Assembly: GCA_964592645.1 (NCBI GenBank)
Contig: CAZQFV010000016.1
Coordinates: forward strand, 2,282 to 66,281
Direction: 5' to 3'
Length of the DNA stretch: 64,000 nt
Source of the DNA: an uncultured Chloroflexia bacterium
GTDB taxonomy: Bacteria; Chloroflexota; Chloroflexia; DTKN01
The position numbers were made by a program, and so were the translations under genes. The notes below the pieces were generated by a model. The model did no database searches and was not told where the DNA came from. It saw only the letters and a program-made list of their open reading frames with translations. Positions within the stretch are counted from its first letter, which is position 1, and every line of letters begins with the position of its first letter. Positions 1 to 64,000 of this stretch are shown piece by piece.

Positions 1-1
1 C

Positions 2-2071
2 GGGTTCCTTGAGGCCGATATCGTGCCCCGCTCCGGTCAATCCTACGAGGACATCATCCTGGAGCACTATTGGGGCGAGTTCTTCACCTTTGTTGCTTTT
101 CCGTGGGCGTTAGCTGGAGATCTGATCGACAGCCTGGACCCGCAGCGATGGGAAGCCAATCGCCGGCTACCCCTGGTCATGCAGGCCCTGGAGGCGCGAA
201 AGGCGCGCTGGCTAACGCAGACGACTCGCGAGCAGTGGCAACTCATCGACTCGCTATTCAAGGAGCCACAGGCCCTGAAAGAGCGGTTCGGGCGCTTCCG
301 GCTTGTGCGTGGGTACCCGCCTGCCCTTGGGCAAAGCGTGCTGGGCAAATGGTTCAATCTGCTCAAGTCGCTCAATGTGGACCCCACACCGGGCAGGCTG
401 ACAGGTCTGACCCTGGACGACACGGTGCAGGAGATCCGCTACTACCTGAACAACATCGCCCCCACGATTGGCAGCCGTTCGGATCTGGAAGCAGTCCTCA
501 GCCAGATGAGCGGTACGCTGATCGCGGAGTTCCAGTGGCTGCGTGAGCAGATCCAGGAAAAGGCATCCATACTGCAACTCACCCACGACCTCGTGAAACA
601 GATAGCGAACCGCTTCTGGCCCATTCGGGAGGAAATCAGCGCAGGATTGGATGCGCTCAGGAGTTTGATACCGCCGCCGTTTCCGCGCGACCCATCCGGT
701 AACACAACAATGGAGGACTGGCTCACCTGGGCCGTCGACGAATACCTGGACTATCGTTTCTGGTTGGAGGAAAATGACCGTTGGGATGACACGGTCGCAG
801 GCTATGCCGGGCAGTACGCCGACTGGTTCTATAGCAACTACATCCAGCTCAAGTATCAGCATCAGCACCGCTGGGTCTTTGATCTGCTGAACCAGGCAGG
901 ACTGGCCATCCAACAGGGGCACAAGGTTCTTTTCATCCTGGTCGACGGCCTCACTTTCAAGTATGTGCGCAGCCTGATAGCGCATTTCGCCAGCCAGGGC
1001 TTTCGACCTTTAGGCGGCGTCGAGCCTGTTTGGGCGGTCATCCCAACGACCACCGAGGTCTCAAAGCACTGCCTGATTGCCGGCAGGCCGGATCTTGGGG
1101 ACGTCCAGGGCCACAACTACGAGGAGATTCTGGAGAAAGACTGGCGAACGTATTTCCAGGGACGCTCAGTCCGCTACCTCTCGAAGCTGGCCGAGATCAA
1201 GGAACTACAGCAGTGCGATGCCCATCTCATCTTGCTGAACTATCGCCCCATTGACGAGGTCCAGCACAGGGACGAAGAGCAGATCGCGGCAACCCATACC
1301 GGGGAGATCGAGGGGTACATACGGTCCTTGGTCGAAACGACCTGTCAGTTTGCCCGCCGGGCAAAGGTCGAAGAGGAGCTTATGATCTTTATCGCTTCCG
1401 ACCATGGGGCCACGAAAATCCCGCCTGCCGTGGAGAACATGGTAGATGACGACTTTTACCGCAAACGGGCCAAAGACCCGCACCATCGCTACATAGCCGT
1501 GCCTGACGAGCGAGCGGCCAATCCCACCGACTATGACAAGACGCACTGCTACGTCCTGCCGGCCAAGGCGTATGGCACTCGCGAATCCTATCTCATTCCG
1601 AAAGGCTACGGCTGCTTTGTCAAAGTGAGCGGCAGCATCTACGTCCACGGCGGGCTGACGCCAGAAGAAACCATCGTCCCGTTTTGTCGGCTTGTGAGAT
1701 CGGAGGTACAGGTACTACAGCCGACAATCCGTCTGCCAAAGGGCGTCATCCGTTATTCGGTGAAGGCTATCCTGACTTTCATCGTCGGCAACCCGAACGA
1801 TGAGGCCGTGACGCAGGTGGAGTTGAACGTTGTCGAGTCCGACCTGCCGGGAGTAGTTGTTGGAAGCATCAGCGCCGGCAAAACGGTCGAGGTTGACATG
1901 CCCGTGCGCATCAAGCGACAGCCAGGTGGTCAATCTCTGGATGCCGTCACAATTCAGGGCGCATTCGAGTGCCGCGGTCAGCACTATACTATCAAATCGG
2001 TACGCCTACCGGTGGAGGCTCGCTCGCTCGAGGAGTCGAAAACCGAGCTAGACCTCGACCTGGATCTGTGA
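2..2071 (+). CDS. pglZ: BREX PglZ-domain (alkaline-phosphatase superfamily) protein, 5' partial (cut by window edge)
   Basis: The frame is open from nt 2 with no upstream stop. PglZ-like motifs FILVDGLTFKYV and IFIASDHGATK are present. brxL follows directly, as in type-1 BREX operons. Confidence 0.85.
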   Translation, partial: GFLEADIVPRSGQSYEDIILEHYWGEFFTFVAFPWALAGDLIDSLDPQRWEANRRLPLVMQALEARKARWLTQTTREQWQLIDSLFKEPQALKERFGRFRLVRGYPPALGQSVLGKWFNLLKSLNVDPTPGRLTGLTLDDTVQEIRYYLNNIAPTIGSRSDLEAVLSQMSGTLIAEFQWLREQIQEKASILQLTHDLVKQIANRFWPIREEISAGLDALRSLIPPPFPRDPSGNTTMEDWLTWAVDEYLDYRFWLEENDRWDDTVAGYAGQYADWFYSNYIQLKYQHQHRWVFDLLNQAGLAIQQGHKVLFILVDGLTFKYVRSLIAHFASQGFRPLGGVEPVWAVIPTTTEVSKHCLIAGRPDLGDVQGHNYEEILEKDWRTYFQGRSVRYLSKLAEIKELQQCDAHLILLNYRPIDEVQHRDEEQIAATHTGEIEGYIRSLVETTCQFARRAKVEEELMIFIASDHGATKIPPAVENMVDDDFYRKRAKDPHHRYIAVPDERAANPTDYDKTHCYVLPAKAYGTRESYLIPKGYGCFVKVSGSIYVHGGLTPEETIVPFCRLVRSEVQVLQPTIRLPKGVIRYSVKAILTFIVGNPNDEAVTQVELNVVESDLPGVVVGSISAGKTVEVDMPVRIKRQPGGQSLDAVTIQGAFECRGQHYTIKSVRLPVEARSLEESKTELDLDLDL

Positions 2072-2082
2072 GGAGCCTCGGG

Positions 2083-3501
2083 ATGTTGGAATCGTTTGAA
2101 CAAAAGGCGCTCGATTACTACGGCGATGTGATCATCAACAAACACCTCATTCACGAAGCGGGATTTGGTGCGCGGGCCATCCCTACCTATGTGGGGGAAT
2201 GGATCCTGTCCCGTTTCGTTCAGGATGGCCAACTTACAGAGGAAAGCCGCGGACGGATCGCCGCCTTTCTGAGCAAATACCTGCCTACGAAGGGCCAGAA
2301 GGACGAGATCAAGAACCGCCTGCTCAAAATGGAAACTGTGCAATTGCTCGACGATTTCAGCGTCACGGTCAACCTCAAGACAGGCCAGCGGCATCTACGT
2401 ATTCCCTTGCTGGACATCGGGGATGCCTTTGTCAGCGAGCAAATCGTGGACCAGAACGAATTGCTGGTCACCAGTGGGGTCTGGGGAATTGGCTCGCTCT
2501 TCTACGTGCCACCGGACGGGCCTGGTGAGAAGGGCCAAGTGTGGATGCGCGAGTTCAGGCCCTTTCAGATTAGCAGCATCGACTTCGAGTATTTCAAGCA
2601 ATGCCGGCAGTACTTTTCCTTCGAGGAATGGCTGGACCTCATGGTCTCCAGCATAGGCTTCAACCCACGGGCTCACAGTATGCGCCAGAAGATGATCCTG
2701 ATTACGCGCATCATCCCGCTGGCCGAACCGCGGGTCAACATCGTCGAGCTGGCGCCCAAAGGGACAGGCAAGTCCTTTGTGTACGACAACTTGTCCCGCT
2801 ACGCCCGGGTTGTTGCTGGTGGCAAGATCACACCAGCGGTTCTGTTTCATAACCTGGTTACCCACAGTCCTGGACTGATCACCCGCTACGATGTCATCGT
2901 CCTGGATGAGGTACAGAGCATCAGTGGGGACAGTGCGGGCGAACTCATCGCGGGGCTGAAGGTCTACCTCGAATCGGGCCGATACAGCCGGGGCAACACG
3001 ATGGGCACAGCCGAGGCTGGCTTCGTCATGCTTGGGAACATCACTCTGGACGAGCAGATGCAGCCCGTATATCAAGGTGAAGGGCTCTTCCGCGAAATCC
3101 CCAACTTCCTCCAGGAAACGGCGTTCGTCGACCGCATCCATGGCCTCATCTCGGGTTGGGAAATGCCCCGCGTGACGAAGGACACTCCATCGCACTCTTT
3201 GGGCTTCAAAGGAGATTTCTTCTCCGAGGTGCTACATGTCTTGCGCAGCGATGCCCTCTATGGCGAGTACGTGTCGCAGGAGATGCACCTGGTCAACTGC
3301 AACGACCTGCGGGACCGCAAAGCCATTTCACGCCTAGCCACGGGCTTTCTCAAGCTAGTCTTCCCCGACATGAAGCCGACCGCAGAGGAGTTCCGAGAGT
3401 TCTGCGTCCGGCCAGCGGTAGAACTCCGCCAACGAGTGCGAGATGAGCTGCACAAATTGGACCCTGAGTACGCACAGGTGTCGATTGGCATAGACAGCTG
3501 A
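2083..3501 (+). CDS. brxL: BREX Lon-like protein BrxL
   Basis: ATG at 2083 follows GAGGAG (2070-2075). The N-terminus MLESFEQKALDYYGDVIINKHLIHEAGFGARAIPTYVGEW and the P-loop LAPKGTGKSFVY match my recollection of BrxL. The longer track ORF from 1969 overlaps pglZ, so I trimmed it. Confidence 0.85.
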   Translation: MLESFEQKALDYYGDVIINKHLIHEAGFGARAIPTYVGEWILSRFVQDGQLTEESRGRIAAFLSKYLPTKGQKDEIKNRLLKMETVQLLDDFSVTVNLKTGQRHLRIPLLDIGDAFVSEQIVDQNELLVTSGVWGIGSLFYVPPDGPGEKGQVWMREFRPFQISSIDFEYFKQCRQYFSFEEWLDLMVSSIGFNPRAHSMRQKMILITRIIPLAEPRVNIVELAPKGTGKSFVYDNLSRYARVVAGGKITPAVLFHNLVTHSPGLITRYDVIVLDEVQSISGDSAGELIAGLKVYLESGRYSRGNTMGTAEAGFVMLGNITLDEQMQPVYQGEGLFREIPNFLQETAFVDRIHGLISGWEMPRVTKDTPSHSLGFKGDFFSEVLHVLRSDALYGEYVSQEMHLVNCNDLRDRKAISRLATGFLKLVFPDMKPTAEEFREFCVRPAVELRQRVRDELHKLDPEYAQVSIGIDS

Positions 3502-3720
3502 GGTGAAAAAGCAGGCCCCTGTGTCAGCCGCTGCCGGCCGGCTGTTCGGTAACATTGGCCCTGGCTTTTCTGGGCCTCCGTGGTCAGGTGTGATCTTGGG
3601 TCGAGTCTCCAGCGGCGGTGCATTCGGAACTCTTGAACGATTTGAGCGGAATATACATCGTGGCTTCTCCCGGCTAAAGCCGACACATTGGTGGAACTGG
3701 CCAGAACAGAGAGACAATCC

Positions 3721-4662
3721 ATGCCGATCTTTGAGCTGCCATCGGGACTGGTCGAGATCGCCCACTTTAATGTACCGGCCGTGCGGACCTGGGGCCACGC
3801 CGACGATGGTCGGTACAAGCAGCAGGTGCGCCAGGCGGCCGGCCTCGGTCCGGAGAGCCGCGAGGATTTCGAGTGGTTCGTCTTCAGCATCCGCTGCGTC
3901 GTGGGGGAGAGCCGCGGCCGGGTGCACCGCCAGGTCCCCGACGTGGAGAACATCCCCAAGCTGATCGTAGACGCCTTCTCCGGTATCCTTTACCCGGACG
4001 ACGACTTGCACCACGTGCGCGGCGTGCAGGTCGAGGCCGAGTGGGGACCGGATGAGCAAGAGCGGACCGAGGTGCGCATCTACGGCTGGACCCGGGAGGC
4101 GGCTGCCGAGGAAGAGTACCGCCGGCAGAGCCGCTGGGACGCGCAGCGGGCGCACTCCCGCCCTCTCTCGGAGATGCGGCGCATCGCACAGGAAGGGCTG
4201 GCCCTCCCCGATGACTACGAGGCCCTGTACCCCTACGCCGTGGCCCACGGCCTTACCGTGAACGAGGTCGTCTACTACGTGAACGCCTACGAGGCGGGCA
4301 AAGACGATGGTCTGCGGGCGCTGGTGGATCCGGACATCATCCCGGAGGATATCGCCCGCCGCGTCGTGCAGACGATCGACACCGCGCTGCGCGAGCGCTT
4401 TCCTGCCGGGGGCGCCCACCGCATCACCGACGAGGGAACGGCCATCGGCGTCTACCAGATTCAGCAGCGGTGGCAGACGAAGGAATCGTTCCTGTTCCCG
4501 GCCTGCCAGTTCCGCCTCACCGGGAACAAGTGGCACCTCTATTGGATGCGCAAGTTCGACGCCTGGTGGCCCTATCCCCCACCGGAACATGGGCACAAGT
4601 TCACCCTCCAGGCCCGCCTGCAGCAGCTCCTGGACGACGAGGATGGCTGTTTCTGGGGGTAG
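3721..4662 (+). CDS. RusA-like resolvase-fold domain fused to a DUF3024-like C-terminal domain
   Basis: ATG at 3721. The N-terminal core PDVENIPKLIVDAFSGILYPDDD resembles RusA DLDNLQKAAFDAL..DD. The C-terminus FRLTGNKWHLYWMRKFDAWWPY...LLDDEDGCFWG resembles DUF3024 (WxLYW...FWG). Both calls are from memory. Confidence 0.6.
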   Translation: MPIFELPSGLVEIAHFNVPAVRTWGHADDGRYKQQVRQAAGLGPESREDFEWFVFSIRCVVGESRGRVHRQVPDVENIPKLIVDAFSGILYPDDDLHHVRGVQVEAEWGPDEQERTEVRIYGWTREAAAEEEYRRQSRWDAQRAHSRPLSEMRRIAQEGLALPDDYEALYPYAVAHGLTVNEVVYYVNAYEAGKDDGLRALVDPDIIPEDIARRVVQTIDTALRERFPAGGAHRITDEGTAIGVYQIQQRWQTKESFLFPACQFRLTGNKWHLYWMRKFDAWWPYPPPEHGHKFTLQARLQQLLDDEDGCFWG

Positions 4663-4673
4663 GCCAGGGAGGC

Positions 4674-5444
4674 CTATCCCCGACGATATCGCCCGAGGAT
4701 GCTGCCGGCCCACAGAGCATCGGGGACCAGCTGGTCGTGATACTCCTGGAGGTATTCGAGCACGAGCGGCCCGCAGAAGTCGCTCCGGGCGATGGCCTCC
4801 AGTATCCGCCGAAAGTCCAGCTCTCCTGAAGGGTCACACAGCGGCAGGTGCTGCCGGGTGGGACCAGAACCCCGGTTGGACAGGTGATAGACGCGTATCT
4901 GCCGGCCGTACGCGGCAACGTCGGCCAGGAGCGCGGCCTGCCCCTTGTGCAGGTGCGAGGTGTCGTAGCAGGCGGCGTGGTGCGGCCGGCTCTGGCAGAA
5001 AGCCGCGATCCCCTCGATGCCGGCCAGGAAGCGGCGCTTCCCCTCGAACGTTTCCCAGCACAGCGTAATGCCGCTGTTGTCGAGGAGCGGCTGCAGGTAG
5101 GTCTCGATCTGCGGGGCCAGCTCCACGAGCCGGCCGGACGTGGGATGGGCCACGATGAGCGAGCACGCCACCTCCTGCGCCAGGGCAATAGTCTTGCGCA
5201 AGACGGCAGCGAAGGTGTGGATGTCGGCCGCCCGGGCCTGGGCCATGTGGATTGAGGTGGCGGCGAGGCCGACAGAGGCCAGGGGCGCAACCACATCCTC
5301 CAACCGCACCTGGTCCAGGAACAGGTCCGGCCGGTAGAAGGCGATCTCGACGTAGCCCACTGGCTGAAACCCGACCAACGACTGGGCCCAGTCATAGTTC
5401 CCCTGCTCGGGATAGGCGGCGCGAACGGCGACATGGATGGACAT
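4674..5444 (-). CDS. sugar phosphate isomerase/epimerase (xylose-isomerase-like TIM barrel)
   Basis: ATG at 5444 (MSIHVAV...) with AAGGA upstream. Motifs along the length include SIHMAQA, LIVAHPTSG, CWETFEG, CYDTSHLH and VYHLSN. The track's N-terminal extension to 5693 was discarded. Confidence 0.7.
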   Translation of the reverse strand: MSIHVAVRAAYPEQGNYDWAQSLVGFQPVGYVEIAFYRPDLFLDQVRLEDVVAPLASVGLAATSIHMAQARAADIHTFAAVLRKTIALAQEVACSLIVAHPTSGRLVELAPQIETYLQPLLDNSGITLCWETFEGKRRFLAGIEGIAAFCQSRPHHAACYDTSHLHKGQAALLADVAAYGRQIRVYHLSNRGSGPTRQHLPLCDPSGELDFRRILEAIARSDFCGPLVLEYLQEYHDQLVPDALWAGSILGRYRRG

Positions 5445-5486
5445 CGCAGCGATCCTTCGGGCGAAATGCGAACTCGTGCCGGGCGT

Positions 5487-5515
5487 ATGATAGCACGGTT
5501 CTGGGATGGTGTCGA
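5487..5515 (-). promoter_or_regulatory. sigma-70-like promoter TCGACA-N17-TATCAT for the isomerase gene
   Basis: On the minus strand the -35 TCGACA lies at 5515-5510 and the -10 TATCAT at 5492-5487, with a 17-nt spacer. It sits ~40 nt upstream of ATG 5444. Confidence 0.4.
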
Positions 5516-5550
5516 GCGCTCCCGCTGCCGTCTGCTGCATCTTCCGATCC

Positions 5551-5639
5551 ATGCCGACCACCGATTCCGGCGCATGCCGTCCACCCGTGCCGATGTATGC
5601 CGTCCATTTCAGACGACCGTCGGAATCGGTGGTCGGCAT
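5551..5639. repeat. perfect 19-bp inverted repeat (ATGCCGACCACCGATTCCG / CGGAATCGGTGGTCGGCAT) with a 51-nt spacer
   Basis: The arms are 5551-5569 and 5621-5639. The spacer carries two more ATGCCGTCCA copies (5574, 5596), and a related GTCGGATTCCG follows at ~5642. Confidence 0.9.
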
Positions 5640-5728
5640 CCGTCGGATTCCGCGGAAGGTATGCGCTGGAATCCTGGTGCCTGGTTGCAGCAAAGCAAGC
5701 AGCGCTGGCGATTCTCTCGCATCGCCAC

Positions 5729-5757
5729 TTGCATCTCCCGGCCAAATCTGCTATACT
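5729..5757 (+). promoter_or_regulatory. sigma-70-like promoter TTGCAT-N17-TATACT for the ATPase operon
   Basis: -35 at 5729-5734, 17-nt spacer, -10 at 5752-5757. The -10 overlaps the 22-bp palindrome. Confidence 0.5.
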
Positions 5758-5774
5758 AGTCATATGACTAGTAT
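5753..5774. promoter_or_regulatory. perfect 22-bp AT-rich palindrome ATACTAGTCAT|ATGACTAGTAT (candidate operator)
   Basis: I verified base by base that it is self-complementary. It covers the -10 to about +10 of the promoter and lies 24 nt upstream of the GTG at 5798. Confidence 0.6.
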
Positions 5775-5797
5775 GCTGAATGACTAGGAGGCCGGCC

Positions 5798-7486
5798 GTG
5801 CTGGACTATATCTACCCCGAGGAAGAGCAGCGTTTCTTCACCGACCGCGAGCAAACCCTGGCCCTGCTCGGCATGAGCCGCGATCTGCTGGCCCAGGGCG
5901 TGCGCAAGCACGTCGCCCTCAGCGGCTTCCGCCGCGTGGGCAAGACGGTCATCCTGAAAGAGTTTCTGCGCCGGCACCTGGTGCAGGAGAAAGAAGGCCC
6001 GGTAGCCGCCGCCTACATCGACCTGCCCCGCCTGGCCTTTACCCCCGAGGCCTTTGCCGTGCAGTACAGCGGCAGCCTGCTCTACTGGCTGGGCGGCGAT
6101 ACGGAAGCGCGCATCGAGCCCTATTTCGACCCGGCCTACCAACTGGCCGCGGCGGGGCGTTACGGCGCCAGGTCCCTTAGCGACCACCTGCTCACCCTGC
6201 AACAGGAGCTGCAGAAGGAGCGCCCCGATCAGCACCTGCTACTGGAGCTGGCCCTCAACCTGCCCGAGGTCTGGGCCCAGGCTACGGGACGGCGGGTGCT
6301 GCTCATCCTCGACGAGTTTCCCTCTCTCCTGGCCCTGAACAACTACCCACAGGTCCACGACGTCATCGCCCTCTTCCGCGCCGTGCTCCAGGCGCAGTCG
6401 CGCGTCTGCTACGTCGTGGCCGGCTCGGTGATCAGCCTGATGGAGCGCATCTTTCTCTCCGCCGAATCGCCCCTCTTTGTCCACTTTCAGCTGGAGACGG
6501 TGGGCCCGTTCGGCCGCGAGGACAGCGCCGAGCTGGCCCGCAAGCGCCTGGCCACCATCGGCGACGTTTCTCCGGACGTGCTGGCGGCCGTCTACCAGGT
6601 CACCCGTGGTCACCCCTTTTACATCTATGCCACCACCATGCGCGTGCTGGAGATGACCACCCTGCTACACCGGCCGGTCAACTCGCAGACGGTGCAGGAA
6701 GCCTTTGTCCTGGAAACGTTGGGCACAAACGGCCGTATCTACAACCTCTGCCGCTACCTCCTGGAAGAGTCGCTGCAGCGGGCCCGCGGGGAGACGATGC
6801 CCCAGGCGGTCCTGCAAGTGCTGGCCCGCGAGAGCGCCGGCCTGAGCCTCACCCAGTTGTCCCGCCGGCTGAAGCGGCCCACCGGGGCCATCCGCCAGGT
6901 GCTGAACTGGCTGATCGAGGTGGACCTGGTGCAGCAGCACGAGGACAAGACGTACGGCTTCCGCGACGCCGTGCTGCAGTTGTGGGTGGCCTACTACTAC
7001 TCCGGGCTGGAGCTGACCGGGATGCCCCGCCAGAAGGTGCTGGACCAGTTGGTGGCCGAGCTGATGGAAAAGTACCAGCGCGCCACCGAGGAGTTGGGCC
7101 TGGCCAAGGAAAGCCAGGTGCGCGAGCTGCTGGGGCAGTTCGCTGGCCAGGAGGTGGACGGGGCACTGTTGGGAGTCACCGGCCCGGTGCGCCTGCCAAC
7201 TTTCGACCGGGTGGCGCCCTACCGCTCCGCAGATGGCCAGGTCGAAGTGGATGCCCTGGCGGAGAATGGCGAGCGCTGGGCGGTGGAGATCAAGTGGCGC
7301 GGCCGGCTGGCCGGCCTGCAGGAGGTGCAGAAGATGGCCCGGGTAGCCCGTTCCCTCGCCGCGCGGGCCTGGTTCATCTCGCGGGCCGGGTTCACGCTGG
7401 AGGCGCTGGAGTACGCCCGGCGAGAGGGTATGATGACCTCTTCACGCAAAGAGATCGAAACGCTGGCCGGCCTGGTGCTACCGTAG
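5798..7486 (+). CDS. P-loop ATPase (archaeal-type ATPase family) with wHTH and a DUF234/PD-(D/E)xK-like C-terminal domain
   Basis: GTG at 5798 lies 6 nt after AGGAGG (5786-5791); the alternative ATG at 5780 has no SD. Walker A GFRRVGKT and Walker B VLLILDEFP are present. The C-terminus VEVDALAENGERWAVEIKWR is nuclease-like. Confidence 0.75.
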   Translation: MLDYIYPEEEQRFFTDREQTLALLGMSRDLLAQGVRKHVALSGFRRVGKTVILKEFLRRHLVQEKEGPVAAAYIDLPRLAFTPEAFAVQYSGSLLYWLGGDTEARIEPYFDPAYQLAAAGRYGARSLSDHLLTLQQELQKERPDQHLLLELALNLPEVWAQATGRRVLLILDEFPSLLALNNYPQVHDVIALFRAVLQAQSRVCYVVAGSVISLMERIFLSAESPLFVHFQLETVGPFGREDSAELARKRLATIGDVSPDVLAAVYQVTRGHPFYIYATTMRVLEMTTLLHRPVNSQTVQEAFVLETLGTNGRIYNLCRYLLEESLQRARGETMPQAVLQVLARESAGLSLTQLSRRLKRPTGAIRQVLNWLIEVDLVQQHEDKTYGFRDAVLQLWVAYYYSGLELTGMPRQKVLDQLVAELMEKYQRATEELGLAKESQVRELLGQFAGQEVDGALLGVTGPVRLPTFDRVAPYRSADGQVEVDALAENGERWAVEIKWRGRLAGLQEVQKMARVARSLAARAWFISRAGFTLEALEYARREGMMTSSRKEIETLAGLVLP

Positions 7487-7532
7487 GCGCTGTGCCGCAT
7501 CCTGTTGCAGAGGGATGCTTGCGGAGCGGACA

Positions 7533-8030
7533 ATGGGTCCGGCGATAGAACGAACGGTGACAATTCGGAAGACTGACCTCTCCCGGCATACCGGTCAGGT
7601 TGTGGGCCTCGCGCGCCGGGGGAACGTGTTGATCGTGGCCAGCCGAGGCGAGGAACTGGTTGCTGTCATAGACGCTCGTGACTATCGCCTCCTCCGAGCC
7701 GTGGTCGCCCATCACCTGCTTCCATTCCACCCCGCACCGGCGTCCGATCAGGCGCTGGTGCCGGCCGGCCTGGGAGAGGACGAGCTCGACCAGGCGGTAC
7801 GCGAGGCTGGTGAATCCCCACAAGCGCGCTGGAACCGCGTCGTGATCGCCTACCTGGATGGGCACATCAGCCTGGCCCGGGCAGCCACTCTGCTGGATAT
7901 TTCTTCCCTCGAACTGGCCGAACGCTTCCGCCGCCTGGAGGTGCCCCGGCGACAGGGGGCGGAGACGCTGGAAGAAGCGCAGAGCGACACGCGGACCGCC
8001 CTCTCTTGGCTTGGACCAGGAAGTAGGTAA
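7533..8030 (+). CDS. antitoxin-like protein (Phd/YefM-like N-terminus + UPF0175-like HTH C-terminus)
   Basis: The N-terminus TVTIRKTDLSRHTGQVVGLARRGNVLIVASRGEELVAVIDARDYRLL is Phd/YefM-like. The C-terminus AYLDGHISLARAATLLDISSLELAERF is UPF0175-like. The start could be ATG 7533 (GGAG upstream) or ATG 7515. Confidence 0.55.
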   Translation: MGPAIERTVTIRKTDLSRHTGQVVGLARRGNVLIVASRGEELVAVIDARDYRLLRAVVAHHLLPFHPAPASDQALVPAGLGEDELDQAVREAGESPQARWNRVVIAYLDGHISLARAATLLDISSLELAERFRRLEVPRRQGAETLEEAQSDTRTALSWLGPGSR

Positions 8031-8045
8031 TATCCGAAATGGGCA

Positions 8046-8077
8046 GTGGGGGAGACGGGCGCACCCGCCTCCCCCAC
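8046..8077. terminator. strong hairpin between convergent genes (candidate bidirectional terminator)
   Basis: GTGGGGGAGACGGG / CCCGCCTCCCCCAC forms a 14-bp stem with one mismatch around a CGCA loop. T-rich sequence follows on both strands. Confidence 0.5.
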
Positions 8078-8091
8078 CTTGTTGCCTTGCC

Positions 8092-9348
8092 CTACGCCGT
8101 GGCGACGACCGCGGGGACCGGCACCACCGCAGTAGCCACCGGGGCGACCGCGGCGGCCGGCCCGGCGGAGGGCACGGCGACCGCGCTCACGGCCGGCTGC
8201 TCCTCCACCACCGGCATCACCACAGCCAGCCAGCCGTCCTTGGCCCCCCGGATGGTCACCGGGCGGTTCACGACGGCCGGCCCACCGTTGCCGTTGCCCT
8301 GGCAGAGCAGCTCCACGGTGATCTCGCCGCTCGCGCCGGCCAGGGCCTCCCAGAGATAGCGGGCGTTCAAGCCCACAACCGCCCCCGGTCCCTGGTGCCG
8401 GACCGGGATGACCCCCTGGCCCTCGGCGTAGGCGCTGGAGCCGGCCTGCACGGTCACCTCGCCATTGTCGAGGGAGAGCCGCACCGGGTGGTGCGGCCGG
8501 TCCTCCTCGGCAAAGGGGGCCATGACTTTGAGCACGCGGCGCAGCTCCTCGGCGTTCACGGTGATCTGGACGTTGCTCTCCTTGGGGATGACCTGCTCGT
8601 AATCGGGGTAGCGCACCCCCCCGAGCAGGGTGATGGCCAGGTCCACCGACCCGGTCTGGAAGAGGGCCAGGTTGTACTGGCCGTCAGCGGCCGGCACTAG
8701 CACCAGGACCACCGTTTCATCCTCGCCACCCAGCACGTGGGCCAGCAGCTCCATGCCCCGCGCCGGGATGATCGCCTGCACGGCCTCTTCGAGCAGGTAC
8801 TCGACGGCGAGGTCCTGCACGGCCAGGCGGAAGCCGTCGGCCGCGGCCAACACGGCCTTGTTGCCGTCCAGTCGCAGGTACACGCCGGTCATCGCCGGGC
8901 GCGAACCGTCGCGGTCAGCTGCGGCGTACGCCACGCGGCCGATGGCCTTGCGCAGCAGCGCGGCGTTCACCCGGGCGACCACGTCGCCGTCCATCTCCGG
9001 GAGCGTCACCGGGTGCGCCGCGCCCTTGAGCGTGGCGCGGTGGCCGGCTGCCCGCAAGACCAGCTTGTCCTTTTCATCCAGCTCCAGCTTGATCTCTTGC
9101 GTGGGTTCCATCGCCCGGACGAAATCGCCCAGGAGATCGGCGCGCACGGTCACGGCCATCCCCACCTCGGACTCGTCGGCGGTGCAGGGCACGCGGGCGA
9201 CCACGGAGACGGTATAGTCCGTGGCCCGCAGGGTCAGCGTGCCGCTGCCGGCCTCGAGGTTCACCAGGAGCGCTTCACCCCGGACGGCCGGGTGCAGCCC
9301 GTTCAGGGCCGCGAGCCCTTCGGCCAGGTTCTTCTGTAACGCTTTCAT
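8092..9348 (-). CDS. dnaN: DNA polymerase III beta sliding-clamp-like protein with an Ala/Pro/Val-rich C-terminal tail
   Basis: ATG at 9348 follows AGGAGG. The length and pattern are DnaN-like (LTLRATDYTVS, MTGVYLRLDGNKAVLAAADGFRLA, YPDYEQVIP, LNARYL). The last ~45 aa are low-complexity A/P/V. Confidence 0.8.
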   Translation of the reverse strand: MKALQKNLAEGLAALNGLHPAVRGEALLVNLEAGSGTLTLRATDYTVSVVARVPCTADESEVGMAVTVRADLLGDFVRAMEPTQEIKLELDEKDKLVLRAAGHRATLKGAAHPVTLPEMDGDVVARVNAALLRKAIGRVAYAAADRDGSRPAMTGVYLRLDGNKAVLAAADGFRLAVQDLAVEYLLEEAVQAIIPARGMELLAHVLGGEDETVVLVLVPAADGQYNLALFQTGSVDLAITLLGGVRYPDYEQVIPKESNVQITVNAEELRRVLKVMAPFAEEDRPHHPVRLSLDNGEVTVQAGSSAYAEGQGVIPVRHQGPGAVVGLNARYLWEALAGASGEITVELLCQGNGNGGPAVVNRPVTIRGAKDGWLAVVMPVVEEQPAVSAVAVPSAGPAAAVAPVATAVVPVPAVVATA

Positions 9349-9370
9349 CGTGGTCCTCCTCGTTTGCGTT

Positions 9371-10120
9371 CTAGGCCCAGTTGTTGGGCAAGCCTCTTTC
9401 CCGCATCGAAACGAACGTGTTCCGGCCAATCACGAGGTGATCGACCAGCTCTACGGAGAGCATCTTGCCGACCGCGATCAGATCGCGAGTTATGGCCAGA
9501 TCTTCGGGCGAAGGCTCCGGACTGCCCGACGGGTGCGAATGGGCCAGGACGATGGCCGGGCAGTTGTCCCGTACCGCCTCGCGGTAGACCTCGGCCGGCC
9601 GCACCAGGGCGGTGTTCACGGAGCCCTGGTAGATAAGCACCTGGCGCAGTACCTGGTGTCGCGTGTTCAGGAGCAGGACGCGCAGCTGCTCCTGGTCCAG
9701 ATCGCCCATCTCCGGCAGCAGCAGCGCGGCCGCGTCGGCGGGCGACCGAATGGTGAGGCCCTCGACGGCGCTCTCCCGGACCGTGCGCCGGCCCATGTCG
9801 AGCGCCGCCTGGAGGACAACGGCCCGTTCCGGGCAGATGCCCGCACGGGCGATCTCGGCGAGGCTGGCCCGACGGAGGCCGCGCAGTCCGCCAAAAGCGG
9901 AGAGCAGCCGGCCGGCCTGGGCCAGGGCCACCTCGGGCTTGCCGCCGAGCACGAGCGCCAGGCACTCGCTGCTCGACAGCGCCGTTACCCCCAGGTCGCA
10001 CAGCCGCCGGGCCGGGACCTCGCCGGCGGGAAGCGGGTAACGCGGGACCGCTTCCGCCAGGTGGGGCTCGGCGCCGGCCGCCGGGAACCCGGGCAACTCC
10101 AGTTGCTTTAGCCGCTGCAT
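9371..10120 (-). CDS. radC: RadC-family JAB/MPN-domain protein
   Basis: ATG at 10120. The JAMM motif HSHPSGSPEPSPED and an N-terminal HhH-like region are present. The track's upstream extension was discarded. Confidence 0.85.
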   Translation of the reverse strand: MQRLKQLELPGFPAAGAEPHLAEAVPRYPLPAGEVPARRLCDLGVTALSSSECLALVLGGKPEVALAQAGRLLSAFGGLRGLRRASLAEIARAGICPERAVVLQAALDMGRRTVRESAVEGLTIRSPADAAALLLPEMGDLDQEQLRVLLLNTRHQVLRQVLIYQGSVNTALVRPAEVYREAVRDNCPAIVLAHSHPSGSPEPSPEDLAITRDLIAVGKMLSVELVDHLVIGRNTFVSMRERGLPNNWA

Positions 10121-11091
10121 CGTTTCACCCCCAGGCACAGCCCCAGCGCGCGGGCAAAGCGACAGCCAAAGGCGTAGCGGGCGTTGTGATACACGCAGCG
10201 CACCACCTTTTCGGCTTCGCGCACCCGGTCGCGCGGCGGGCTGCGAAACAGCGCGGCGGGGACCCCCTGAAACCAGTCTCCGGCCAGCAGCACGGCCTGC
10301 TCCTCCGGCATCCCGGCGGAGCGCATCCAGGAAGCGAGAAACAGCAGCACACGGTTGCTCTTGCCCAGGCCCTGCCAGTAGGCCCGCAACAGGCGCGCCA
10401 CGCACGGCGGCGCATAGCCGCCGCGGATGGCCACCGGGGCAGGATCCACCACGGAGGCCTGGCTTTGCCGCTGAGTTCGCAGGTAGCCGCGCAGCGTCTC
10501 GGCCGCAGCCGGAACCAGCTCTGGCTTGGGATACGGGAGCGGGGGGCGGGGCCGGCCGGCCAGCCGGCGCAGGTAGGCGGGGCCGCGCAGCAGCTCGCCG
10601 GGCGCCACCTCCACCTTGTAGCGGCCGGTTTGCGCGTGCCGGCTGCCCACCTGCCGCCACATGCGGCGGCAGGAGTACACACTCCGGTCGAGCGTGTCGA
10701 GTTCGAGCCGTTCGGCCAGCGCCCGGGCCCAGCGCCCGTAGGCGTAGGTCAGGTCGGGGGAGGGGGCGGTCACCCCCAGCGCTTCCTCCGCGACCTCGAC
10801 GTGCAGGCCCCGGTTGCCGGTGTAGTAGAGCCGCGTGGCCTCCGGCGGCAGGTCCAGGAAATCGGCCAGGTAGCCGACCAGCACGCGGACCTCGCCGATG
10901 ATCCGGCCCAGGTCGTCGCCGTCGAAATCAAAGTAGAGCGGGGCCAGGTGAGCCTCGCCGTCCTGGTGGCGGTCCAAAGGGAACCGCTGCACCGTCACGA
11001 AACTCTCCCCGCCGCGGTCAGGCGGCGGGATGCGGGCCTCGGGGAAGCGCCGCCACTGCTTCAGCCCGGGCTTCCACCAGTCACGGTACAT
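10108..11091 (-). CDS. archaeo-eukaryotic primase (AEP/PrimPol-like) with a PriCT-like C-terminus
   Basis: ATG at 11091 follows AAGGAGG. AEP motifs are YFDFDGDD (DxD), TGNRGLHVEV (sGxGxH) and DRSVYSCRRMWRQVGSRH. Confidence 0.7.
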   Translation of the reverse strand: MYRDWWKPGLKQWRRFPEARIPPPDRGGESFVTVQRFPLDRHQDGEAHLAPLYFDFDGDDLGRIIGEVRVLVGYLADFLDLPPEATRLYYTGNRGLHVEVAEEALGVTAPSPDLTYAYGRWARALAERLELDTLDRSVYSCRRMWRQVGSRHAQTGRYKVEVAPGELLRGPAYLRRLAGRPRPPLPYPKPELVPAAAETLRGYLRTQRQSQASVVDPAPVAIRGGYAPPCVARLLRAYWQGLGKSNRVLLFLASWMRSAGMPEEQAVLLAGDWFQGVPAALFRSPPRDRVREAEKVVRCVYHNARYAFGCRFARALGLCLGVKRCSG

Positions 11092-11344
11092 GGCTACCTC
11101 CTTTCTCTCCCCATGGGAGAGCGAGCTGCATCGTGGCCGGGGCAGCGTCACCGTGCTCCGCGCGCCACCTTTGCAAGATTTCCTGTCCCATTTCGGCCAC
11201 ATTGTCCGCCGCCTGCTGCGCCCCGACGCCGTGGTTGACCCCACCGCAGATGCACTTACAGACGGGTCCATGGGCCTCGTGGCAGCGGGCATCACAGCGG
11301 CCGACGCAGCCTTCCGACGTATGCACCGACAGCACCGTAGTCAT
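11081..11344 (-). CDS. small cysteine-rich protein (CDARCHEAHGPVCKCICGGVNHG motif)
   Basis: ATG at 11344 follows GGGAGG. It overlaps the primase start by 11 nt. I recall this Cys motif from small conserved proteins of actinophages and plasmids. Confidence 0.6.
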   Translation of the reverse strand: MTTVLSVHTSEGCVGRCDARCHEAHGPVCKCICGGVNHGVGAQQAADNVAEMGQEILQRWRAEHGDAAPATMQLALPWGEKGGSHVP

Positions 11345-11413
11345 CGAACACCTCCCATCCGCCGTGGGGAGCAGGATGCGTGCCCTGCCCCCCACGGGCG
11401 GGGTTCTCGGGGC

Positions 11414-11524
11414 TCACGCCGGCGGAGCGAATTCCTTGGCCGGCAGAGCCCAATCGGACCAGAAGCGGATCGCCGCCTCATCCTTGGCCTTTTGCGCTTC
11501 GGGGGAGAGCGCGCCCCAGCTCAC
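11414..11524 (-). CDS. possible 36-aa ORF (MSWGALSPEAQKAKDEAAIRFWSDWALPAKEFAPPA), below the track size cut-off
   Basis: GTG at 11524 overlaps the TGA of the upstream gene (GTGA) and lies 6 nt after GGGAGG. The composition looks protein-like rather than shadow-ORF-like. Confidence 0.35.
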   Translation of the reverse strand: MSWGALSPEAQKAKDEAAIRFWSDWALPAKEFAPPA

Positions 11525-12117
11525 GGGGCACCTCCCGCCGCCAACTGCTGCGCCCAGGCCAGCCGCTCGGGCGTGTAGCGGGCGTACCACAGCCGCTGCC
11601 GGACGCTCCAGCGAAAGCCGCGCTCCTTCAGCGCCGCGCGCACCTCTTCCGAGGGCTTGCTGCCGAACGTCACCTCGACGCCGTTCAACGCCTCGTTGCG
11701 GCGCACGGTGGTGGCCGCGCCGCCCTCCGGCGGGCTGCCGGCCGCGACCGCCTCCGCCTCCTCCGGCCAGGGCGGGGTATCCCCCTCCCAGGCGGCCGGG
11801 GCGAAATGGACGATGTACCAGGTGCTCCGCGGCCGGCCGGAGTGGTCCGGCGCCAGCGACGGCAAGGGCGCCTTGATGTAGTAGCCGCGGCCCATGCTCC
11901 ACTTTTCGCGGTGCTCCTCCCAGGGGAGGTTGCGCAGCGTTGGGAAGCGGCGGGCGGTGGCCAGGAGCAGGGAGATCAGGTCGCGCTGCTCGTCCGTGGG
12001 GGCGAGGATCCAGCGGCCCAACTCCTGCCGGCCAAAGTAGTCGGTCTGCGGGTCGCTGTCGTCGCGCTCCTTGGCGATGACGATGACCCGTTCCTGGTGG
12101 ACCTTGTCGGCGCGCAT
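11521..12117 (-). CDS. hypothetical protein; C-terminal NGVEVTFGSKPSEEVRAALKERGFRWSVRQRLWYA module
   Basis: ATG at 12117 follows AAAAGGAGGA. I recall seeing the C-terminal motif in polyvalent proteins of plasmids and phages; this is not verified. Confidence 0.6.
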   Translation of the reverse strand: MRADKVHQERVIVIAKERDDSDPQTDYFGRQELGRWILAPTDEQRDLISLLLATARRFPTLRNLPWEEHREKWSMGRGYYIKAPLPSLAPDHSGRPRSTWYIVHFAPAAWEGDTPPWPEEAEAVAAGSPPEGGAATTVRRNEALNGVEVTFGSKPSEEVRAALKERGFRWSVRQRLWYARYTPERLAWAQQLAAGGAP

Positions 12118-12217
12118 CGATTCCTCCTTTTGTCAACTGGGGCGGAAGGCGGCCGGCGGGACGATCGTTCATCCCGCCGGCACGCGCCCGCCATGCACGA
12201 TACCACCTCGCCTGGTG

Positions 12218-12643
12218 CTACTCGGGAGCAACCTCCTGGAACAGCGCTTCAGGCAGCCACGCCGTCTCCAGGCTGATGCTCGTGTTCTTCACGTACACTT
12301 TCCAGACCACGTCGCTCGCGGTCACGATCATGCGCATGGACTCGACCTCGACGACCTGGTCCGGGGCTACCTCCAGCGGCGCGTCCAGGACGACGAACTC
12401 GTGCTCGTCCACCTGCTCGGCCAGGGCCTCGTCCAGGGCGGCGCGCCCGACAAAGATGGGCCGCGTGTCCCAGTAGGCCAGGCTGTGCAGGGCGGGATCG
12501 GCCGCCCGCAGCGCTTGGGCCAGCGCGATGCGCTCCCGCACCTCCTGGGCCATCTCCGGTGTCAGCCGGACGAGGGCAAAGGAGGCCTCGTAGTAGTCGT
12601 CGTCCGAGAGCCACAGCTTCATAACCACCGTTTTCTCGCTCAT
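12218..12643 (-). CDS. hypothetical protein
   Basis: ATG at 12643 follows GAGAGGAGA. The composition is acidic and coding-like. Confidence 0.6.
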   Translation of the reverse strand: MSEKTVVMKLWLSDDDYYEASFALVRLTPEMAQEVRERIALAQALRAADPALHSLAYWDTRPIFVGRAALDEALAEQVDEHEFVVLDAPLEVAPDQVVEVESMRMIVTASDVVWKVYVKNTSISLETAWLPEALFQEVAPE

Positions 12644-12654
12644 GGGTTCTCCTC

Positions 12655-12834
12655 TCAACGGGGCTCGTAGCAGGCCGCGCCTGCGGCCCGCTCGGCCCGC
12701 TGCTCCTGGTAGGACCACCATTCACACTTGGGGCAATGGCCGCACCACGGGCAGCACGGCGCGCCGCAGACGGCGCAGCGGTGCGTCCATGGGTAGAGCC
12801 GCCCGCAGCGGGTGCACTCGATCATCTCTTGCAT
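12655..12834 (-). CDS. 59-aa zinc-ribbon protein missing from the ORF track (MQEMIECTRCGRLYPWTHRCAVCGAPCCPWCGHCPKCEWW...)
   Basis: Translated by hand. ATG at 12834 lies 3 nt after the helicase stop, and the TGA is at 12655-12657. It has nine Cys arranged as CxxC pairs. Confidence 0.55.
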   Translation of the reverse strand: MQEMIECTRCGRLYPWTHRCAVCGAPCCPWCGHCPKCEWWSYQEQRAERAAGAACYEPR

Positions 12835-12837
12835 CGT

Positions 12838-15800
12838 TCACCTTCTCCGGCGCGGCCGGTTTCCCCGGGCTTCCACCCAGGTAAAGGCGGCCTCGCTCGC
12901 GGTGTCGCCGAACAGCCCAAAGAAGGCGAGTTGCCCCACTCCCTCGGGCGGCGCGGGCACGACGATGGTCACCGCCGGCGCGGGCGCCTGTTCGGGCGCG
13001 GCCGGCGGCACCGTTTCCTCGGTCCAGACGGCGACCGAACCGTCGGTGGACATGGCCGCCAGCCACTCGGTGGCCTGGTTGGCCTGTTCGAACAGCTCGC
13101 TCAGGTCGGCGATGGGCGCCCCCTTGAGGATATCCTGGGCCAGCTCGTGCAGCAGGCTGCGGCCGGCCCCGGCCTGCTCGGCCAGGGCCGCGGCCGCCTC
13201 GTCCCCATAGACCAGGGAGGCCGCGGCGACCTTGCGCCCGATGTGCGAGATGGCGCGGTGCTCCATCGTCCCGCGGTAGGCGACCCAGTGGACCCGCACC
13301 GGCCGGGTCTGTCCCAGCCGCCAGGACCGCCGCGCCGCCTGCATCAGGGTGTAGAGCGAGTACTCGATCTCGTAGAAGATGATGGTGGGAAACTCGACCA
13401 GGTCCAGGCCGACCTCGACCAGCTTGGGGTTGCAGATGAGCGCGTCGCAGCGCGCGGCCTCGCGGTGGACCCACTCCTCGCGGCGCGACGAGTCGATGGA
13501 CTGGCGCAGCACGCGGACGCGCAGGCCGGCGTCCTCCAGGATGCGGGCCACGCGCGGTTGGATATCGCGGGTCGCCGTCTGCCGCAGGTAGACCAGCACC
13601 TTGCGGCCCTGGCGCGCCTCGGCCACGCAAGCGTCGCGGAGCCAGGCCTCCTTGGGGTAGAGAACGTCCTCGGGCAGGGCGTGGGCGACGTAGACGACCT
13701 TGCCTTTCGGGTCGGTCGCCGGGTCGTCCCGCCAGCACGAGTTCGGCCGGCCCAGGGTAGCCTGTAGCCATTCGGAGAGCATGCCCGGGTTCTGCATGAA
13801 CTCGGCCTTGAGCACCGCGTCCAGGGCAGAGTAATCCCGCGCCTGGACCGGGTCCATGTCGAGGAGGTGTGGGAGCTCGGTGTAGGGGGGCAACTGATAC
13901 CCCAGGTCCTGGAGCCGCATAAAGAGAGCGTCGCTGAGCAGGAAGGGGATCAGCGCCGGCGAGATGCCCGGGATTTCCTTGGTCCGCCGGCTGACCCGCC
14001 GGTTGGCCGTGAAGCGCCCGGAGCCGCGCGTCTCCTGCTCGATCGTGGTCTGCTGGACGCCATAGTTCTCGACCCAGCGTTTCTCGTCGCGCCAGGCGTA
14101 GCGCCGGCGCACCCGTGGGCTGATGCGGTGCCAGAGGTAGAACAGCGACGACGCCGTCCCGCCAAAGATCGTGCCGGTGAGGCAGACCGTGTGCCGGGCC
14201 GCCCGCACCAGGTCGCCAAAGGCGTAGCCTTGGTCGGTGCTCTGGGCCTTGGCCTGGTGGACCTCGTCGGCGATGAAGAGGTCCACGCGGCCGCGATAGC
14301 GCCGGGCCAGGAAATCGGCGATGGGCCAGCGCGGGTTGCCGTTGTCCTTCTCGAAGCGCCGACTGAACTGCCACAGCGCCCCGCCGCAGGCGAAACAGCG
14401 GCGCAGTTGCTGTTGCATGTAGTCGGGGTTGCGGATGGGGACGCCGTTGGCGTCCTCGACTTCGGCCCCGCAGTGGGGGCAGCGATAGCTCTCGCGGGGG
14501 ATCGCCCGGCCGCGCCGTTGGCCGGCGGACATGCCCTCCGGCCGCTGGCGGTGCTCGGCCAGGCGCTGGCGGATCCGCTCGGCCCGTTTCCCGGCCTCCC
14601 GGGGCGTGATCTCCTGCCACGCGCCGGCGTTCGGCCCGGAGGGGACCCAGACCTTCTTGCCGTCGCGGGGCAGGTTGGGGATGCTCCCCGCGGCCGCCCA
14701 ACGCACGGTATGGGCCGGCTCCCAGCCGGGGCCGAGCTTGGCCATCTCCTTGGAGACGACGGCCAGGTACGGCACGCCGGGCGAGGCCAGGGCCTGGCGG
14801 ACGAAGCGCGCCATCTGGGCGGACGAGGTCACGACCGCCGCCTGTACCCCCGGCCACACCTCCTCGGCCTCGCGTTTCCACTTGGCCGTGAGATGGGTAG
14901 GGCAGGTGATGACGACCAGGAAGGGGACCGGCCGGCCGGCGCGGGCCTGTTTGCGGGCGCACATCCCGGCGCCCACGGCCAGCGCCGCGGTCGTTTTGCC
15001 AACCCCCATTTCGCCCACCAGGACCGCCGCGCGGTCGCCCCGATGGAACTTTTCCAGAATGGCCGCCGCCGCGTGCGCCTGGGCCGGGAACAGGCCCGAC
15101 TCCTTGCGCCCGGGCAACGGCCGGTTGGGGGAAAGCCCGCAGAAGACCTGGCCCAGGTCCTCGGGGACCCGGAAGCCGTACAGCGGCTTGAACCGCGCCT
15201 GCACTTCCTGGGCCAACGGCTCGGCCCACTCCTCGAAAAAGGGGCGGAGTTTCCCCTCGCCCTCGAGGATGGTAATCTCGCCGCTGCCGGTGTCCAGCGT
15301 GCAGATGCGGCTGACCAGTCGCTCCGTCTCGGTGATCCGGCGGCCCTTGTCGGTCTTTTCCTCGACACGGTCCACCGCGCGAACGGTGCGGCCCTTGACC
15401 AGGATCTCGCGGCCGTCCCGCCGCAGTAGGATGTTGTTGGCCAGCCCCGCGCCTAGGAACATCGCCAGGTGGCCCATACGCAGCGGAAAGAGCGGCTGCA
15501 CCTCTTGCTCGATCGGCACCGGCGGCGCCGTGATCTCGGGAAAGTCCTGCGGCACCCGGCCGGCGATCTCTGCGATATCTGCCGGGTCGGGGACGCCGGG
15601 GTAAAAGTGGAACTTGACCCGGGCCGGCGCGGGCAGCGTGTACGGATCGACGCCGTCCTGCTCGCCCAGCGTCGGCAGCGCCTCGGGGATTTCCCAAGGG
15701 TCCAGCGTCGCCCGCCGCGCCCGCTGCACGCCGAGCACGACCACCTGTTTGAACCGGGCGTACTCGGCAGCGGGGAAGCGGAAGCAGACCAGTCGGTCAT

Positions 15801-16263
15801 ACCAGGCCGGCAGGTACTTCCGGACGTCATCGCGCCGGACGGTGGCCTCGGGCACGATCCAGACCAGCAGCCCGCCGGGCTGCAGCCAGCCCTTAGCATT
15901 GCAGGTACGCAGAAAGGTCACCTCCATGCGCCGGCGGTCCCCGTCATAGTCGTAGGGCGGGTTCAGCCAGAGCAGTTGAAAGGCGTTGATCGCCGTATGC
16001 AGGTCGGTGTAGCTGCCCTGCACGGCCCGCAAGACGCGCGGCCGGGCCGCGCGGGCCCGGTTGGTGTCCAGTTCGACGCCGTAGGTGTTGGGGCAGCCCA
16101 GCAGCTGCCCCAGTTGCGCCAGCGCCAGGCCCTCGCCGAGGCAAGGGTCGAGCAGGCGCGTTTCGGCGGGGAGCGGCACGTAGATGTACCGGGCGAGCAG
16201 CTCCACCACCGCTGCCGGGGTCGGAAAGTACTCCATGTTGATCTGGGCGTTGGGTCTAGCCAT
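12838..16263 (-). CDS. fusion of an N6-adenine-type DNA methyltransferase (NPPY) and an SNF2/DEAD-like helicase
   Basis: ATG at 16263 follows GAGGAGGAGGA. The MTase motif is WLNPPYDYD. Helicase motifs are GEMGVGKT (I), FIADEVHQAK (II) and QAARRSWRLGQTRPV (VI). Confidence 0.85.
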   Translation of the reverse strand: MARPNAQINMEYFPTPAAVVELLARYIYVPLPAETRLLDPCLGEGLALAQLGQLLGCPNTYGVELDTNRARAARPRVLRAVQGSYTDLHTAINAFQLLWLNPPYDYDGDRRRMEVTFLRTCNAKGWLQPGGLLVWIVPEATVRRDDVRKYLPAWYDRLVCFRFPAAEYARFKQVVVLGVQRARRATLDPWEIPEALPTLGEQDGVDPYTLPAPARVKFHFYPGVPDPADIAEIAGRVPQDFPEITAPPVPIEQEVQPLFPLRMGHLAMFLGAGLANNILLRRDGREILVKGRTVRAVDRVEEKTDKGRRITETERLVSRICTLDTGSGEITILEGEGKLRPFFEEWAEPLAQEVQARFKPLYGFRVPEDLGQVFCGLSPNRPLPGRKESGLFPAQAHAAAAILEKFHRGDRAAVLVGEMGVGKTTAALAVGAGMCARKQARAGRPVPFLVVITCPTHLTAKWKREAEEVWPGVQAAVVTSSAQMARFVRQALASPGVPYLAVVSKEMAKLGPGWEPAHTVRWAAAGSIPNLPRDGKKVWVPSGPNAGAWQEITPREAGKRAERIRQRLAEHRQRPEGMSAGQRRGRAIPRESYRCPHCGAEVEDANGVPIRNPDYMQQQLRRCFACGGALWQFSRRFEKDNGNPRWPIADFLARRYRGRVDLFIADEVHQAKAQSTDQGYAFGDLVRAARHTVCLTGTIFGGTASSLFYLWHRISPRVRRRYAWRDEKRWVENYGVQQTTIEQETRGSGRFTANRRVSRRTKEIPGISPALIPFLLSDALFMRLQDLGYQLPPYTELPHLLDMDPVQARDYSALDAVLKAEFMQNPGMLSEWLQATLGRPNSCWRDDPATDPKGKVVYVAHALPEDVLYPKEAWLRDACVAEARQGRKVLVYLRQTATRDIQPRVARILEDAGLRVRVLRQSIDSSRREEWVHREAARCDALICNPKLVEVGLDLVEFPTIIFYEIEYSLYTLMQAARRSWRLGQTRPVRVHWVAYRGTMEHRAISHIGRKVAAASLVYGDEAAAALAEQAGAGRSLLHELAQDILKGAPIADLSELFEQANQATEWLAAMSTDGSVAVWTEETVPPAAPEQAPAPAVTIVVPAPPEGVGQLAFFGLFGDTASEAAFTWVEARGNRPRRRR

Positions 16264-16957
16264 CGCCGTCCTCCTCCTCGTCGTCGCCATTGCGGACAAT
16301 CTGGCGCACGACCTCGTCCCAGCGGGGTTCGCCGGTCTCGACCACCCAGGCGGCCGCGCCAAAGCTGTTGGCCACCTTGACCATGGGACTCCACCGCGGC
16401 TGCTCGCAGCCGGCTCGCCACAACCGCTCCGCCCAGGTGGGCAGGAGCGGGGTGAGCATGGCGTGGTCCAGCCAGGCGAAGAAGCGCGCCAGGATTTCGG
16501 CCCGTGGCAGCTCCGGCGGCACCTCGCGCTGCCCGTTGGGTTGGTCCTTGATCGGCACCGGCGACCCGGTGGGGTCCACCAGGTAGACGTGCTTCATCTT
16601 TTCCAGAAGATCCACCGGATCGGCCCAGAGGGCCAGGGTGTAGAGGCCCTTTTCCTGGTCGCCCAGGATACGGCCCTGGTATTCCACGCCGCCGAGTTTC
16701 GCGACGCTGTAAACGTCAGGGACGTGCGGGGTGTAGCCGTAGGCCGAGTACGTGGGGTAGTCCCGCCGGACTGCCTGCACCTGCCCCCGCTCGGGGACCT
16801 CGATGCTGCGACCGGCGGCGACCGCCATGCGCAGGGCCTTGAGTGCCGTCAGGTGCCCAACCACCACCAGGTGATATAGGTGCCGCTGGTGATGGGAAAC
16901 GGCCACCAGCCGCGCCGAGACGCCCCCGTAGGTCACCACGGGGAACCGGTCTTCCAC
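16256..16957 (-). CDS. hypothetical protein
   Basis: GTG at 16957 follows AGGAGG. The acidic C-terminus is DDEEEDGDG. It overlaps the next gene by 8 nt. Confidence 0.55.
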   Translation of the reverse strand: MEDRFPVVTYGGVSARLVAVSHHQRHLYHLVVVGHLTALKALRMAVAAGRSIEVPERGQVQAVRRDYPTYSAYGYTPHVPDVYSVAKLGGVEYQGRILGDQEKGLYTLALWADPVDLLEKMKHVYLVDPTGSPVPIKDQPNGQREVPPELPRAEILARFFAWLDHAMLTPLLPTWAERLWRAGCEQPRWSPMVKVANSFGAAAWVVETGEPRWDEVVRQIVRNGDDEEEDGDG

Positions 16958-17042
16958 GATACACCTCCTGACAGAAAAAAGGGCTAGGATGTGTCGCACC
17001 CGAGGCCCTGGGGCCAGAAAATAGATTGGTAACGATGTCATG

Positions 17043-17330
17043 TCACGAGAAAACCGCCCAGGCCTCCCGTAGATGGCGAGCCCGCTCCGAGAGCATCCGG
17101 GCCAGGTCCGCGATCATCGCTCGGGTGGGCAGGCCTCGGTCCAACAGGCTCTCGTCCGGCTCGCCCGCGGCGATGCGTTGGCGGGCCTCTTGCACGCGAG
17201 CCGCCAGGCCGGCGGGATCGGCGATGCCGTCGCACAGCCGTGGCAGGTCGCGTTGGGAAAGGTAGATGGAGCCGGACCCCGCGGGCGCGGGGATGCGGGC
17301 ACCACCGGTCGAGTACAGTTTCTTGTTCAT
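17043..17330 (-). CDS. hypothetical protein
   Basis: ATG at 17330 follows GGGAGG. Confidence 0.5.
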   Translation of the reverse strand: MNKKLYSTGGARIPAPAGSGSIYLSQRDLPRLCDGIADPAGLAARVQEARQRIAAGEPDESLLDRGLPTRAMIADLARMLSERARHLREAWAVFS

Positions 17331-17352
17331 CGTCTCTGCCTCCCAGAAATGG

Positions 17353-17402
17353 GGGGCGGACGCACACGTCCCCGCCCGGGGGCGGAGTCGCGCGTCCGCC
17401 CC
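17353..17402 (-). terminator. hairpin downstream of ssb (weak terminator candidate)
   Basis: GGGGCGGACGC / GCGTCCGCCCC arms are followed by CCATTTCT on the minus strand. Confidence 0.35.
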
Positions 17403-17492
17403 AGGCGGATTCCTGCCGGCAGCAGCGTGGGGACGGCCTGAATGGAGACAGGTCACTCTCCTGGCGTTGCGTCCGGTGTCACAGTGGTGCGC

Positions 17493-17888
17493 TTAGAAGG
17501 GGAGTTCATCCCCCTCTTCTTCCTCGACCTTTTCCTCCTCAGCCGCGGGCGAGCGGTCGCCGCGGGGCAGCAGCACCAGGTCGGAGGCGATCACCTCCGA
17601 CACGTAGCGCACGTTGCCATCGTTGCCCTCGAAGGAGCGGGTCTCGAGGCGGCCCTCGATGTAGACCGGCGCGCCGCGCTCGAGGTACTGGTTGGCCAGC
17701 TCGGCCAGGCGATTCCAGCAAACGACCCGGAACCACTCGACGCGCTCTTGCAACTGTCCCTCGGCGTCGCGCCAGCGGCGGTTGACCGCTACCCGAAAGT
17801 TGGTGACGGCCTTTCCGGTCGGCGTAAACCGCATCTCGGGATCCGTACCCAGGTTGCCCATCAGCATGATCCTGTTGATGCCGCGCAT
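17493..17888 (-). CDS. ssb: single-stranded DNA-binding protein
   Basis: MRGINRIMLMGNLGTDPEMRFTPTGKAV...WFRVVCW...VYIEGRL is a classic SSB OB fold. It ends in an acidic tail with DELPF. Confidence 0.9.
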   Translation of the reverse strand: MRGINRIMLMGNLGTDPEMRFTPTGKAVTNFRVAVNRRWRDAEGQLQERVEWFRVVCWNRLAELANQYLERGAPVYIEGRLETRSFEGNDGNVRYVSEVIASDLVLLPRGDRSPAAEEEKVEEEEGDELPF

Positions 17889-17971
17889 TGCTTTACTCCT
17901 CGAAGAACAATAGCCCCCCTGGCCGGCCGTTCCGGCAGGGGGTTCACCTACACGTTGCGGTAAAGGGAAAC

Positions 17972-18433
17972 TCAGGCCGCTTCGGCCATACCCTTGAGCC
18001 GGGCGAGGACCAGGCTGGCCTGGAGCCGCGTCAGGCTTTCGGCCAGGGTCTGGGTGACCTCCTCGATCCCGGACTGGGGGGCAAAGGCGACCTCGACAGT
18101 CGTCACCTCCTGGACCAGGCGGGCCAGCCGGCTGCGGGACAACCGCAGCCGCCGGGCCAGGTCCACGATGTAACCAACCTGGCCGGGGGACGGCCGCTCA
18201 CCGCTGGGGCGAACGCCGGCCTCCTGCAACACCGCCTCTAGGTAGTCATGGACAATCGGTCGGGCCACCTCGTCGGCGGCCTGGAGCTGCTGGCGGACGA
18301 CCTCGGTCTGGACCTCGGGAGTGATGCCCGCGCCAACGGGGACGTTGACGGTGAGCCCCTCGGAGACCAAGAGGCCGTCGCGGCGCTCCCCGGCCAACTT
18401 CAGGGTGTACTGCGCCCAGATCGTCGTCTCCAT
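17972..18433 (-). CDS. hypothetical protein
   Basis: ATG at 18433 follows AAGAGGA. It is tightly packed behind the upstream gene. Confidence 0.55.
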   Translation of the reverse strand: METTIWAQYTLKLAGERRDGLLVSEGLTVNVPVGAGITPEVQTEVVRQQLQAADEVARPIVHDYLEAVLQEAGVRPSGERPSPGQVGYIVDLARRLRLSRSRLARLVQEVTTVEVAFAPQSGIEEVTQTLAESLTRLQASLVLARLKGMAEAA

Positions 18434-18436
18434 CGC

Positions 18437-19549
18437 CTAGATCCTCTTGAGCAGCATCCGCGCGGCCTGGGCGATGCCCGCCTTCTTCACGCGACAGGCG
18501 GTCTCCAGGGCCTTGCGGTCGTGGGCCAGTTCGCGGACGTCGGTGCCGCGGGGATAGTTGCCGGCCTCGCCCTCGATGGCAAAGGGGATGGCGAAATCCC
18601 CGTTGCGCGAGGTGGCGCTGGCGCGGACCTGGGCGGCCGGCCGCGCGGCAGCGGGCCGGGCCGGCGCGCTGGTGCGGGACGGCGTAGTCCGGGTTGAGGC
18701 CGCGGGACGGGCCGGAGTGAGCTCCTCCTCGAACAGCACTTCCTCGTCACCGGCGCCGGGCAATTCCTCGTCCAGGGTCGGGGGGACCGCATATTCCTCG
18801 GCCCAGGGGTCGCCGGAGCCGGCCGCGCTTTCGGCGTGGCCGTTCCCGCTGCCATTGCCCGTGCCCTGCTCCCAGGCTTCGACCTCATCCAGGTGCTCCT
18901 CGATGAACGCCTGGACCTCTTCCGGGATCAGCATCGTCTCAAAGAGGTCGACCGACAGGTCGGGGAGCTCGGCCACCAGCGGCGAGATCGTGGCCCCCTT
19001 GGGGGTACGCTCGGCCGGGCCGGCCGACAGGGGCAGCCAGAAGGCGTAGGTGGGCAGCGGCGCGCCGTAGGCCTTGCCGGCTTCGGTCAGAAAGGCGCGC
19101 AGTTGCTTCATGGCGTTGCGCATGTCGCGGCAGACGATGCCGCTGAGGGTCAGGATGGCGAAACCTTGGTAGCCCGCGCTCCACAGGCGGTCGGAGACGA
19201 CGAGCAGCCGCCAGCGGGAGCGATAGTCCTGCTCCCAGGGGCGCTGCAGGGTCCGGGGGGCGATCTCCCGGACGCCATCGCGGTAGCGTTCCCAGACCAT
19301 GTCCTTCCAGCCGGCGATAGCCAGGCCGAGGCTGGGGAAGAGCCAACCGGGCTCGTCGATCTCACCGTGGGCGATGTCCAATGGCGCGGGCAGGTCGAGG
19401 TCGTTGATCCCCAGGCTGACCAGGTGCCGCTGGGGGACCTCGAAGCCACCGTCGCGGGCGTCGTGGCGCCACTGGATCACGGGGTACTTCGGGCCGGAAT
19501 CGAACGACCGGCGGGGCTGCTGAAAGGTGCGACCGTGGAAGCCGCTCAT
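18437..19549 (-). CDS. hypothetical protein (370 aa)
   Basis: ATG at 19549 lies 5 nt after AAGGAGG. I recognised no family. Confidence 0.6.
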   Translation of the reverse strand: MSGFHGRTFQQPRRSFDSGPKYPVIQWRHDARDGGFEVPQRHLVSLGINDLDLPAPLDIAHGEIDEPGWLFPSLGLAIAGWKDMVWERYRDGVREIAPRTLQRPWEQDYRSRWRLLVVSDRLWSAGYQGFAILTLSGIVCRDMRNAMKQLRAFLTEAGKAYGAPLPTYAFWLPLSAGPAERTPKGATISPLVAELPDLSVDLFETMLIPEEVQAFIEEHLDEVEAWEQGTGNGSGNGHAESAAGSGDPWAEEYAVPPTLDEELPGAGDEEVLFEEELTPARPAASTRTTPSRTSAPARPAAARPAAQVRASATSRNGDFAIPFAIEGEAGNYPRGTDVRELAHDRKALETACRVKKAGIAQAARMLLKRI

Positions 19550-19891
19550 CACATCCTCCTTGCGCGTTTCAGTTGAGATCGGACAACAAGACGCGCCGGG
19601 TCTTCCAGGGGAGTCTTTGTAGCCTGGTTCCCGGCATCAGCCGTCGTGCCTGCTGCTTACCCCGGCGCCGGTTTCACCCGGGTAGGGGCTGGTGCGGTGC
19701 GCTTCGCGGGGGCAAAGCCGGCCGTGTCACGACCGGGGCCGCTCCCTGCTACTGGCGTGGGCCAACCCACGCGGACGGGGTCCCAAAGGTTGCCCCGTGG
19801 TTGTGGACTATTCAGTTGTAAGGTCTACGGGCACATACTGGCTTGCCTGAGCTTTACTACCTCCTGGGCCACGGTGAGGAGATCGTGGACT

Positions 19892-20128
19892 CTACGGCAC
19901 CGGCGTGGGGTAGAGCGTGTTGGGGAGGACTTCGCCGACGTGCCGTGCGGCGGCGGCAATCTCCGGTCCGAAGAGCACGAGCAGGACCACCACGACGACA
20001 AGGGCGAGAAAGATGGCCAGTCCAATCTGCATCTGCCCCCGGACCGTGAGGCTAAGGGAGAGCATGGCCCGGGCCAGGGCCTTCAGGCGGTTCAGGATCT
20101 TGCTGATGGTTCCGTACTGTTTGAACAT
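19892..20128 (-). CDS. small membrane protein, possibly a second Flp-like pilin
   Basis: ATG at 20128 follows AAGGAGG. VRG/QMQIGLAIFLALVVVVVLL...FGPEIAAAARHVGEVL loosely resembles a Flp prepilin, but there is no Glu at +5. Confidence 0.45.
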   Translation of the reverse strand: MFKQYGTISKILNRLKALARAMLSLSLTVRGQMQIGLAIFLALVVVVVLLVLFGPEIAAAARHVGEVLPNTLYPTPVP

Positions 20129-20379
20129 GCGCGCCTCCTTTTCGCGACCGGCGGGGAGACGCGCGGGCCGCAGTACCCCCTCGAGGGGCAGTGGCGCACC
20201 ACGTCCCCCCAACGGGGATCGGCCGGTGGTACCGGGTCGAGAAACACAAAAAGCCGGGTCAATCTCCAACGACGCATGGCGTCGTCGGCGTGGCGGACGA
20301 ATCCGCAGATCAACCCGGCTAGTTGCCGTTGAAAACAGCCTGGGCAAGGATCACCCGGGCCGGGAACAGGGAGGAAGGT

Positions 20380-20598
20380 CTATTCCTCCTCGAACCATTT
20401 GGTGTAGCAGCGTGGACAGACATGGACGCGGGGGAGCGACGGGCTCATGTAGATCGTGCGGCTGTCACGGCGATAAAGCCGGCGGCCGCACCGGCCACAG
20501 GAGACCAGGCGGTTCCCCTGCCTGGCCCGCCAGGCCAGGAAGATCGAAACGGCGGTGATCGGGAGCAGAGCGAGAACGACAGCGATGATGCCAGGCAC
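20380..20598 (-). CDS. small membrane-anchored zinc-ribbon protein
   Basis: GTG at 20598 follows AAGGAGGTG. It has one TM helix, then CGRCGRR...CPRC. Confidence 0.45.
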   Translation of the reverse strand: MPGIIAVVLALLPITAVSIFLAWRARQGNRLVSCGRCGRRLYRRDSRTIYMSPSLPRVHVCPRCYTKWFEEE

Positions 20599-21340
20599 AA
20601 CCCACCTCCTTGTTTGTGGCTTTCTGCAAACAAGAGAGGCGGGCACGGACATGGTCCGCCCTTGGACCGGAGGCGGAACGGCGTGCCCGCCTCGGCCGGC
20701 GGACGGGAACCCTCCAGGGGCAGCGGCAATCGAACCTTTCGGGAAGGAATGGGCGCAGCCATACGGTCTCATGTTGGTCCAGTGACCCATAGGGACCGCA
20801 AGGCCCTGCCCTCATTCCGGCGGCACGAACCGCTTGCCGGGAACGGAGGGACGGACAGCTCCCGCTATCCGTACAGCCCCATTGGGGCGCCCCTCGGATT
20901 GTCGTTGTGAAGCACAATGCCGAGGGTCATCAGGGCTGCTCGATGATGAGCAGTTTCCCCCTGGCGAACACTTGGCTCACAGCGATTATCCCACGAGGTG
21001 AGAGAATCACTGCGTTGGGCTGGGCGGGGGATATCCAGGCCGATCTCCAGAGAGGGAGAGCGGACAAGGAACAAGAGCAGCACTACCCAGGTGACCAAAG
21101 GGCAGTTCTCCGCATCCGTGGGCCGGCCAAGAGGCCGCCCACAGGGCCTACGGGTGCGCAGAACTGCTCTTTGGTTGTTAAAGTTCGGCTGCGCCAGGGG
21201 CAGCCCGGCATGGGACTGGGTGCCTGTGATTGCTTTGTGCACCGATCCGCCCCGGAGGGGCCGGCCGGCTGCGGCCTGGGCATGTATATCTTATCATGCC
21301 GAAGGCCCATGTTCAAGTGGCGATTTTTCCGGAAAGCAGA

Positions 21341-22069
21341 TTACTCTTCGCCCCAGGGGCCGCCTGCGGGCCAGGTTCGGTTGAACTCCGCTCTGTTCGC
21401 GATTACCGACAAGAGCGGCACGAGAAAGCCAGCCAGCTCTTCGATGATTTGACCGAACTCAACGCCACTGACATCCAATCTGTTGCGGCGGAGAAAGGCT
21501 TTCCACTGGGTGACCTTCGTGGGGTCTCGGGCGAACTCGGGGGTGAGCGCCGGCGGCGTGCCGGCCGGCACTTCGGTACGACGGCGCTCGAAGGTGGACT
21601 GGATCGCCTGGGCCAGTGTCGCCCCATCGAAGTCAAAGGCGCGGGAGATCATCCAGAGATCGTAAAAGTCTTTCATTCGGCTGTTCAGGAGGCCCAGCGA
21701 AACCATCGCCTGCAACTTCTCGGCGATGACGGCTTCTTTGGTGTAGGCTCGCAGCCGGGGGGCCGGAAAATCCAACAGGGTCGGGTACTCCACCTCTGGA
21801 GCGGCCGTCACGACGTCGCCAAAGCCAATGTCAATCTGCAGGTTGATGCGGGCCCTTTCCAGTCTGGCAGTCAACTGCACCCGCTGGCCCTGGTATTCCT
21901 GGTCCTCGCGAATGGCCGTTACCTGGATGCTGCCTGGATCAAAGGTGAGGCCGTCAGGTTCCACGTCGGGGTATTCCCGCGGTAGGCCATGCTCATCCAG
22001 GTCGCGTGGGCGGAGCGCGCCGGTCCGCCGCACGATTTCCAGGATACGCTGAGTTTGCGTCTGTTTCAT
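21341..22069 (-). pseudogene. AbiEi-N-terminus / AbiEii-C-terminus in-frame fusion remnant
   Basis: The first ~33 aa (MKQTQTQRILEIVRRTGALRPRDLDEHGLPREY) look like an AbiEi wHTH. The rest (RVQLTARLERARINLQIDIGFGDVV...MKDFYDLWMI) looks like the AbiEii C-terminal part without the NTase N-terminus. Confidence 0.5.
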
Positions 22070-22183
22070 CTTACCTGTGCCCAACGGATCGCTCCTGCCG
22101 TGTCACAAATGCTCGGAAGTTGTTATCAACTACCCTATGAATTGGAACACTTCAGGTGCCCGTCGTCAAGTAAGGTGCGAAGG

Positions 22184-22372
22184 CGGGATGCATGTTTCTG
22201 GATGGGCAGGCCAGCGGTCCCTGAGCGGAGCCGCTCGGAGCGAAGCGGAGAGCGGCGAAGTCGAAGGGCCGCTGGCCCCTAGAGGCGCGGCCGCCCTTCG
22301 ACTACGCAGCCTTGGGCCGCTCCGCTCAGGGATCGGCCGCGCCCCTTGCCCATCTAGAGACATGCATCCGCG
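22184..22372. repeat. ~190-nt long imperfect hairpin / palindromic element
   Basis: Hand-verified paired blocks are 22186-22195/22360-22369 (10 bp), 22201-22208/22347-22354 (8 bp), 22218-22231/22319-22332 (14 bp) and 22259-22269/22293-22303 (11 bp). Confidence 0.85.
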
Positions 22373-22527
22373 GAGGCGGAGAGCCACGCAGATCGGACAG
22401 CCGCTGGCGCAGGTCGTTGATACCGGGCGGCTGCTACCGTATACTATTGGCGAAAGTCGCATTGGTGGCGAGGACATAGCACAAGGCAGATCGCTGCTCT
22501 CACCAGAAGTCATCCGGAGGCGCGACC

Positions 22528-23154
22528 GTGGAAAGAGTTGCCTGGTCCGGCACGATCGTTTCGGTACAGCCCCGCATCCGCTTCACCCGCTCGTTCGATG
22601 AGCGGGGCCACAGCTACCTGGGATACAGCCTACGCATAGCCGGAATGGTCGGCGGTGAGCCCCGCGAGTTCTCTGTCGGCGTGGGCAAGGCGGCGCACGA
22701 GAAGCACAGGTTCCAGGTAGGAGACCAGGTACGCGGCGAATCACTCCCCGTCGCCGATGAGCGGTTGGAAGACGTGGAGCTCTACCGAACGACCAGAATA
22801 GCGGTCGTGGAGCGCTTCGCAGGGGAGTCCGCCAGCCCGCCCCCCTGGCACGGCGTTCCTCCGAGCCTGGATGAGTACCGTGCGCGGGGAGACCGGCGGC
22901 TGGCGGCACAGACCTACGCGCAAAAGTGCAGGACGTGCATCTGGGGCTGCCGCATGCCGGTAGTGATCATCGTGGACCAGTGGCGGCCGGAGCAGAAACG
23001 CTATCGGTTTGAGACGTTCTGTTACGGTCCCAAGTCGTGCCGTTTCTATGCTGCGGGACCTACGCGCAAAGTGCCCGGACGACGGGGGATGACCTGGGAA
23101 GAACCGGATTGGCTGTACGAGCAGGCTACTGCCCACCGGGGTCCGGACGAATAG
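22528..23154 (+). CDS. hypothetical protein with a C-terminal Cys cluster (CRTCIWGC...CYGPKSCRFY)
   Basis: GTG at 22528 lies 7 nt after GGAGG. The composition is coding-like. Confidence 0.6.
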   Translation: MERVAWSGTIVSVQPRIRFTRSFDERGHSYLGYSLRIAGMVGGEPREFSVGVGKAAHEKHRFQVGDQVRGESLPVADERLEDVELYRTTRIAVVERFAGESASPPPWHGVPPSLDEYRARGDRRLAAQTYAQKCRTCIWGCRMPVVIIVDQWRPEQKRYRFETFCYGPKSCRFYAAGPTRKVPGRRGMTWEEPDWLYEQATAHRGPDE

Positions 23155-23177
23155 CGGCGGCGAAAGGGACCAGGGCG

Positions 23178-23547
23178 TTATGCTGAAGCCGGCGGGAGCC
23201 AGCGCAATTGCCCGCGCATCTCCTCGACGCTGACCTGCTGCAACAGGATCAGTAGCCGACGAGCGGTTTCCCCGATCGCAGCCTGTTTGGCCACGACGAT
23301 GCCGGCATGCCCGTGTCCCTGCGACAGGTAGGAGAGGTGTAAAGGCACATAGTCAGAGGCGTTGAAACTAAAGAGCGTACGCCCCTGTTCGGCAGCAAAG
23401 GCCAACTGCTCGGCGTCGGTGAGCCCCCGCCGGCCGGCCCCGGCGAACCGTCAGCACGGCTATGACGTGCTGACGGTTCGCCGGGGCCACGCTTTCGTGA
23501 ACATCCTCGTCGATGTACAGGCGGATCCGCGAAGAGGGCTCATCCAT
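23178..23547 (-). pseudogene. DUF5615-like (PIN-like toxin partner of DUF433), frameshifted
   Basis: The span is 370 nt, not a multiple of 3. The N-terminal frame reads MDEPSSRIRLYIDEDVHESVA.... The C-terminal frame reads GLTDAEQLAFAAEQGRTLFSFNASDYVPLHL.... The two are offset by one nt in the G/C run at ~23420-23440. Confidence 0.6.
23436..23488. repeat. perfect 23-bp inverted repeat with a 7-nt spacer inside the DUF5615-like pseudogene
   Basis: The arms are 23436-23458 (GGCCCCGGCGAACCGTCAGCACG) and 23466-23488 (CGTGCTGACGGTTCGCCGGGGCC). The spacer is GCTATGA. Confidence 0.95.
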
Positions 23548-23556
23548 AGCGCCGCC

Positions 23557-23970
23557 TCACTCTTTGGGGCGCAGTACGCCACCGGCGCTCATCTCCAGAT
23601 GAAAGCGGTCCAGAACCGCCGGCAGCTCATCCCCTTCCATGTCGGCGTCGATCTCGGCCTGGTGGTCGTAGTAGTAGCTCAAGGCATCGTGCAATTGGGC
23701 GGGCGTCAGGTCGGGGAACCCGGCCAGTATTTCTGCCGGCGAGTACCCCATGCGGTTGTATCCGACCAACGTCTTGACCGGAATGCGGGTCCCCTGCACG
23801 ACCGGCCGGCCGCCGCAGACGCCGGGTGTGCGGGTAATGTGGGGGTGGCCGGTCAGAGCTTCCGGATCCAGGCTGATCTGCACGACCTGCCGCTCGGACA
23901 ACCCCAGCGGGCGGGCCGGCCGCAAGACGCCATTCTCGTAGGTCGCCTGGACAATGATAGGCTCGGCCAT
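23557..23970 (-). CDS. DUF433-domain protein with an N-terminal DUF104-like (AF2212-type) segment
   Basis: MAEPIIVQATYENGVLRPARPL is DUF104-like. ITRTPGVCGGRPVVQGTRIPVKTLVGY...SPAEILAGFPDLTPAQLHDALSYY is DUF433. Confidence 0.7.
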   Translation of the reverse strand: MAEPIIVQATYENGVLRPARPLGLSERQVVQISLDPEALTGHPHITRTPGVCGGRPVVQGTRIPVKTLVGYNRMGYSPAEILAGFPDLTPAQLHDALSYYYDHQAEIDADMEGDELPAVLDRFHLEMSAGGVLRPKE

Positions 23971-24076
23971 CGCTATCCTCCTCCCGGACGTAACTGGGCG
24001 CCGGGCATCCCACTGCTCTCAACAGGCCGGAACCTGCTAAAGCGATTATACCACACCGGCGAGGAGAAACGCCTAT

Positions 24077-24985
24077 CTACCGCGACCGGCCCTGGTCCGT
24101 CCTTTCCACCCGCTCCGCCAGTTCCTCCTCGCTCGGCTCGGTGTAGATCATCACCGTATCCAGGCTGGCGTGGCCCAGGAGCGCGGCCAGGCCGCGGAGG
24201 TCGCCGAGGTTGGCCTCCAGGTAGCGGGTGGCAAAGGTGTGGCGCAGGGTGTGCGGCGTGAGCTCCGGGATGCCGGCCCAGCGGGCGTACTTGTCCAGCA
24301 GCCGGTTGATCGCGCTGGGGTCGTGGATGGCGCCGCGGATGCCCTGCCAAAGAGGGTCGTCTGCTTCCAGCTGTGGTCGTACCTGGTCGAGGTAGGACTT
24401 GAGCGCAGCGCGGGCCTCGAAGCGCAATGGGACCTTGCGCGTCACGCCGCCCTTGCCGCGGCGCACGGTCAGCGTACCGGAGCGTTCGCGCAGTACAACA
24501 TCGCTCCTGTGGAGTGCCAGCAACTCCCCCACTCGTACGCCGGTGCCCAGCATCACTTCTACCATCGCGATATCGCGCCAGTTTTCGGTCTCGTGGACTG
24601 CCCGCAGCAGGCGATGCTCGTCTTTGGGGGTGAGCGCCCTGGGCCGGCGCGGGGGCAAGCGGACGGCGCGGGTCCCGGTCGTGGGGTCGCGGTGGGCCAG
24701 ATCCTGGCCGGCCGCCCACTTGAAGAAACGCGAGAGGGCGGCGATTCTCCGGTTGACCGTGCGCGGGGCGGCGGCACGGACGGTCTGCAGGTAGGCCTTG
24801 TAGTCCTCGATGTCGCGGGGCAAGATGGCGGCCGGCGCCATCTCCTCCCCAAAGGCGTCGCGGTACCACCGGGCGAAATCGCGCAGGTCGCGGCCGTAGC
24901 CCACCACGGTAGCCGCGGCCTTGCCCTGCTGCTCGAGGTGGACCAGCCACATGGCGATGGGGTCGGGATGATCAGGGTCAGGCAT
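24077..24985 (-). CDS. tyrosine site-specific recombinase/integrase (XerC/D-like)
   Basis: An N-terminal SAM-like domain is present. Catalytic region motifs are GTGVRVGELLAL, RHTFATRYL and LLGHASLDTVMIYTE. Confidence 0.9.
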   Translation of the reverse strand: MPDPDHPDPIAMWLVHLEQQGKAAATVVGYGRDLRDFARWYRDAFGEEMAPAAILPRDIEDYKAYLQTVRAAAPRTVNRRIAALSRFFKWAAGQDLAHRDPTTGTRAVRLPPRRPRALTPKDEHRLLRAVHETENWRDIAMVEVMLGTGVRVGELLALHRSDVVLRERSGTLTVRRGKGGVTRKVPLRFEARAALKSYLDQVRPQLEADDPLWQGIRGAIHDPSAINRLLDKYARWAGIPELTPHTLRHTFATRYLEANLGDLRGLAALLGHASLDTVMIYTEPSEEELAERVERTDQGRSR

Positions 24986-25167
24986 ACTGCGCCTCTCATT
25001 TGCAGAGCTGTACCTATGCCGAACCTTCAGGCGAAAAGGCCCGCAGATATTATCTTGACACGATTCCGCCTCTTATGGGGCGCCCGGAACGCTTTCAGGA
25101 TACCACCCGGCCGGCCTTCTGTCAAGTGAAGAGCAGTTCCATTGAATACTTCTCTTGCCATATTATC

Positions 25168-25196
25168 GTGACAACAGCATAGGAAGGTGTTAGAAT
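25168..25196 (+). promoter_or_regulatory. sigma-70-like promoter GTGACA-N17-TAGAAT
   Basis: -35 at 25168-25173 and -10 at 25191-25196, ~43 nt upstream of the GTG at 25239, in a lower-G+C patch. Confidence 0.4.
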
Positions 25197-25238
25197 GGAA
25201 GCCGGTGAACGAACAAGGACAGAGTTGGTGGGAGTGCG

Positions 25239-25562
25239 GTGAGTGCGATAGACTCGCAAAGCAGGGCCGCAGGAACAGTGCAGGAGAGACCGCCGAGGAT
25301 CTCGGCGCACGCCCGGCAGCGCATGGCCCAGCGTAACGTCCACCCGGATGACCTGGCCTACGTTCTGGCCCACGGCCGGCGGGCCTGGAGCGGCGACGGT
25401 GGCCAGTACGTGTTCTTGGGCCAGAAGGATATCCCTGGCGACGACCGGGCCGGCCGGCGGGCCAAGCTGGAAGGAACGACGGTCGTGCTCCAGGGGACCA
25501 CGGTGGTGACGATCTACCGCAATCGCCGGGCCGGCCGGCGAGTGAGGAGGAAAGAGCGCTGA
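25239..25562 (+). CDS. DUF4258-like small protein (putative toxin-like)
   Basis: GTG at 25239 follows GGGAG. ISAHARQRMAQRNVHPDDLAYVLAHG... resembles DUF4258 (from memory). Confidence 0.5.
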   Translation: MSAIDSQSRAAGTVQERPPRISAHARQRMAQRNVHPDDLAYVLAHGRRAWSGDGGQYVFLGQKDIPGDDRAGRRAKLEGTTVVLQGTTVVTIYRNRRAGRRVRRKER

Positions 25563-25565
25563 ATC
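25453..25565 (+). repeat. direct repeat copy A (3' end of the DUF4258-like gene)
   Basis: By manual alignment it matches 26532-26650 with 6 substitutions and one 6-nt insertion. Weaker similarity continues ~55 nt into a hairpin. Confidence 0.85.
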
Positions 25566-25746
25566 GGATTCTACAATTGACCAGAGGCCGGCCGGGGGAC
25601 AGTCTGTTGTGGCTGTCCCCAGCGATTCTCTGGCACTTGCTGACTTTGTCCCGGTTGGGGAATGTGGTATAATAGTTGTGGTTGGCAATGATGGCACCGT
25701 GTCGCCTTCGCTATGGTTGGACGAACACTGGGCCAGGAGTAGGCTG

Positions 25747-25998
25747 ATGGAAACCGCGATCAAGATCGAACTGCTGCCACAGCAGTACGAGGAGTTGGCC
25801 GCTGTAGCCCGCGACCGGAGCATGTCAGTTGAGGACGTCGCCCAAGCGGCGTTGGAAGAGTGGCTGCGCCAGCAGGCCAAGGTCGAACGCGCTCGCGCCC
25901 TGATGCGCGAACTGGGTCAGGGACTGGGCGAAGGCCGGCCTCCGCACGACGCTGCGCACCGTCATGACAAGTACCTCTATTCGCGGGAGCGCCCATGA
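25747..25998 (+). CDS. RHH/CopG-like antitoxin (VapB-type)
   Basis: ATG at 25747. KIELLPQQYEELAAVARDRSMSVEDVAQAALEEWL is RHH-like. It overlaps the vapC start (ATGA at 25995-25998). Confidence 0.6.
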   Translation: METAIKIELLPQQYEELAAVARDRSMSVEDVAQAALEEWLRQQAKVERARALMRELGQGLGEGRPPHDAAHRHDKYLYSRERP

Positions 25999-26411
25999 AC
26001 AAGGTCTTCGTAGACACCTGGGCGTGGTATGCGCTCACCGACGTGGCGGACGCGAGCCACGCTCTGGCTCAACAGACCAACGAGCGGTTGTTGGACGGCA
26101 AGTATACCTTTGTCACCACCAACTTTGTGCTGGACGAGGCAATCACACTCATCCGCTACAACATGCACCACGCCGCAGCCGTGCGCTTCTGGCAGATGCT
26201 GCGGTCGTTGATCGAAGACGGGCTGGTCGAGTTGGTGCGGGTGGACCAGGCCCACGAAGATGCTGCCTGGGAGGTCTTTGAACAGTATAGCGACCAGGAC
26301 TTCTCCTATACCGACTGCACCTCCTTCGCCGTCATGCGCCAGCTCGGCTTGACCAACGTCTTCACTGCTGATCACCACTTTGCGACGATGGGCTTCATCC
26401 TCCTGCCCTAA
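25995..26411 (+). CDS. vapC: PIN-domain toxin VapC
   Basis: VFVDTWAW, FVLDEAI, SYTDCTSF and FTADHHF give the four acidic PIN positions. Confidence 0.85.
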   Translation: MNKVFVDTWAWYALTDVADASHALAQQTNERLLDGKYTFVTTNFVLDEAITLIRYNMHHAAAVRFWQMLRSLIEDGLVELVRVDQAHEDAAWEVFEQYSDQDFSYTDCTSFAVMRQLGLTNVFTADHHFATMGFILLP

Positions 26412-26531
26412 CCTGACCGCCGCGATAGCTACTCCCATTTATGCCACCGGTTTCTCGGTGCCACAGAATTTGGTGGGCTAGAGAGCTGTGTATTGCGCTC
26501 AACCTTGAAGTGGTTCAGTAGCAGGTCTACT

Positions 26532-26641
26532 GCCGGCGGGCCAAGTTGGAAGGAACGACGGTCGTGCTCCAGCGAACCACGGTGGTGACCATCTACCGCA
26601 ATCGCCGGGCCGGCCGGCGAGTCAGGAGGAAAGAACGCTGA
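26532..26641 (+). pseudogene. 3' fragment of a second DUF4258-like gene (direct repeat copy B)
   Basis: It encodes ...RRAKLEGTTVVLQRTTVVTIYRNRRAGRRVRRKER* without any 5' part. It duplicates 25453-25562. Confidence 0.7.
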
Positions 26642-26859
26642 CGCTGAATCTCAAAACCGACCAGGGGCCGATCAGGGGGCATCCTTTGTCTGGTCGCCCC
26701 CCATCATTTCGGCAATTCAGTGCACTTTCACCCTACTGTGATCCCGAATCATCACTGACACAAAGCCTACTATGTGGTCGTATATTCACCAGTGAAGGTT
26801 TCTGGGGGCTTGATCAGTGTATGGGTTAGCGAAACTCCGAGGAAGTCGGGGAGGTTGCC

Positions 26860-27552
26860 ATGGCTTGGTTGGATATTCTAACAAACGTGGTTTCAGACAT
26901 CATCTTTGTCTTTCTGGTCACCCTTGTTCTGGGACTCGCAATCCTGATATTCAGCTATGGGCGACTGGGTAAGGCGCGGCGGTTCTTTGGCTTTGGCAGA
27001 GATGCGCGGATCAGTATCTACGTGTCGGGCTTCGAGCATCCGGGAGTCAAAACAAAGAGGGTAGTAAATGCGCTGGAATATGAGGTCGCCGTGGGACTGA
27101 GAGATGCCCTTCGGAGGGTATCTGGGCAGGGGTTCCTCCAAAGATTGACACAGTACTTGGCCGGGCTAATCGGGCAGGAAGTGAGATCTCCTGAAGCCAA
27201 CATCGAGGTCAGTCCGCTAGAGGTTACAGAAGTCCTCAGCTGCGATGGCGTTATCCTGGTTGGTGGCCCCGTGGGCAATCAACTCAGCAGATTTTACCTG
27301 CAGGGCTCGCCCCAGTTCAGGTTTGATGAGGGGAGGAGCGTGTATCAGCAGCGCGACGCCGATGGGTATCGGGACATGAGCCCCTCGGACGATGTCGCCA
27401 TCATCGAAAAACGGCTCTTCGGAGGGCAGGTCGTGCTTCTCATCCATGGGTTCGGCGAGGAGCAGACGCAGCGTGCTGCGGAGTATCTGATCAAGTACTG
27501 GGAGAGGCTATACAAGTTGCATAGGACGCGGGAATTTGCCATCCATGTCTAG
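26860..27552 (+). CDS. hypothetical membrane-anchored protein in a lower-G+C patch
   Basis: ATG at 26860 follows GGGGAGG. It has an N-terminal TM helix followed by an alpha/beta-looking domain (CDGVILVGGPVGN, VVLLIHGFGEEQ). I recognised no family. Confidence 0.6.
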   Translation: MAWLDILTNVVSDIIFVFLVTLVLGLAILIFSYGRLGKARRFFGFGRDARISIYVSGFEHPGVKTKRVVNALEYEVAVGLRDALRRVSGQGFLQRLTQYLAGLIGQEVRSPEANIEVSPLEVTEVLSCDGVILVGGPVGNQLSRFYLQGSPQFRFDEGRSVYQQRDADGYRDMSPSDDVAIIEKRLFGGQVVLLIHGFGEEQTQRAAEYLIKYWERLYKLHRTREFAIHV

Positions 27553-27567
27553 CGGGGTGATTACGTT

Positions 27568-28518
27568 TCACCTCCGCATCAACCTCTCCTCCAACTGCGC
27601 CAGCGCCTCCAGCAGCCCCTCCTTCGTTGCCCCTGGCGTGGTCACCACGGCCACGAACTGCTGCAGGTAGCCGCCCGGGTCCATATCCTCCGGCAGGCCG
27701 GCAAAGAGGCGCGTCCGCTCCCCGGCAAAATAGGCGTCGATCTCGCCCTTGAGCAACCGGCGCAGCGGCTGATCCACGGCCGGCAGGGCCCGCTCCAGCG
27801 CGCGCAGCACCTCCGGGCTGACCGTATAGACGCTGCGGAAGGCCCCCACCAGCCGGGCCACCTGCTCCGGCCGCACCCGCACGTGGCGGTCCACCTGCGG
27901 GATGCTGGGCGCGACCCCCGGCCGGCGCCCTCTGCGCCGGCGCCGCAGCAGCACCAGCCCAGTGATCCCGCCCAGCACAATAGCACCGCCGGCGATGGCC
28001 ACCGGGCCCACCGGCACCACGCCCGCAGCACTCCCCCGGCCGGGCGTCGGCGAAGGGATCACACTCGGGCGTACCTTGGGAGTGCCCGTGGCAATCGCCG
28101 TGGGCAGCACGGTGATCCGGCCCCCGCCGGCCGTCGCCCGGGGGCTCGGCCGCGGCGTCGCGGCTTTCGCGGGAATCGTGGTGGGCGGCACCGGAGCCAG
28201 CGTGAGTGTAGGGCCGGCCGGAGTTGGCGGGACCGGAGTGTCCGGTTTGGCCGTGGGATGCACTGGCTCCGTGGGTACCGGCGTGGGCGGAGCAGGCCCC
28301 TCGGTGGGTGAGGAGGTATCCGTGGGCCACGGCGTTTGGGTCGGCGGCACAGGAGGGACCGGCGTAGCGGTCGCCACGGGCTCCACCGGCGTTTTGGTCG
28401 GCACGAGCGGCGTCTTGGTGGGCGGGGATGGTGGGCCGGCCTGCGCCGGGCCGGCCCACCACCAGATCCCTGCCAGGAGCACCAGGAGGAGCAGCACCCA
28501 CCAACGTCTTGGCCTCAA
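27568..28518 (-). CDS. single-pass membrane protein with a Pro/Thr-rich ectodomain
   Basis: TTG at 28518 follows GGGAGGG. It has a signal-like N-terminus, ~170 aa of P/T-rich sequence, a TM helix (VAIAGGAIVLGGITGLVLL) and a cytoplasmic domain. Confidence 0.55.
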   Translation of the reverse strand: MRPRRWWVLLLLVLLAGIWWWAGPAQAGPPSPPTKTPLVPTKTPVEPVATATPVPPVPPTQTPWPTDTSSPTEGPAPPTPVPTEPVHPTAKPDTPVPPTPAGPTLTLAPVPPTTIPAKAATPRPSPRATAGGGRITVLPTAIATGTPKVRPSVIPSPTPGRGSAAGVVPVGPVAIAGGAIVLGGITGLVLLRRRRRGRRPGVAPSIPQVDRHVRVRPEQVARLVGAFRSVYTVSPEVLRALERALPAVDQPLRRLLKGEIDAYFAGERTRLFAGLPEDMDPGGYLQQFVAVVTTPGATKEGLLEALAQLEERLMRR

Positions 28519-28531
28519 GGTACCCTCCCGG

Positions 28532-31513
28532 TCACTGCTCGCTCGCCGTCAGCGTGTAGACGTTGTCGGTACCACCGGCCTCCGGCAGGTAATCGCGAAC
28601 TTTCAGGTAGTAGCGCCCGCTGGCCGGCGCGCTGATGGTCAGGCAGCTGGCCTTGGTGTACGGATCGCAGTCGTCGTTCTGGGCGAGCAGCGTCGTCCCA
28701 TCGGTATCGTACAGCTCTAGCACCGTGTCAGCGGTGCCGCCGAGGTCGCCAGTGGCAAAAAGGTAGGGCCGGCCAATGGCCAGGTCCACGTAGACCCAGT
28801 CCACGTCGCCCGCCGGGTTGAGGTTATGCTGCTGCACGCCGTCGATGGGTAGCGCTTGCGCCTGCGCCGGCGTACCGTCAGGCTCGTAGCCGTCCACCCA
28901 GAAGCCTCGCAGGACCAGCGGCAGGTAGACGCGATAGACCGGCACGGCCACGACGAGCGGGAACTCGTCCTGCGCCAACCCGCAGACGTTCAGCGCGGTC
29001 AGGGTGATCGTGTACACGCCGGGAGTGCCGTAGCTGTGCGGCACGACTGGGCCGCTCGTGGGCGGCGAGCCATCCCCAAACTCCCAGCTATAGTTGACCG
29101 GGTTGTCGCCGGAAGTCAGCGTCGCCGTAAAGGTCGCCGGCCGGCCGGCCAGCAGCGGCCGCGGGGTGTAGACGATCCCCAGGCCGGCAGGGGCGCGGCA
29201 GTAGGCCACCTCGACCGTCCGGCTGATCGCGTCCGCCCCACAGGCGTTGGTCCCCGTGAGAACGACGGTGTAATTGCCCGTGACCGCATAGGTGTGGAGG
29301 ACCAGCGGGCCGGCCGCCGTCGCCCCATCGCCCAGGTCCCAGGCGTACAAGATGGGGGCCAGCCCTTGGGCCATGCCGACAAAGGTGACCGGCCCACCGG
29401 GATCGGGGCTCGCCGGACTGTAGGTAAAGCTGATCTGCTGGACCGCGCTCAGGATCTCGACCGGGTGCGAGACCACGTCGGTATGAAAGACACTCGTCGC
29501 CGTGAGCGTGGCCGTGTACAGGCCGGCCAGCGCATAGGTGTGGGTGGGGTGCTCGGCCGTGGAAAAGGTGCCATCGCCCAGGTCCCAGTGGTAGGAAAGC
29601 GGGCCGAGACCGCCCTCGGAAGCGTTGGTAAAGACCACCTCGGCCCCCGCGCACACCGGGGAGTTGGTGGAAAAGGCCGCCCGTGGGAGATCGAGCACGG
29701 TGATCGTCCCACTGGCTATGCCCACCCCGCAGCCGGTCGTGCCGGTCAGGAGGATGTCGTACGCACCCGGGAGCGTGTAGGCGTGTGTGACGACCAGCCC
29801 CGTGTCGCGAAAGCCGTCGCCCAGGTCCCAGTCAAAGACGGCCGGCAGCGCCCCGCTGTAGACGGCCGTAAAGGTGACGGCGATCCCCACTTCGGGGGTA
29901 AGCGGCTCGCGGGCCATCCCGACAAGCGGGGCGCCGTGGGCGACGATCTCCTCGCTGTACAGGTCAAAGCCGCACCCGTTCTGCGCCAGCAGCACCACGT
30001 CGTAGAAGCCACCCACTGCCCACGTGTGCGTCGGGTTGGCCAACGGCGAGGACGTGCCGTCGTCAAAGTCCCACTGGTACGACACCGTCCCGCTGGCCAC
30101 CGTCGTGTTGGTGAACGACACCGGCGCCGCGGCACAGACGACCGGCGGGACGTAGGTATACCCGGCGGCCGGAGTGCCCCACACCGTGACCGTGTTGGTG
30201 AAGGTAGCGATGCCGCAGCCGGCCGTAACCGTGAGCATGGCCGTATAGATGCCAGGCTGGTCGTAGCTGTGCACGGGATCGTCCAGCGTGGAGGTCGCGC
30301 CATCGCCAAAGGACCACTGGTAGGAGAACGGCGCCGTTCCCGTGACCGTGCTGGTAAAGTGCACCGGCGTAAAGGCACAGGCCGGTTCGGGCGTGTGGGT
30401 GAACGTTGCCTGGAGGCAGGCCGAGGCATACTTGAGGTCCATGTTGGTGTCGTCGCGGTAACTGATGTGGGGCTGACCGGCACCATCCAGGGAGAGCGAG
30501 TTGTAGGCGCCCAGCGTGCTGCCCGGATCCACCGTCTGGCAGGCCCAGGCCCCCGTGCCGCAGTTTCCCTGTCCCGGGGCGGCATAAGTGGCATACCGCA
30601 GGCCGGCCGGCGACCAGTAGCTCACATGGGGCCGGCCGGCGCCATCTAGCGCCAGCGAGTTGTGGCCATAGGTGCCGATGTCGATCAGGTCATAGTACCA
30701 GGTCCCGCCATTGCGGTACGCGTACTTGAGGTTGGCTCCACCGAGAGAGGCATAGGCAATGTGCGGCCGGCCGCTTGCATCCAGCGCCAGGGACGTATAC
30801 TGTCCCTGATCCAGCCCTGCCTCTACCACCTGGACAATCCAGGATCCCTCGACTGGGTCAAACTCGGCATACTTCAGGCTGCCATTGGTCACGTCAAAGT
30901 AGCTGATGCACGGGCGGTTCGCCGCGCGCAGGGCCAGCGACGTATAGCGCCCCACATCGCCGGCAGAGTCTACCGTTTGGGTGCGCCATCCGCCAACACC
31001 GTAGTACGCGTACCGGAGATTGCCTTCCCCGGCATCATAGTAGCTGATGTGCGGAAAGCCCTGCCCGTCGAACGCCAGGCTGGTCCACTGGCCCGTGTCG
31101 CCGGTTGAATCCACAGTCATCCCGCCAAAGAGATCGGTATACTTCAGGTCACCGTTGGTCGAATCGTAGTAGCTGATGCCGATGTTGCCGGCGGCATAGT
31201 GGGCAATCGAGGTAAAGAGGCCCGTGTCGCCGGCCGCGTCCAACGTCTGGACGACCCAGGATGTGCCGTCGTGCTCGGCGTACTTGAGGTCACTGCTGCC
31301 ATAGTAGCTGACGTGGGGCCGGCCATTGGCATCCAGGACCAGGGCCGTGTACTGGCCAACGTTGCCGGTGGCATCCACCGTCTCGACGTGCCAGGTCCAC
31401 TCCCCGTGAACCGCGGCACCAGCCGGCGCACCATGGCCAACCGCGGGGACCGCTCCCGGCAGGGCCAGGAGCACCAGCAGGGCCACTGTGGTGAGCGCCC
31501 AGGGTACTTTCAT
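28532..31513 (-). CDS. secreted surface protein with ~8 beta-propeller-like repeats, multiple PKD-like domains and a C-terminal pre-peptidase (PPC)-like domain
   Basis: A signal peptide is present. GxYTSLALDxxGRPHISY...LKYA units repeat. PKD-like units match FxxxxxGxxPxxYxWDFGDG. The C-terminus has DVDWVYVDL...YYLKVRDY. Confidence 0.8.
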   Translation of the reverse strand: MKVPWALTTVALLVLLALPGAVPAVGHGAPAGAAVHGEWTWHVETVDATGNVGQYTALVLDANGRPHVSYYGSSDLKYAEHDGTSWVVQTLDAAGDTGLFTSIAHYAAGNIGISYYDSTNGDLKYTDLFGGMTVDSTGDTGQWTSLAFDGQGFPHISYYDAGEGNLRYAYYGVGGWRTQTVDSAGDVGRYTSLALRAANRPCISYFDVTNGSLKYAEFDPVEGSWIVQVVEAGLDQGQYTSLALDASGRPHIAYASLGGANLKYAYRNGGTWYYDLIDIGTYGHNSLALDGAGRPHVSYWSPAGLRYATYAAPGQGNCGTGAWACQTVDPGSTLGAYNSLSLDGAGQPHISYRDDTNMDLKYASACLQATFTHTPEPACAFTPVHFTSTVTGTAPFSYQWSFGDGATSTLDDPVHSYDQPGIYTAMLTVTAGCGIATFTNTVTVWGTPAAGYTYVPPVVCAAAPVSFTNTTVASGTVSYQWDFDDGTSSPLANPTHTWAVGGFYDVVLLAQNGCGFDLYSEEIVAHGAPLVGMAREPLTPEVGIAVTFTAVYSGALPAVFDWDLGDGFRDTGLVVTHAYTLPGAYDILLTGTTGCGVGIASGTITVLDLPRAAFSTNSPVCAGAEVVFTNASEGGLGPLSYHWDLGDGTFSTAEHPTHTYALAGLYTATLTATSVFHTDVVSHPVEILSAVQQISFTYSPASPDPGGPVTFVGMAQGLAPILYAWDLGDGATAAGPLVLHTYAVTGNYTVVLTGTNACGADAISRTVEVAYCRAPAGLGIVYTPRPLLAGRPATFTATLTSGDNPVNYSWEFGDGSPPTSGPVVPHSYGTPGVYTITLTALNVCGLAQDEFPLVVAVPVYRVYLPLVLRGFWVDGYEPDGTPAQAQALPIDGVQQHNLNPAGDVDWVYVDLAIGRPYLFATGDLGGTADTVLELYDTDGTTLLAQNDDCDPYTKASCLTISAPASGRYYLKVRDYLPEAGGTDNVYTLTASEQ

Positions 31514-31531
31514 CGTTGCACCTCCGTGATC

Positions 31532-31981
31532 TCAGGGATAAACCTCGTGCAATGCGCCGACCTCGGCCTCGGCGCTCACTTCGATCCAGACCGGACCGAT
31601 GCCGCCGAACAGATCCTCGGCATTGGCCCCCACGATGACCTCGACGACGTGGCGGTCGTGGTGCAGGTGGATGTGGGTGACCTGCGGGTAGACGCGGCGC
31701 CGGATCAGCCACCCCGCGTTCTGCAGCGCATAGCCCCAAGCCTCGTCGGCCGCATACGGGGCAAAACGCAGCTCCCCGGTCAGCCGATAATAGGCCATGT
31801 CCACGTCCTGGGCGGCGGCCAGCGCCGCCGCGTCGGCCGCGGCGGCAAGGGTGTTGCGCACGTGCAGGTAGCGGCCGATCCCCAAGGTCAGCAGCATCAG
31901 CGGCACCAGGACAAAGGCGGCAAAGTACAGCACGGCGGCGAGAGAGACGCCGCGCCGGCCGCGGCGCAGGACCTTGCTCAT
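31532..31981 (-). CDS. TadG-like (Tad_N) pilus-assembly protein
   Basis: ATG at 31981 lies 6 nt after GGAGGG and overlaps the upstream stop by 1 nt. GVSLAAVLYFAAFVLVPLMLL...LAAAADAAALAAAQD is TadG-like. Confidence 0.6.
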   Translation of the reverse strand: MSKVLRRGRRGVSLAAVLYFAAFVLVPLMLLTLGIGRYLHVRNTLAAAADAAALAAAQDVDMAYYRLTGELRFAPYAADEAWGYALQNAGWLIRRRVYPQVTHIHLHHDRHVVEVIVGANAEDLFGGIGPVWIEVSAEAEVGALHEVYP

Positions 31982-32379
31982 CACCACCCCTCCATCCGCA
32001 TCCGCGTCTGCCCGACCACATTGATGCTGGGCCAGATGAGCGGGACCAACGACGGGACCCGGTAGGACACCCGGCAGAGGAGAAAGCCGTTGCCCGCGCC
32101 GATAAAGACCTCGCGCTCGCCGGGGAGCAGGCCGTACCCCATGGCTTCCTGGCGGGCGGCCTGGCCCGGGTTGGGGCTGACCACTCCGACCCGGCAGCCG
32201 GACCGCGCCGCCTCCTGGACTACCTGGTTGGCGTACACGGTGTAGCCGCCGTTGACCAGGAGCACGACCAGCATAATCAGAATGGGCAGGCCCAGCAGCA
32301 GCTCATACATCTCCACGCCGCCGGAGCGTCCCTCCCGCAGCAGCGCCGGTCCCGGTGGCCGCCGTTTTCTCCTTGCCAT
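31981..32379 (-). CDS. TadE-like pseudopilin
   Basis: ATG at 32379 lies 7 nt after GGAGG. GGVEMYELLLGLPILIMLVVLL...QEAARSGCRVG is TadE-like. Confidence 0.6.
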   Translation of the reverse strand: MARRKRRPPGPALLREGRSGGVEMYELLLGLPILIMLVVLLVNGGYTVYANQVVQEAARSGCRVGVVSPNPGQAARQEAMGYGLLPGEREVFIGAGNGFLLCRVSYRVPSLVPLIWPSINVVGQTRMRMEGW

Positions 32380-32458
32380 TGCCATACCTCCTTCCGGCGG
32401 CCCGCCTGCCGGCGTTGCGTCGGCCTCGGGGCAGGCAGGCCGCCGGTTGCCCGGCGTT

Positions 32459-32665
32459 CTACCCCCAGGAAAAGAGGGTGCTGATGATCCGCCGGCCGAA
32501 ATCCAGGATCGCGCTCCCCAGGAGCCGGTAGACCACCGCCACGATGGCCCCCAGGAGCGCCAGCCCCAGCAGGATCTCGACCATGTCGAGGCCTTTGCGC
32601 CCGCGCAGCAGGCGCGGAACCAGGTTCTGCCACGTCAACTGCCGTCCAAACATTCTTGCCAGCAC
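32459..32665 (-). CDS. flp: Flp-family type IVb pilin
   Basis: GTG at 32665 follows GGAGGTG. The RGRKG/LDMVEILLGLALLGAIVAVV prepilin motif has Glu at +5. Confidence 0.65.
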   Translation of the reverse strand: MLARMFGRQLTWQNLVPRLLRGRKGLDMVEILLGLALLGAIVAVVYRLLGSAILDFGRRIISTLFSWG

Positions 32666-32715
32666 GCTACACCTCCATGCATTTGCTTATTCCTGCCGGA
32701 GCAGGGACCTTGCCG

Positions 32716-33585
32716 CTACATTCCACTGAACAGGGCCAGGACGTTGAGCAGGATCGGCCCCACCACCAGGGCCAGGAAGGGAAGGACGAAGAACACCAGC
32801 AGCACCGGCGTCATCTTGCCGCCCAGGCTGCGCACCCGCCCTTTGGCCGTGTTCAGGTAGGTCCGAAAGGTGTCCTGCGACAGCCCCAGCAGCCGCCGGC
32901 CGGCGTCCACCCCCTGACGCTCGATCTCGGCCAGCTTGACAAAGAGGGCCATCAGCTCGGCCAGGCCCGTTTCCTCGGCGCGGGGCCGCAGGACGTCCAG
33001 GAAGCGCCCACCTTTGGTCTCGGCCTCGCGCTGGGCCCGGCGCAGGAACTCGCCCAGCAGCCCGGGGTAGTCGCCGGCCACCGCCCGCAAGGCCGCTTCC
33101 ACCGTGGTGCCCCCGACGACCTCCAGGGCCAGCCGGTCACTCAGGTCGGGCAGGGAGCGCTGGATCTCGCGCAGGGCCTTCTCCGAGGCCTTGCGCAGCT
33201 GGTTGATCGGCAGGAGCGCGCCCAGGAGCCCAAAGACGAAGGCAAAGATCACGTCGCCCATCACGAGCAGGCCGAACAGCGCCCCGCCCCCGGCCAGGGC
33301 CACGATCAAGGCATAGACCATCGCCCCGGTCCAGCCCAGCCACTGCCCCTGGAAATGCGCCCAGAAGAGCCGGCGCTCCAGGTTGCCGAGCGTTGCGCCG
33401 GGCAGGACCTGGCGCAGCAGGCCGGCCAGCGGCAGCACCAGGGCCTGGCCGAGCGGGATCGTCTCTTCCTCCACGCCGGCCACCAGGCGCAGTTGCGCCT
33501 CCACGGGGGCCCGGCGCAGGGGCAGCAGCTCGTACCCCGCGACCAGCACGGCCAGGCCGAACAGCAGACCGATGATGAGTGGCAT
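32716..33585 (-). CDS. tadC: TadC-like type II secretion system F-family membrane protein
   Basis: ATG at 33585 follows AGGAGGTG. The topology and C-terminus (GKMTPVLLVFFVLPFLALVVGPILLN) are T2SSF-like. Confidence 0.75.
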   Translation of the reverse strand: MPLIIGLLFGLAVLVAGYELLPLRRAPVEAQLRLVAGVEEETIPLGQALVLPLAGLLRQVLPGATLGNLERRLFWAHFQGQWLGWTGAMVYALIVALAGGGALFGLLVMGDVIFAFVFGLLGALLPINQLRKASEKALREIQRSLPDLSDRLALEVVGGTTVEAALRAVAGDYPGLLGEFLRRAQREAETKGGRFLDVLRPRAEETGLAELMALFVKLAEIERQGVDAGRRLLGLSQDTFRTYLNTAKGRVRSLGGKMTPVLLVFFVLPFLALVVGPILLNVLALFSGM

Positions 33586-33594
33586 CTACACCTC

Positions 33595-33972
33595 CTATTT
33601 CCGCCGGCCCGCCCGGGACGGGCAGGGACCGCTATCCGCGCTCCCGGGCGCGGGGCTCACGGCAGGCGGCGGATCGCCGACGTAATAGTCCGGGGACCAG
33701 GACGAACCATTTGTGGTCGGCGTGCCATCGCCGGCGAACGGTTCTGGGCCCAGTTCCGCTGCCGCCAGGCCGCCTCCTGCACTGCCCGGGCAGGTCTCGA
33801 CGATTTGCAGGGCCTGGCACACCAGGCAGAGGGCAAAGCGGCGAAAGGCGATCCAGCCGTCCCGCGACTGGATGACCACATACTGGGTTGGGTCCAACGC
33901 GGGGGCCGGCCCGGTGCCGCCCATGCCCAGCAGGTCAGCCCGGTACTCGCCGCACACGGGGCGGATGCTCAT
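33595..33972 (-). CDS. hypothetical protein
   Basis: ATG at 33972 follows a strong AGGAGGA. Confidence 0.5.
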   Translation of the reverse strand: MSIRPVCGEYRADLLGMGGTGPAPALDPTQYVVIQSRDGWIAFRRFALCLVCQALQIVETCPGSAGGGLAAAELGPEPFAGDGTPTTNGSSWSPDYYVGDPPPAVSPAPGSADSGPCPSRAGRRK

Positions 33973-33982
33973 GGCAGTCCTC

Positions 33983-34165
33983 CTACTTGCCCGCCGCTTT
34001 GAGCTGCTTCCGCAGCAGCCAGAGCGCGACGACGCCCAGCACGGTCAGCACCCCGGCGCTGACGAGAGCAAAGGCGTCCTTGCCAGTCACAAACAAGATC
34101 ACGCCCAACAGGACCAGGATGAACCCACCAACGGCGTACAGTTGCTGCTTTCGCTTTGGTTCCAC
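33983..34165 (-). CDS. small two-TM membrane protein
   Basis: GTG at 34165 lies 5 nt after AAGGAGG. Confidence 0.45.
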   Translation of the reverse strand: MEPKRKQQLYAVGGFILVLLGVILFVTGKDAFALVSAGVLTVLGVVALWLLRKQLKAAGK

Positions 34166-34195
34166 GGCGACCTCCTTGTGTCTTTGCTCGGATCA

Positions 34196-34402
34196 CTATG
34201 GTACGGCATCCCAGGCCAGCGCCTGGGCGAGAACGTATCCCACGCTGATCGTGGATAGAATGATGGTCACATCCGTCAATACCAGCTCGAGCAGGCCGGC
34301 CGCGGTGGGCGCGTGCCGGTAGCGGCACAGCCGCACCCCCGCCACGATCAGCGGCAGCAGAACCGTAAAGTAGTAGATGCGGGTCCCATCTTGCCTGTTC
34401 AT
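34196..34402 (-). CDS. small membrane protein
   Basis: ATG at 34402 overlaps the tadB stop (ATGA). Confidence 0.45.
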   Translation of the reverse strand: MNRQDGTRIYYFTVLLPLIVAGVRLCRYRHAPTAAGLLELVLTDVTIILSTISVGYVLAQALAWDAVP

Positions 34403-35292
34403 GGTTCGGCATCCTGGATCATGCTATGGACAATCAGGTACCCCAGGCCCATCGCCCCGGCCACCAGCAGGATGAGGATCTGCCCGGCGGGGCTACTTTG
34501 AAACTGGTGGACCATCGGGTCGCTGCTCAGAAAGAAATAGGCCCCGACGGCCAGCAGCGGTGTGATCTTCATCAGGAAGCGCTGCTCGGACAGGCTGGTC
34601 TGGATCTCGGCGCGCATCTCCAGGTTCGCGCGCGTCTCGGCCGCCTTCGACGCCAGGATGTCGAGCATGTCCGGTCCAGCTCGTTGGAAGACGAGCAACG
34701 TTCCCGCCAGGCGCACCAGGTCCTGGTTGCGGGCCCGCTCCTGCAGGCGCTGCAGACCGACCTCGATCGCTCCGCCGGCCGCCTCGGTGTCCACCAGCAC
34801 CCGGTCGAACTCGCGCGCAAGCAGGCTGCCCGGATTGACCCGTTTGAGCGCCGCCGACACGTCCTGCAGGGCCGGCCGCACCGAGCGCTGCACCCGCAGC
34901 GCCCCGGCAATATCCTCCGACGCCCCGGGCAGTTCCTGGGCCAAGAGCTTGGCCTGGCGGTCGATCTCCCAGCCCAGCCACCATAGCGGCAGGAACGAGC
35001 CGACCACTCCCAGCACCAGAGCGAAGCCCACCGGCACCTGCGCCACCAGGGCCAGGATGAGCAGCACCACCCCCACCACCAGGCGGAGCAGGGCAAAGGT
35101 CGGCGCCGACATCCGGACGCCGATGGTGTTCAGCTTGTCCTCGACTCGCTGCCCCCGACGCGCCGGCCTGACCGCCTCCGGGAGCAGCGTGCCGGCCGGC
35201 GCCGGCACCGCCGCCGGGGCCCGTTCGACGATCAGCCAGCGGGCCAGCACGAATACCGCCGCGCCGGCGAGCAACGCAATCAGCAAGACCAC
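34399..35292 (-). CDS. tadB: TadB-like type II secretion system F-family membrane protein
   Basis: GTG at 35292 lies 5 nt after GGAGGTG. The organisation is T2SSF-like. Confidence 0.75.
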   Translation of the reverse strand: MVLLIALLAGAAVFVLARWLIVERAPAAVPAPAGTLLPEAVRPARRGQRVEDKLNTIGVRMSAPTFALLRLVVGVVLLILALVAQVPVGFALVLGVVGSFLPLWWLGWEIDRQAKLLAQELPGASEDIAGALRVQRSVRPALQDVSAALKRVNPGSLLAREFDRVLVDTEAAGGAIEVGLQRLQERARNQDLVRLAGTLLVFQRAGPDMLDILASKAAETRANLEMRAEIQTSLSEQRFLMKITPLLAVGAYFFLSSDPMVHQFQSSPAGQILILLVAGAMGLGYLIVHSMIQDAEP

Positions 35293-35305
35293 GGCATCAC
35301 CTCCG

Positions 35306-36679
35306 TCACTCTTCTGCCGCCGGCCCGAACTCCCAGGCCAGCCGGCCGATCCAGCGCGGGTCCTCCGCCTGGACCCAGGCTTCCTGCTCGGGGTCGAAGC
35401 GAAAGATATCCCGCAGGTACACGTCGCCCTTGCGCAGGTGCGGCTCGACCTCGCAGATGCGTGTGACCACCCGGCGGGACGTGCCCGGTAGAAAGCCGAT
35501 GTGCACCACCAGGCGGACGGCCATGGCGAAGCGTTCCTTGGCCGCTTCCTTGTTGCCGGAATAGTACCCGGCCCCCTGCGCCAGGTTGACGATCATCCGC
35601 GGGGTATCGTAGGCCGACTCGGTGTGCACGGTCGTCATGCCATAGTGCCCGGTGGAGAGCGCCCGCAGCGCCTGGTAGGCGGCCTCGCCGTCGCGGATTT
35701 CGCCGGGGATCAGCCACTGCGGGCTCTGCCGCAGGGCGTTGCGCACTAGCGTTCCCAGGCCGATCTCGCCCTTGCCCTCCAGGTTGGCCGGCCGCGCCTC
35801 CATCGCTACCCAGTTGTAGGCGGGGCCGAGCAGCAACTCGTGCGTGTCCTCGACGGTGACGACGCGCTCCCCGGGCGGGATAAAGGTGCAGAGGACGTTC
35901 AGAAAGGTCGTCTTGCCGGTCTTGGTGCCGCCGGCGACGACGATGTTGGTATGGCGGCGCACGGCGTCGGCCAGGAAATCGGCCATCTCCTGGTTGAGCG
36001 TCCGCCATTGCAGCAGGTCCGCCAGCGCGGGCAGCTCCTGCGTCCAGAAGCGGACGTTGATCGAAGGGTACTCGCCCACCGCGACCGGCGCAAGCGCCAC
36101 GTTGAAGCGCGCCCCCGAGGCAAAACCCCGGGTGCGCGGGATGCGGCCGTCCTCGATGGGGTGCATCTCGTTGGCCGTGCGGTTGACCAGCTCCAGAATG
36201 CGCGCCGCGGCATTGCGGGCCTGGTCCGGCGTGCATTGGAAAGAATGGTCCTCGCTCCAGCCGGGCTGGCCGCGGATGGACAGCCACAGCCGGCCGTCGG
36301 GATTGAGCGCCAGTTCCTCCAGGTCGGTGCGGTACGGCGGCATATAGTCCTGAAGGATGCCCAGGCCGATGACCCGATTGACCACCGCCCGCACCAACCG
36401 CTCTTCCTGCTGGCGGGTCAGGTGCAGGTCGCGCCGGGCGATGATCTGCGAGATCAGCCGGTAGGCTGCTTCCTCGAAGCGCTGGCGGTTCTCGGGGCTC
36501 TTGTCGCCGAACTCGCCGCTGGTGAACTGCTTCTTCAGGCCGGTGACGATCTCTTCGCTCACCTCGCGCAGCAGTTCCTCGGAGAGGGGGGCCGGCGCCG
36601 TTCCGGTTCCGTAGACCCCCATGCCCACTTGCAGGAACAGATCGCCCAGCGCTTCGCCGCTTTCCGGGTGTTCGCTCAT
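35306..36679 (-). CDS. cpaF: CpaF/TadA (VirB11/T2SS-E family) secretion ATPase
   Basis: Walker A VVAGGTKTGKTTFLN. Also VVTVEDTHEL, IPGEIRDGEA and a His box GHYGMTTVH. Confidence 0.9.
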   Translation of the reverse strand: MSEHPESGEALGDLFLQVGMGVYGTGTAPAPLSEELLREVSEEIVTGLKKQFTSGEFGDKSPENRQRFEEAAYRLISQIIARRDLHLTRQQEERLVRAVVNRVIGLGILQDYMPPYRTDLEELALNPDGRLWLSIRGQPGWSEDHSFQCTPDQARNAAARILELVNRTANEMHPIEDGRIPRTRGFASGARFNVALAPVAVGEYPSINVRFWTQELPALADLLQWRTLNQEMADFLADAVRRHTNIVVAGGTKTGKTTFLNVLCTFIPPGERVVTVEDTHELLLGPAYNWVAMEARPANLEGKGEIGLGTLVRNALRQSPQWLIPGEIRDGEAAYQALRALSTGHYGMTTVHTESAYDTPRMIVNLAQGAGYYSGNKEAAKERFAMAVRLVVHIGFLPGTSRRVVTRICEVEPHLRKGDVYLRDIFRFDPEQEAWVQAEDPRWIGRLAWEFGPAAEE

Positions 36680-36688
36680 CCGCTTCCC

Positions 36689-38047
36689 CTATCCCAGCAA
36701 CCGGGCAAGCAGGCCCTGTTTCTTCTGCTGCGGGGCGAGGGCCGGCAGCGCCGTCCCGGCAAAGATGCTGGCTACCACCGCCTGCACGCCCTCCATCAAG
36801 ACCCCGCCCCGCGCCGGGTTCCCCGGCTCCAGCAGGCGCACCGGCGTCGTCTTGGCCGGGTCGAAATAGTCCTGGAGCTCGCGCAGCGAGGGGTCGAAGC
36901 GGACCACCGCCAGGTTGGGCGGACACCAACTGGCAAAGGTCTCGGGGAAGATCCCCGAGGCAAAGGCCTGGGCCAGGTAGGTCGGGTTGACGAGGTCGCC
37001 CTCGCGGGCCATGTTCAGGATGGTAAAGATGCTCTCCCGCGGCACCAGTTCTTTGCCACCGTCGTTCAGCGTCAGGAGGGCGTGCGTCCCAAAGACCAGT
37101 TGGTCCACGTGGACGCGGGTCGGGCAGAGGACGGTCAGCACGACGTTGGCCCGGCGGAGCGGGTCGATGCTCCACGGTTCCTTGGTGTGCGGCAGGTCCA
37201 TCACGATGCAGGGGAAGCGCTCCCGGGCCTGGTAGACCAGGTCGCGCAGCAGCAGCTTGCTCTCGGCCATCGCGTTCATGGCCTCGATCTCGTTGCGCGG
37301 GGCCAGCATCACCGGCCAGTCGCCGAACTTTTGGATGCTGGACAGAAACCCTTCCAGGTTCGGCCGGCGCAGGTATTGCAGCATGTCGGCCGGCTCACCC
37401 AACCCCAGGTAGAAGCGCAGCGCATCCTGCCGGCAAAAGCCCATCAGGAGACAGGGCACGCCCATGGTGTTGATGACCTGCCACAGAGCCACGGCCAGGG
37501 TGCTCTTGCCCACCCCGCCCGACCAGGACATGAGGGCGATGACCTTCTGGTGGGGCATGGCGACCGGGGCGGCCGTCGTGCGCGGCCCCGGTTGCGCCGC
37601 CATCATGGGCGCCATCTCCACCACCTGCCGGCGCCGCTCAAAGCCCAGCTCGGCCGTCCGGGCCACCACCGCCTGGGCGTTGACCGGCCGGACCAGCACC
37701 TCGCGCACGCCCGGCAGCGCGGCGAAGCGGGGGCGCAGCTCCGCCTGGTCGGGGTCCAGCACGACCACGAATACGGTGTCCAGGCTGGCCTGCCGGATCG
37801 CTTCAAACTTTTCGAAACCGACGCCGCGCACGGCCAAACCCGGGCGGTCGCGGTTGTCCACCATGTTGCCGTCCAGGATGCAGGCCTCGGGCTTGGCCTC
37901 GCGCAGGAACCGCTCCAACTGATCGGGTGAGGTGCAGATCGAAGCCAGGGCCACGTCGGGGTAGGCCTGGGCCAGGCGCAGGAAATCGCCGAAATCGGCG
38001 CCCCCCGAGTTGGCCAGCATCAGGCTGATTGTCTTCGGTTTTTCCAT
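36689..38047 (-). CDS. cpaE: CpaE-like protein: receiver-like N-domain + MinD/ParA-type ATPase
   Basis: Deviant Walker A SWSGGVGKSTLAVAL. The ATG overlaps the cpaB stop by 1 nt. Confidence 0.75.
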   Translation of the reverse strand: MEKPKTISLMLANSGGADFGDFLRLAQAYPDVALASICTSPDQLERFLREAKPEACILDGNMVDNRDRPGLAVRGVGFEKFEAIRQASLDTVFVVVLDPDQAELRPRFAALPGVREVLVRPVNAQAVVARTAELGFERRRQVVEMAPMMAAQPGPRTTAAPVAMPHQKVIALMSWSGGVGKSTLAVALWQVINTMGVPCLLMGFCRQDALRFYLGLGEPADMLQYLRRPNLEGFLSSIQKFGDWPVMLAPRNEIEAMNAMAESKLLLRDLVYQARERFPCIVMDLPHTKEPWSIDPLRRANVVLTVLCPTRVHVDQLVFGTHALLTLNDGGKELVPRESIFTILNMAREGDLVNPTYLAQAFASGIFPETFASWCPPNLAVVRFDPSLRELQDYFDPAKTTPVRLLEPGNPARGGVLMEGVQAVVASIFAGTALPALAPQQKKQGLLARLLG

Positions 38048-38877
38048 CAGGGCCTCTCCGCCGGCGGCTTCAGGATAGCCAGGAGCGCCGCCAGGTCGAG
38101 CGGTGCGACGGCCACATCTTGGGCATCGGGCGGGCGCAGCACCAGATGCAGCGTGGCCTTGGCATTCAGCATGGCCAGCAGTTCTACCGGGCTCAACTCC
38201 TGTGGGGGCACAAACTGGCCGGTGAGGGTGTCGGTGTAGCCGGCCGTGATAGCCAACGGCGCCAGCAGCACGTCGAGCACGACCGTGTTCTGCTCGGACT
38301 GCCGGCTATCGGTCTGCCCCGCCGGGAGCACCCCTTCGAGGTTGTGCTCCGTGACCGGCGCTTCCTGGTAGCGAAAGGCCTGCGGCACTACCAGCACGCG
38401 TGCCCCGCGCACGACGACCGCCGTCACGGAGGATCCGGCCCCCACCCCGCCGCTGTCCACCGTGGCCACCACATCCACCAGGTCGCCGGCCCGTAGCACC
38501 CCCAGCACCCCTGTCGCCCGGGTCACGTCCACGGCGATGGCCCGGTGGTCGGGGGCCAGGCCGGCGGCGATGGCCGAGCCGCCGGTGTTGCCCACCATCT
38601 CGGCGGTGACCTGGTCGCCGACCACCCGCTGCACCTGGAGGATCTTACCCACCAGCGCGGCCGGGTCTTGCGCCGCGTTCGGCAGCACCGCAGAGGGGTG
38701 CACGTTCTTCACCTCCAGCACGTCCGCCGTGAGGACCGACCCGGCCTCCAGATAGGTCGTGCTCACCACTACCGGGACCTGTTTGTTCAGGCTGCTCAGG
38801 AAGAGCGCCGTCAGCACAAAGGCCACCACGGCCAGGCCGATGACCAGTAGAAATCGCGACGTTCCTTTCTTGCCCAT
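38047..38877 (-). CDS. cpaB: CpaB/RcpC-like Flp pilus assembly protein (SAF domain)
   Basis: ATG at 38877 follows GAGGAGGA. It has an N-terminal TM helix, then VPVVVSTTYLEAGSVLTADVLEVKNV (SAF-like). Confidence 0.7.
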   Translation of the reverse strand: MGKKGTSRFLLVIGLAVVAFVLTALFLSSLNKQVPVVVSTTYLEAGSVLTADVLEVKNVHPSAVLPNAAQDPAALVGKILQVQRVVGDQVTAEMVGNTGGSAIAAGLAPDHRAIAVDVTRATGVLGVLRAGDLVDVVATVDSGGVGAGSSVTAVVVRGARVLVVPQAFRYQEAPVTEHNLEGVLPAGQTDSRQSEQNTVVLDVLLAPLAITAGYTDTLTGQFVPPQELSPVELLAMLNAKATLHLVLRPPDAQDVAVAPLDLAALLAILKPPAERP

Positions 38878-38890
38878 GGACCGTTCCTCC

Positions 38891-41800
38891 TCAACTGTTT
38901 CCGACCGGATCGAACCCGGCCAGCTCTGTGTCTCCCGGCTCCGCACCGGCGAGCATGCGCGTGCGCACCAGGCTGGGCTCCAGCAGGACCTCGTCGGTCG
39001 AGCGCCCCAGGACTACCACGGCCTCGCCCACCGGCAGGCGGGAGAGGTGCATCAGGTACTCAGGAGCGACCAGGCCGGCCGAGACCTTGGCCATCGCCTC
39101 GACCAGGATCTGCCGGTCGGGGCCGACCTTGAGGCGGAAGACGTAAAAGTTCATACAACTGCTGACGATCTCGAGCGGAAAGGCCGAGGGCGACTGCCCC
39201 AGCCACATCAAGAAGATGCCGTACTTGCGGCTGTCGCGGGCCAGGCTGGAGAAGAGTTCCGATGTCGAGGCTGCCGCCCCCTGGTTGTTCTTCTGCGCCG
39301 GGTTGACGACGACCTTGTTGGCTTCCTCGATGGCCAGAATGAAGCAAGGGGCATCACGGCCGTTGCCCAGGCTGCGGCGGTAGCGCACCCGGCCGGCCTC
39401 ATAGATCTGGGCGATCATTAACCCAAACAGGATGGCCTTTTCCGTCTCGCCCATCGTGCCGCCCTCAAAGACGGCGATCCGGTCGGGAAACATCACCCGG
39501 GTGATGTCGAACGGCGCTTCGTCCTCTTCGAGCGCGGCGTACATCCGCGCCAGCCGGCCCTGGGCCAGCACGCCCAGGCGGTTGAGGATGCCCTGCAAGG
39601 CCTCGACGTCCCGGGCCTGCTTGCGGCCTTCTTTCGCTGCCAGCAGCCCGCGCAGCGCCCGGTACCAGCGGCCGAAATCGACCGGTCGGCTGCGCCGGCA
39701 GGCGACGCGATGGCGGACCCGCTCCGCGCAGTCCTGCAGATAGATGCGGCCGTCGGCCCGGGGGGCGGGTAGCGCGTACCCCTCCACTTCCAGGCGGGCC
39801 ACCTCGGTGGGACCCAGGCGCGAACGCTCCAGGCGCGCCGCGTGCTCCTCCTCCGCGTTCTGGCGGCGCCTGGCGCCGATCTCGGGTGGGGTGGGGTCCA
39901 GCTGCTCCACGTCAAAGGTCAGCGCGCCCTCGTCCAGGTACATCTGGCGCAGCGTGTCCCGCAGAAAGCCCTTCTGCCGCTCTCCCAGGCCGCCGGCGTT
40001 GCAGATCACGTCCACCGTCATGGCCATTTGCGCCTCGGGGTCCACGTCCAGGATGAACTGCAGCGGGTTCCAGCGCACCGGCCGTGGGCCGCCCGGGTAC
40101 AGGCTGTGGTAGACGAAGCGCTCCGGCGGAACGACCCGCACCATCTTGCGATAGTTCAGGCCCCAGTCAAAGACCACGGCCGGCATCGCCCAGCGCTGGT
40201 TCATCTCCTGCAGCAGGTGCATCGTCGCTTCGCTCTTGCCGTAGCCCGAGTCGCCAAAGATGCCGAAATGCCCCATGCGCTCGCGGGTCAGGAGATACGG
40301 CACGTCCAGCTCCTCGCCCGTCTCGTAGGAGATAAACTGCCCCAGGCTCACCACGTCCTGGCGCTCGCTCGCTATGCCCAGCAGGCCGGGACCGTAGACG
40401 GCGTAGGGCGGGATGGCCTCCTTGGTGGTCGTGGCCCGGCCGCCTTCAAAGACCGCCGGGGAGACCAGGGCGGCAAAGTGGAGCATGGGCAGCATGTTGC
40501 CAAAGCGCAGCCCCTCAAAGACCCCGAGGGAGCGTTCCTGGTGGGGAGGGGGCGAGAAGGAGAGCAGCCAAGGCCGGACGTTCTGGACTTCTTCGGAGGA
40601 AAGCACCAGCGCCCGCGCCGGCGTCACCACGTTGTCGGTCTGCCCGTGAAAGGCCAGGGCATAGAGGCCGGCCGCGGCCCGCAGCGCCTCGGCCGAGGGG
40701 AAGAACCAGAACGATTCCGACATGTACGCCCCGGTCAACATCATCTCGTCCAGGAGGCTCAGGCCGCGCTCAAAGAGGTTGGCCACGGCCTGGGCGGTGG
40801 CATCTTTCCACATGTACGACTTGACCAGCGAGAGGCCGGCCGACACCCCGGTGGACATGCCTCCGGCCTGCGTCACCACCCGCGCCAGGCCCGTCCCGAT
40901 GCTCGTGCCGTCGGCCACCCCTTGCGATGTCGTGTCGCCCACGCTCTTGCCTTCCTGGTGCGACCAGGCTTCGCTCTCGGTGTCGGTGACGCTGCGGCTC
41001 TCGGCGTGGCTCTCCGATGCGGTGTCGGAGACGCTGCGCTCGTGCGTGGCCCCGGAAGCCCACATCGTGGAAACGGCCAGCCCCTGCGAGGTGGAGGCTT
41101 CCCGCGAGACGGTGTCGCTCTCCGAGCGCGTGTCGGAGTGGGTCTCGCCGTCCGTCGTGCCGTGGGTGGAGGAGCTCATCGAGGCATGGGCGGTGGTTGT
41201 CTGGTCCACGATGACGCTCTCGGAGTGGGCGACGTTTGTCCCCGTCGTCTGGGATTGGGACGCGGTATCTTGGGTAGACGCGGTGTGTGTGTCGGAGCTG
41301 CCTGTCCCTCCCGAGAGGCCGAATGTACCCGATGCCTGGCGGCTGTCGGTGTGCTGGGTACCGCTCCCGACCGCGGTGGCCTCCCCCGTGGCCTCGGAAC
41401 GGTTCCAGGTGTGGTGGTAATCGGCCGTGGCCCCGACGCTGGCGATGCCGGGGACGCCTCCGCTGACCGAGACGCTGCCGCCGGCCGTGTCGGCGCTGCC
41501 CTCGGTGGAGGTGCGGCTGCTGGTGTGCTGGGTGGTGGCACTCTGCCCGTCCGCGCTGCCGTGGCCGACCGTGGCGCTGGCCTGCCAACCGCTCTGGCTG
41601 GATTCGCCGCGGGCGTCGGACGCCCCTTGCGCATGGCTCGTGCCCTGGGTGGTCGTGTGGATCTGCGTCACCCCGGTCGTCTCGGTGCGCCCGGTGGTGT
41701 GCGATTCGCTGGAGGAACCGCCGGAGGTGGAAGAGCGCGACACCGCGTGCTCCGTGCCGTCGGTGTGGGCCGTCCCCACGCTGTGGGCCGTGCCCTCTGC

Positions 41801-42928
41801 CTGCGCCGTGCCGGCCGACTCGGTGCGGCTGCCCCCGGCAGAGGACATGGTTCCGTGGGACTCGCCTTCGGTATGGGCCCGGCCCTGGGTGTCGGTGACC
41901 GTGGTCCCGACGGCGTGGGCCGTCCCGTGGGTGTAGCCGTCGGCGATGGAGGTGCCCTCGCTGTGCGCCGTGCCCGCGCTGATGACGTGCGAGCGACCCT
42001 CCTCGTAGGAGGTGCTGCGGCCGGCCGTGTCCATGCCGGAAAAGACGGTGGGGATGGCAAAGTTCAGGGCGACGCTCTTTTGCCCCTGCACGCGGCTGAG
42101 CCAGATGCTGGCCTCCTCCCGCCAGCGCTGCTGCAGGCGGAAGATGGCCTCGCGGGGAATGCCCCAGGCCAACGTCACGCAGGCAAAGTCCAGGAGCGCG
42201 CGCTGCAGGCCGCGAAAGATGAGCTCGTTCTGTTCCAGCGTCTCCTCGGCCCGTGCTTCTGCTTTGCCCCCGGCAGTTCTTTCCCCGATCGCCCGCGTGC
42301 CCTGCTCGCGCGGGTCGGGCTGGCCGATGGCCACAAAGGCGTGGGTGAACCCGGCCAGCGATCGGGCAACGAAATCCCGCTCTTCCTCGGCCATCGGCAC
42401 GAAGCGCGACTGCGGGATTGTGCGCAGGTTGGCCAGGAGCGCGGTAAAAGCCTCGCTGCCCCGCGCGATGGCCTCCTCCGCGGTCGCCGCCGTCCCCTGC
42501 GCGGCGTACACCTGCACCAGGCCCAGCGGGCGCTCGCCCAGTTGCCCAAACATCCCGGCCACGATCACCAGCAGGTTGACGTCGGCGTTGTACAGGCCCT
42601 TGAGCATCCGGGCGGAGCGCTGCAGCACGGTGGTCTGGTCGCGCATCTGGCGGGGGAGGTATTCCAGGACGGTGGGAAAGACGGCCTTGTACCAGGGCCG
42701 GCCGTCCGCGCCCAGGCCCAGCACCGGGTCCACGCCGGCGACCTGCAGCAAAAAGTAGCGCAGCCGGCCGCCGCCCCGTACCGAGTCGAGCACCGGGGTC
42801 ACCCCCAGCACGGCCGGCGCCGGGATGGCCGGCGCAACCTCGTCCCAGCCGAGGAGGGTAATCCCGGCCCGGACGATCTTGCTCTGCCGCGCGCCCTGGA
42901 CCAGCCGGTCCAGGAAGGTCACCGCCAT
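38891..42928 (-). CDS. 1345-aa FtsK/HerA/VirB4-class ATPase with an unknown N-domain and a ~400-aa low-complexity insert
   Basis: ATG at 42928 follows GAGAGGA. Walker A GIFGDSGYGKSE and Walker B CFILAIEEANK are present. The ARDSRKYGIFLMWLGQSP segment is typical of DUF87/VirB4/HerA-type NTPases. Confidence 0.8.
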   Translation of the reverse strand: MAVTFLDRLVQGARQSKIVRAGITLLGWDEVAPAIPAPAVLGVTPVLDSVRGGGRLRYFLLQVAGVDPVLGLGADGRPWYKAVFPTVLEYLPRQMRDQTTVLQRSARMLKGLYNADVNLLVIVAGMFGQLGERPLGLVQVYAAQGTAATAEEAIARGSEAFTALLANLRTIPQSRFVPMAEEERDFVARSLAGFTHAFVAIGQPDPREQGTRAIGERTAGGKAEARAEETLEQNELIFRGLQRALLDFACVTLAWGIPREAIFRLQQRWREEASIWLSRVQGQKSVALNFAIPTVFSGMDTAGRSTSYEEGRSHVISAGTAHSEGTSIADGYTHGTAHAVGTTVTDTQGRAHTEGESHGTMSSAGGSRTESAGTAQAEGTAHSVGTAHTDGTEHAVSRSSTSGGSSSESHTTGRTETTGVTQIHTTTQGTSHAQGASDARGESSQSGWQASATVGHGSADGQSATTQHTSSRTSTEGSADTAGGSVSVSGGVPGIASVGATADYHHTWNRSEATGEATAVGSGTQHTDSRQASGTFGLSGGTGSSDTHTASTQDTASQSQTTGTNVAHSESVIVDQTTTAHASMSSSTHGTTDGETHSDTRSESDTVSREASTSQGLAVSTMWASGATHERSVSDTASESHAESRSVTDTESEAWSHQEGKSVGDTTSQGVADGTSIGTGLARVVTQAGGMSTGVSAGLSLVKSYMWKDATAQAVANLFERGLSLLDEMMLTGAYMSESFWFFPSAEALRAAAGLYALAFHGQTDNVVTPARALVLSSEEVQNVRPWLLSFSPPPHQERSLGVFEGLRFGNMLPMLHFAALVSPAVFEGGRATTTKEAIPPYAVYGPGLLGIASERQDVVSLGQFISYETGEELDVPYLLTRERMGHFGIFGDSGYGKSEATMHLLQEMNQRWAMPAVVFDWGLNYRKMVRVVPPERFVYHSLYPGGPRPVRWNPLQFILDVDPEAQMAMTVDVICNAGGLGERQKGFLRDTLRQMYLDEGALTFDVEQLDPTPPEIGARRRQNAEEEHAARLERSRLGPTEVARLEVEGYALPAPRADGRIYLQDCAERVRHRVACRRSRPVDFGRWYRALRGLLAAKEGRKQARDVEALQGILNRLGVLAQGRLARMYAALEEDEAPFDITRVMFPDRIAVFEGGTMGETEKAILFGLMIAQIYEAGRVRYRRSLGNGRDAPCFILAIEEANKVVVNPAQKNNQGAAASTSELFSSLARDSRKYGIFLMWLGQSPSAFPLEIVSSCMNFYVFRLKVGPDRQILVEAMAKVSAGLVAPEYLMHLSRLPVGEAVVVLGRSTDEVLLEPSLVRTRMLAGAEPGDTELAGFDPVGNS
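40829..42031 (-). repeat. coding low-complexity region (Ser/Thr/Gly/His/Ala-rich degenerate repeats; residues ~300-700 of the ATPase)
   Basis: Recurrent units include GTAHSEGTS, GTAHAVGTT, GRAHTEGES and GTAHSVGTAHTDGTEHAV. By inspection there is no Lys or Cys between residues ~300 and ~660. Confidence 0.8.
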
Positions 42929-42940
42929 GGCCGTATCCTC

Positions 42941-43660
42941 TCAAAAGATGCCCCGCTGCCGGCGGCCGACCACGTCGAAGAGGATCTCTTCCAACGTGGC
43001 GAAGCGAAAGGCCGGGCTCTGCCGCAGCACGGTGAACTCTTTCCACACGTAGGTGACGAACCCGCCCGGCACGGCGAACAGGGCCAGGATCAGCAGTGCC
43101 AGGTTGACGTAGCCGGCGTTGCGGGCCAGGACCGAAGCGGCCCCTTCCGGCGAGAGGCCGGTCGAGGCGGCCCACTCGGAGATCGTCCCCAGGTTAAAGG
43201 CCCAGCCGGCCAGTCGCAATACCCAGAGCATGCCGACCTCGCCGAGCACAAAGGTGCGCGTGCGCGAGATCATGTCCGCCCGCTTCATTCGCAGGAGCGC
43301 CGAGGCGGTTCCACCGAGCAGCCACATCAACAGGAGGATCACATCTACGGTGCCGGGGAAGACCAGGGCCGTGACCAGCGCCGCGGCCAGCACCAGGAGC
43401 AGGCGGAGCGTGCGGCGGGCCAGGACCTGCCGGGGCCGGCTGAACGGGTTGGCCGGCCCCGGCCGCAGCCCGCTGATGGCATAGCCCTCCACCTCGGCCT
43501 GCGGCGCTTCCACCAGCCGCACCAGGACCAAAACCAGGGGGATCTGCAGCAGGGCCAGCAGGTTCTCCCAGCAGAAGTAGACCACCAGGAGCAACCCGTT
43601 CAGCAGCGCGATGCCGGCGGTGCGCAGCAGCTCAACTACCGTGTCCAACAGTGCCCCCAC
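42941..43660 (-). CDS. polytopic membrane protein (possible VirB6-like role; function unknown)
   Basis: It has several hydrophobic helices. The start is uncertain: GTG at 43660 lacks an SD, while the TTG four codons downstream has GGGGG upstream. Confidence 0.55.
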   Translation of the reverse strand: MGALLDTVVELLRTAGIALLNGLLLVVYFCWENLLALLQIPLVLVLVRLVEAPQAEVEGYAISGLRPGPANPFSRPRQVLARRTLRLLLVLAAALVTALVFPGTVDVILLLMWLLGGTASALLRMKRADMISRTRTFVLGEVGMLWVLRLAGWAFNLGTISEWAASTGLSPEGAASVLARNAGYVNLALLILALFAVPGGFVTYVWKEFTVLRQSPAFRFATLEEILFDVVGRRQRGIF

Positions 43661-43715
43661 ACGAGAAAGAGCGTCCCCCCATGCCCAGGTGCGGGCACGA
43701 AAACGGGGGACGCTC
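43661..43715 (-). terminator. intra-operon hairpin + U-tract (attenuator/terminator candidate)
   Basis: An 11-bp perfect stem (43670-43680 / 43705-43715) is followed on the minus strand by TTTCTCGTG. Confidence 0.4.
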
Positions 43716-43769
43716 AGGTCCGCGCGTATGCACTTGTCCCGGCGATGACCCCGGTGCCTGGGCCGGCGC

Positions 43770-44162
43770 CTACCACCGGGGAGTCAATTCCCTGATGCCC
43801 AGTATCTCCTGCACTCGATGCGCGTCCAGGGCCTTGCCGGTGGCCAGGTCCACGGGCCGGCCGTCGCAGACACCGACCCGCCATCCTGCCTCATCCAGCC
43901 CATCCTGGAAGAGCAGCGCGTGGTCCACCACCACCAGGCCGGCCGGCCGCCCATCCTGGAAGCGGATGTTGTAGGCCTCGGCCTGGCCCCCGGCGATGCT
44001 GCGGATCCACCGGGTTACCTGGCCCAGTTCGGCGGGTGAAGGCGTATCCAGGCTCACGGTCACGGCCACCAGCGCGGCGCCGCACCGTCCACAGCGCACC
44101 AGCCCATCCCGCACCAGCAGCTTGTTGCACGCCGGGCAGCGCCCCGGTTCCCAGGAGATCAC
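43770..44162 (-). CDS. zinc-ribbon protein
   Basis: GTG at 44162 lies 6 nt after GGAGG. The motif is CPACNKLLVRDGLVRCGRCG. Confidence 0.55.
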   Translation of the reverse strand: MISWEPGRCPACNKLLVRDGLVRCGRCGAALVAVTVSLDTPSPAELGQVTRWIRSIAGGQAEAYNIRFQDGRPAGLVVVDHALLFQDGLDEAGWRVGVCDGRPVDLATGKALDAHRVQEILGIRELTPRW

Positions 44163-44174
44163 GGCCAGCCTCCG

Positions 44175-45398
44175 TTACTTGATCAGCGTCACGCCAAAGG
44201 CCGTGACGCCGACGCGGGGCAGCGGGATGGGAAAGTGGCCGGCCACCCCATAGTCCGTCACCACCATCAGGTCCACCTGGTACCAGCCCGGGTCCTCGAC
44301 GGCGAGCTGGCCGCAGCCATAGGCCCGGTAGGTGAGGTTTTCCAGGGGGCCGACTACTTCCCAGGGCCACGCCGGGGCGGGCGGGACCTCCCAATCGGGG
44401 TGCTGGACGCGCACGCCGAACTTGGGGCCGAGGACAGCGCCGATCCAGTCCTTGCTCTCCTCGGTCAGCTTCATGAAGCCGCTCGTTTCACCCACGGCCG
44501 GCGGGTCCGGGCTACGCGTGACCTCGGTGTGCTCGACGATCGTGCCCTCGTAGCACTGGTTGGGCTGCCCCGGCGGATGCTGGCAGGTGTACCAGTGGTG
44601 GATGTGCTCGACCGGCCAGGTCGTGACGGTGAAGCAGAGCGTCACCCCCATCCCCGCAGGATCCTGCCCGACGATCACGGGGAAGGGCGGGTAGTACCCG
44701 AGCGAAAGGGCGGGCGGCGTGGTATGGTCCTCGTCCCAGGGGTCCGGCAGCGGGACGATGGGTCGCTCCGTGGCCGGCGGCCGGGTCGGGCGGTCGGGTG
44801 GATCGGTGGCCGGCGGCTGCGTAGGCACACCTGGGGTCTCATTGCCGCCTCCGCCCCCACCTCCACCGCCGGCATCGCGGCAGTTGCGGTCGTCCGGCCC
44901 AAAGTTGGAATAGTCGCCGGCCATACTGGTCCAGACCTCGCGCCAGATCTCCACCTGGCAGGGCGGGGCGCCACCACAGTCGCCATCGTTGTAGGAGATG
45001 TAGCGGTTGGTCAGCGTCCAACCGCCCTCCCAGGTGGAGTTGTGGTACCAGGTGCCGGCCGACCACTGCCCGTCGGCGCAGAGCAGCCGGTTCCAGCGGC
45101 CCACCGGGGGATAGGGTGGCGCATCGTCGCCGACGCCGTGCCCGAGGTTGACGCGGTCAGGGATCTTTTCAAAGATGGCCCGCTGGTCGGCGGGAGTCCA
45201 GTCCGTCCCGCAGTCGCCGCTGTTATTGCACCAGGTCGAATGGATGACGTACTGGATGTGCACCCAGCCGGGCGGGGCCGACTCCTCCCGGACGTAGAAC
45301 ACCCAGTAGTCCTCGGCCTGCGCCGGTGGGGTAGCCGCCAGCAGCCCCGGCACGAGAACGAGCAAGATGGCGACGATTCCAATACCGCGTTTCCACAT
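44175..45398 (-). CDS. secreted protein with poly-Gly and Pro/Thr linkers
   Basis: ATG at 45398 follows AAGGAGG. The signal peptide is MWKRGIGIVAILLVLVPGLLAATPPAQA. A GGGGGGGG run is present. Confidence 0.6.
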   Translation of the reverse strand: MWKRGIGIVAILLVLVPGLLAATPPAQAEDYWVFYVREESAPPGWVHIQYVIHSTWCNNSGDCGTDWTPADQRAIFEKIPDRVNLGHGVGDDAPPYPPVGRWNRLLCADGQWSAGTWYHNSTWEGGWTLTNRYISYNDGDCGGAPPCQVEIWREVWTSMAGDYSNFGPDDRNCRDAGGGGGGGGGNETPGVPTQPPATDPPDRPTRPPATERPIVPLPDPWDEDHTTPPALSLGYYPPFPVIVGQDPAGMGVTLCFTVTTWPVEHIHHWYTCQHPPGQPNQCYEGTIVEHTEVTRSPDPPAVGETSGFMKLTEESKDWIGAVLGPKFGVRVQHPDWEVPPAPAWPWEVVGPLENLTYRAYGCGQLAVEDPGWYQVDLMVVTDYGVAGHFPIPLPRVGVTAFGVTLIK

Positions 45399-45419
45399 GG
45401 CTGCCTCCTTGGAGCCTTC

Positions 45420-45926
45420 TCAACGCACCAGGTAGACGACGATCTCTTCGGCGATGCCATTGGCCGGGGCCGGCCGCAGGACGTATCCCAAACCCACCCC
45501 AGCGAGATCGGGGGATGTGATTAGAGGGAGGGCCGGCTGCTGCGGGTCCAGGACGGTGAACCAGCGGCGGTAGCAGGGGTCCTCGGGCGGCTCTTCCTCC
45601 GGAGTCACCCGCACGACCCCGCCGCCCAGGGCTTCGATCCGCTGCATGGCCTGCCACTCGTTGGCCGCGAATAGCTCGGCCAGCTCCTGGGCCTGGCGCA
45701 TCAGGCCGGGGTCCGGATCCAGCGGAGACCGGCCGGCCTGGGCCCGCAGGCAGTTCACGTGGGCCAGGATGGCCTCCTGCTGCGGGGTGAGCTGCGCGGC
45801 GCCGATGCTCAGCACAATCACCACCACGGCTCCCAGGACCAGGACGACGAGTCCGGCAATGGCGATCTGCCGCCAGGTGACGGCTTCGTAGTACCCGCGT
45901 TCGGGCGAGAACCTGCGCAACGGCAT
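45420..45926 (-). CDS. membrane-anchored CAP/SCP-like protein (tentative)
   Basis: ATG at 45926 follows GGAGGAAAGAG. A TM helix is followed by HVNCLRAQAGRSPLDPDPGLMRQAQELAELFA, which is CAP-like. Confidence 0.5.
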   Translation of the reverse strand: MPLRRFSPERGYYEAVTWRQIAIAGLVVLVLGAVVVIVLSIGAAQLTPQQEAILAHVNCLRAQAGRSPLDPDPGLMRQAQELAELFAANEWQAMQRIEALGGGVVRVTPEEEPPEDPCYRRWFTVLDPQQPALPLITSPDLAGVGLGYVLRPAPANGIAEEIVVYLVR

Positions 45927-45940
45927 CTCTTTCCTCCGGC

Positions 45941-46000
45941 CAAACAAAAAGCGATGCCTCCGCGGGCACGGCCGGAGCCGTTTACCCGCGCGGGCATCGC
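45941..46000 (-). terminator. rho-independent terminator-like hairpin + TTTTTGTTTG in the leader of the transfer operon
   Basis: The minus-strand stem is GCGATGCC..CGCGGG / CCCGCG..GGCATCGC (8 + 6 bp with a 2x2 internal loop). The U-tract lies at 45950-45941, only 14 nt before the CAP-gene ATG. Confidence 0.65.
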
Positions 46001-46127
46001 TTATGTCCGTGGCGCCAGTGGCGCCCCTGCTCGTAAAGGACCTATCCGGTCCCGCGATCCGAGCAGTCTATGGGCAAGGCCGAGAACTAGGGCCTTGGAT
46101 CAGCTTGTTTCCCCTTTCTGGCAGTGC

Positions 46128-46156
46128 AGTATAGCATGCCGCATTGCCGTTGTCAA
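46128..46156 (-). promoter_or_regulatory. consensus-like sigma-70 promoter TTGACA-N17-TATACT
   Basis: On the minus strand the -35 lies at 46156-46151 and the -10 at 46133-46128. The spacer is exactly 17 nt. Confidence 0.6.
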
Positions 46157-46173
46157 ATCGCGGTTTGGCGCCG

Positions 46174-46509
46174 TCATAGTACCGGCACCGGCTTCTGGCG
46201 GCGTTCCGCATCCAGAGCCTGCAGCCTGACGACAACCGGCGGCGGGGTTCGCTCCTGCTCCTCTCGCGCCTGCCGGCTATAGGCAAGCCAGTTCTCCAGG
46301 TAGGCCGCGACCTGTTCGCGGTTGCGGAGATAGTAGGTAATGGTGGCATACACCTGTTCCAGGGTCAGCGACGGGTAGCGTGCCGCAATCGCCTCCGGAG
46401 ATTGGCCGCGGTGGATGTAATCATACAGGATCGTTTCGATCCCGATGCGGGTTCCCTTGATCCGGATATCGTTGGCGGCCAGAAAGTCAAAGTAGTTTTC
46501 AAGTTCCAT
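46174..46509 (-). CDS. DUF433-domain protein
   Basis: ATG at 46509. The DUF433 signature is DIRIKGTRIGIETILYDYIHRGQSPEAIAARYPSLTLEQVYATITYY. Confidence 0.7.
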   Translation of the reverse strand: MELENYFDFLAANDIRIKGTRIGIETILYDYIHRGQSPEAIAARYPSLTLEQVYATITYYLRNREQVAAYLENWLAYSRQAREEQERTPPPVVVRLQALDAERRQKPVPVL

Positions 46510-46727
46510 TCGTAGCACCTCTCGACGATTCGCGCCGTCGTATCCTCGCCCTGCTCGTGCCGTATCGCGGTCTCCAGGGCGTTCAATTCCACATCCAGTT
46601 TACCCGAATTGCGCCCTTTGACAAGGTGAGCGGACTGAAAAAGCCCTCCCGACCCCGTGTCCCCAGAGGCCCCCTTATCCCAATCCGCCTTCGCCGACAA
46701 GCGCATCCCTCCTGCGGTCCACTACTT

Positions 46728-46759
46728 TAGGGCATTTGCCCTATAACGCAATTGCCCTA
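46728..46759. promoter_or_regulatory. three TAGGGCA/TGCCCTA half-sites (inverted pair + one further copy): candidate operator
   Basis: TAGGGCAttTGCCCTA lies at 46728-46743, and a third TGCCCTA at 46753-46759. The patch is AT-rich and overlaps the promoter below. Confidence 0.5.
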
Positions 46760-46768
46760 ATCTTGCAA
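46740..46768 (-). promoter_or_regulatory. sigma-70-like promoter TTGCAA-N17-TATAGG
   Basis: On the minus strand the -35 lies at 46768-46763 and the -10 at 46745-46740. Confidence 0.4.
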
Positions 46769-46795
46769 CCGTTCTGCCCGGAGGACTGGTGCCGC

Positions 46796-47845
46796 TCACT
46801 GGTATGTGCCGACAACGACCAGGGTGACGGAAGGGCCGCAGTCGCCGCTGTAGGGGCCGTAGACCCCAATGGCCATCCAGCGGAGTCGCGTATCCTGGGT
46901 CTCCCAGCGCGCATTGCGGTAGATGGTCGCCGGGTCGGTCGACTCGTACGGCACCAGGTTCCCGTTCTCGTCCATCGTGCGGCAGCCCACCGTGTTCTGC
47001 AGGGTCACGTTGTTAATCATATACCCGGCGATTGCCCCGTACGGTTGGAGGATCGCATCGATCTCCTCCTGGGACAGCGCGCGGTCCGTCTCGTAGAAAC
47101 GGCGGGCCAGCAGGTCGGCCGGCGGCTGCAGCCCCTCGGCGTACTGCACCGCGGCCACACCGTTCTGGGCGCGGAAGTGGTTGATCGTTTCCACCGCGCG
47201 GCGCGCCAGTTGGTAGAGGTCGGCCGGCGACCAGGTCCGCACCGTCGGGGCGGGGGCTGGCGTTGGCGCGTTAGGGTCGCGCGTCGGCGGGACCGGCGTG
47301 GGGGTAACGGCCCGTTCGTAGGCGGCGAGCTTCCAGACGTCGTCCCGGCGGACCAGGGCAAAGTACCCGGTGTCCTGCCAGGCGGAACGGCCAAAGTGGG
47401 GGTCGCAGACATAGTACCCCAGGGAATCCCACACCCGCGCCGTGGCCTCGGCCTGGGAGATCTCGACGACCCGCGGCTCGGTATGGAACGGCGCTTCGCG
47501 GCAGTTGCGGCCGTACATTGCTGCCAGGGCCGGGTCATCGGTCATCGCCTGGACATCGCCGCCGGCCGTGCTCCACGAGGCGATCCAGGTGCGGTAGCCG
47601 GCCAGGACCTCGTCCGCGGTGATAAGCACAACCGTCGGTGTGGCAGTAGTCGAGGGCCGTGGTGTCCGGGTTGGCGCGGAGGTCGGGGCCATAGTCGCAG
47701 TGGGGGTGGCCGTGGGTACGGACGAAGGGGATGGAGTTGGCGGTGGCCCGGCTGTAGGAGAGGACCCGGTTGGGACCGGCGCACCGCACAGGCTCATCGA
47801 GGCCAGGAGAACTGCTGCCAGGAACAATGCTGTCGGTTTGCTCAT
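46796..47845 (-). CDS. lipoprotein with a Pro/Thr-rich linker and a CAP/SCP-like C-terminal region (tentative)
   Basis: ATG at 47845 lies 6 nt after AAGAGG. A lipobox-like LASMSLCG is present. Confidence 0.6.
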   Translation of the reverse strand: MSKPTALFLAAVLLASMSLCGAPVPTGSSPTAGPPPTPSPSSVPTATPTATMAPTSAPTRTPRPSTTATPTVVLITADEVLAGYRTWIASWSTAGGDVQAMTDDPALAAMYGRNCREAPFHTEPRVVEISQAEATARVWDSLGYYVCDPHFGRSAWQDTGYFALVRRDDVWKLAAYERAVTPTPVPPTRDPNAPTPAPAPTVRTWSPADLYQLARRAVETINHFRAQNGVAAVQYAEGLQPPADLLARRFYETDRALSQEEIDAILQPYGAIAGYMINNVTLQNTVGCRTMDENGNLVPYESTDPATIYRNARWETQDTRLRWMAIGVYGPYSGDCGPSVTLVVVGTYQ

Positions 47846-47925
47846 CTTCACCCTCTTACAAACGACAATCGGCCCTGCCCTGAGCCAGTTGTAGCTGGAT
47901 CAGGGGCCAGAGGCCGACTGGGACA

Positions 47926-47954
47926 AATGTACAGCACTGGCTCCTGCTTGTCAA
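47926..47954 (-). promoter_or_regulatory. sigma-70-like promoter TTGACA-N17-TACATT
   Basis: On the minus strand the -35 lies at 47954-47949 and the -10 at 47931-47926. It shares the extended upstream sequence CGCGATTTGACAA with the 46128-46156 promoter. Confidence 0.5.
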
Positions 47955-47961
47955 ATCGCGC

Positions 47962-49869
47962 TCACCTCTGCCGCCACACCTCGAACCAGCGCTCGGCCAC
48001 CTCGACCCCCACCACCTCCAGAACGTCATCTGTCCACTCGTTCATCCAACGGCGATGCTCATAGCCGGCCTCGAGGATGCTCTGCTCAATGGGGTCCAGG
48101 ATCGGCAGGGCTTGCCCTGTCCACCGCCACCTTTTGGGCGGCTCGTCGCCGGTCCGGATTCGTTTCACGAGGATGGCTCGGCGCTGCGCGGGAGACAGCT
48201 TCTCCTGGTCGTCCAGGTACAGCATCCAGGCGCGCACGCGGGCCAGCGGGGTGCCGGCCGACAGTCGCCCCAGGGCCGGCTCGGCGATGCCATAGTCCTC
48301 CAGCCAGTCCCGCACCAGCTCCGCCTCCGACGCCCGGCCGGCCCAGGAGCCCCCGGATGGGGTGGTCTCCGAGGGCGCCTCCTTCACAGCTCCCAGTCCA
48401 CACTCATGACACGGGACAAACAGGTCGGATTCTGGGGGACCGTCCTGGTCAACGACGTACCGAAGCCCACCACAGACGGCACAGTCCGTCTCGGGTAGGA
48501 CCTCGTCATCCAGCGCGTCGGGCGGCCTTGGCACTTCCGACTCCGCGCCCGGGCCCGCACTGGGTTCCTCCTCCGGCCCGCCCCGGGCCCGTGCCGCCCG
48601 GACTACCCCCTCCCGCAAAAAGGCCACTGACACGAACGGCCGGCCGGCCGCCGCTGCTTGCTCCAGCATCGCCTGCACCGGCCCCACCCCGGCCTCCCGG
48701 CACAGCGTCAGGACACGCTCCAGCAGCAGCGGCCCCGGAGAAAAGCGGTTCAGGCAGACGAACAACCGCACTGCCTCGCGAAAACTGCCACCCGGCAGGG
48801 CCGCCCCCGCGCGCAGGACGCGCCGCAGCGTCTTGCGGTGCTCCGACGCCCCACGGACCTGCGGCCAGGCAAACGCCAGCCGCCGGCAGGGCGTTTCCCC
48901 CGATCTATCTAGGGCCCGGTCTATGGCCTGCGCCAGATCGACCGGCTCCTGGTCCCGCAGGCACCAGGCCAGGACCAAGAGTTCCTCGACCAGCTCGGCC
49001 GGCGCCTGGGCGACGGCGGCCGGGGAGACCTCGGGGGAGAGCAGGCCACGGGCGACCTCGTACCGCGCACGGGATGGAGGTTGGGCCTGGTCCGCCGGGG
49101 TTGGCCACCGTTCGGCGACACGGGATTCGAAATGGTCGAGGACAGTCAGCATGCCGGAGACAAGGTTGGGTTGAGCCTGTTCTGAATCTGTAGGGGAATC
49201 AACAACAAAAACCGCCGCGCCCGGTTGTTGTTTTCCTTCCCCTACTTTCCCTTTACCCCTTTCCATGGACGCGAACTGGGGTTCGCTACTGTCGCGAACT
49301 GTAGTTCGCATGCCCCCGAAACTTTCTTCAGGGGCACGTGAACTGGGGTTCGCATGCCCCTGAAGCTTCTTTCGCCCTGGCCGCACGCCCTCCCGGTAGA
49401 GCGTCCGCAGGTAGGCCAGCAGAGGATAGAAGTCGTACTGGTTCTCCTCCTTCTGTCCCCAGGAGGTGTGCCCGGGCAGGATCAGCAGGTAGCCATAGGG
49501 CGGGCCGGCCGCTTCCCGGTACGTCTGCGTGCAGTAAGCCGTGACTTCCTCCTGGACAAGGCCATTGACTTTGCTCACCCACGCCGGCGCGCCTGCCCCG
49601 GCCCGCGCCAACAGGTCGCATTCGCGCAGGGTATGGAGGACCTTTTGCAGCCCCCGCCGGGTCATGCCCATCCGCCCGGCGACGGCCGCCACGGTCGGGG
49701 GCTCTGCCCCAGACCACCATTCCATCCAGATCTGGACGATGGCGTTGACCTCGGCCGGCGCCAGGTACAGCAGGTCCTGGTAGGCGAGCAGGAGGTTGGG
49801 CACCGGGCAGAAGCCGGCCTCCAAGAGGTCTTCGCCAAAGCGCCCAACGATCTCCTCGCCGTGCGGCAT
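47962..49869 (-). CDS. putative replication organiser/initiator-like protein (N-terminal wHTH, internal Cys4 zinc ribbon)
   Basis: ATG at 49869 lies 3 nt after the upstream stop. The wHTH is VAAVAGRMGMTRRGLQKVLHTLRECDLL. The zinc ribbon is CAVCGG...CHECG. The track's 1046-aa version was trimmed. Confidence 0.5.
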   Translation of the reverse strand: MPHGEEIVGRFGEDLLEAGFCPVPNLLLAYQDLLYLAPAEVNAIVQIWMEWWSGAEPPTVAAVAGRMGMTRRGLQKVLHTLRECDLLARAGAGAPAWVSKVNGLVQEEVTAYCTQTYREAAGPPYGYLLILPGHTSWGQKEENQYDFYPLLAYLRTLYREGVRPGRKKLQGHANPSSRAPEESFGGMRTTVRDSSEPQFASMERGKGKVGEGKQQPGAAVFVVDSPTDSEQAQPNLVSGMLTVLDHFESRVAERWPTPADQAQPPSRARYEVARGLLSPEVSPAAVAQAPAELVEELLVLAWCLRDQEPVDLAQAIDRALDRSGETPCRRLAFAWPQVRGASEHRKTLRRVLRAGAALPGGSFREAVRLFVCLNRFSPGPLLLERVLTLCREAGVGPVQAMLEQAAAAGRPFVSVAFLREGVVRAARARGGPEEEPSAGPGAESEVPRPPDALDDEVLPETDCAVCGGLRYVVDQDGPPESDLFVPCHECGLGAVKEAPSETTPSGGSWAGRASEAELVRDWLEDYGIAEPALGRLSAGTPLARVRAWMLYLDDQEKLSPAQRRAILVKRIRTGDEPPKRWRWTGQALPILDPIEQSILEAGYEHRRWMNEWTDDVLEVVGVEVAERWFEVWRQR

Positions 49870-49871
49870 CG

Positions 49872-50174
49872 TCACCGCTCTCCGCAGGCTACCAGGAACT
49901 CGCCCAGGTCGTAGATGTTGGCCTCCTGCCGCTTGCCCACCTCGAGCACGGGGGTGATAGTGAGGAACCCTTTGCCCAGCAGGCTCGCGGCGAGTCCCTG
50001 CAGCCGGCGCTGGGTAATGCCCATCCGTCGCGCCAGCACCGCGCCCGGAACCTGGACTACGATACCGCCCATCTCCACCAGGTGCAGCAGGAGCAGCGCT
50101 TCTTGTGGCTGCACGCCCAGCGCCGCGTAGCGCCGCAGGATCAGCCGGATCAGCCGGTCGTTCGTCTCGGCCAT
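49872..50174 (-). CDS. small wHTH protein (DnaD/replisome-organiser-like N-domain, tentative)
   Basis: ATG at 50174 lies 5 nt after GGAGG. The wHTH is VLARRMGITQRRLQGLAASLLGKGFL. Confidence 0.5.
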   Translation of the reverse strand: MAETNDRLIRLILRRYAALGVQPQEALLLLHLVEMGGIVVQVPGAVLARRMGITQRRLQGLAASLLGKGFLTITPVLEVGKRQEANIYDLGEFLVACGER

Positions 50175-50201
50175 CGCCACCTCCGTCGGCCGCGGTCCGG
50201 G

Positions 50202-50951
50202 CTATTCCACCGCCGGTATTTCGGCCGGCGTGACCTGCTGCAGCAGCCGCTCCAGGATGGACCGCCCGCGGGCGCGCTCCTCCTGCTTCAGCGCTTCTTC
50301 CAGCACCGCCTGGCGCAGACCGTTGTCGTCCGGCAGCGCGGCGACCTCGGCCTCCAGTTCCGTGAGCGGCGTGTTGTGCAGCTTCTTGACCCAGGCGCTG
50401 AGCTGCGCATCGTCTCGACCCTCCGCCATCAGTTGGCTCAGCTGCGCCCCGCGCAGGGCAGCCTCTTTCTCCTGAGCCTCCTGGGCCATCCGCTGGAGGA
50501 TGTTGGGCACCTGATTGCGGGGCACGTCCTCCGGCTCCCGCCCCTCGAGGTACTCGCGCAGGCCGTCGGCATCCAGTCCCAGCCGGCCGGCCTGCCGGCG
50601 CAGTTCCTCCACCTGGGCCGGCGTTGGCCGCAGCCGCACCCGGCCGCGCTCGGCGGCGTCCTCGGCCTGGACCAGGGAGACGCGCCACACGTCCACCCCG
50701 AGTTGCCGCACCAGGTTGCCCGCGCCGGGTGTGCGCCAGTGGATGTTGGCCAGCCGGCCCTCCATCTCCACCTCGACGCCCTCGACCAGGCCCTCCGGCA
50801 GCGATTCCACCTTCAGCCGGCCGTAGACTACCGCCCGGATCACGTCGCGGACCTCCCGGTTGTACACCTCCAGGCTCACCTGTTGCACGCGCCGGCCTTC
50901 GCCCCCGCTCTGCCGTGACACCACTCTGCCTGACACCGTCACCTTGTTCAT
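50202..50951 (-). CDS. SSB-like OB-fold protein with a coiled-coil C-terminal half
   Basis: ATG at 50951 follows AAGGAGGA. MNKVTVSGRVV...IRAVVYGRL...VEVEMEGRLANIHW is an SSB-like pattern. Confidence 0.55.
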   Translation of the reverse strand: MNKVTVSGRVVSRQSGGEGRRVQQVSLEVYNREVRDVIRAVVYGRLKVESLPEGLVEGVEVEMEGRLANIHWRTPGAGNLVRQLGVDVWRVSLVQAEDAAERGRVRLRPTPAQVEELRRQAGRLGLDADGLREYLEGREPEDVPRNQVPNILQRMAQEAQEKEAALRGAQLSQLMAEGRDDAQLSAWVKKLHNTPLTELEAEVAALPDDNGLRQAVLEEALKQEERARGRSILERLLQQVTPAEIPAVE

Positions 50952-51265
50952 CGTTCCTCCTTGTGCTCTCTGGTTGTGTCTTTCTGCCAACCCGGCGCGG
51001 CACGTCGCCTGGCCGGGAGATTGCCAACCTGTGCCTGTCGCCGCCCGGCGGGGGAGGGTGGCAGGTGGTTCTTTTCATCTTCACCCGCCGCCAGTGCCCC
51101 ACCGGGACGGCACCCGATCACAAAAGAGACCGGACCGACTGTGCGGCAACACCCGGGTGTACCCGTCAGAAACGAGCATCTTTTTGCCACTATCAGGCAT
51201 TTCCGTCGTCGCTCCGGGCGCCTTTGGGTGTAGTCCGGGTGCCCATGCGGTGAACCCGCGCGCGC

Positions 51266-52615
51266 CTATGGGAGGTCCTTCTGCTCCCAATCCGGGCCAG
51301 GGTTCGCCACGTTGGTCGTGTACAGTGTGACCTTCCGGCCGGTCACCTGCTGCCACACCGCGATCTCGGCAATCATGCGGTCCTGCCGCTCCGGCGTCGG
51401 TAGGACCAGGTAGAGCCGGCCGGCATTGACCTCGTGAAAGATCTGCCACTTGCCGATCCGCTCGTCGTTGCGGGCATACACCGCCGCTTCGGACGGGACA
51501 GGGTGCACCTCCAGCTCCACGTAGAGCAGGTCCCCCTCGTCCGTCGTCGCCAGCAGGTCGGGCCGACACTGCCGGCGGGCCGCGGTGTGAAACGGGGCCG
51601 GCCACAGATCGGTGGTGTAGTCCCAGGCGCTGAGGATATCCCGCGCCCGCAGCGCCAGCAGCGCTTGCTGCAGTGACACGTGCCGGGAGAGCAGTTCCGG
51701 CAGCCCCAGCCGGGGCGTCTCCCCCAGGGCCTGGGCCAGTTCGCGGCCGCGGGCGGTCAGGTTGAGCAGGAGGGTCGGATTGCCCTGGGTCAGGCGCGCC
51801 TCATGCTCCTCGACCAGGCTGCCCTTGACCTCGACGAAGAGTCTCTGGGCCCGGCCGCCCCAGGACTGGCCCATTAGCTGGATCAACTGCTTGCGCCGGC
51901 ACTCGTCCCCCTGGGCCAGCACCCGGACCAGGCCGTCCACCATCTCTCGCGGCGAGTTCACCCAGTACCGCCCGAAACGGCGCTCGATTTCCTCCGGCGA
52001 CAGGCGCGGCCGGGGTGTCGGGGGCGGGTCCGGCGCGGCCGGCTCCGCTGGGGCAGAGTGGGCCAGGGATCGCACGACTGCCCGGGCGTCTTTTCCCTCT
52101 GCTGATGCTGCTGCTGCCGCCGGCGGTGTTTCCCGTGGGTGTACCTGGGCCGCCAAGCCCTGTGCCCGTTCCGCCGCTTCCTGCACCTGGCGCAAGGCTG
52201 CCGCGTGGGCCTGTTCGAGCCGGTCCTTTTCCTGGGCCAGCCGGCGGTTCTCTTCCTGCAACCGCTCCACTTCTTTGGCGGTACCCGTCGCCGCCGCTGC
52301 CTGGAGGCGGCGTACCGTCTTCAAGTGCTGGGTCATGAACCAGGAGGCCCACTCGTCCACCCCCCATTGGCCATCGACTTCGCGGCCCTGCTCGCGCCGC
52401 AGTTCGGTCAAGGCGGCCGGCTCAAAGGTCTCGCACGCGCCGACGATGTACTTGCGCAGCCGCGCTTCCAGGGCCCGGGCCTCCTCCAGCAGCTTGTGCG
52501 CTGCGGCGATCTCGCCGGCCCGGTAGTTATCCAGTGTCTGCAGGACCTGGTTCTCCGTGCGCAGCCGGCCCACTTCCTGGAGTAGTGCCTGTTCCTGCAG
52601 CGTCAGCGCGGGCAT
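51266..52615 (-). CDS. coiled-coil protein with a C-terminal wHTH + PD-(D/E)xK-like region (tentative)
   Basis: ATG at 52615. The N-half has long heptad-like stretches. The C-terminus PDLLATTDEGDLLYVELEV is nuclease-like. Confidence 0.5.
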   Translation of the reverse strand: MPALTLQEQALLQEVGRLRTENQVLQTLDNYRAGEIAAAHKLLEEARALEARLRKYIVGACETFEPAALTELRREQGREVDGQWGVDEWASWFMTQHLKTVRRLQAAAATGTAKEVERLQEENRRLAQEKDRLEQAHAAALRQVQEAAERAQGLAAQVHPRETPPAAAAASAEGKDARAVVRSLAHSAPAEPAAPDPPPTPRPRLSPEEIERRFGRYWVNSPREMVDGLVRVLAQGDECRRKQLIQLMGQSWGGRAQRLFVEVKGSLVEEHEARLTQGNPTLLLNLTARGRELAQALGETPRLGLPELLSRHVSLQQALLALRARDILSAWDYTTDLWPAPFHTAARRQCRPDLLATTDEGDLLYVELEVHPVPSEAAVYARNDERIGKWQIFHEVNAGRLYLVLPTPERQDRMIAEIAVWQQVTGRKVTLYTTNVANPGPDWEQKDLP

Positions 52616-52627
52616 CGGGCCGTCCTT

Positions 52628-53203
52628 TTATTCGTCGCCTCGTTTCCACACGGCCGGCAGGAAAGCGGCAAACAGCACGGCGCCGCTGCCGCCCTGTTCC
52701 GTCTCGCTGCCGGCCAGCGCGTCCTGCAGCCGCTCCAGTTCGGTGCGGATCCAGGCGAGCTTGCCCAGAAGTTCCGCCTTGGTTTCGGTGGCGGGCAGGG
52801 CCAGCAGCCGTTCTTCCAGGGTCATCGCTTCGCCCAAGGCCACCAGCACGTCGTTCAGGTGGGCGACGTGCCCGGCCAGGGCCGGCGGGGCGCTCATTTC
52901 CTGCAGCCGGCGGGCGATCCGCGTCAGGTCGGCGTCCACCGCTTCCAGGCGGCTGTTGGCCTCGACCAGCGTGGCCGGGGGCGAGACAGCCATGTCCTCC
53001 ATCTGTCGGTTGAGATCCAGGAGCGTCTCCACGTGGCCGCGCAGCTCCCCTGCCACTCGCTGCACCTGCCAGCCCGGGTAAGTGAGTACCTGGCTCCCAC
53101 CGGTGAGCCAGTAGCCGAGCGCACCGAGGCCGAGCAGGAGCAGGACAACCACCAGGGCCAACAGGCCCCACCTACTGGATCGCGAGCGCATAGACCTCGA
53201 CAT
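52628..53203 (-). CDS. membrane-anchored coiled-coil protein
   Basis: It has an N-terminal TM helix (WGLLALVVVLLLLGLGALGYWL). The start may be 53203 or 53191. It overlaps the upstream gene's 3' end. Confidence 0.5.
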   Translation of the reverse strand: MSRSMRSRSSRWGLLALVVVLLLLGLGALGYWLTGGSQVLTYPGWQVQRVAGELRGHVETLLDLNRQMEDMAVSPPATLVEANSRLEAVDADLTRIARRLQEMSAPPALAGHVAHLNDVLVALGEAMTLEERLLALPATETKAELLGKLAWIRTELERLQDALAGSETEQGGSGAVLFAAFLPAVWKRGDE

Positions 53204-53828
53204 TGTTCATTCCCCCGCGGCGCGAACGTAGCGCCCCGATGACCACGACCGGCGTTCCCACGACCAGGCGGGCGGATTCCTGGCGGACCGAGTTGCCCCA
53301 CCGGCAGACCTTGAAGTAGTTGGGCTGCGCGCACTTGGTCCAGGGCGGCATGGACACGGCGATCAGGAAGGTCATCCGCAGATGCCCATCCGCGGTCACC
53401 CGGAGCTGCGGCTCCTTGGCTACTGCCCCCAGCAGGCAGACGTGGTTCAAGCGGCGGATCGGGCCGGCGCCGGGATCCAGGGCCGGCAGCCGCCGCAGGT
53501 CGTCGGCCCGCCAGATGCCCTGCGCCTGCACCCAGATATTCACCGCTTGGCCATCGCTGGTCCGCTGCGAGCGGAGCGCCCCCGTCACCAGCACGGTGGC
53601 GCTCTCGGCCAGGGCCGGCCGGATGTCTACGGCCAGGTTGCCCTCCTTGACGATCGTCAGGAGGTTGTCCTGCGTGCCCGGGATTCCCGTGGGCGTCGGC
53701 ACGCGCACCGCCACGTTCAGGCGGAACGGCTTCTTCTCCAACCGCAGCCGCGGCTCCGATTCGACCACGCCCAGCAAGGCTACCTGGTTCAGGACCGCGT
53801 TGCTCATCAGCGCGTCTGCCGTTCTCAT
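53172..53828 (-). CDS. tandem SSB-like OB-fold protein
   Basis: ATG at 53828 overlaps the peptidase stop (ATGA). It has two halves, each starting LNxVxLLGxV..EPxLR. The second half ends VVVIGALRSRR...VEVYALAI. Confidence 0.5.
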   Translation of the reverse strand: MRTADALMSNAVLNQVALLGVVESEPRLRLEKKPFRLNVAVRVPTPTGIPGTQDNLLTIVKEGNLAVDIRPALAESATVLVTGALRSQRTSDGQAVNIWVQAQGIWRADDLRRLPALDPGAGPIRRLNHVCLLGAVAKEPQLRVTADGHLRMTFLIAVSMPPWTKCAQPNYFKVCRWGNSVRQESARLVVGTPVVVIGALRSRRGGMNNVEVYALAIQ

Positions 53829-54238
53829 CGCTGCACCAACCCCACACTCCACACGACCAAGGTCGCCCCGGCGATGAACGGCACCACCGGCACGGCCTGC
53901 CGTCGTCGCACTTTGCCGTATAGCCCGGCCGTGAGCGAGGCCAGGGCCACCACGTACACCGCCGCCCCGCCTAGCGCCAGGCCAACCAGCCCGTAGACCT
54001 GGGCATCCCCCAACCCGGCCCGTTCTTCCCCCCAGATAGCCGTGGGTATGGCCATCAGCCCGCCGACGACAGCCCCGGCCACGATGGGCCACCACTCACC
54101 CCGGACCACGCGGAACGTCAGGCTGCCCAGGAGGGCCGGCCAGATCAGGACGGCCGGGACAACCTGCCAGCGCGCGTCGCACACGGCGATGGCCAGCAGT
54201 ACTGCCCCAACAGCGCCCAGGAAGATCACCTCGGCCAC
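53825..54238 (-). CDS. A24-family prepilin peptidase (CpaA/TadV-like)
   Basis: The two Asp motifs are AVCDARWQVVP and GLGDAQVY. The start is uncertain: GTG at 54238 follows GAGAGG, and ATG at 54256 is an alternative. Confidence 0.6.
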   Translation of the reverse strand: MAEVIFLGAVGAVLLAIAVCDARWQVVPAVLIWPALLGSLTFRVVRGEWWPIVAGAVVGGLMAIPTAIWGEERAGLGDAQVYGLVGLALGGAAVYVVALASLTAGLYGKVRRRQAVPVVPFIAGATLVVWSVGLVQR

Positions 54239-54242
54239 CCGT

Positions 54243-55538
54243 CTACCTCTCGGCATCCACGAACCGGGCCGGCTGTTCCTCAAAGCGCAGCGGCGCGACG
54301 CCCGGCGGCCCGTTGCGGTTCTTGACCACGCAGGCCTCGGCTTCGTAGCCTCGGCCCTCGCGGAGCGCCCGGTGCAGCAGGATCACCGTGTCGGCGTCCT
54401 GCTCCAGTTCCGGCACTTCTTCGCCCAGGTCGGCCAGGAGCGGCGCGCTGTCGGCGCGATGCTCTACCAGCCGCGAGATCTGGGAAGTCACTACTACCGG
54501 CACCATCAGTTGCATCGCCAGGTCCTTCAACCCGCGCGAGTTCTCGGTCCGGTCGCCGCGGATGCGCTGGAAACCGTCCACGATGACCAGCCGCACCCCC
54601 CGCAGCGTCACCAGCCGCCGGGCCTGGCCGGCCAGCCCCGGCAGTGTCACCCGCGGCGCGCCGTCCACGATGAGCGGCGCGCCCGTCAGCGTCCCGCGGG
54701 CTTGTTCCAGCCATGTCAGCTCGTCGCGCACGCACCCGGCCATCAGCGTGGTGAGAGGGATGCCGGAGGCCACTGCCAGCAGCCGCTTCGCCAGTTGCGC
54801 GGTCGTCGTCTCGCCGGTGAACAGGAGCACCGGCTCCTTTTGGCGCACCGCCAGAAAGTGGGCCATGCCGGCCACAAAAGAGGTCTTGCCCACGGCCGGC
54901 CGGCCGCCGACCACGACCAGGTCCCCGCGTTGCATGGAAACCAGGCGGTCCACGCCGGCGTACCCGGTGCCCAGCCCTTGTGGCCGCACCCGCCCGGTGA
55001 CCTCGGCCAGCACTGCTTCCAGGATGCCCTCCAGGGAACGGGCGGTATCCGGGATGTGCGTCACCGAGAGCTGCCGGACCAGTTCCTCCGCCGCAAAGAT
55101 GACCTGCTCCGGCGCGGTCCCCGCGCGCGGGTCCTGCCGGCCGAGGGCGGCGACCTGCTGGCCGGCGGCGATACAGTCCCGCAGTACGGCGCAGAGCCGC
55201 ACGACCCGCGCCCGCTCCAGCAGGCGGTCTTGCACCACCTCGCCGCCAGCGGCCAGGGCCAGCGCCGCCAGCTTCTCGCGCCCCCCGACGGTTTCCAGGT
55301 GTCCCTGCCGGTCCAGCTCCTCGGCCACCGTCGCCGCGTCGGTCAGCCCCAGCCGCTCGTAGCAGGCCAGGACCGCCTCGTAGATGCGCCGGTGGCCCGG
55401 GACAAAGAACATGGCGGGATGGGCCAGTATTTCGGACACGGCCGCGACCACCCCCCACGCACTTCCCGTAGGGGAAAGGATCGCGGCCAGCACGTCGGAC
55501 TCGGCCTGGGCATCGTGGGGCAATGTCGGTTCGGTCAT
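54243..55538 (-). CDS. dnaB: replicative DNA helicase (DnaB family)
   Basis: ATG at 55538 follows GAGGAGG. The N-terminus PHDAQAESDVLAAIL is DnaB-like. Walker A is VVGGRPAVGKTS. Also IVDGFQRI. Confidence 0.85.
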   Translation of the reverse strand: MTEPTLPHDAQAESDVLAAILSPTGSAWGVVAAVSEILAHPAMFFVPGHRRIYEAVLACYERLGLTDAATVAEELDRQGHLETVGGREKLAALALAAGGEVVQDRLLERARVVRLCAVLRDCIAAGQQVAALGRQDPRAGTAPEQVIFAAEELVRQLSVTHIPDTARSLEGILEAVLAEVTGRVRPQGLGTGYAGVDRLVSMQRGDLVVVGGRPAVGKTSFVAGMAHFLAVRQKEPVLLFTGETTTAQLAKRLLAVASGIPLTTLMAGCVRDELTWLEQARGTLTGAPLIVDGAPRVTLPGLAGQARRLVTLRGVRLVIVDGFQRIRGDRTENSRGLKDLAMQLMVPVVVTSQISRLVEHRADSAPLLADLGEEVPELEQDADTVILLHRALREGRGYEAEACVVKNRNGPPGVAPLRFEEQPARFVDAER

Positions 55539-56131
55539 CGCTCTACATCCTCCTCGGCCTGGCGCATGATTTCGCTCACGCGCCGGCGCTCCTGCTCGTC
55601 ACGACGGTGCCAGCGCCGACGGTGCCGCTCCGAGCAGAACCGCCGGCCGGGGTGGCCGTACACCCACCACGTCTCGTGCTCGGTCCGCTGGTGGCGCAGC
55701 CATTCGGCGACGCACTCGGGACACTGGCGCTTCGCCGCCAGGATGCGCCCCAGCGGGATCGCCGCCTGCCGGGGATCGGTGCGGATGATCGGCGACCAGG
55801 GCGGCAAGGGTGCCGGGTCCTGCTGTAGAAACGTAGCCAGCCGTTCCAGGAACCGGCGGCTCGGCGGGCGCAGCGGGTGGGAAGGGTATTGTCCCTCGTA
55901 CAGCCGCACCGCGTGAGGGCCGCAGTAACCCAAGGTCAAGGCCAGCTCCTTTTCCGAGTAGCAGAGCTCTTTGCGGGCGGCCCGCAGCGCCCGCTGAAAG
56001 GCCCGGATGCGCCTCTCGGACCAGCGTCCGCTGGAATTACGCAGCGCGGCGGCGACCCCCTCCAAAAGGGCCTTTGCACAAGTTGAACAGGCCCTGGGAG
56101 CCTCGTTTTGCGGCCCCCGCGACATATCCAT
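55535..56131 (-). CDS. hypothetical DNA-binding/zinc-binding protein
   Basis: ATG at 56131 or 56125. It has an HTH-like ELALTLGYCGPHAVRLYEG and Cys/His pairs in the C-terminus. Confidence 0.45.
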   Translation of the reverse strand: MDMSRGPQNEAPRACSTCAKALLEGVAAALRNSSGRWSERRIRAFQRALRAARKELCYSEKELALTLGYCGPHAVRLYEGQYPSHPLRPPSRRFLERLATFLQQDPAPLPPWSPIIRTDPRQAAIPLGRILAAKRQCPECVAEWLRHQRTEHETWWVYGHPGRRFCSERHRRRWHRRDEQERRRVSEIMRQAEEDVER

Positions 56132-56210
56132 CGGCCCTGCTCCGACCTCGCGCTGGCGGGCTTCTAGGACGATTGGGGCCATTCTGAAGGTGGTGCCGGT
56201 GCCGGCCGCG

Positions 56211-56498
56211 CTACCCAGCATGTTGTCCCGCCCGCCGGGGCATCCGCGTGCCCGGCTCCTCGTGCCGGCCGGTCTCGGGACGGATCCGGCCGGAGATGAT
56301 CTCTACTACGGTTTCGTAAGCCCACGCCGGCGCGACCAGTTCCACGCTTTGGGTCTTCCACCCCTCTTCGTTGCGGGCGTAGAGCACGCGCAGCTCTTGC
56401 CAGTAGACCCAGCCGCGTACCCGACCCAGCACCTGGTCATCGGGGCCGGCCGTGAAACGGACGATAACATGGCCATCGCGGTGCACGATTGTCGCCAT
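56211..56498 (-). CDS. hypothetical protein
   Basis: ATG at 56498 follows GGAGAG. Confidence 0.45.
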   Translation of the reverse strand: MATIVHRDGHVIVRFTAGPDDQVLGRVRGWVYWQELRVLYARNEEGWKTQSVELVAPAWAYETVVEIISGRIRPETGRHEEPGTRMPRRAGQHAG

Positions 56499-56577
56499 CT
56501 CACTCTCCGGTGCCCTGGGGTGACCAATTGGTCACCCCGCCGAAAACGGCAATGTTTTCTCGTGCTTCGGCAAAGCG

Positions 56578-57816
56578 CTACCCCCGGTCACCCGGCCGGG
56601 ACAGGAGCTGCTCCACCCGCGCCCGCGCTTCCTGCGCGGCCCGCTCGACCTCGTCCAGCGTTCCCTTGAGCACCGCCAGGGCCGCGGCCGGGAGGCTGGT
56701 CAAATCCCGCCGGCGGACCAGGCCGACGATGGCCAGGGCGGTCCCGTGCCAGCGCTGCTGGCGGGCCGCGACCCACTTGGGATAGGGCATTGGCGCGAGC
56801 GCAGCCTGGTGCAGTTGGACCAGGGACCGGGTGACGAGGGCGGCGACCTCGGCCTCGCCCAGCGGCTGGACTTCGCCGGCCGGCGTCGTGCGGCCGCGGG
56901 CCACCCGCCGGGTCAGTTCGACCAAGGCCTCCGGCGCCAGGTCGCCGGCCGCCCGGACCAGGGGCCGCAGCGCCCACTCGGACAGGCCGGCCCGCGCCGC
57001 GATCTCTTGCGCTTCCTGGGGCAGTTGCAGCAGCGCCGTCAGCCGCTGGCGGTAGCGTTCCCCGACCTGGCAGCGGGACTCCACCGCGGCCCAGGGCACC
57101 TCGGCGCCGGCCTGCTCTTGCAGCACTTCCTTGAGTCGTCGCAGCCCCCAGGCCCGCTCCACCGCCGACAGCTCGGCCCGGTGGACGTTCTCCACCAACT
57201 GCTGCGCCACCCGCCCGGCGTCGGGGGCCGGCCCAACCAGCGCCTCGATTTCCTCCAGACCCACCAACTCCGCCGCCATGCGCCGGCGGTGCCCCACCAG
57301 GATGATGTACTGGCCGGGATGCTGGGGATCCTCGTAGACGCGGATGGGCTGCAACTGCCCGACGCCGGCCGGCGCGGGCTGCATGGAACGCCCCAGCGCT
57401 TCCAGGTCGGCCAGTATCCGGGCCGCGTGGGGCTCGCCGGCGGCTGCTGCCTGCTGCAACTGGGCGATTGGAGGCAAGAAACGGGGCTGCGCTGGGTCGG
57501 GGTGAACGGTAGCGAGCGGCAGGCGCACCACGCCCTGGCCCAATCGGGCCAGGAGCGCATCGCGTTCGCTACGGTAGCGTTCGGCTGCTTCTTGCGCCTC
57601 CCGCAGCGTTTCGCCATCGCCGGTGGCCAGGGCGGCCTCCAGTTCGGTGACACGGGCCTGCAGCCGTGCCAACGCGGCCGCGCCGTCCGGGTCCGGTGCG
57701 CCGCGCAGGTCGCGCAGCCAGTCCAACCCGGTGTCAAAGACCTCGGCGCCGGCCCGGTCGGGCCGGATACGTTTCTGTCCCTCGCGCCGGGCCGCCTGCC
57801 GCCGGTCATCCGGCAT
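56578..57816 (-). CDS. parB: ParB/Srx-domain partition protein
   Basis: ATG at 57816 follows GGGAGG. The ParB box is IRVYEDPQHPGQYIILVGHRRRMAA. Confidence 0.8.
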   Translation of the reverse strand: MPDDRRQAARREGQKRIRPDRAGAEVFDTGLDWLRDLRGAPDPDGAAALARLQARVTELEAALATGDGETLREAQEAAERYRSERDALLARLGQGVVRLPLATVHPDPAQPRFLPPIAQLQQAAAAGEPHAARILADLEALGRSMQPAPAGVGQLQPIRVYEDPQHPGQYIILVGHRRRMAAELVGLEEIEALVGPAPDAGRVAQQLVENVHRAELSAVERAWGLRRLKEVLQEQAGAEVPWAAVESRCQVGERYRQRLTALLQLPQEAQEIAARAGLSEWALRPLVRAAGDLAPEALVELTRRVARGRTTPAGEVQPLGEAEVAALVTRSLVQLHQAALAPMPYPKWVAARQQRWHGTALAIVGLVRRRDLTSLPAAALAVLKGTLDEVERAAQEARARVEQLLSRPGDRG

Positions 57817-58654
57817 GGTCGCCTCCCGCTTGCGCCGCCAGCCGTTCCAGGACTTCCCGCCCCAGTTGCTGAAAGGCCACGGCCCCGGGGGAGTTGGCCC
57901 GGTACGCGCCCACCGGCATCCCCGCCATTGTCGCGTCCGAGATCGTGGTGTTGGCTGGAATCGTCGTGCGCAGCGGCCAGCCGTACGGGCCGTAAGCGCG
58001 CACCGCTTCGGCCATCACTTCGCGGCTCTGGTGGGTACGCGGGTCCACCTTGTTGAAGAACAGGCCCAGCACGCGCAGCCGGGGGTTGACCCGCAGGCGG
58101 ACGATCTGGGCGATGGTCTGCAAGAGCAGGGTCATGCCAAAGAGGGCCAGGTGCTGCGCTTCCAGGGGCACGAGCACGTACGTGGAGGCGGTCAGCGCCG
58201 CGACGGTCAGGTTGCCCAGCGAGGGCAGGCAGTCCAGGAGGACCAGGTCGTACTCCTCCTGCACGCCCTCCAGCAGGTACCCCAGCAGTTTCTCTCGGCC
58301 CATCGCCGTGGGCAGTACCTGTTCCGCTTCGGAGAGGTCGAGCGTTGAGGGCAGCAGGTCGTAGGCCGCGCCGTTCCACTCCCGCCGGAGGAGGATATCC
58401 CGCGCCTCGGGCGCGCCGTCACGCATCTCGATGAAGCGGCCCTTGAGGCAGGCCCAGATCGTGCGGTTCCCCTGCGGGGAGAGGAGCGACTGCGGGGCGA
58501 TCCCCGAGGCCAACGTGGCATTGCCCTGGGAATCCAGGTCCACGAGCAGCACGCGCCGGCCCATCCCGGCCAGGACGTAGGCCAGGTTGACCGCGCTGAC
58601 CGTCTTGCCGGTGCCCCCCTTTTGCATGGCCAGGCTGATCACCGTCGCGGTCAC
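57806..58654 (-). CDS. parA: ParA-family partition ATPase
   Basis: Deviant Walker A MQKGGTGKTVSAVNLA. Also LLVDLDSQGNAT. Confidence 0.9.
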   Translation of the reverse strand: MTATVISLAMQKGGTGKTVSAVNLAYVLAGMGRRVLLVDLDSQGNATLASGIAPQSLLSPQGNRTIWACLKGRFIEMRDGAPEARDILLRREWNGAAYDLLPSTLDLSEAEQVLPTAMGREKLLGYLLEGVQEEYDLVLLDCLPSLGNLTVAALTASTYVLVPLEAQHLALFGMTLLLQTIAQIVRLRVNPRLRVLGLFFNKVDPRTHQSREVMAEAVRAYGPYGWPLRTTIPANTTISDATMAGMPVGAYRANSPGAVAFQQLGREVLERLAAQAGGDHAG

Positions 58655-58971
58655 GTTCTACCCCCGGGCCAGGATGGGCTGCGGCCGGCACCGGGCGCGC
58701 TTGCCGCGAGGTCATGTTCTCCGGCTTGCCCGGTCTCCCCCTCGATCACCATCCCGATGCAGTCGGCCGCGATGCTGGCCGACTCCACGATCTCGATATC
58801 CACGCCCGACAGACTGTCCCGGTGGCGGACCACCAGTGCCCGCGGCCGTTGCCCGGTGCGGGCCTGGAAGCGGGCCAGCGCTTCCGGCAGCCCTTCGGCG
58901 GGGGACTGGCCGGGCTTGCACTGCCAGCCCAGGTAGACCAGGCCGGCCACTCTTGTCCCCTTGTCGCTCAT
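58651..58971 (-). CDS. hypothetical protein
   Basis: ATG at 58971 follows GGAGGAGG. It overlaps the parA start by 4 nt. Confidence 0.5.
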   Translation of the reverse strand: MSDKGTRVAGLVYLGWQCKPGQSPAEGLPEALARFQARTGQRPRALVVRHRDSLSGVDIEIVESASIAADCIGMVIEGETGQAGEHDLAASAPGAGRSPSWPGGRT

Positions 58972-59143
58972 CGCGCCTCCTCCGCAAAACAAAAGCTTGC
59001 CCTGAGCGAAATCGAAGGGCCTGCTCCCGTGGTCCAACCGGATCACTCGGAGCAGGCCGCGCACTGCCAGGCGTCCCGCTGTCGGGCGGGCGCCGCGCCG
59101 ATACTTGTGTTGCGCCTCGGCGCGGGCGCTATGCGATTGTCTG

Positions 59144-59428
59144 CTACCTCAGGGCAGCGATGGCCGCCCTGAGATCCTTGTAGGTCGTCTCCCGCCGCAG
59201 AAAGCGCTCCACGGCGTCCCGCAGCTCTTCGCGTTCGGCGTACATCCGCAAGGCCAAGTGCAGGGGATCAAACTCGGCTCCGTCGCCGCCGTGAAAGCCG
59301 CAGGAGCAGGACCAGGCTGGGGCGGGCCCGGCCGGCCGGCACTCCAGCCGGTGGCCGGCGGCCTGGACGGTGTAGCCCTGGCCTTTCCTGCGCAGTTCCA
59401 CCTGCATCTCGCGGAGCCCGAGTGCCAT
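59144..59428 (-). CDS. hypothetical protein
   Basis: ATG at 59428 follows GAAAGGAAA. It is the first gene behind the 59482-59510 promoter. Confidence 0.5.
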   Translation of the reverse strand: MALGLREMQVELRRKGQGYTVQAAGHRLECRPAGPAPAWSCSCGFHGGDGAEFDPLHLALRMYAEREELRDAVERFLRRETTYKDLRAAIAALR

Positions 59429-59440
59429 GGGTGTTTCCTT

Positions 59441-59480
59441 TCGACAAAATGAAACCCCGCGGGGCGACGCCCCTGCGGGG
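59441..59480 (-). terminator. terminator hairpin + TTTCATTTTGT overlapping the start region of the adjacent promoter
   Basis: On the minus strand CCCCGCAGGGG-CGTCG-CCCCGCGGGG (one bulged A) is followed by a T-rich run at 59454-59441. Confidence 0.5.
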
Positions 59481-59481
59481 T

Positions 59482-59510
59482 AGTATAGCACAGTTGCTAC
59501 TTGTTGTCAA
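59482..59510 (-). promoter_or_regulatory. consensus-like sigma-70 promoter TTGACA-N17-TATACT
   Basis: On the minus strand the -35 lies at 59510-59505 and the -10 at 59487-59482. The spacer is exactly 17 nt. Confidence 0.6.
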
Positions 59511-59592
59511 TCCTGTAGCAAGTTGCGCAAGACAAACAGGTCCCATCGTTGGGGCCTGTCGCGGACAATGCACAGTCTTGGAGAAGCGATAC

Positions 59593-60162
59593 CTATGGGA
59601 ACAAGGCCCTGCCGCGCCTCCCTGCCAGCTTCGCGAGGACCGCCGCGAAGACTACGTCTGATTCGTCCAGGAACGTCTGGTATCCGTTGTTGCCCAGGAC
59701 ACGGATATGGCCTTTCTGGGCCCATCTCGATAGAGATGGGGATCGAAGTCCATACTTGCGTGAGGCCTCCCGTACAGAGATCTCTCGACCCTGCAAGTTT
59801 CTCCATTTGCCACGGTCGAGTTCTCGGGCAGCCTCAAGCAATTCCTCTTTGTCCACTAGTTCCTCAGAGGAGTCCGGCGGCGTCTTGGAGGCGATGATCC
59901 CATCCTTGACCAATTTGCGCAAGACGCTCTCATCGATCTCCGGAAAGAGGGCAATCGCCTCTGCCAGGGGGATCCAGCGGCCGTTCCCATTTCCGTTATG
60001 CGCCTGTCCTGCCACCATGGCCACGTCCTCATCCGGGATCAGATCTTGACCTTCAAGGTGCACCGTCCTGATTTTACCATCCCGGATGAGCGTCTGCAAC
60101 ATGGCCCGCGGCAGGCGGTAGCGCTGCGATGCTTCTGCGATGCTCAGCAGCGTGAGCGGCAC
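59593..60162 (-). CDS. protein with three tandem excisionase/MerR-type HTH modules
   Basis: GTG at 60162 lies 5 nt after AGGAGG. The three modules are LSIAEASQRYRLPRAMLQTLIRDGKIRTV, WIPLAEAIALFPEIDESVLRKLVKDGII and ISVREASRKYGLRSPSLSRWAQKGHIRV. G+C is visibly lower here. Confidence 0.6.
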   Translation of the reverse strand: MPLTLLSIAEASQRYRLPRAMLQTLIRDGKIRTVHLEGQDLIPDEDVAMVAGQAHNGNGNGRWIPLAEAIALFPEIDESVLRKLVKDGIIASKTPPDSSEELVDKEELLEAARELDRGKWRNLQGREISVREASRKYGLRSPSLSRWAQKGHIRVLGNNGYQTFLDESDVVFAAVLAKLAGRRGRALFP

Positions 60163-60255
60163 CTGGACCTCCTGGCGTTCCTTGCCGTTCCGGAAATACA
60201 GCGGCCAACCCGGTGGCCGGGTTGGCACGCATTCCGGCCCTATGCCGGGGCAAGA

Positions 60256-60328
60256 AGCGGGAGACGGGACTCGAACCCGCGACAGCCTGCTTGGGAAGCA
60301 GGAACTCTACCGACTGAGTTACTCCCGC
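60256..60328 (-). tRNA. tRNA-Gly (anticodon CCC)
   Basis: I folded the cloverleaf by hand. Acceptor GCGGGAG/CTCCCGC, D arm ACTC/GAGT, anticodon stem CCTGC/GCAGG with loop TTCCCAA, T arm GCGGG-TTCGAGT-CCCGT, discriminator T. CCA is not encoded. Confidence 0.95.
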
Positions 60329-60338
60329 ACGCGCCAAT

Positions 60339-60367
60339 ATTCTAGCATCCGCCATACGATTTGTCAA
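60339..60367 (-). promoter_or_regulatory. tRNA-Gly promoter TTGACA-N17-TAGAAT
   Basis: On the minus strand the -35 lies at 60367-60362 and the -10 at 60344-60339. The predicted start is a few nt before the tRNA 5' end (60328). Confidence 0.7.
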
Positions 60368-60442
60368 GTTGCGCGCACCTGTTGCCCCCTTCTCATCCCT
60401 GTGATAGAATACCGTCCAGCAGCACTCCCCTCGAGGTGGGCA

Positions 60443-61087
60443 ATGGCTCCGATCCGCCAGGCAAGAAGGGGCCGGAGAACAAGGTCACGCCCGCGGCCGC
60501 GGGACGGCCCGGGCCCGGCCGTGCTGTGGATCCTCGCCACCGCCCTGCTCGGCTTCTCGGCCCTCTACCTGTGGGTCAGGTGGCAGAGCGGGCAAGAGGA
60601 ACTCCAGCCGGCCGATGCCATCGTCGTCCTCGGCGCCGCCCAGTGGAACGGCCGGCCCTCCCCCGTCTTCCAGGCCCGCCTCGATCGGGCCATCGCCCTC
60701 TACCACGAGGGCTATGCCCCGCTCCTCGTCCTCACCGGCGGTTCCCTGCCGGCCGACGCCCCCTCCGAGGCGGCCGTCGGCCGGGAGTACGCTCTCTCCC
60801 AGGGCGTCCCCCCCCAGGCCATCCTGCTGGAAGATCACAGCCATACCACCGCCGAGAACCTGCGCGGCGCCTGGGAGCTCCTCGCCCCTCGCGGCGCCCG
60901 CACCATCCTCCTGGTCAGCGACCCCTTCCACATGGCGAGGGCCCGGCTGATCGCCGGGAACCTCGGCTTCACCACCTACCCCGCCCCCACCCACACCAGC
61001 CCCATCTCCAATCGCCCCCCCGAAGAGGCCTCGTACGTGCTGCGCGAGGCCCTGGCCCTGCTCGCCTACTGGGTCGCCGGGAAGTAA
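60443..61087 (+). CDS. DUF218 (YdcF/ElyC/SanA-like) protein
   Basis: ATG at 60443 follows GAGGTGGG. It has a TM helix, then AIVVLGAAQWNGRPSPVFQARLDRAIALYHEGYAPLLVLTGG. Confidence 0.8.
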   Translation: MAPIRQARRGRRTRSRPRPRDGPGPAVLWILATALLGFSALYLWVRWQSGQEELQPADAIVVLGAAQWNGRPSPVFQARLDRAIALYHEGYAPLLVLTGGSLPADAPSEAAVGREYALSQGVPPQAILLEDHSHTTAENLRGAWELLAPRGARTILLVSDPFHMARARLIAGNLGFTTYPAPTHTSPISNRPPEEASYVLREALALLAYWVAGK

Positions 61088-61273
61088 AACCATCTGACCA
61101 CGAAGACAAAGGCGCGAAGGACTGCCGTTCTTCCACGACGGCCGCAACTCCGTTGCGGCGGCAAAGACACCAGGAAATTAAGGACCTGTCTGTGTATCCG
61201 CGGCAGAGGAGATCGTCTCTTTGCGCCTTGGTGCCTTTGTGGCCGGCCCCAAGAGGTTCTGCGTCCTTGTGGT

Positions 61274-63352
61274 TCACGGCCCCCGGCACGCCGACAGCCC
61301 CGCCCGGGCGCCTTCCAGCCCCGGATCCACCGCCAGCGCCCGCTCGAAATACGGCACCGCCGCCGCACACCCCACCGTCGCCTGCAGGTGCAGCCCCCGC
61401 CATTGCCAGAAGCGCGCATACTTGGCTACCGCCTTCTGCGTCAACTCGTCGTGATAGCGCCCATCGCCCAGCGCCGGCTGCACCAGGACCTCCTCCCGCA
61501 CCTCCCCGGCCGGCCCCAGGCGCAGCGCCAACGCCTGCGGCACCCAGGCATACCCATCGCCAACCCCTCCCACCACCGGCAGCCGGGCCCCGGAGAACGA
61601 GGCCAGGTAGCGCTCGTCCACCGTCACCGGGTAGGCGTACTCCACATCGCCGGTCAGCAGGGCCGGCCGACCCTCCGCCATCGCCGCCTCCAACAGGGCC
61701 TGGCCCAGCGCCTCGAAACGGGCCTGGATCGCCGCCGGGTCGTAGGGCCGGCTCTCCTCGAACTTGACCAGCTCCACCCGGTAGCCCGCCAGCGCCCTCC
61801 CGGCCCCCGCCACCAGCCACGGGTGCCGTCGCGCCAGCGTCTCCAGGTACCAGCTCCGCCGCAGCAGCTCCTGGTCGACCAAGACGACATCGGGCCGCAC
61901 CCCCTCCACCTGTTGCAGGTAGTAGGCCGGGGCAAAGAGGTTCCAATCGCGCGTCAGGACAAAGGACTCCGGCGGCAGGTTGTCCAGCACATCGCGGGCG
62001 TAGGCTTCGGCATAGGTGTAGGCGCGGCGGTCGCACAGGGGCAGATGGGCCAGCAGCGGCCACAGAGACAGGAGCGCCAGCATGCCGGCCAGGGGTACGG
62101 TCAGCGGCGCGGACCACCGGCCCCCTTCCGGCCCGGCAACGCCTCGTTTCCTGGGCACCCGCGCCGGGCGCCTCCCGGCGGCCCACTCCACGACTTGGGC
62201 CATTCCATGCCCCATCCACACCGCCAGCACCAGGAACAGCAGCAGGTAGTAGGTCTCCTGGTCCTCGGCGATCTCGTAGCTCAAGGCGTAGGACAGGACC
62301 AACCCCGCCCCCACCAGACTGCCCCAGGCCAGCACCCGGCGCCGCCGGAAGAGCCGATAGAGCCCCACCGGGGCCAAGAGGAGCGGCAAGGGGGTGAACT
62401 CGGCCCACAGCCGCGGCAGGAAAAACCCCAACTGATCCATCCAGACCGCCGGCCCCGGGGCAAAGTTGACCTGGTATTGCTTTCCGCTGACGTGCCGCCA
62501 GAAGCGTACCGCCGTGGTGATCCCTCCCCAGTTGAGCGGCGGCAGGGCGGCGGCGCGCAGCGGCAGGTAGAGGTAGATGCTCAGACCGAGCAGGAAGAGG
62601 CCGGCCCACAGCAGCAGCCGTCCCCAGCGCCAGAAGGCGCGGCCCTCCTCCAGGAGGATCACCAGGAAAACCGCGGCGGCGATAAAGAGCAGCGTCAGGT
62701 GCCCGCCCAGGCCCAGGCCGGCCAGCAGCGCCGCGCCGGCAGCCAGGCGGCCTGCCTGCCGCCGATCGCCCCGCTCGCGGGCCCGCAGATACAGCGCCAG
62801 CAGCAGGAGCAGCGCCGCCGCCAGGGCCATGTTCAGGGCATAGACCTCGGTTTGGGTAGCCTGCTCCCAAAGGGTGCGCGAGGTCGCCAGCAGGCCGGCG
62901 CCGGCCAGGGACAGGAGAAAGGTGGCGACATGCGCCGCCGCGCCGCGCCCCCCCCGCCGTGCCGGCGCCAGTTCCAGGCCCAGCGCCAGCCCCGCCCCGA
63001 GCAGGCCCACCGCGGCCGCGCCACAGACGGCGGAGAAGGCATTCAGCCGCAGCACCACCCGGCCCACAGGCACGAGCAGCGTAAAGAGCTTGCCCAGCAG
63101 CAGGTAGAGCGGGAACCCCGGCGGATGGGCCACGTCCAGAAAGTGCACCGCCGCCGCCAGCTCGCCGGCGTCGGCAAAGGTCACCGTGGGCGCCAGGGTA
63201 CCCAGGTAGAGGGCCAACGCCAGCCCTCCGGCGAGCAGCCCCACGCCCAGGGGCAACCAGCGGTGTAGGCGCACCACCCTCTCCCGCGGCAGGACATCCG
63301 CCGGAAGGGGTCTCGAAAGGCGCCGTCGCGTGCGGCTGCGATTAGCCGGCAT
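61274..63352 (-). CDS. DUF2723-like polytopic membrane protein (glycosyltransferase-like) with a TPR-like C-terminus
   Basis: ATG at 63352. The motif AHPPGFPLYLLLGKLF is present, with many TM helices. The overlapping 626-aa and 633-aa track ORFs are shadows. Confidence 0.75.
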   Translation of the reverse strand: MPANRSRTRRRLSRPLPADVLPRERVVRLHRWLPLGVGLLAGGLALALYLGTLAPTVTFADAGELAAAVHFLDVAHPPGFPLYLLLGKLFTLLVPVGRVVLRLNAFSAVCGAAAVGLLGAGLALGLELAPARRGGRGAAAHVATFLLSLAGAGLLATSRTLWEQATQTEVYALNMALAAALLLLLALYLRARERGDRRQAGRLAAGAALLAGLGLGGHLTLLFIAAAVFLVILLEEGRAFWRWGRLLLWAGLFLLGLSIYLYLPLRAAALPPLNWGGITTAVRFWRHVSGKQYQVNFAPGPAVWMDQLGFFLPRLWAEFTPLPLLLAPVGLYRLFRRRRVLAWGSLVGAGLVLSYALSYEIAEDQETYYLLLFLVLAVWMGHGMAQVVEWAAGRRPARVPRKRGVAGPEGGRWSAPLTVPLAGMLALLSLWPLLAHLPLCDRRAYTYAEAYARDVLDNLPPESFVLTRDWNLFAPAYYLQQVEGVRPDVVLVDQELLRRSWYLETLARRHPWLVAGAGRALAGYRVELVKFEESRPYDPAAIQARFEALGQALLEAAMAEGRPALLTGDVEYAYPVTVDERYLASFSGARLPVVGGVGDGYAWVPQALALRLGPAGEVREEVLVQPALGDGRYHDELTQKAVAKYARFWQWRGLHLQATVGCAAAVPYFERALAVDPGLEGARAGLSACRGP

Positions 63353-63707
63353 TGGCCCTCCTGTCCCAATCCATCGTCATCGGCTTGCATTATACCACAC
63401 CCCATATAGGGAGGGGGCAACCGGCCGGCGGAGAACCGCGGTTCTCTCCGGGCCGGCCGCCGGGCAGCAGCGCCACCGGGCACACGGAAAAATCAGCCGC
63501 CCCCATCGGACGGCACGGGCCGGACTGGGCCTCTATGGCCGGCATGTTCCTGGCCTCGGGCAAGAACATGTGCTATAATAGAATCGGCCAAGCAGTTTCT
63601 GCGTATACTGCCGGGAACCATGTGCCCTGGATTACCGCCGCCGCAACGGCCGCGGCCTACAATATCATAGATGTCCCTCCTTTCCCTGGGGCATCAGGAG
63701 TAAACCT

Positions 63708-64000
63708 ATGTTGCGCTTTGACCGTTTGACCGAACAGGCCCAGGAAGCTCTGCAGATGGCCCAAGAGCTGATGCAGCAGTACCAGCACAACCAGCTCGAT
63801 GTCGAGCACGTCTTCCTGGCCCTCATCCGCCAGGAAGATGGCGTGACCCGCACCATCCTGGAGAAACTGGGCGCCAACCTGCTCAGCATGGAGGAGCGAC
63901 TGGAGATGGAGCTGGGCAATATGCCGCGCAGCTTTCGCCCACCGGCCTATAGCCCCCCCACCCAGGTCTACCTGACCCCGCGGGCCAAGTGGATCTTTGA
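63708..64000 (+). CDS. clpB: ATP-dependent chaperone ClpB, 5' partial (runs off the window)
   Basis: ATG at 63708 follows AGGAG. The Clp_N repeat is RFDRLTEQAQEALQMAQELMQQYQHNQLDVEHVFLALIRQEDG. Confidence 0.75.
   Translation, partial: MLRFDRLTEQAQEALQMAQELMQQYQHNQLDVEHVFLALIRQEDGVTRTILEKLGANLLSMEERLEMELGNMPRSFRPPAYSPPTQVYLTPRAKWIF

Follow-up and report, generated by a model that had tools for sequence, protein, structure and literature searches.

The window analysed here, a stretch of 64,000 nucleotides from an uncultured Chloroflexia bacterium, contains a block of about 52 kb (8092-60228) in which some 50 genes, called by third-position G+C, lie on the minus strand, while only four, all located between 22.5 and 27.6 kb, have the opposite polarity (Table 1). 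The initial annotation, made from the sequence alone, had described this shared polarity and had divided the block into four modules, a layout borne out by searches against Pfam, PHROGs and NCBIfam: a distal module (8.1-20.3 kb), an islet (20.4-27.6 kb), a pilus/ATPase module (27.6-45.9 kb) and a replication/partition module (48-59.4 kb). The G+C content of the block is 68.0%, and the backbone (68%) does not differ from the average of the genome, compared with 59.3% for the first gene, 62.4% for the islet and 62% for the BREX side. Among the block genes scanned with the three profile libraries there was no relaxase, VirB4, coupling protein or type IV secretion system (T4SS), consistent with the earlier failure to recognize a relaxase, and no phage structural (terminase, portal, capsid, tail) or lysis gene was detected in the same scans.

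Table 1 Features of the block and its borders (window coordinates)
Feature	Position	Strand	Basis or remark
tRNA-Gly(CCC)	60256..60328	-	Integration target; ARAGORN
att core, 3' 47 nt of tRNA	60256-60302	-	Repeat with contig C19
Spacer, 27 nt, hairpin (tRNA terminator)	60229..60255	-	In repeated att segment
Triple excisionase-type HTH protein, 189 aa from likely GTG at 60162	59593..60162	-	Pfam HTH_17
ParA	57806-58654	-	Pfam AAA_31/CbiA
ParB	56578-57816	-	Pfam ParB_N; NCBIfam parB_part
DnaB-type helicase	54243-55538	-	Pfam DnaB/DnaB_C
A24 prepilin peptidase	53825-54283	-	Pfam Peptidase_A24
SSB-like protein	53172-54095	-	Pfam SSB
Membrane/coiled-coil protein, 191 aa	52628-53203	-	Conserved pair with nuclease
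Coiled-coil-wHTH-PD-(D/E)XK nuclease, 449 aa	51266-52615	-	Conserved pair with 191-aa protein
635-aa protein (start MPHGEE), N-terminal wHTH-like region and zinc ribbon	47962..49869	-	Sequence reading
p45420, secreted p44175, p43770, membrane protein p42941, ATPase	38891..45947	-	Gene order kept
'Serine-rich' HerA-like ATPase, 1345 aa	38891-42928	-	NCBIfam NF033849; Pfam DUF87
Tad/Flp pilus: CpaB, CpaE-like, CpaF, TadB, TadC, small pilin-like ORFs, two TadE	31532..38946	-	Pfam RcpC, AAA_31, T2SSE, T2SSF, TadE, Tad
PKD-repeat surface protein, 993 aa, and Pro/Thr-rich membrane protein, 316 aa	27568..31513	-	Pfam PKD x6 and PPC
Islet, mixed polarity	20380..27552	both	Pfam, PADLOC, NCBIfam
PIN (islet)	25995-26411	+	
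Other plus-strand genes	22528-23154, 25239-25562, 26860-27552	+	
DUF4258-like protein (islet)			
Xer-like tyrosine recombinase, intact (islet)	24077-24985		
DUF433 (islet)	23557-23970		
AbiEii (islet)	21341-22084		
Distal module, including proteins of unlisted function	8092..20347	-	Pfam
SSB	17493-17888	-	Pfam
DUF6094 methylase fused to SNF2 helicase	12838-16362	-	Pfam
Primase-like protein	10108-11295	-	PHROGs primase
RadC	C-terminal part of 9371-10660	-	Pfam
DnaN	8092-9429	-	Pfam
Candidate decayed distal att site	8046..8091	-	G+C-rich hairpin

The block sits at the 3' end of a chromosomal tRNA-Gly(CCC) gene, the one tRNA that ARAGORN found, whose 3' end faces the block and lies 93 nt from the start of the first gene, as had been described. 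The right flank, comprising a DUF218 gene, the tRNA and the region upstream of the tRNA, is chromosomal DNA that is conserved in G001, a member of the same genus, where the order of tRNA, DUF218 gene and next gene is kept; the tRNA-Gly and its upstream region are also conserved in relatives within the family. In G001 a tRNA-Pro fragment is located between tRNA-Gly and an HTH gene. Positions 59949-60302 of the window match C19:69612-69965; the core is defined by the break in identity at 60302/60303, within the anticodon stem. The C19 copy, which is tRNA-less, comprises the final 47 nt of the tRNA sequence, the spacer and the beginning of the HTH gene. Over the last ~260 bp of the C19 repeat the two sequences hardly differ when aligned (about 97% identity by eye); the spacer is nearly identical in C19 and is partly kept downstream of tRNA-Gly in G001. 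Sequence comparison shows that the repeated att segment extends from the anticodon stem through the tRNA 3' end and terminator into the beginning of the HTH gene. On C19, a tyrosine recombinase gene is located 2 kb past the repeat. The earlier remark that no long copy of the tRNA 3' end could be seen is correct for contig C16, which contains no other copy of at least 15 nt, but does not extend to C19 with its intact second att core.

The first gene, singled out initially as a triple excisionase-type HTH protein of lower G+C, indeed encodes three HTH repeats, and its match to an NCBIfam excisionase domain is below the cut-off. In other genomes, genes for tRNA-Leu, -Pro, -Lys, -Cys and -Asn are followed directly by a homologue of this protein; the protein is a candidate directionality factor or regulator. 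In the replication/partition module the calls for the DnaB, A24 peptidase and SSB-like genes agree with those on Logan contigs. The 635-aa protein, whose length is the same in the Logan gene call, matched no family in any profile library searched; its function is therefore inferred, and it is a putative replication initiator. Homologues of the nuclease pair adjoin the ATPase-Tad module in many loci, including those of G080, G397 and G267 and that of plasmid pB6464. An alignment of the nuclease reveals invariant H312, D353, E367, E369 and K389-W390, while its AlphaFold model (pLDDT 83) led Foldseek to VRR-NUC with a probability of 0.98, in addition to MarR/PadR folds. The PD-(D/E)XK nuclease is a candidate for the DNA-processing enzyme that replaces the missing relaxase.

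The ATPase scored 743.8 bits against NF033849 (ser_rich_anae_1), for which the cut-off is 650, while its matches to CedD and HerA are weak; HerA proteins are its closest sequences in the PDB. The gene order from p45420 to the ATPase is kept in about 60 loci. The Tad/Flp genes follow, and the PKD-repeat and Pro/Thr-rich proteins close the pilus operon. Within the islet, the Xer-like recombinase retains the R-K-H-R-H-Y residues by inspection and displays 39% identity to its counterpart at the distal end of the G267 element. Its location ~35 kb from the tRNA stands as first reported, but the description of this location as unusual does not, since relatives carry their recombinase at the distal end of the element or directly after ParA, making an internal position a trait of the family. 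The enzyme could be the integrase of the element; its Xer-like character and the position after ParA in some relatives, however, fit dimer resolution equally well.

The left border had been considered unproven and remains so, as no long repeat is present at this end of the block. The terminator proposed at 8046-8077 does correspond to a G+C-rich inverted repeat between convergent genes, but was not called by a simple terminator scan. Within this hairpin, 8049-8067 matches the T-arm/acceptor region of the tRNA in direct orientation (19/22, with a 3-nt gap), a local alignment score that ranks within the top 0.36% among 80-nt windows across contig C16, and the similarity is suggestive of a degenerate distal att site at 8046-8091. 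Beyond this weak match there is no distal direct repeat on contig C16, and no clear one was found in the relatives. The left flank, with its genes for PglZ, BrxL and candidate defence functions and a G+C of 62%, is likewise foreign DNA, in line with the earlier suggestion that the BREX side might belong to the same island; as contig C16 also terminates in an IS, the island may be longer or composite.

As we show here by comparing gene content, the backbone (triple-HTH, ParAB, DnaB/SSB, nuclease, ATPase, Tad and SSB/RadC/methylase-SNF2) recurs at other tRNAs in distant genomes. Syntenic elements of 40-50 kb each are located at tRNA-Leu in G080, tRNA-Pro in G397 and tRNA-Lys in G267, with a further element at tRNA-Lys in G436, and the order in the family is HTH, ParA, DnaB, wHTH-nuclease, 'serine-rich' HerA-like ATPase and Tad genes. 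The ATPase and backbone are present in 8/401 sampled Chloroflexota genomes; a genome can carry up to three copies, and in G434 two stand in tandem. Relatives of the ATPase occur in 175 stretches of a species-representative genome collection, nearly all from Chloroflexota, and the ATPase-nuclease-Tad module is also found on the Alkaliphilus megaplasmid pB6464 (Clostridia), adjoining dnaE, primase and SSB genes. In place of known conjugation genes, which it lacks, the element has a Tad pilus, a giant HerA-type ATPase and a nuclease that travel together, and its family is undescribed within the literature searched.

The conserved right flank, the backbone at other tRNAs, its sporadic spread and the lack of relaxase, T4SS and phage genes support the proposal of an integrated plasmid- or ICE-like element. 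We consider it probable (roughly 0.7) that the block is one integrated plasmid-like mobile element, most likely ~8046-60302 (~52 kb), belonging to a Chloroflexota-wide family with an inferred relaxase-free mode of transfer. It could be argued that the integrated plasmid is not self-transmissible, its Tad and ATPase genes being cargo for adhesion, surface colonization or DNA uptake, and that it spreads by other means or only vertically. In Caldilineaceae chromosomes the ATPase-Tad module stands alone, with no ParA, DnaB, HTH or recombinase within ~40-50 kb on either side, indicating that the module lives independently and may be cargo. Loci of the tad type are well known as adhesion islands that move horizontally, Cutibacterium acnes plasmids carry them as adhesins (PMC5696575), and pB6464 is typed as non-mobilizable by MOB-suite. 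This possibility deserves to be taken seriously but is the less probable one, as the module is linked to the wHTH-nuclease and to replication/partition genes in two phyla, and multiple copies per genome and many tRNA targets point to active spread. It should be emphasized, moreover, that a complete distal module of SSB, RadC and methylase-helicase makes little sense without transfer; modules of this type lie in the first-entering region of many plasmids and ICEs.

The region could instead be a composite island, assembled by one insertion after another at a tRNA-Gly hotspot; it would comprise a backbone at ~24-60 kb that ends near the recombinase, a separate, older element at 8-20 kb and the BREX island, and the C19 copy would mark another member of a tandem or rearranged array. 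The distal recombinases of the G397 and G267 elements, the lower G+C and interrupted polarity of the islet, the tandem copies in G434, the tRNA-Pro fragment of G001 and the orphan att core on C19 are all compatible with such a history. We nevertheless regard it as unlikely, for there is no att-like sequence between 19.5 and 27.7 kb and the 8-20 kb region agrees with the backbone in polarity and G+C. In G434, furthermore, the SSB, RadC and methylase-SNF2 genes lie beyond the Tad module and in its orientation, an order that supports a reading of 8-60 kb as one element rather than two. Integration at a tRNA, an excisionase-type first gene, ParAB, replication genes and PHROGs primase matches might also suggest a prophage or phage-plasmid, but the genes scanned with Pfam, PHROGs and NCBIfam matched no family of terminase, portal, capsid, tail or lysis proteins, and this origin is highly improbable. 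That the block belongs to the ordinary chromosome, inherited vertically and adjacent to a tRNA by chance, is scarcely credible: although the G+C of its backbone is that of the genome, its distribution is sporadic, the tRNA neighbour differs in each genome, and it encodes plasmid-type functions and has a second att copy.

If the block is a single plasmid-like element, a tyrosine recombinase, either its own Xer-like enzyme or a relative acting in trans, would exchange strands in or near the anticodon loop, and the tRNA would be rebuilt in the integrated copy from the element's own 47 nt, with the HTH protein at the junction possibly acting as directionality factor or regulator. The excised circle would replicate and segregate through the Rep-like protein, DnaB, primase, clamp, SSBs and ParAB. 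Transfer between cells would proceed without relaxase or T4SS; the conserved nuclease may cleave or process the DNA, which the HerA-type hexameric pump would drive out, and the Tad pilus may provide contact or a conduit. The SSB/RadC/methylase-helicase module would then work early in the new host.

Aspects of this model have precedents. Actinomycete integrative and conjugative elements (AICEs) of the pSAM2 type integrate at tRNA 3' ends, encode a tyrosine recombinase and an Xis-type HTH protein, replicate once excised, and transfer double-stranded DNA without a relaxase through the hexameric TraB/FtsK pump; they are 9-24 kb in size and lack a pilus, and in the pSAM2 type int and xis are found side by side at the att site. 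In the present element, by contrast, HTH gene and recombinase are ~35 kb apart, and the ATPase is HerA-like rather than a TraB with an FtsK/SpoIIIE domain. The C. acnes plasmids p15.1.R1 and pIMPLE-HL096PA1 resemble it in being ~50-kb mobile replicons of a monoderm-type host with a complete Flp/Tad locus (PMC5696575), and, with these plasmids, the 'widespread colonization island' concept of tad loci provides a compared precedent. The C. acnes plasmids differ in having genes for conjugation proteins with an FtsK domain, of the VirB4 family and of TcpC-like type (PMC5696575), and gave no match to the ATPase in the plasmid search. Shared with pB6464 (Alkaliphilus sp. B6464) are a nuclease-family protein, the serine-rich HerA-like ATPase, CpaE-like, CpaF, TadB/C, Flp pilin, A24 peptidase and TadE, while for the Ruminococcus albus 7 megaplasmid the comparison covered the ATPase, which matched. 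These two plasmids, however, are 420-436 kb, free rather than tRNA-integrated, and their ATPases display 23-24% identity to that described here; the megaplasmid records of NF033849 give the name 'serine-rich protein' and no further function. ICETh1 of Thermus thermophilus HB27, which mediates TdtA 'transjugation', resides in a tRNA 3' end between 47-bp repeats and has a site-specific recombinase and no relaxase, and a HerA/FtsK-family ATPase beside a nuclease is required for DNA donation (PMC5365140, PMC7767461). It is 14 kb, non-replicating and without pilus genes, and its nuclease is of the NurA type (PMC5365140, PMC7767461). The present element thus resembles ICETh1 in its location at a tRNA 3' end, its recombinase, the lack of a relaxase and the pairing of a HerA-type ATPase with a nuclease. 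In contrast to TdtA, a plain HerA-like protein of ~570 aa, its ATPase extends over 1345 aa with a Ser/Thr-rich insert, and, unlike the 14-kb ICETh1, it spans ~52 kb and encodes ParAB, DnaB, clamp, primase and a complete Tad locus.

The minus-strand gene block that abuts the 3' end of tRNA-Gly(CCC) is a genuine integrated mobile element, and belongs to a family that is widespread and functionally uncharacterised. The source genome is a 3.6-Mb draft in 41 contigs with 68% G+C, and gene calling by third-position G+C returned minus-strand genes almost without interruption throughout the block; the only plus-strand genes, four in number, all lie within 22.5-27.6 kb. These calls, together with the profile searches, bear out the nearly uniform polarity and the four modules described in the initial annotation. 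The distal module encodes DnaN, RadC, a primase-like protein, a DUF6094 methylase fused to an SNF2 helicase, and SSB. It is followed by an islet containing AbiEii, DUF433, an intact Xer-like tyrosine recombinase and PIN, by a pilus operon (a PKD surface protein, two TadE proteins, TadB/C, CpaF, a CpaE-like protein, CpaB and a 1345-residue HerA-like ATPase), and by a replication/partition module (a Rep-like protein, an SSB-like protein, an A24 peptidase, DnaB, ParB and ParA). The gene next to the tRNA, the sole tRNA that ARAGORN detected in the window, comprises three excisionase-type HTH repeats. Its lower G+C also stood (59.3% against 68.0% for the block), as did the 93 nt that separate it from the tRNA if translation begins at the GTG at 60162, a start supported by the ATG start of the homologue in G001, the one other genome in the genus.

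Coordinates of the features discussed (window positions unless a contig or genome is named)
Feature	Position	Counterpart	Detail
Defence-island flank	1-8045		62% G+C
Hairpin between convergent genes	8046-8077		contains GGGAGACGGG---CGCACCCGC
Degenerate tRNA match	8049-8067	T-arm/acceptor part of tRNA-Gly(CCC)	19/22, direct orientation
Block of minus-strand genes	8092-60228
Small ORF (minus)	11081-11395	G080 region 27652-27942 (96-aa ORF)	47% identity
Hairpin element, ~190 nt	22186-22373	C4:125411-125599; C5:10-165	88% identity (C4)
DUF433 gene and remnant upstream	23352-23985	C6:147028-147660	84% identity
Tyrosine recombinase	24077-24985
Direct repeat around the PIN gene, 150 nt	25453-25601	26532-26681	87% identity
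Candidate Flp pilin	32459-32665		68 aa
HerA-like ATPase	38891-42928		1345 aa
Gap upstream of pilus operon	46068-46706		~850 nt
Candidate nuclease	51266-52615		449 aa
HTH gene	59593-60162
Repeat shared with contig C19	59949-60302	C19:69612-69965
tRNA-Gly(CCC) (minus)	60256-60328
Orphan att copy and genes beside it		C19:69612-73269
Truncated IS copy		C19:66602-66764
IS end at start of C16	C16:1-54	starts of C10 and C3	2.3 kb left of window
BrxC gene cut by the IS	C16:41-1972
tRNA-Cys(GCA) 3'-end copy	C31:34728-34772	C9:149597-149668	exact, 45 nt
Region of G001 with the tRNA-Pro 3' fragment		G001:C9:1-420	60 nt

An element-encoded site-specific recombinase, a feature of canonical ICEs, is present in the islet: the protein matches the Pfam Phage_integrase and SAM-like domains and is Xer-like in NCBIfam at 170-179 bits, under the equivalog cut-offs. 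The same part of the block contains several repeats. The hairpin element has copies on two further contigs and thus behaves as a repeat of MITE-like kind, not as an RNA specific to this locus, the DUF433 toxin-antitoxin cassette has a second copy elsewhere in the genome, and the PIN gene is bracketed by a direct repeat. In the gap upstream of the pilus operon no convincing coding signal was seen, and third-position G+C is low.

The right border of the block is chromosomal and is defined by comparison with G001: synteny with the window extends over tRNA-Gly(CCC) and the region upstream of it, the DUF218 gene and the gene that follows, the proteins being 68-82% identical to those of the right flank. 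Downstream of the tRNA G001 carries an HTH-family gene, indicating that tRNA-Gly(CCC) is a hotspot for such elements in the genus. Between the two lies a tRNA-Pro 3' fragment, possibly a remnant of an element that switched target tRNA or of stacked insertions. A search for an empty site found that G001 keeps the right flank on a contig that stops 345 nt beyond the tRNA, that G006 and G008 have the DUF218 gene without an adjoining tRNA, and that outside the genus tRNA-Gly(CCC) has different neighbours.

The absence of a long exact copy of the tRNA 3' end, judged by eye in the initial annotation, was confirmed on C16, the contig carrying the window, where exact, mismatch-tolerant and gapped searches returned no further copy of at least 15 nt; genome-wide the only matches were one copy on contig C19 and the weak match in the hairpin at the left end of the block. 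The C19 repeat takes in ~200 nt from the start of the HTH gene, the spacer hairpin of 27 nt and precisely the 3'-terminal 47 nt of the tRNA, and its last ~260 bp are almost identical to the window (about 97%, judged by eye in the alignment). Identity breaks off abruptly within the anticodon stem, and the C19 copy lacks the 5' half of the tRNA. At the level of sequence the att core is thereby defined, and its sharp end at the anticodon stem is the trace that a tyrosine-recombinase crossover in the anticodon loop would be expected to leave. ARAGORN wrongly reports the C19 fragment as a tRNA-Gly of 79 nt.

C19 carries, on the far side of its core, paired AbiEi and AbiEii genes, another Xer-like tyrosine recombinase (35% identity to that of the window) and a type IIG enzyme, beyond which the genes look chromosomal; to the right of the core psuG and ABC-transporter genes, chromosomal in look, are reached within 8 kb. 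The near side belongs to a different element, also plasmid-like, which encodes SSB, ParA, an FtsK-like protein and an HTH homologue (65% identical). The order recombinase-core-HTH looks like an attP site or the junction of a tandem array; the orientations of C16 and C19 do not fit a simple tandem join. C16 begins in an IS end shared with the starts of two other contigs, and the psuG orthologue in G001 is likewise at a contig start. C19 carries a truncated copy of the same IS next to a serine recombinase that is likewise truncated. All Logan contigs of this strain end within the tRNA, an uninformative break that is expected from the repeat at k=31. Elsewhere in the genome, an exact copy of the 3' end of tRNA-Cys(GCA), with both members near contig ends, probably represents the att repeat of another island.

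To the left, the block is flanked by a defence island rather than core chromosome, comprising a BrxC fragment, PglZ, BrxL and three candidate defence genes. The hairpin that separates this flank from the block contains the weak tRNA-like match, whose score falls within the top 0.36% of 80-nt windows of C16. In G434, which carries the element too, genes for SSB, RadC and a methylase-SNF2 protein lie between the Tad module, whose strand they share, and the start of the next element copy; this places the 8-20-kb module of the window within the repertoire of the family. This gene set and the tRNA-like match favour an end near 8046, and on this suggestive evidence the probable left border lies there. 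The small ORF in this module resembles one adjoining ParA in the G080 element, and is a small family gene tying the left module to the backbone. The same tRNA 3'-end search found no convincing distal repeat in relatives G080, G267, G397, G435 and G436, the best candidate being a 13-mer in G080 directly after the last syntenic gene.

Among 401 genomes sampled from the phylum, only 8 contain homologues of the C-terminal domain of the ATPase. Three of the eight share the same gene order over 40-50 kb (HTH, ParA, DnaB, the secreted-protein and membrane-protein genes p44175 and p42941, ATPase, CpaB/E/F, TadB/C, TadE), beginning directly downstream of a tRNA: Leu(GAG) in the complete genome G080, Pro(CGG) in G397 and Lys(CTT) in G267. 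A tyrosine recombinase lies further on in the latter two elements, and none was found within the stretch fetched from G080. In G436 a tRNA-Lys is followed by ParA and the same backbone. In further genomes the gene directly after tRNA-Cys, tRNA-Asn (twice) or tRNA-Lys is an HTH homologue. Anaerolineae genomes contain as many as three copies, including a tandem pair separated by 53 kb. The differing tRNA targets and the copy pattern fit elements that integrate site-specifically and have diversified in target specificity. The ATPase led to relatives that are almost all Chloroflexota MAGs, the closest two labelled 'Chloroflexia bacterium', and a scan of metagenome contigs returned no relative above 35% identity.

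No relaxase was found by Pfam on the ~50 called genes of the block, a few small ORFs excepted, or by NCBIfam and PHROGs on the unknown proteins, in keeping with the initial annotation. Pfam, NCBIfam, PHROGs and a PDB sequence search returned no VirB4-type ATPase or coupling protein in the block; the only large P-loop ATPase is HerA/DUF87-like, CpaF being the pilus ATPase. Nor does the block contain a TraB with an FtsK/SpoIIIE domain, Pfam FtsK_SpoIIIE giving only a weak sub-threshold match on CpaF; the FtsK-like gene on C19 lies outside it. The HerA-like protein belongs to NCBIfam NF033849 (ser_rich_anae_1, 'serine-rich protein'; 743.8 bits against a cut-off of 650, residues 78-1337), with weak similarity to HerA and CedD. 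The Tad/Flp (type IVc) set comprises CpaF, the TadB/TadC platform, CpaB, a CpaE-like ATPase, the A24 peptidase and TadE pseudopilins; for the Flp pilin there is only one candidate, which has no Pfam match. No secretin was found in the Tad locus of the element; a secretin-less locus is expected if the host has a single membrane.

The candidate for DNA processing is a 449-residue protein that, with a 191-residue protein encoded upstream, is found together with the ATPase-Tad module at many Anaerolineae loci, in G080, G397 and G267, and on pB6464, a 436-kb Alkaliphilus plasmid. A word-based protein search gave only three relatives, and the family was built from fetched loci; H312, D353, E367, E369 and K389-W390 are invariant in its alignment. 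The AlphaFold model (pLDDT 83) comprises a long coiled coil, a winged helix and a PD-(D/E)XK domain, and the protein is thus predicted to have the PD-(D/E)XK catalytic fold. VRR-NUC was the best Foldseek match (probability 0.98, E = 0.018), followed by MarR/PadR folds, with no match at E <= 0.001. A scan of the 17 family members matched 101 families at E values up to 1; the 25 of these that were listed did not include Replic_Relax. Relaxases with a restriction-endonuclease-like PD-(D/E)XK fold, the MOBC / pAD1 TraX type, are known; TraX of pAD1 is cited in PMC5365140.

We infer a possible transfer route in which the work of the relaxase would fall to a sequence-directed PD-(D/E)XK nuclease, that of VirB4 and the coupling protein to a giant Ser/Thr-rich HerA-type pump, and that of the T4SS to a Tad pilus. 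In the circular form the HTH gene would adjoin one side of the tRNA-targeting att site and the recombinase would lie on the other arm, as on C19. That this widespread Chloroflexota family, with relatives on Bacillota plasmids, is self-transmissible by such a new kind of conjugation is unlikely on present evidence, with a probability of roughly one in four. A prophage was considered and dropped, as no terminase, portal, capsid or tail genes were found in Pfam, PHROGs or NCBIfam. Should the element instead prove to be an integrated plasmid that does not move and that carries the pilus as adhesion cargo, the finding would be an ordinary genomic island. Three Caldilineaceae chromosomes contain only the ~11-kb ATPase-Tad module, with no ParA, DnaB, HTH or recombinase gene in the ~40-50 kb fetched on either side, and the module can thus exist outside this element type. 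On pB6464, which MOB-suite calls non-mobilizable, it lies beside dnaE, primase and SSB genes.

To our knowledge, little is known of conjugation and plasmid biology in Chloroflexota, and standard tools type such elements as non-mobilizable. If the family were self-mobile, current mobile-element classifiers would be missing an additional transfer route consisting of pilus, HerA pump and nuclease, and a protein family named only 'serine-rich protein' would acquire a function. The locus provides a concrete att core and a defined gene set, which makes the question testable.

AICEs of the Streptomyces type achieve relaxase-free transfer through an FtsK-type TraB, which the block, in contrast, lacks. 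The tad plasmids of C. acnes also carry VirB4, FtsK and TcpC genes (PMC5696575), whereas profile searches of the element found neither VirB4 nor an FtsK-type TraB. The nearest described system is ICETh1 of Thermus, which is integrated in a tRNA gene with 47-bp flanking repeats, encodes a recombinase and a nuclease but no relaxase, and uses the HerA-like TdtA to push DNA out of the donor (PMC5365140). The element differs from ICETh1 in size, in its plasmid-like nature, in ATPase architecture, in its Tad pilus and in a nuclease with a predicted PD-(D/E)XK rather than NurA fold. In gene architecture the two are alike, each being integrated at a tRNA and having an ATPase of the HerA/FtsK superfamily next to a nuclease, and no relaxase.

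Follow-up and report, generated by a model that had tools for sequence, protein, structure and literature searches.

A Tad/Flp Pilus Operon with a Predicted HerA/VirB4-Class ATPase on a Chloroflexia Mobile Element, a Candidate Non-Canonical DNA-Transfer Module

Introduction

Tad/Flp systems, such as Aggregatibacter tad and Caulobacter cpa, include CpaB/RcpC, CpaE/TadZ, CpaF/TadA, TadB, TadC, a Flp-type prepilin with a G/xxxxE site, TadE/TadG pseudopilins, and an A24 prepilin peptidase. The same components were recognized in a 64,000-nt stretch of DNA (contig CAZQFV010000016.1; hereafter the window) from an uncultured Chloroflexia bacterium. This locus differs from Tad/Flp systems in that the secretin RcpA/CpaC was not found, the peptidase gene lies 8 kb off, and the pilus genes share one operon with a predicted HerA/VirB4-class ATPase, a polytopic membrane protein, and secreted proteins, which are absent from classical Tad loci.

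VirB4 is the signature subunit of T4SS (PMC12857230). Like conjugative T4SS, the locus has a large ATPase of the FtsK/HerA/VirB4 superfamily, in which a predicted C-terminal motor follows a non-ATPase N-terminal domain. It also has a VirB11-superfamily ATPase (CpaF here), pilins, SSB, a candidate relaxase, and a plasmid or mobile-element location. It differs in that VirB3/6/8/9/10 and VirD4 were not detected in the window, the ATPase has no VirB4 N-terminal Pfam match and carries a 400-aa Ser/Thr-rich insert between its two domains, and the filament is the product of Tad machinery instead of VirB2/VirB5.

The conjugative element PAPI-1 has an accessory type IVb pilus plus a complete canonical T4SS. 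The conjugative plasmid R64 encodes a type IV pilus, the thin pilus, which is employed for mating (PMC12102498); unlike the present locus, R64 additionally has a complete canonical T4SS. Gram-positive conjugation can proceed through the non-canonical tip locus of pXO16, which has two ATPases plus a hydrolase but lacks a recognizable relaxase (PMC9673590). Between pXO16 and the present ATPase, tblastn revealed no similarity.

The archaeal Ced/Ted systems with Ups pili share the logic of the present locus: a HerA/VirB4-class ATPase, polytopic and small membrane proteins, and a contact pilus. Ced-mediated import requires type IV pili, as cited in PMC12102498. CedA/A1/A2 appear analogous in size and topology to the membrane proteins here. 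Ced is chromosomal and imports DNA, whereas the present locus combines its pilus genes with the ATPase in one mobile-element operon, and the sequence similarity of the ATPase is restricted to the P-loop.

A "DNA translocation operon" was reported from the Bacillus jumbo phage 0305phi8-36 and from SPO1 (Pathria et al. 2012; PMC3357382). In 0305phi8-36, the HTH + MOBC-type nuclease orf200 adjoins the large translocase ATPase orf201 and membrane proteins, and the function of this operon is itself a prediction (PMC3357382). The ATPase family described here aligns to orf201, and the nuclease family weakly to orf200. The phage operon has neither Tad genes nor the Ser-rich insert, and no BLAST-level similarity was found between the two. 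HerA-NurA, Sir2-HerA, and DUF4297-HerA systems differ from the locus, where no full-length HerA (HAS barrel + ATPase) was recovered above cut-offs.

Results

Organization of the Operon

ORF analysis revealed a chain of 18 co-directional genes on the minus strand from 45926 down to 27568, as in the initial annotation, which was made from the sequence alone. Neighbouring genes are spaced by −7 to 109 nt. Most starts are preceded by a GGAGG-type ribosome-binding site, and the gene overlaps TGATG (38045–38049) and ATGA (34399–34402) were both verified in the sequence. One earlier ORF, 33969–34412, showed a non-coding-like composition and was replaced by 34196–34402 and 33983–34165. The promoter and the operon genes other than ATPase and pilus genes are as follows.

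46128–46156, minus strand: sigma-70-type promoter TTGACA-N17-TATACT with a TG extension
45945–46000, minus strand: terminator-like hairpin GCGATGCC...GGCATCGC, then TTTTTGTTT, in the leader directly ahead of the first ribosome-binding site
45420–45926, minus strand: 168-aa protein with an N-terminal membrane anchor, first operon gene (gene call reproduced)
44175–45398, minus strand: 407-aa secreted Cys-/Pro-rich protein, of a family kept upstream of the ATPase in Chloroflexota
43770–44162, minus strand: 130-aa zinc-ribbon protein, CxxC...CxxC (from the sequence)
42941–43660, minus strand: 239-aa polytopic membrane protein with ~5–6 transmembrane segments, directly upstream of the ATPase
28532–31513, minus strand: 993-aa secreted protein with a repeat region and six PKD domains (Pfam)
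27568–28518, minus strand: 316-aa Pro-rich membrane protein, closing the operon (sequence and topology prediction)

The promoter, proposed earlier, matches the consensus at 11 of 12 positions and is one of only 2 promoter-like sites in the 19.8 kb scanned. It is separated from the first gene by a leader of ~200 nt. The leader hairpin is possibly an attenuator, and an Rfam search of the leader gave no match.

Pfam and NCBIfam searches assigned no family to the 168-aa protein, and the 407-aa protein has no relative in PDB or Pfam. The zinc-ribbon protein is variable: a relative with 94% identity in the ATPase lacks it. For the 239-aa polytopic protein, searches gave no relative among PDB sequences and no Pfam or NCBIfam match, and weak homologues were found on Bacillota plasmids; it is a candidate inner-membrane partner or channel of the ATPase. 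Pfam confirmed the PKD domains named earlier for the 993-aa surface protein. Its PPC match is sub-threshold (23.6 bits versus a cut-off of 25.9), and it is a variable part of the module, present in only 5 of 85 loci; it is a candidate adhesin.

Tad/Flp Pilus Components

The pilus genes of the operon, and the prepilin peptidase gene outside it, are listed below.

38047–38877, minus strand: CpaB/RcpC with SAF and RcpC domains and an N-terminal membrane anchor (RcpC 2e-13, TIGR03177 2e-24)
36689–38047, minus strand: CpaE/TadZ-like ParA/MinD ATPase with an N-terminal extension (weak matches under Pfam cut-offs)
35306–36679, minus strand: CpaF/TadA secretion ATPase (T2SSE, PF00437, 1e-34)
34399–35292, minus strand: TadB-like platform protein with 3 transmembrane segments (iterative HMM)
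34196–34402, minus strand: 68-aa small membrane ORF (composition and topology prediction)
33983–34165, minus strand: 60-aa protein, two predicted transmembrane segments, strong ribosome-binding site (composition and topology)
33595–33972, minus strand: 125-aa ORF with a ribosome-binding site, coding status less certain (from the sequence)
32716–33585, minus strand: TadC platform protein (T2SSF, PF00482, 6e-7)
32459–32665, minus strand: 68-aa Flp-type prepilin (motif read from the sequence)
31981–32385, minus strand: TadE-like pseudopilin (Pfam, 2e-7)
31532–31987, minus strand: Tad/TadG-like pseudopilin (Pfam, 2e-6)
53825–54238, minus strand: 137-aa prepilin peptidase, Peptidase_A24 (Pfam annotation of the identical gene at locus L088)

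Profile matches bear out the earlier naming of CpaB, CpaF, TadC, and the TadE- and TadG-like proteins. CpaF belongs to the same superfamily as VirB11, and its best NCBIfam match, under the cut-off, is TIGR03819, "TadA family conjugal transfer-associated ATPase" (9e-51). Three other earlier assignments stand in part. The CpaE-like gene keeps its place in 48 of 53 loci, but its ParA/MinD matches are weak. TadB, which has no Pfam match, was recovered by iterative HMM only as a paralogue of TadC, with a 3-transmembrane topology common to both. The Flp-type prepilin shows the predicted cleavage motif G/LDMVE with Glu at +5, but no Pfam Flp match. The prepilin peptidase, on the same element 8 kb apart from the cluster, had been missed.

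None of the window proteins scanned showed a secretin (RcpA/CpaC) domain. As secretins belong to the outer membrane, the lack of one would be in keeping with a single-membrane envelope. The operon and the element would together encode a complete monoderm-style Tad/Flp type IVc pilus without a secretin.

The 1345-aa ATPase

38891–42928, minus strand: 1345-aa ATPase (NF033849, DUF87, and AF2 fold matches)

The ATPase consists of an N-terminal domain (residues 1–300) with the motifs GQPDPR and QNE, a Ser/Thr/Gly/His-rich low-complexity region (~300–700), and a P-loop motor (~860–1345) with Walker A GDSGYGKSE and Walker B-like AIEEANK. It matches NCBIfam NF033849 over residues 78–1337 with 743.8 bits, above the curated cut-off of 650, and the Pfam DUF87 match surrounds the Walker A motif. 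NF033849 bears the descriptive name "ser_rich_anae_1, serine-rich protein". The family is already catalogued by NCBI, with no assigned function. A literature search by family name, and for Tad with HerA, found no account of NF033849 or its linkage to Tad.

The C-terminal half models as a HerA/VirB4-class motor: the AF2 model (pLDDT 80.7) has its best fold matches in HerA, DndH-C, and VirB4, and the fold is closer to HerA than to VirB4 (4ag6 at rank 35, E 1e-10). Together with the DUF87 match, this agrees with the HerA/VirB4/DUF87 type given in the initial annotation. The modelled N-terminal domain weakly resembles the TrwK/VirB4 protein. TrwK/VirB4 chains account for 10 of its top 13 fold matches, all weak (E 7e-3, TM about 0.22). 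No Pfam match to PF03135 (VirB4 N-terminal) or AAA_10 was found in the ATPase, and its hhalign alignment with TrwK is confined to the Walker A motif. hhalign with phage 0305phi8-36 orf201 gave a probability of 81% (E 1e-5) over 385 columns.

NCBIfam HerA models reach only 19–38 bits against cut-offs of 800–970 and cover ~120 C-terminal residues; PADLOC HerA matches are likewise partial. CedD (NF053655) matches 48 P-loop residues only (1e-7, 31 bits versus a cut-off of 600). No NCBI or Pfam profile assigns the ATPase to any defined MPF class.

Candidate Relaxase and Upstream DNA-Processing Genes

Three genes upstream of the operon are oriented as the operon is.

51266–52615, minus strand: 449-aa winged-helix + PD-(D/E)xK protein (family alignment and sub-threshold profiles)
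52628–53203, minus strand: 191-aa protein with a membrane anchor and coiled coil, between the SSB-like and nuclease genes
53172–53828, minus strand: 218-aa SSB-like OB-fold protein (profile match)

In the 449-aa protein, a coiled coil and a PadR/MarR-like winged helix are accompanied by a C-terminal motif set of the PD-(D/E)xK type: H312, P352-D353, E367, E369, and K389. In a comparison of 20 family members, all of these residues are invariant except P352, for which conservation is at least 90%. With 100 members compared, D353 is still invariant, and conservation of each other motif residue is at least 90%. The middle domain of the family matches a PadR-like winged-helix profile (7e-4). Recurrent Pfam matches outside coiled coils are limited to PadR, Replic_Relax, AHJR-like, VRR_NUC, and Hjc. 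Replic_Relax (PF13814) matches, all sub-threshold with a best E of 5.6e-4, were found in 3 of the 20 and 6 of the 100 members, and not in the window protein itself. In hhalign with the MOBC-like phage orf200, the probability is 20% (E 1e-3), and the H, PD, and ExE/D motifs coincide. The protein has the MOBC/Replic_Relax layout, in which HTH is followed by a C-terminal PD-(D/E)xK domain with conserved acidic residues and Lys. These features make it a candidate MOBC-like relaxase.

The initial annotation, in which this gene was missed, had recognized no relaxase; that statement is probably wrong because the candidate lies 5.3 kb upstream of the operon. Relaxases of the HUH, HD, Rep_trans, and tyrosine-recombinase types were not found among ~60 window proteins with Pfam and NCBIfam. 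An unnamed gene likewise separates the SSB and nuclease genes at loci L003, L086, and L087, where position only was compared.

Surrounding Element

The module and the genes for ParAB, DnaB, SSB, and a 635-aa protein form a co-directional array of 31 kb, beside tRNA-Gly and with a tyrosine recombinase near.

47962–49869, minus strand: 635-aa protein with a DnaD/HTH-type N-terminus (read from the sequence)
54243–55538, minus strand: DnaB (profile match)
56578–57816, minus strand: ParB (profile match)
57806–58654, minus strand: ParA (profile match)

ParA, ParB, DnaB, two SSB, a beta clamp, an AEP-type primase, a tyrosine recombinase, and an adjacent tRNA-Gly were verified, and the replication and partition genes named earlier all have profile support. 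No profile confirmed the "RadC" of the element or the "CAP-like" proteins of the operon. The N-terminus of the 635-aa protein suggests a replication initiator, since it reads as DnaD/HTH-type; profile searches gave no family match. Three palindromic 18-nt sites within its gene (49269–49353) are candidate binding sites. The window was searched for a repeat of the tRNA-Gly 3' end that could mark an att site, and none was found.

The absences noted earlier were reproduced. Among ~60 window proteins, Pfam and NCBIfam searches found no VirB3/6/8/9/10 scaffold and no VirD4/TcpA-type coupling protein, that is, no second FtsK/VirD4-type ATPase. Capsid, portal, terminase, and tail genes were not found in the window proteins with Pfam, and PHROGs, applied to ten unassigned proteins, matched just primase, SSB, and two function-unknown families. 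ComEC/ComEA/DprA-type genes were not seen in the window. No NurA, Sir2, DUF4297, or other defence-system partner protein was found in the operon or the window. The element also carries defence-like genes, encoding AbiEii, an SNF2/methyltransferase protein, and a PDC-S27-like protein.

Conservation and Spread of the Module

Relatives of the ATPase were found in 225 species-representative genomes, nearly all from Chloroflexota. Synteny was counted at 85 loci with flanks of up to 10 kb; 53 loci have at least 6 kb downstream and 59 have at least 3 kb upstream. Downstream of the ATPase are found CpaB (47 of 53), CpaE (48), CpaF (47), and TadB/C (38), so the arrangement described in the initial annotation recurs in other genomes. 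Upstream are the polytopic membrane protein (57 of 59), the 407-aa family (51), the nuclease family (22, ~37%), and SSB (13, ~22%), the last two counted within 10 kb at Chloroflexota loci. Linked genes are all on the ATPase strand across the 85 loci. Even the remotest homologue, with 23% identity, adjoins a Tad cluster.

The same module is present on the Bacillota megaplasmids pB6464 of Alkaliphilus and pRUMAL01 of Ruminococcus albus, in the order SSB, unnamed gene, nuclease, membrane protein, ATPase, CpaB-position gene, CpaE, CpaF, TadB, TadC, prepilin peptidase, and TadE. The CpaB-position gene has a weak CpaB-profile match in pB6464 only, where alone Flp is annotated. The coupling of Tad and ATPase is conserved in Chloroflexota and on Bacillota megaplasmids. 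Priestia pFDU301A has SSB, nuclease, and Tad without the ATPase, and a Pontibacillus plasmid has SSB, membrane protein, and ATPase without an adjacent Tad cluster.

Isolates of Levilinea saccharolytica and Flexilinea flocculi, which belong to different genera, share ~11.4 kb of the module at ~94% nucleotide identity between unalignable flanks. Sequence comparison thus indicates that the module moves horizontally between genera. Several MAGs hold 2–3 copies. As to whether the locus is fixed in chromosomes, the answer is mixed: within the flanks of up to 10 kb, many relatives are chromosomal and others are on plasmids, and integrases are present in only 3 of 85 loci. Searches of IMG/VR (2.9 million contigs) and of GenBank phages (50,697 genomes) yielded no relative.

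Discussion

It is most likely that the Tad-ATPase module is an undescribed kind of cell-to-cell DNA-transfer machine. The operon would be the transfer module of the mobile element, a non-canonical conjugation-type apparatus, with a probability of roughly 0.5. Three units would be joined in it: the Tad/Flp type IVc pilus; a membrane-associated DNA translocase, formed by the FtsK/HerA/VirB4-superfamily ATPase paired with the small polytopic membrane protein; and an upstream DNA-processing set of SSB, the membrane-anchored coiled-coil protein, and the winged-helix + PD-(D/E)xK nuclease. The nuclease would bind and nick element DNA at an origin of transfer in MOBC style, and the displaced strand would be coated by SSB. 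The ATPase, as a hexamer on the polytopic membrane protein, would pump the DNA through the donor membrane, and maybe doubles as the VirB4-like and the coupling ATPase. The Flp pilus, perhaps with the PKD-rich adhesin at its tip, would locate the recipient and draw the cells together, or form an envelope-spanning conduit. The sequence data themselves establish gene content, family assignments, synteny, plasmid and mobile-element location, and horizontal spread; each of these functional steps, the direction of DNA movement, and the role of the Ser/Thr/Gly/His-rich region we infer.

The initial annotation had suggested a hybrid apparatus for DNA transfer or import. Its core is strengthened because the coupling is conserved, the module moves between genera, and SSB and the relaxase-like nuclease travel along. 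It is only partly supported because transfer is something that we infer, one ORF was wrong, the relaxase was probably overlooked, and the ATPase family was already catalogued. Several observations weigh against transfer. The relaxase call depends on sub-threshold profiles and on an hhalign match with a probability of just 20%; the N-terminal domain resembles VirB4 weakly, and the TrwK alignment is Walker A alone; and VirD4, a canonical relaxase, and VirB3/6/8/9/10 were not detected among the window proteins. At Chloroflexota loci the nuclease and SSB are present within 10 kb in just ~37% and ~22% of cases, many copies lie in chromosomes with few integrases in the available flanks, and no att repeat of the tRNA-Gly was found in the window.

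Tad pili are classically adhesins, and a mobile adhesion island would spread alike. The locus could then be an ordinary adhesive or motility island on mobile elements, with the ATPase and its membrane partner as accessories of biogenesis, secretion, or display rather than DNA pumps. The canonical Tad components, the PKD-rich surface protein near the operon end, the secreted or anchored proteins encoded upstream, the many chromosomal copies, and the lack of a coupling protein or canonical relaxase would all suit such an island. It is nevertheless rather unlikely: classical Tad systems do not need a HerA/VirB4-class ATPase, whose matches here are all DNA-acting or T4SS motors, SSB and the winged-helix nuclease are linked to the module in two phyla even without the ATPase, and the unit of ATPase, membrane protein, and SSB occurs without an adjacent Tad cluster. 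SSB also serves in DNA uptake, and its presence would also suit import or exchange like Ced/Ted with Ups pili or Thermus transjugation, in which the pilus would bring cells into aggregates or catch DNA, and the ATPase and its partner would pull DNA into the carrier of the module. The CedD match at the Walker A region and the set of ATPase, polytopic and small membrane proteins, and type IV pilus mirroring Ced plus Ups point the same way. However, that match spans 48 residues only, ComEC/ComEA/DprA-type genes were not seen in the window, and plasmid or mobile-element carriage with a nuclease of relaxase-like architecture fits donor functions, which makes import quite improbable.

An anti-phage or other DNA-surveillance role of a HerA that merely neighbours the pilus operon is very improbable. 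Anti-phage HerA proteins are the best PDB and PADLOC matches of the ATPase C-terminus and AbiEii, SNF2/methyltransferase, and PDC-S27-like genes occur on the element, but the HerA matches cover ~120 residues far under family cut-offs, Sir2, DUF4297, and NurA partners were not found, and the tight, co-transcribed, conserved linkage is with Tad genes and a membrane protein, not effectors. It is scarcely credible that the element is virus-like and the ATPase an FtsK/HerA (A32/PRD1-type) genome-packaging motor. A fold search of viral models yields large ATPases of Bacillus jumbo phages along with packaging ATPases, and replication proteins are encoded on the element itself; against this stand the lack of capsid, portal, terminase, and tail genes (Pfam; PHROGs on the ten unassigned proteins) and of any relative in the viral collections. 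The jumbo-phage homologue is itself a non-essential gene of the "DNA translocation operon", not a packaging motor (PMC3357382).

The transfer reading can be taken further to a new class of conjugation, in which the Tad platform replaces VirB2–VirB10, a single HerA/VirB4 ATPase with its 400-residue Ser/Thr/Gly/His-rich insert is both secretion and coupling motor, and the relaxase is of the winged-helix PD-(D/E)xK type. This proposal is tentative, somewhat short of an even chance. If true, it would be a previously unrecognized conjugation class shared by no fewer than two phyla (Chloroflexota and Bacillota).

Structure of the Tad operon

The operon comprises 18 ORFs on the minus strand, which run from 45926 to 27568 in a chain without break and encode a Tad/Flp pilus set and a 1345-aa ATPase (38891-42928). 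The codon-position G+C of these ORFs is of the coding type in a window of ~69% G+C, the gaps between them range from -7 to 109 nt, and most starts are preceded by GGAGG-type ribosome-binding sites. The initial annotation described an 18-gene operon uniting a Tad set and a giant ATPase, and this observation as a whole is confirmed with minor corrections only. The overlaps (TGATG at 38045-38049 and ATGA at 34399-34402) and the promoter it listed are present. Its ORF at 33969-34412 looks non-coding, with an Arg-rich translation and high second-position G+C; the region is better explained by two ORFs for small membrane proteins, 34196-34402 and 33983-34165. Its Tad set was borne out by profile searches, except for TadB, Flp and the CpaE-like protein.

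CpaB matches the RcpC, SAF and TIGR03177 profiles, and CpaF/TadA matches T2SSE (1e-34). The best NCBIfam match of CpaF is TIGR03819, "TadA family conjugal transfer-associated ATPase", under its cut-off. TadC (T2SSF), TadE and a Tad/TadG-like pseudopilin were confirmed by profile search. TadB was recognized only through its paralogy to TadC, and the CpaE/TadZ-like ParA/MinD ATPase shows weak profile matches only. A 68-aa Flp-type ORF carries the class III signal-peptide site G|LDMVE. At the 3' end of the operon, a gene for a 993-aa protein (six PKD domains, and a PPC match that stays under the threshold) precedes the last gene, whose product is a Pro-rich membrane protein. No secretin was found in the system, which would fit a single-membrane envelope of the host.

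Four genes 5' of the ATPase encode a 168-aa anchored, a 407-aa secreted, a 130-aa zinc-ribbon and a 239-aa polytopic membrane protein (42941-43660 for the last). None of the four has a relative in Pfam, NCBIfam, PADLOC or PDB sequences. The zinc-ribbon gene (43770-44162), located between the 407-aa and 239-aa genes, is missing in two loci whose ATPase is 94% identical (L004 and L005), and is present in the two contigs with the identical element (L088 and L089). On this comparison, the gene was recently gained or lost within the operon.

Regulatory features of the operon:
46156-46128, minus strand: promoter TTGACA-N17-TATACT with a TG extension, 11 of 12 positions matching
45945-46000, minus strand: G+C-rich leader hairpin, then TTTTTGTTT, directly 5' of the first ribosome-binding site

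Only two promoter-like sites occur in 19.8 kb. The leader extends ~200 nt 3' of the promoter, and the terminator-like hairpin with its T-run lies at its end, abutting the first ribosome-binding site. The arrangement appears attenuator-like or riboswitch-like. Rfam gave no match in the whole window at the gathering threshold, nor in the operon leader at E <= 1.

The 1345-aa ATPase

The ATPase is a full-length member of the NCBIfam family NF033849, "serine-rich protein" (744 bits against a cut-off of 650), a descriptive name to which no function is attached. Its N-terminal domain (residues 1-300) contains the invariant motifs GQPDPR and QNE. It is followed by a low-complexity region (~300-700) composed of 18.5% Ser, 18% Thr, 14% Gly and 6% His, which is retained as a feature in Chloroflexota and Bacillota homologues. 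G-x-(S/A)-H-(T/S)-x-G-like motifs recur in this region. Neither a signal peptide nor a transmembrane segment is predicted, and thus the ATPase is presumably cytoplasmic.

In the C-terminal P-loop motor, Pfam finds DUF87 only, around Walker A, and HerA models cover only the last ~120 residues with scores far under their cut-offs. The initial annotation had proposed modelling and fold searches. An AlphaFold2 model of residues 690-1345 (pLDDT 80.7), searched against the PDB, placed HerA, DndH and VirB4 among the best C-terminal folds: HerA 4d2i (3.5e-13) and anti-phage HerA proteins, the DndH C-domain (TM 0.75 relative to target), and Thermoanaerobacter VirB4 at rank 35 (E 1e-10, TM 0.66 relative to target). 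The model of the N-terminal domain is poorer (pLDDT 66 overall, core 85-94). Chains of the R388 T4SS TrwK/VirB4 make up 10 of its top 13 folds, all of them weak (best E 7e-3). An hhalign comparison with R388 TrwK/VirB4 showed no signal for the N-terminal domain and, for the family as a whole, an alignment at Walker A only. PDB sequence-profile searches returned no match for this domain, and none for the 407-aa or the polytopic membrane protein. In a BFVD fold search with the motor, the top viral matches were the large ATPases of two Bacillus phages, JL and G, together with a "conjugal transfer protein" and with A7KUX5, whose length (802 aa) equals that of orf201 of phage 0305phi8-36. Within the FtsK-HerA superfamily, the motor thus falls into the HerA/VirB4 branch and has a VirB4-like two-domain layout, an assignment that is made at the level of the branch and stops short of VirB4 proper.

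Distribution and conserved linkage

A word-indexed protein search with the ATPase returned 39 clusters, chiefly from Chloroflexota MAGs, and a scan of one genome per species found relatives in 225 genomes. Among the genomes listed, nearly all carriers are Chloroflexota (Anaerolineae, Caldilineaceae, Thermoflexia, Chloroflexia and Ktedonobacter), including the isolates Levilinea saccharolytica, Longilinea arvoryzae and Flexilinea flocculi. Several MAGs contain 2-3 copies. The module, that is, the ATPase with the Tad genes and the polytopic membrane protein, in part with an SSB and a nuclease, is commonest in Anaerolineae and Caldilineaceae. Outside Chloroflexota and Bacillota, one of the very few homologues is on a 5.4-kb contig (L067) of a MAG labelled Desulfuromonas sp., which represents either a binning error or a transfer beyond the two phyla. 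An Armatimonadota MAG (P0029) also has a homologue.

Linkage was counted after ORF calling in 85 loci by iterative HMM searches, with each window protein as seed.

Genes linked to the ATPase on the same strand (downstream: loci with at least 6 kb of downstream flank, n=53; upstream: loci with at least 3 kb of upstream flank, n=59)
Downstream, CpaB: 47/53
Downstream, CpaE: 48/53
Downstream, CpaF: 47/53
Downstream, TadB/C: 38/53
Upstream, polytopic membrane protein: 57/59
Upstream, 407-aa family: 51/59
Upstream, nuclease family (window gene 51266-52615): 22/59
Upstream, SSB: 13/59

These counts agree with independent gene calls bearing Pfam tags, and a Tad cluster adjoins even the most remote homologue (23% identity). 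The co-occurrence of Tad genes and this ATPase in other genomes, which the initial annotation had wished to see examined, is therefore found.

The surrounding element

From ParA (58654) down to the operon end (27568), everything is co-directional. The order is ParA, ParB, DnaB, an A24 peptidase, an SSB-like gene, an anchored coiled-coil protein, the nuclease, a 249-aa protein without family, a small DnaD_N/MarR-like protein, a 635-aa protein, a secreted protein and a DUF433 protein, and then the operon. Genes absent from the initial annotation, among them those for the A24 peptidase and the 635-aa protein, were found via gene calls on metagenome contigs bearing the identical element. Past the operon are a tyrosine recombinase, toxin-antitoxin-like pairs, AbiEii, a second SSB, a primase and a beta clamp.

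Selected genes of the element:
53825-54238: Peptidase_A24 (prepilin peptidase), 137 aa, between dnaB and the ssb-like gene, from gene calls
51266-52615, minus strand: 449-aa nuclease
47962-49869: 635-aa protein, DnaD/HTH-type N-terminus read by eye, no profile match
21341-22084: AbiEii toxin
12838-16362: DUF6094 methyltransferase fused to an SNF2 helicase, 1174 aa
10108-11295: AEP/PriS-type primase
5780-7486: ATPase and Mrr-nuclease protein, PADLOC PDC-S27 match

The A24 peptidase gene sits in the replication block; the pilin genes, its presumed partners, are ~8 kb away. The N-terminus of the 635-aa protein suggests a replication initiator. Three palindromic 18-nt sites, ACGCGAACTGGGGTTCGC and variants, lie at 49269-49353 with spacings of 23 and 44 nt, in the linker region of the 635-aa gene; possible roles are those of iterons, an operator or repeats bound by a relaxase. 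The methyltransferase/SNF2, primase, Mrr-type and AbiEii genes are in keeping with mobile-element cargo of the leading-region, anti-restriction or defence kind. For backbone proteins without family, PHROGs, NCBIfam and PADLOC added only the AEP/PriS-type primase and an SSB.

The right end is flanked by a tRNA-Gly and an HTH_17 (excisionase-type) gene, and no direct repeat of the tRNA-Gly 3' end, as expected of an att site, was found in the window. Two small ORFs that overlap, 25609-25998 (plus strand) and 25977-26438 (minus strand), lie between the copies of a 120-nt direct repeat with 92% identity (25453-25572 and 26532-26651). The bracketed pair (25609-26438) may be a small inserted cassette.

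The candidate relaxase

The nuclease is composed of an N-terminal coiled coil, a winged helix of the PadR/MarR type (PDB profile match 7e-4) and a C-terminal PD-(D/E)xK-type domain. The signature residues H312, P352-D353, E367, E369 and K389 are invariant or nearly so in the family, which includes 373 clusters at 50% identity among 1.84 billion representatives. The only recurrent Pfam signals other than coiled coils are PadR, Replic_Relax, AHJR-like, VRR_NUC and Hjc, all sub-threshold; Replic_Relax matched 3/20 and 6/100 members (best 5.6e-4).

The MOBC relaxases, such as TraX of pAD1 and MobC of CloDF13, are a relaxase class related to PD-(D/E)xK endonucleases (PMC12857230). [quoted passage not shown] With hhalign, the ATPase family aligns to orf201 from Walker A to the C-terminus (probability 81%, E 1.2e-5, 385 columns), while the nuclease family aligns weakly to orf200 (probability 20%, E 1e-3), with coinciding H, PD and ExE/D positions. 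Because of its MOBC-type architecture and the parallels to orf200 and orf201, the product of 51266-52615 is regarded as a candidate MOBC-like relaxase, which has the right architecture and fails the profile threshold.

Mobility and plasmid relatives

Levilinea and Flexilinea isolates share ~11.4 kb of the module with ~94% nucleotide identity, and the flanks do not align, which indicates recent transfer between these genera. Within the ~94%-identical module of different Anaerolineaceae genera, ~1.2 kb located 3' of the ATPase and CpaB (14268-15491 in locus L057, compared with L051, L082, L048 and L060) is swapped for unalignable sequence. The segment resembles a hypervariable cassette, and a role in determining specificity is possible.

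In PLSDB, the ATPase family is found on three Bacillota megaplasmids. Alkaliphilus pB6464 and Ruminococcus albus pRUMAL01 have the same gene order: SSB, an unnamed gene, the homologue of 51266-52615, a small membrane protein, the serine-rich ATPase, a gene at the CpaB position, CpaE, CpaF, TadB, TadC, A24 peptidase and TadE. A weak CpaB-profile match of the CpaB-position gene and an annotated Flp are seen in pB6464 only. DnaE and primase genes are near the module. A Pontibacillus plasmid (L095, 8070-13704) has a 999-aa Ser-rich ATPase along with an SSB and a 4-transmembrane protein, and lacks an adjoining Tad cluster. Priestia megaterium pFDU301A (L097, 12108-23748) lacks the giant ATPase and has a Tad cluster along with an SSB and a nuclease homologue of 661 aa. 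From these partial versions, the three units (Tad pilus, ATPase with membrane protein, SSB with nuclease) are separable modules repeatedly associated on mobile replicons. MOB-suite types the module-bearing plasmids as non-mobilizable or mobilizable, never as conjugative. Megablast of the operon against PLSDB returned nothing, and no similarity to pXO16 was found.

Functional interpretation

The best-supported reading, with a probability of about 0.5, is that the module is a non-canonical conjugation-type machine. The Tad pilus would serve as contact or conduit, the ATPase and the polytopic membrane protein would form the DNA translocase, and the winged-helix nuclease and the SSB would process DNA. 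The initial annotation had proposed DNA transfer by a hybrid apparatus; the conserved and mobile linkage strengthens this interpretation greatly, while DNA transfer itself is unproven. In this reading, the system would be conjugation-type DNA-transfer machinery on a VirB4/HerA-class motor, here joined to a Tad pilus. No description of the NF033849 family, of its Tad linkage or of such a machine was found in the full-text literature searched, including a December 2025 T4SS review.

The main rival reading takes the module for an adhesive Tad island that is mobile and carries accessory proteins. It accounts for the pilus, the adhesin and the horizontal spread, but leaves unexplained the conserved ATPase of a DNA-motor class, the linkage to SSB and nuclease in two phyla, and the ATPase unit without Tad; it is considered unlikely. 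A Ced-like role of the module in DNA import is doubtful to a greater degree. A defence system is very improbable, and a viral origin scarcely credible; both were rejected since their partners are missing and the context is wrong. No virion genes were seen on the element, no ATPase relatives were found in IMG/VR or GenBank phages, and tblastn of the Bacillota nuclease and ATPase homologues against phage genomes returned nothing.

Conjugation systems are detected and classified by VirB4, VirD4 and relaxase profiles. Since surveys rely on these profiles and the plasmids are typed as non-mobilizable or mobilizable, current mobilome surveys do not see elements of this kind. Anaerolineae and Caldilineaceae are frequent in sludge and sediment communities, and no transfer systems of these groups were found in the literature searched. 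The cultivated carriers include R. albus 7, Alkaliphilus sp. B6464, Priestia megaterium FDU301, Levilinea, Flexilinea and Longilinea, and thus the transfer hypothesis is directly testable. Should the module transfer DNA, gene flow in Chloroflexota would have a candidate route, the type IV filament and type IV secretion families would gain a new architectural solution, and NF033849, a catalogued yet unexplained family, would acquire a function.
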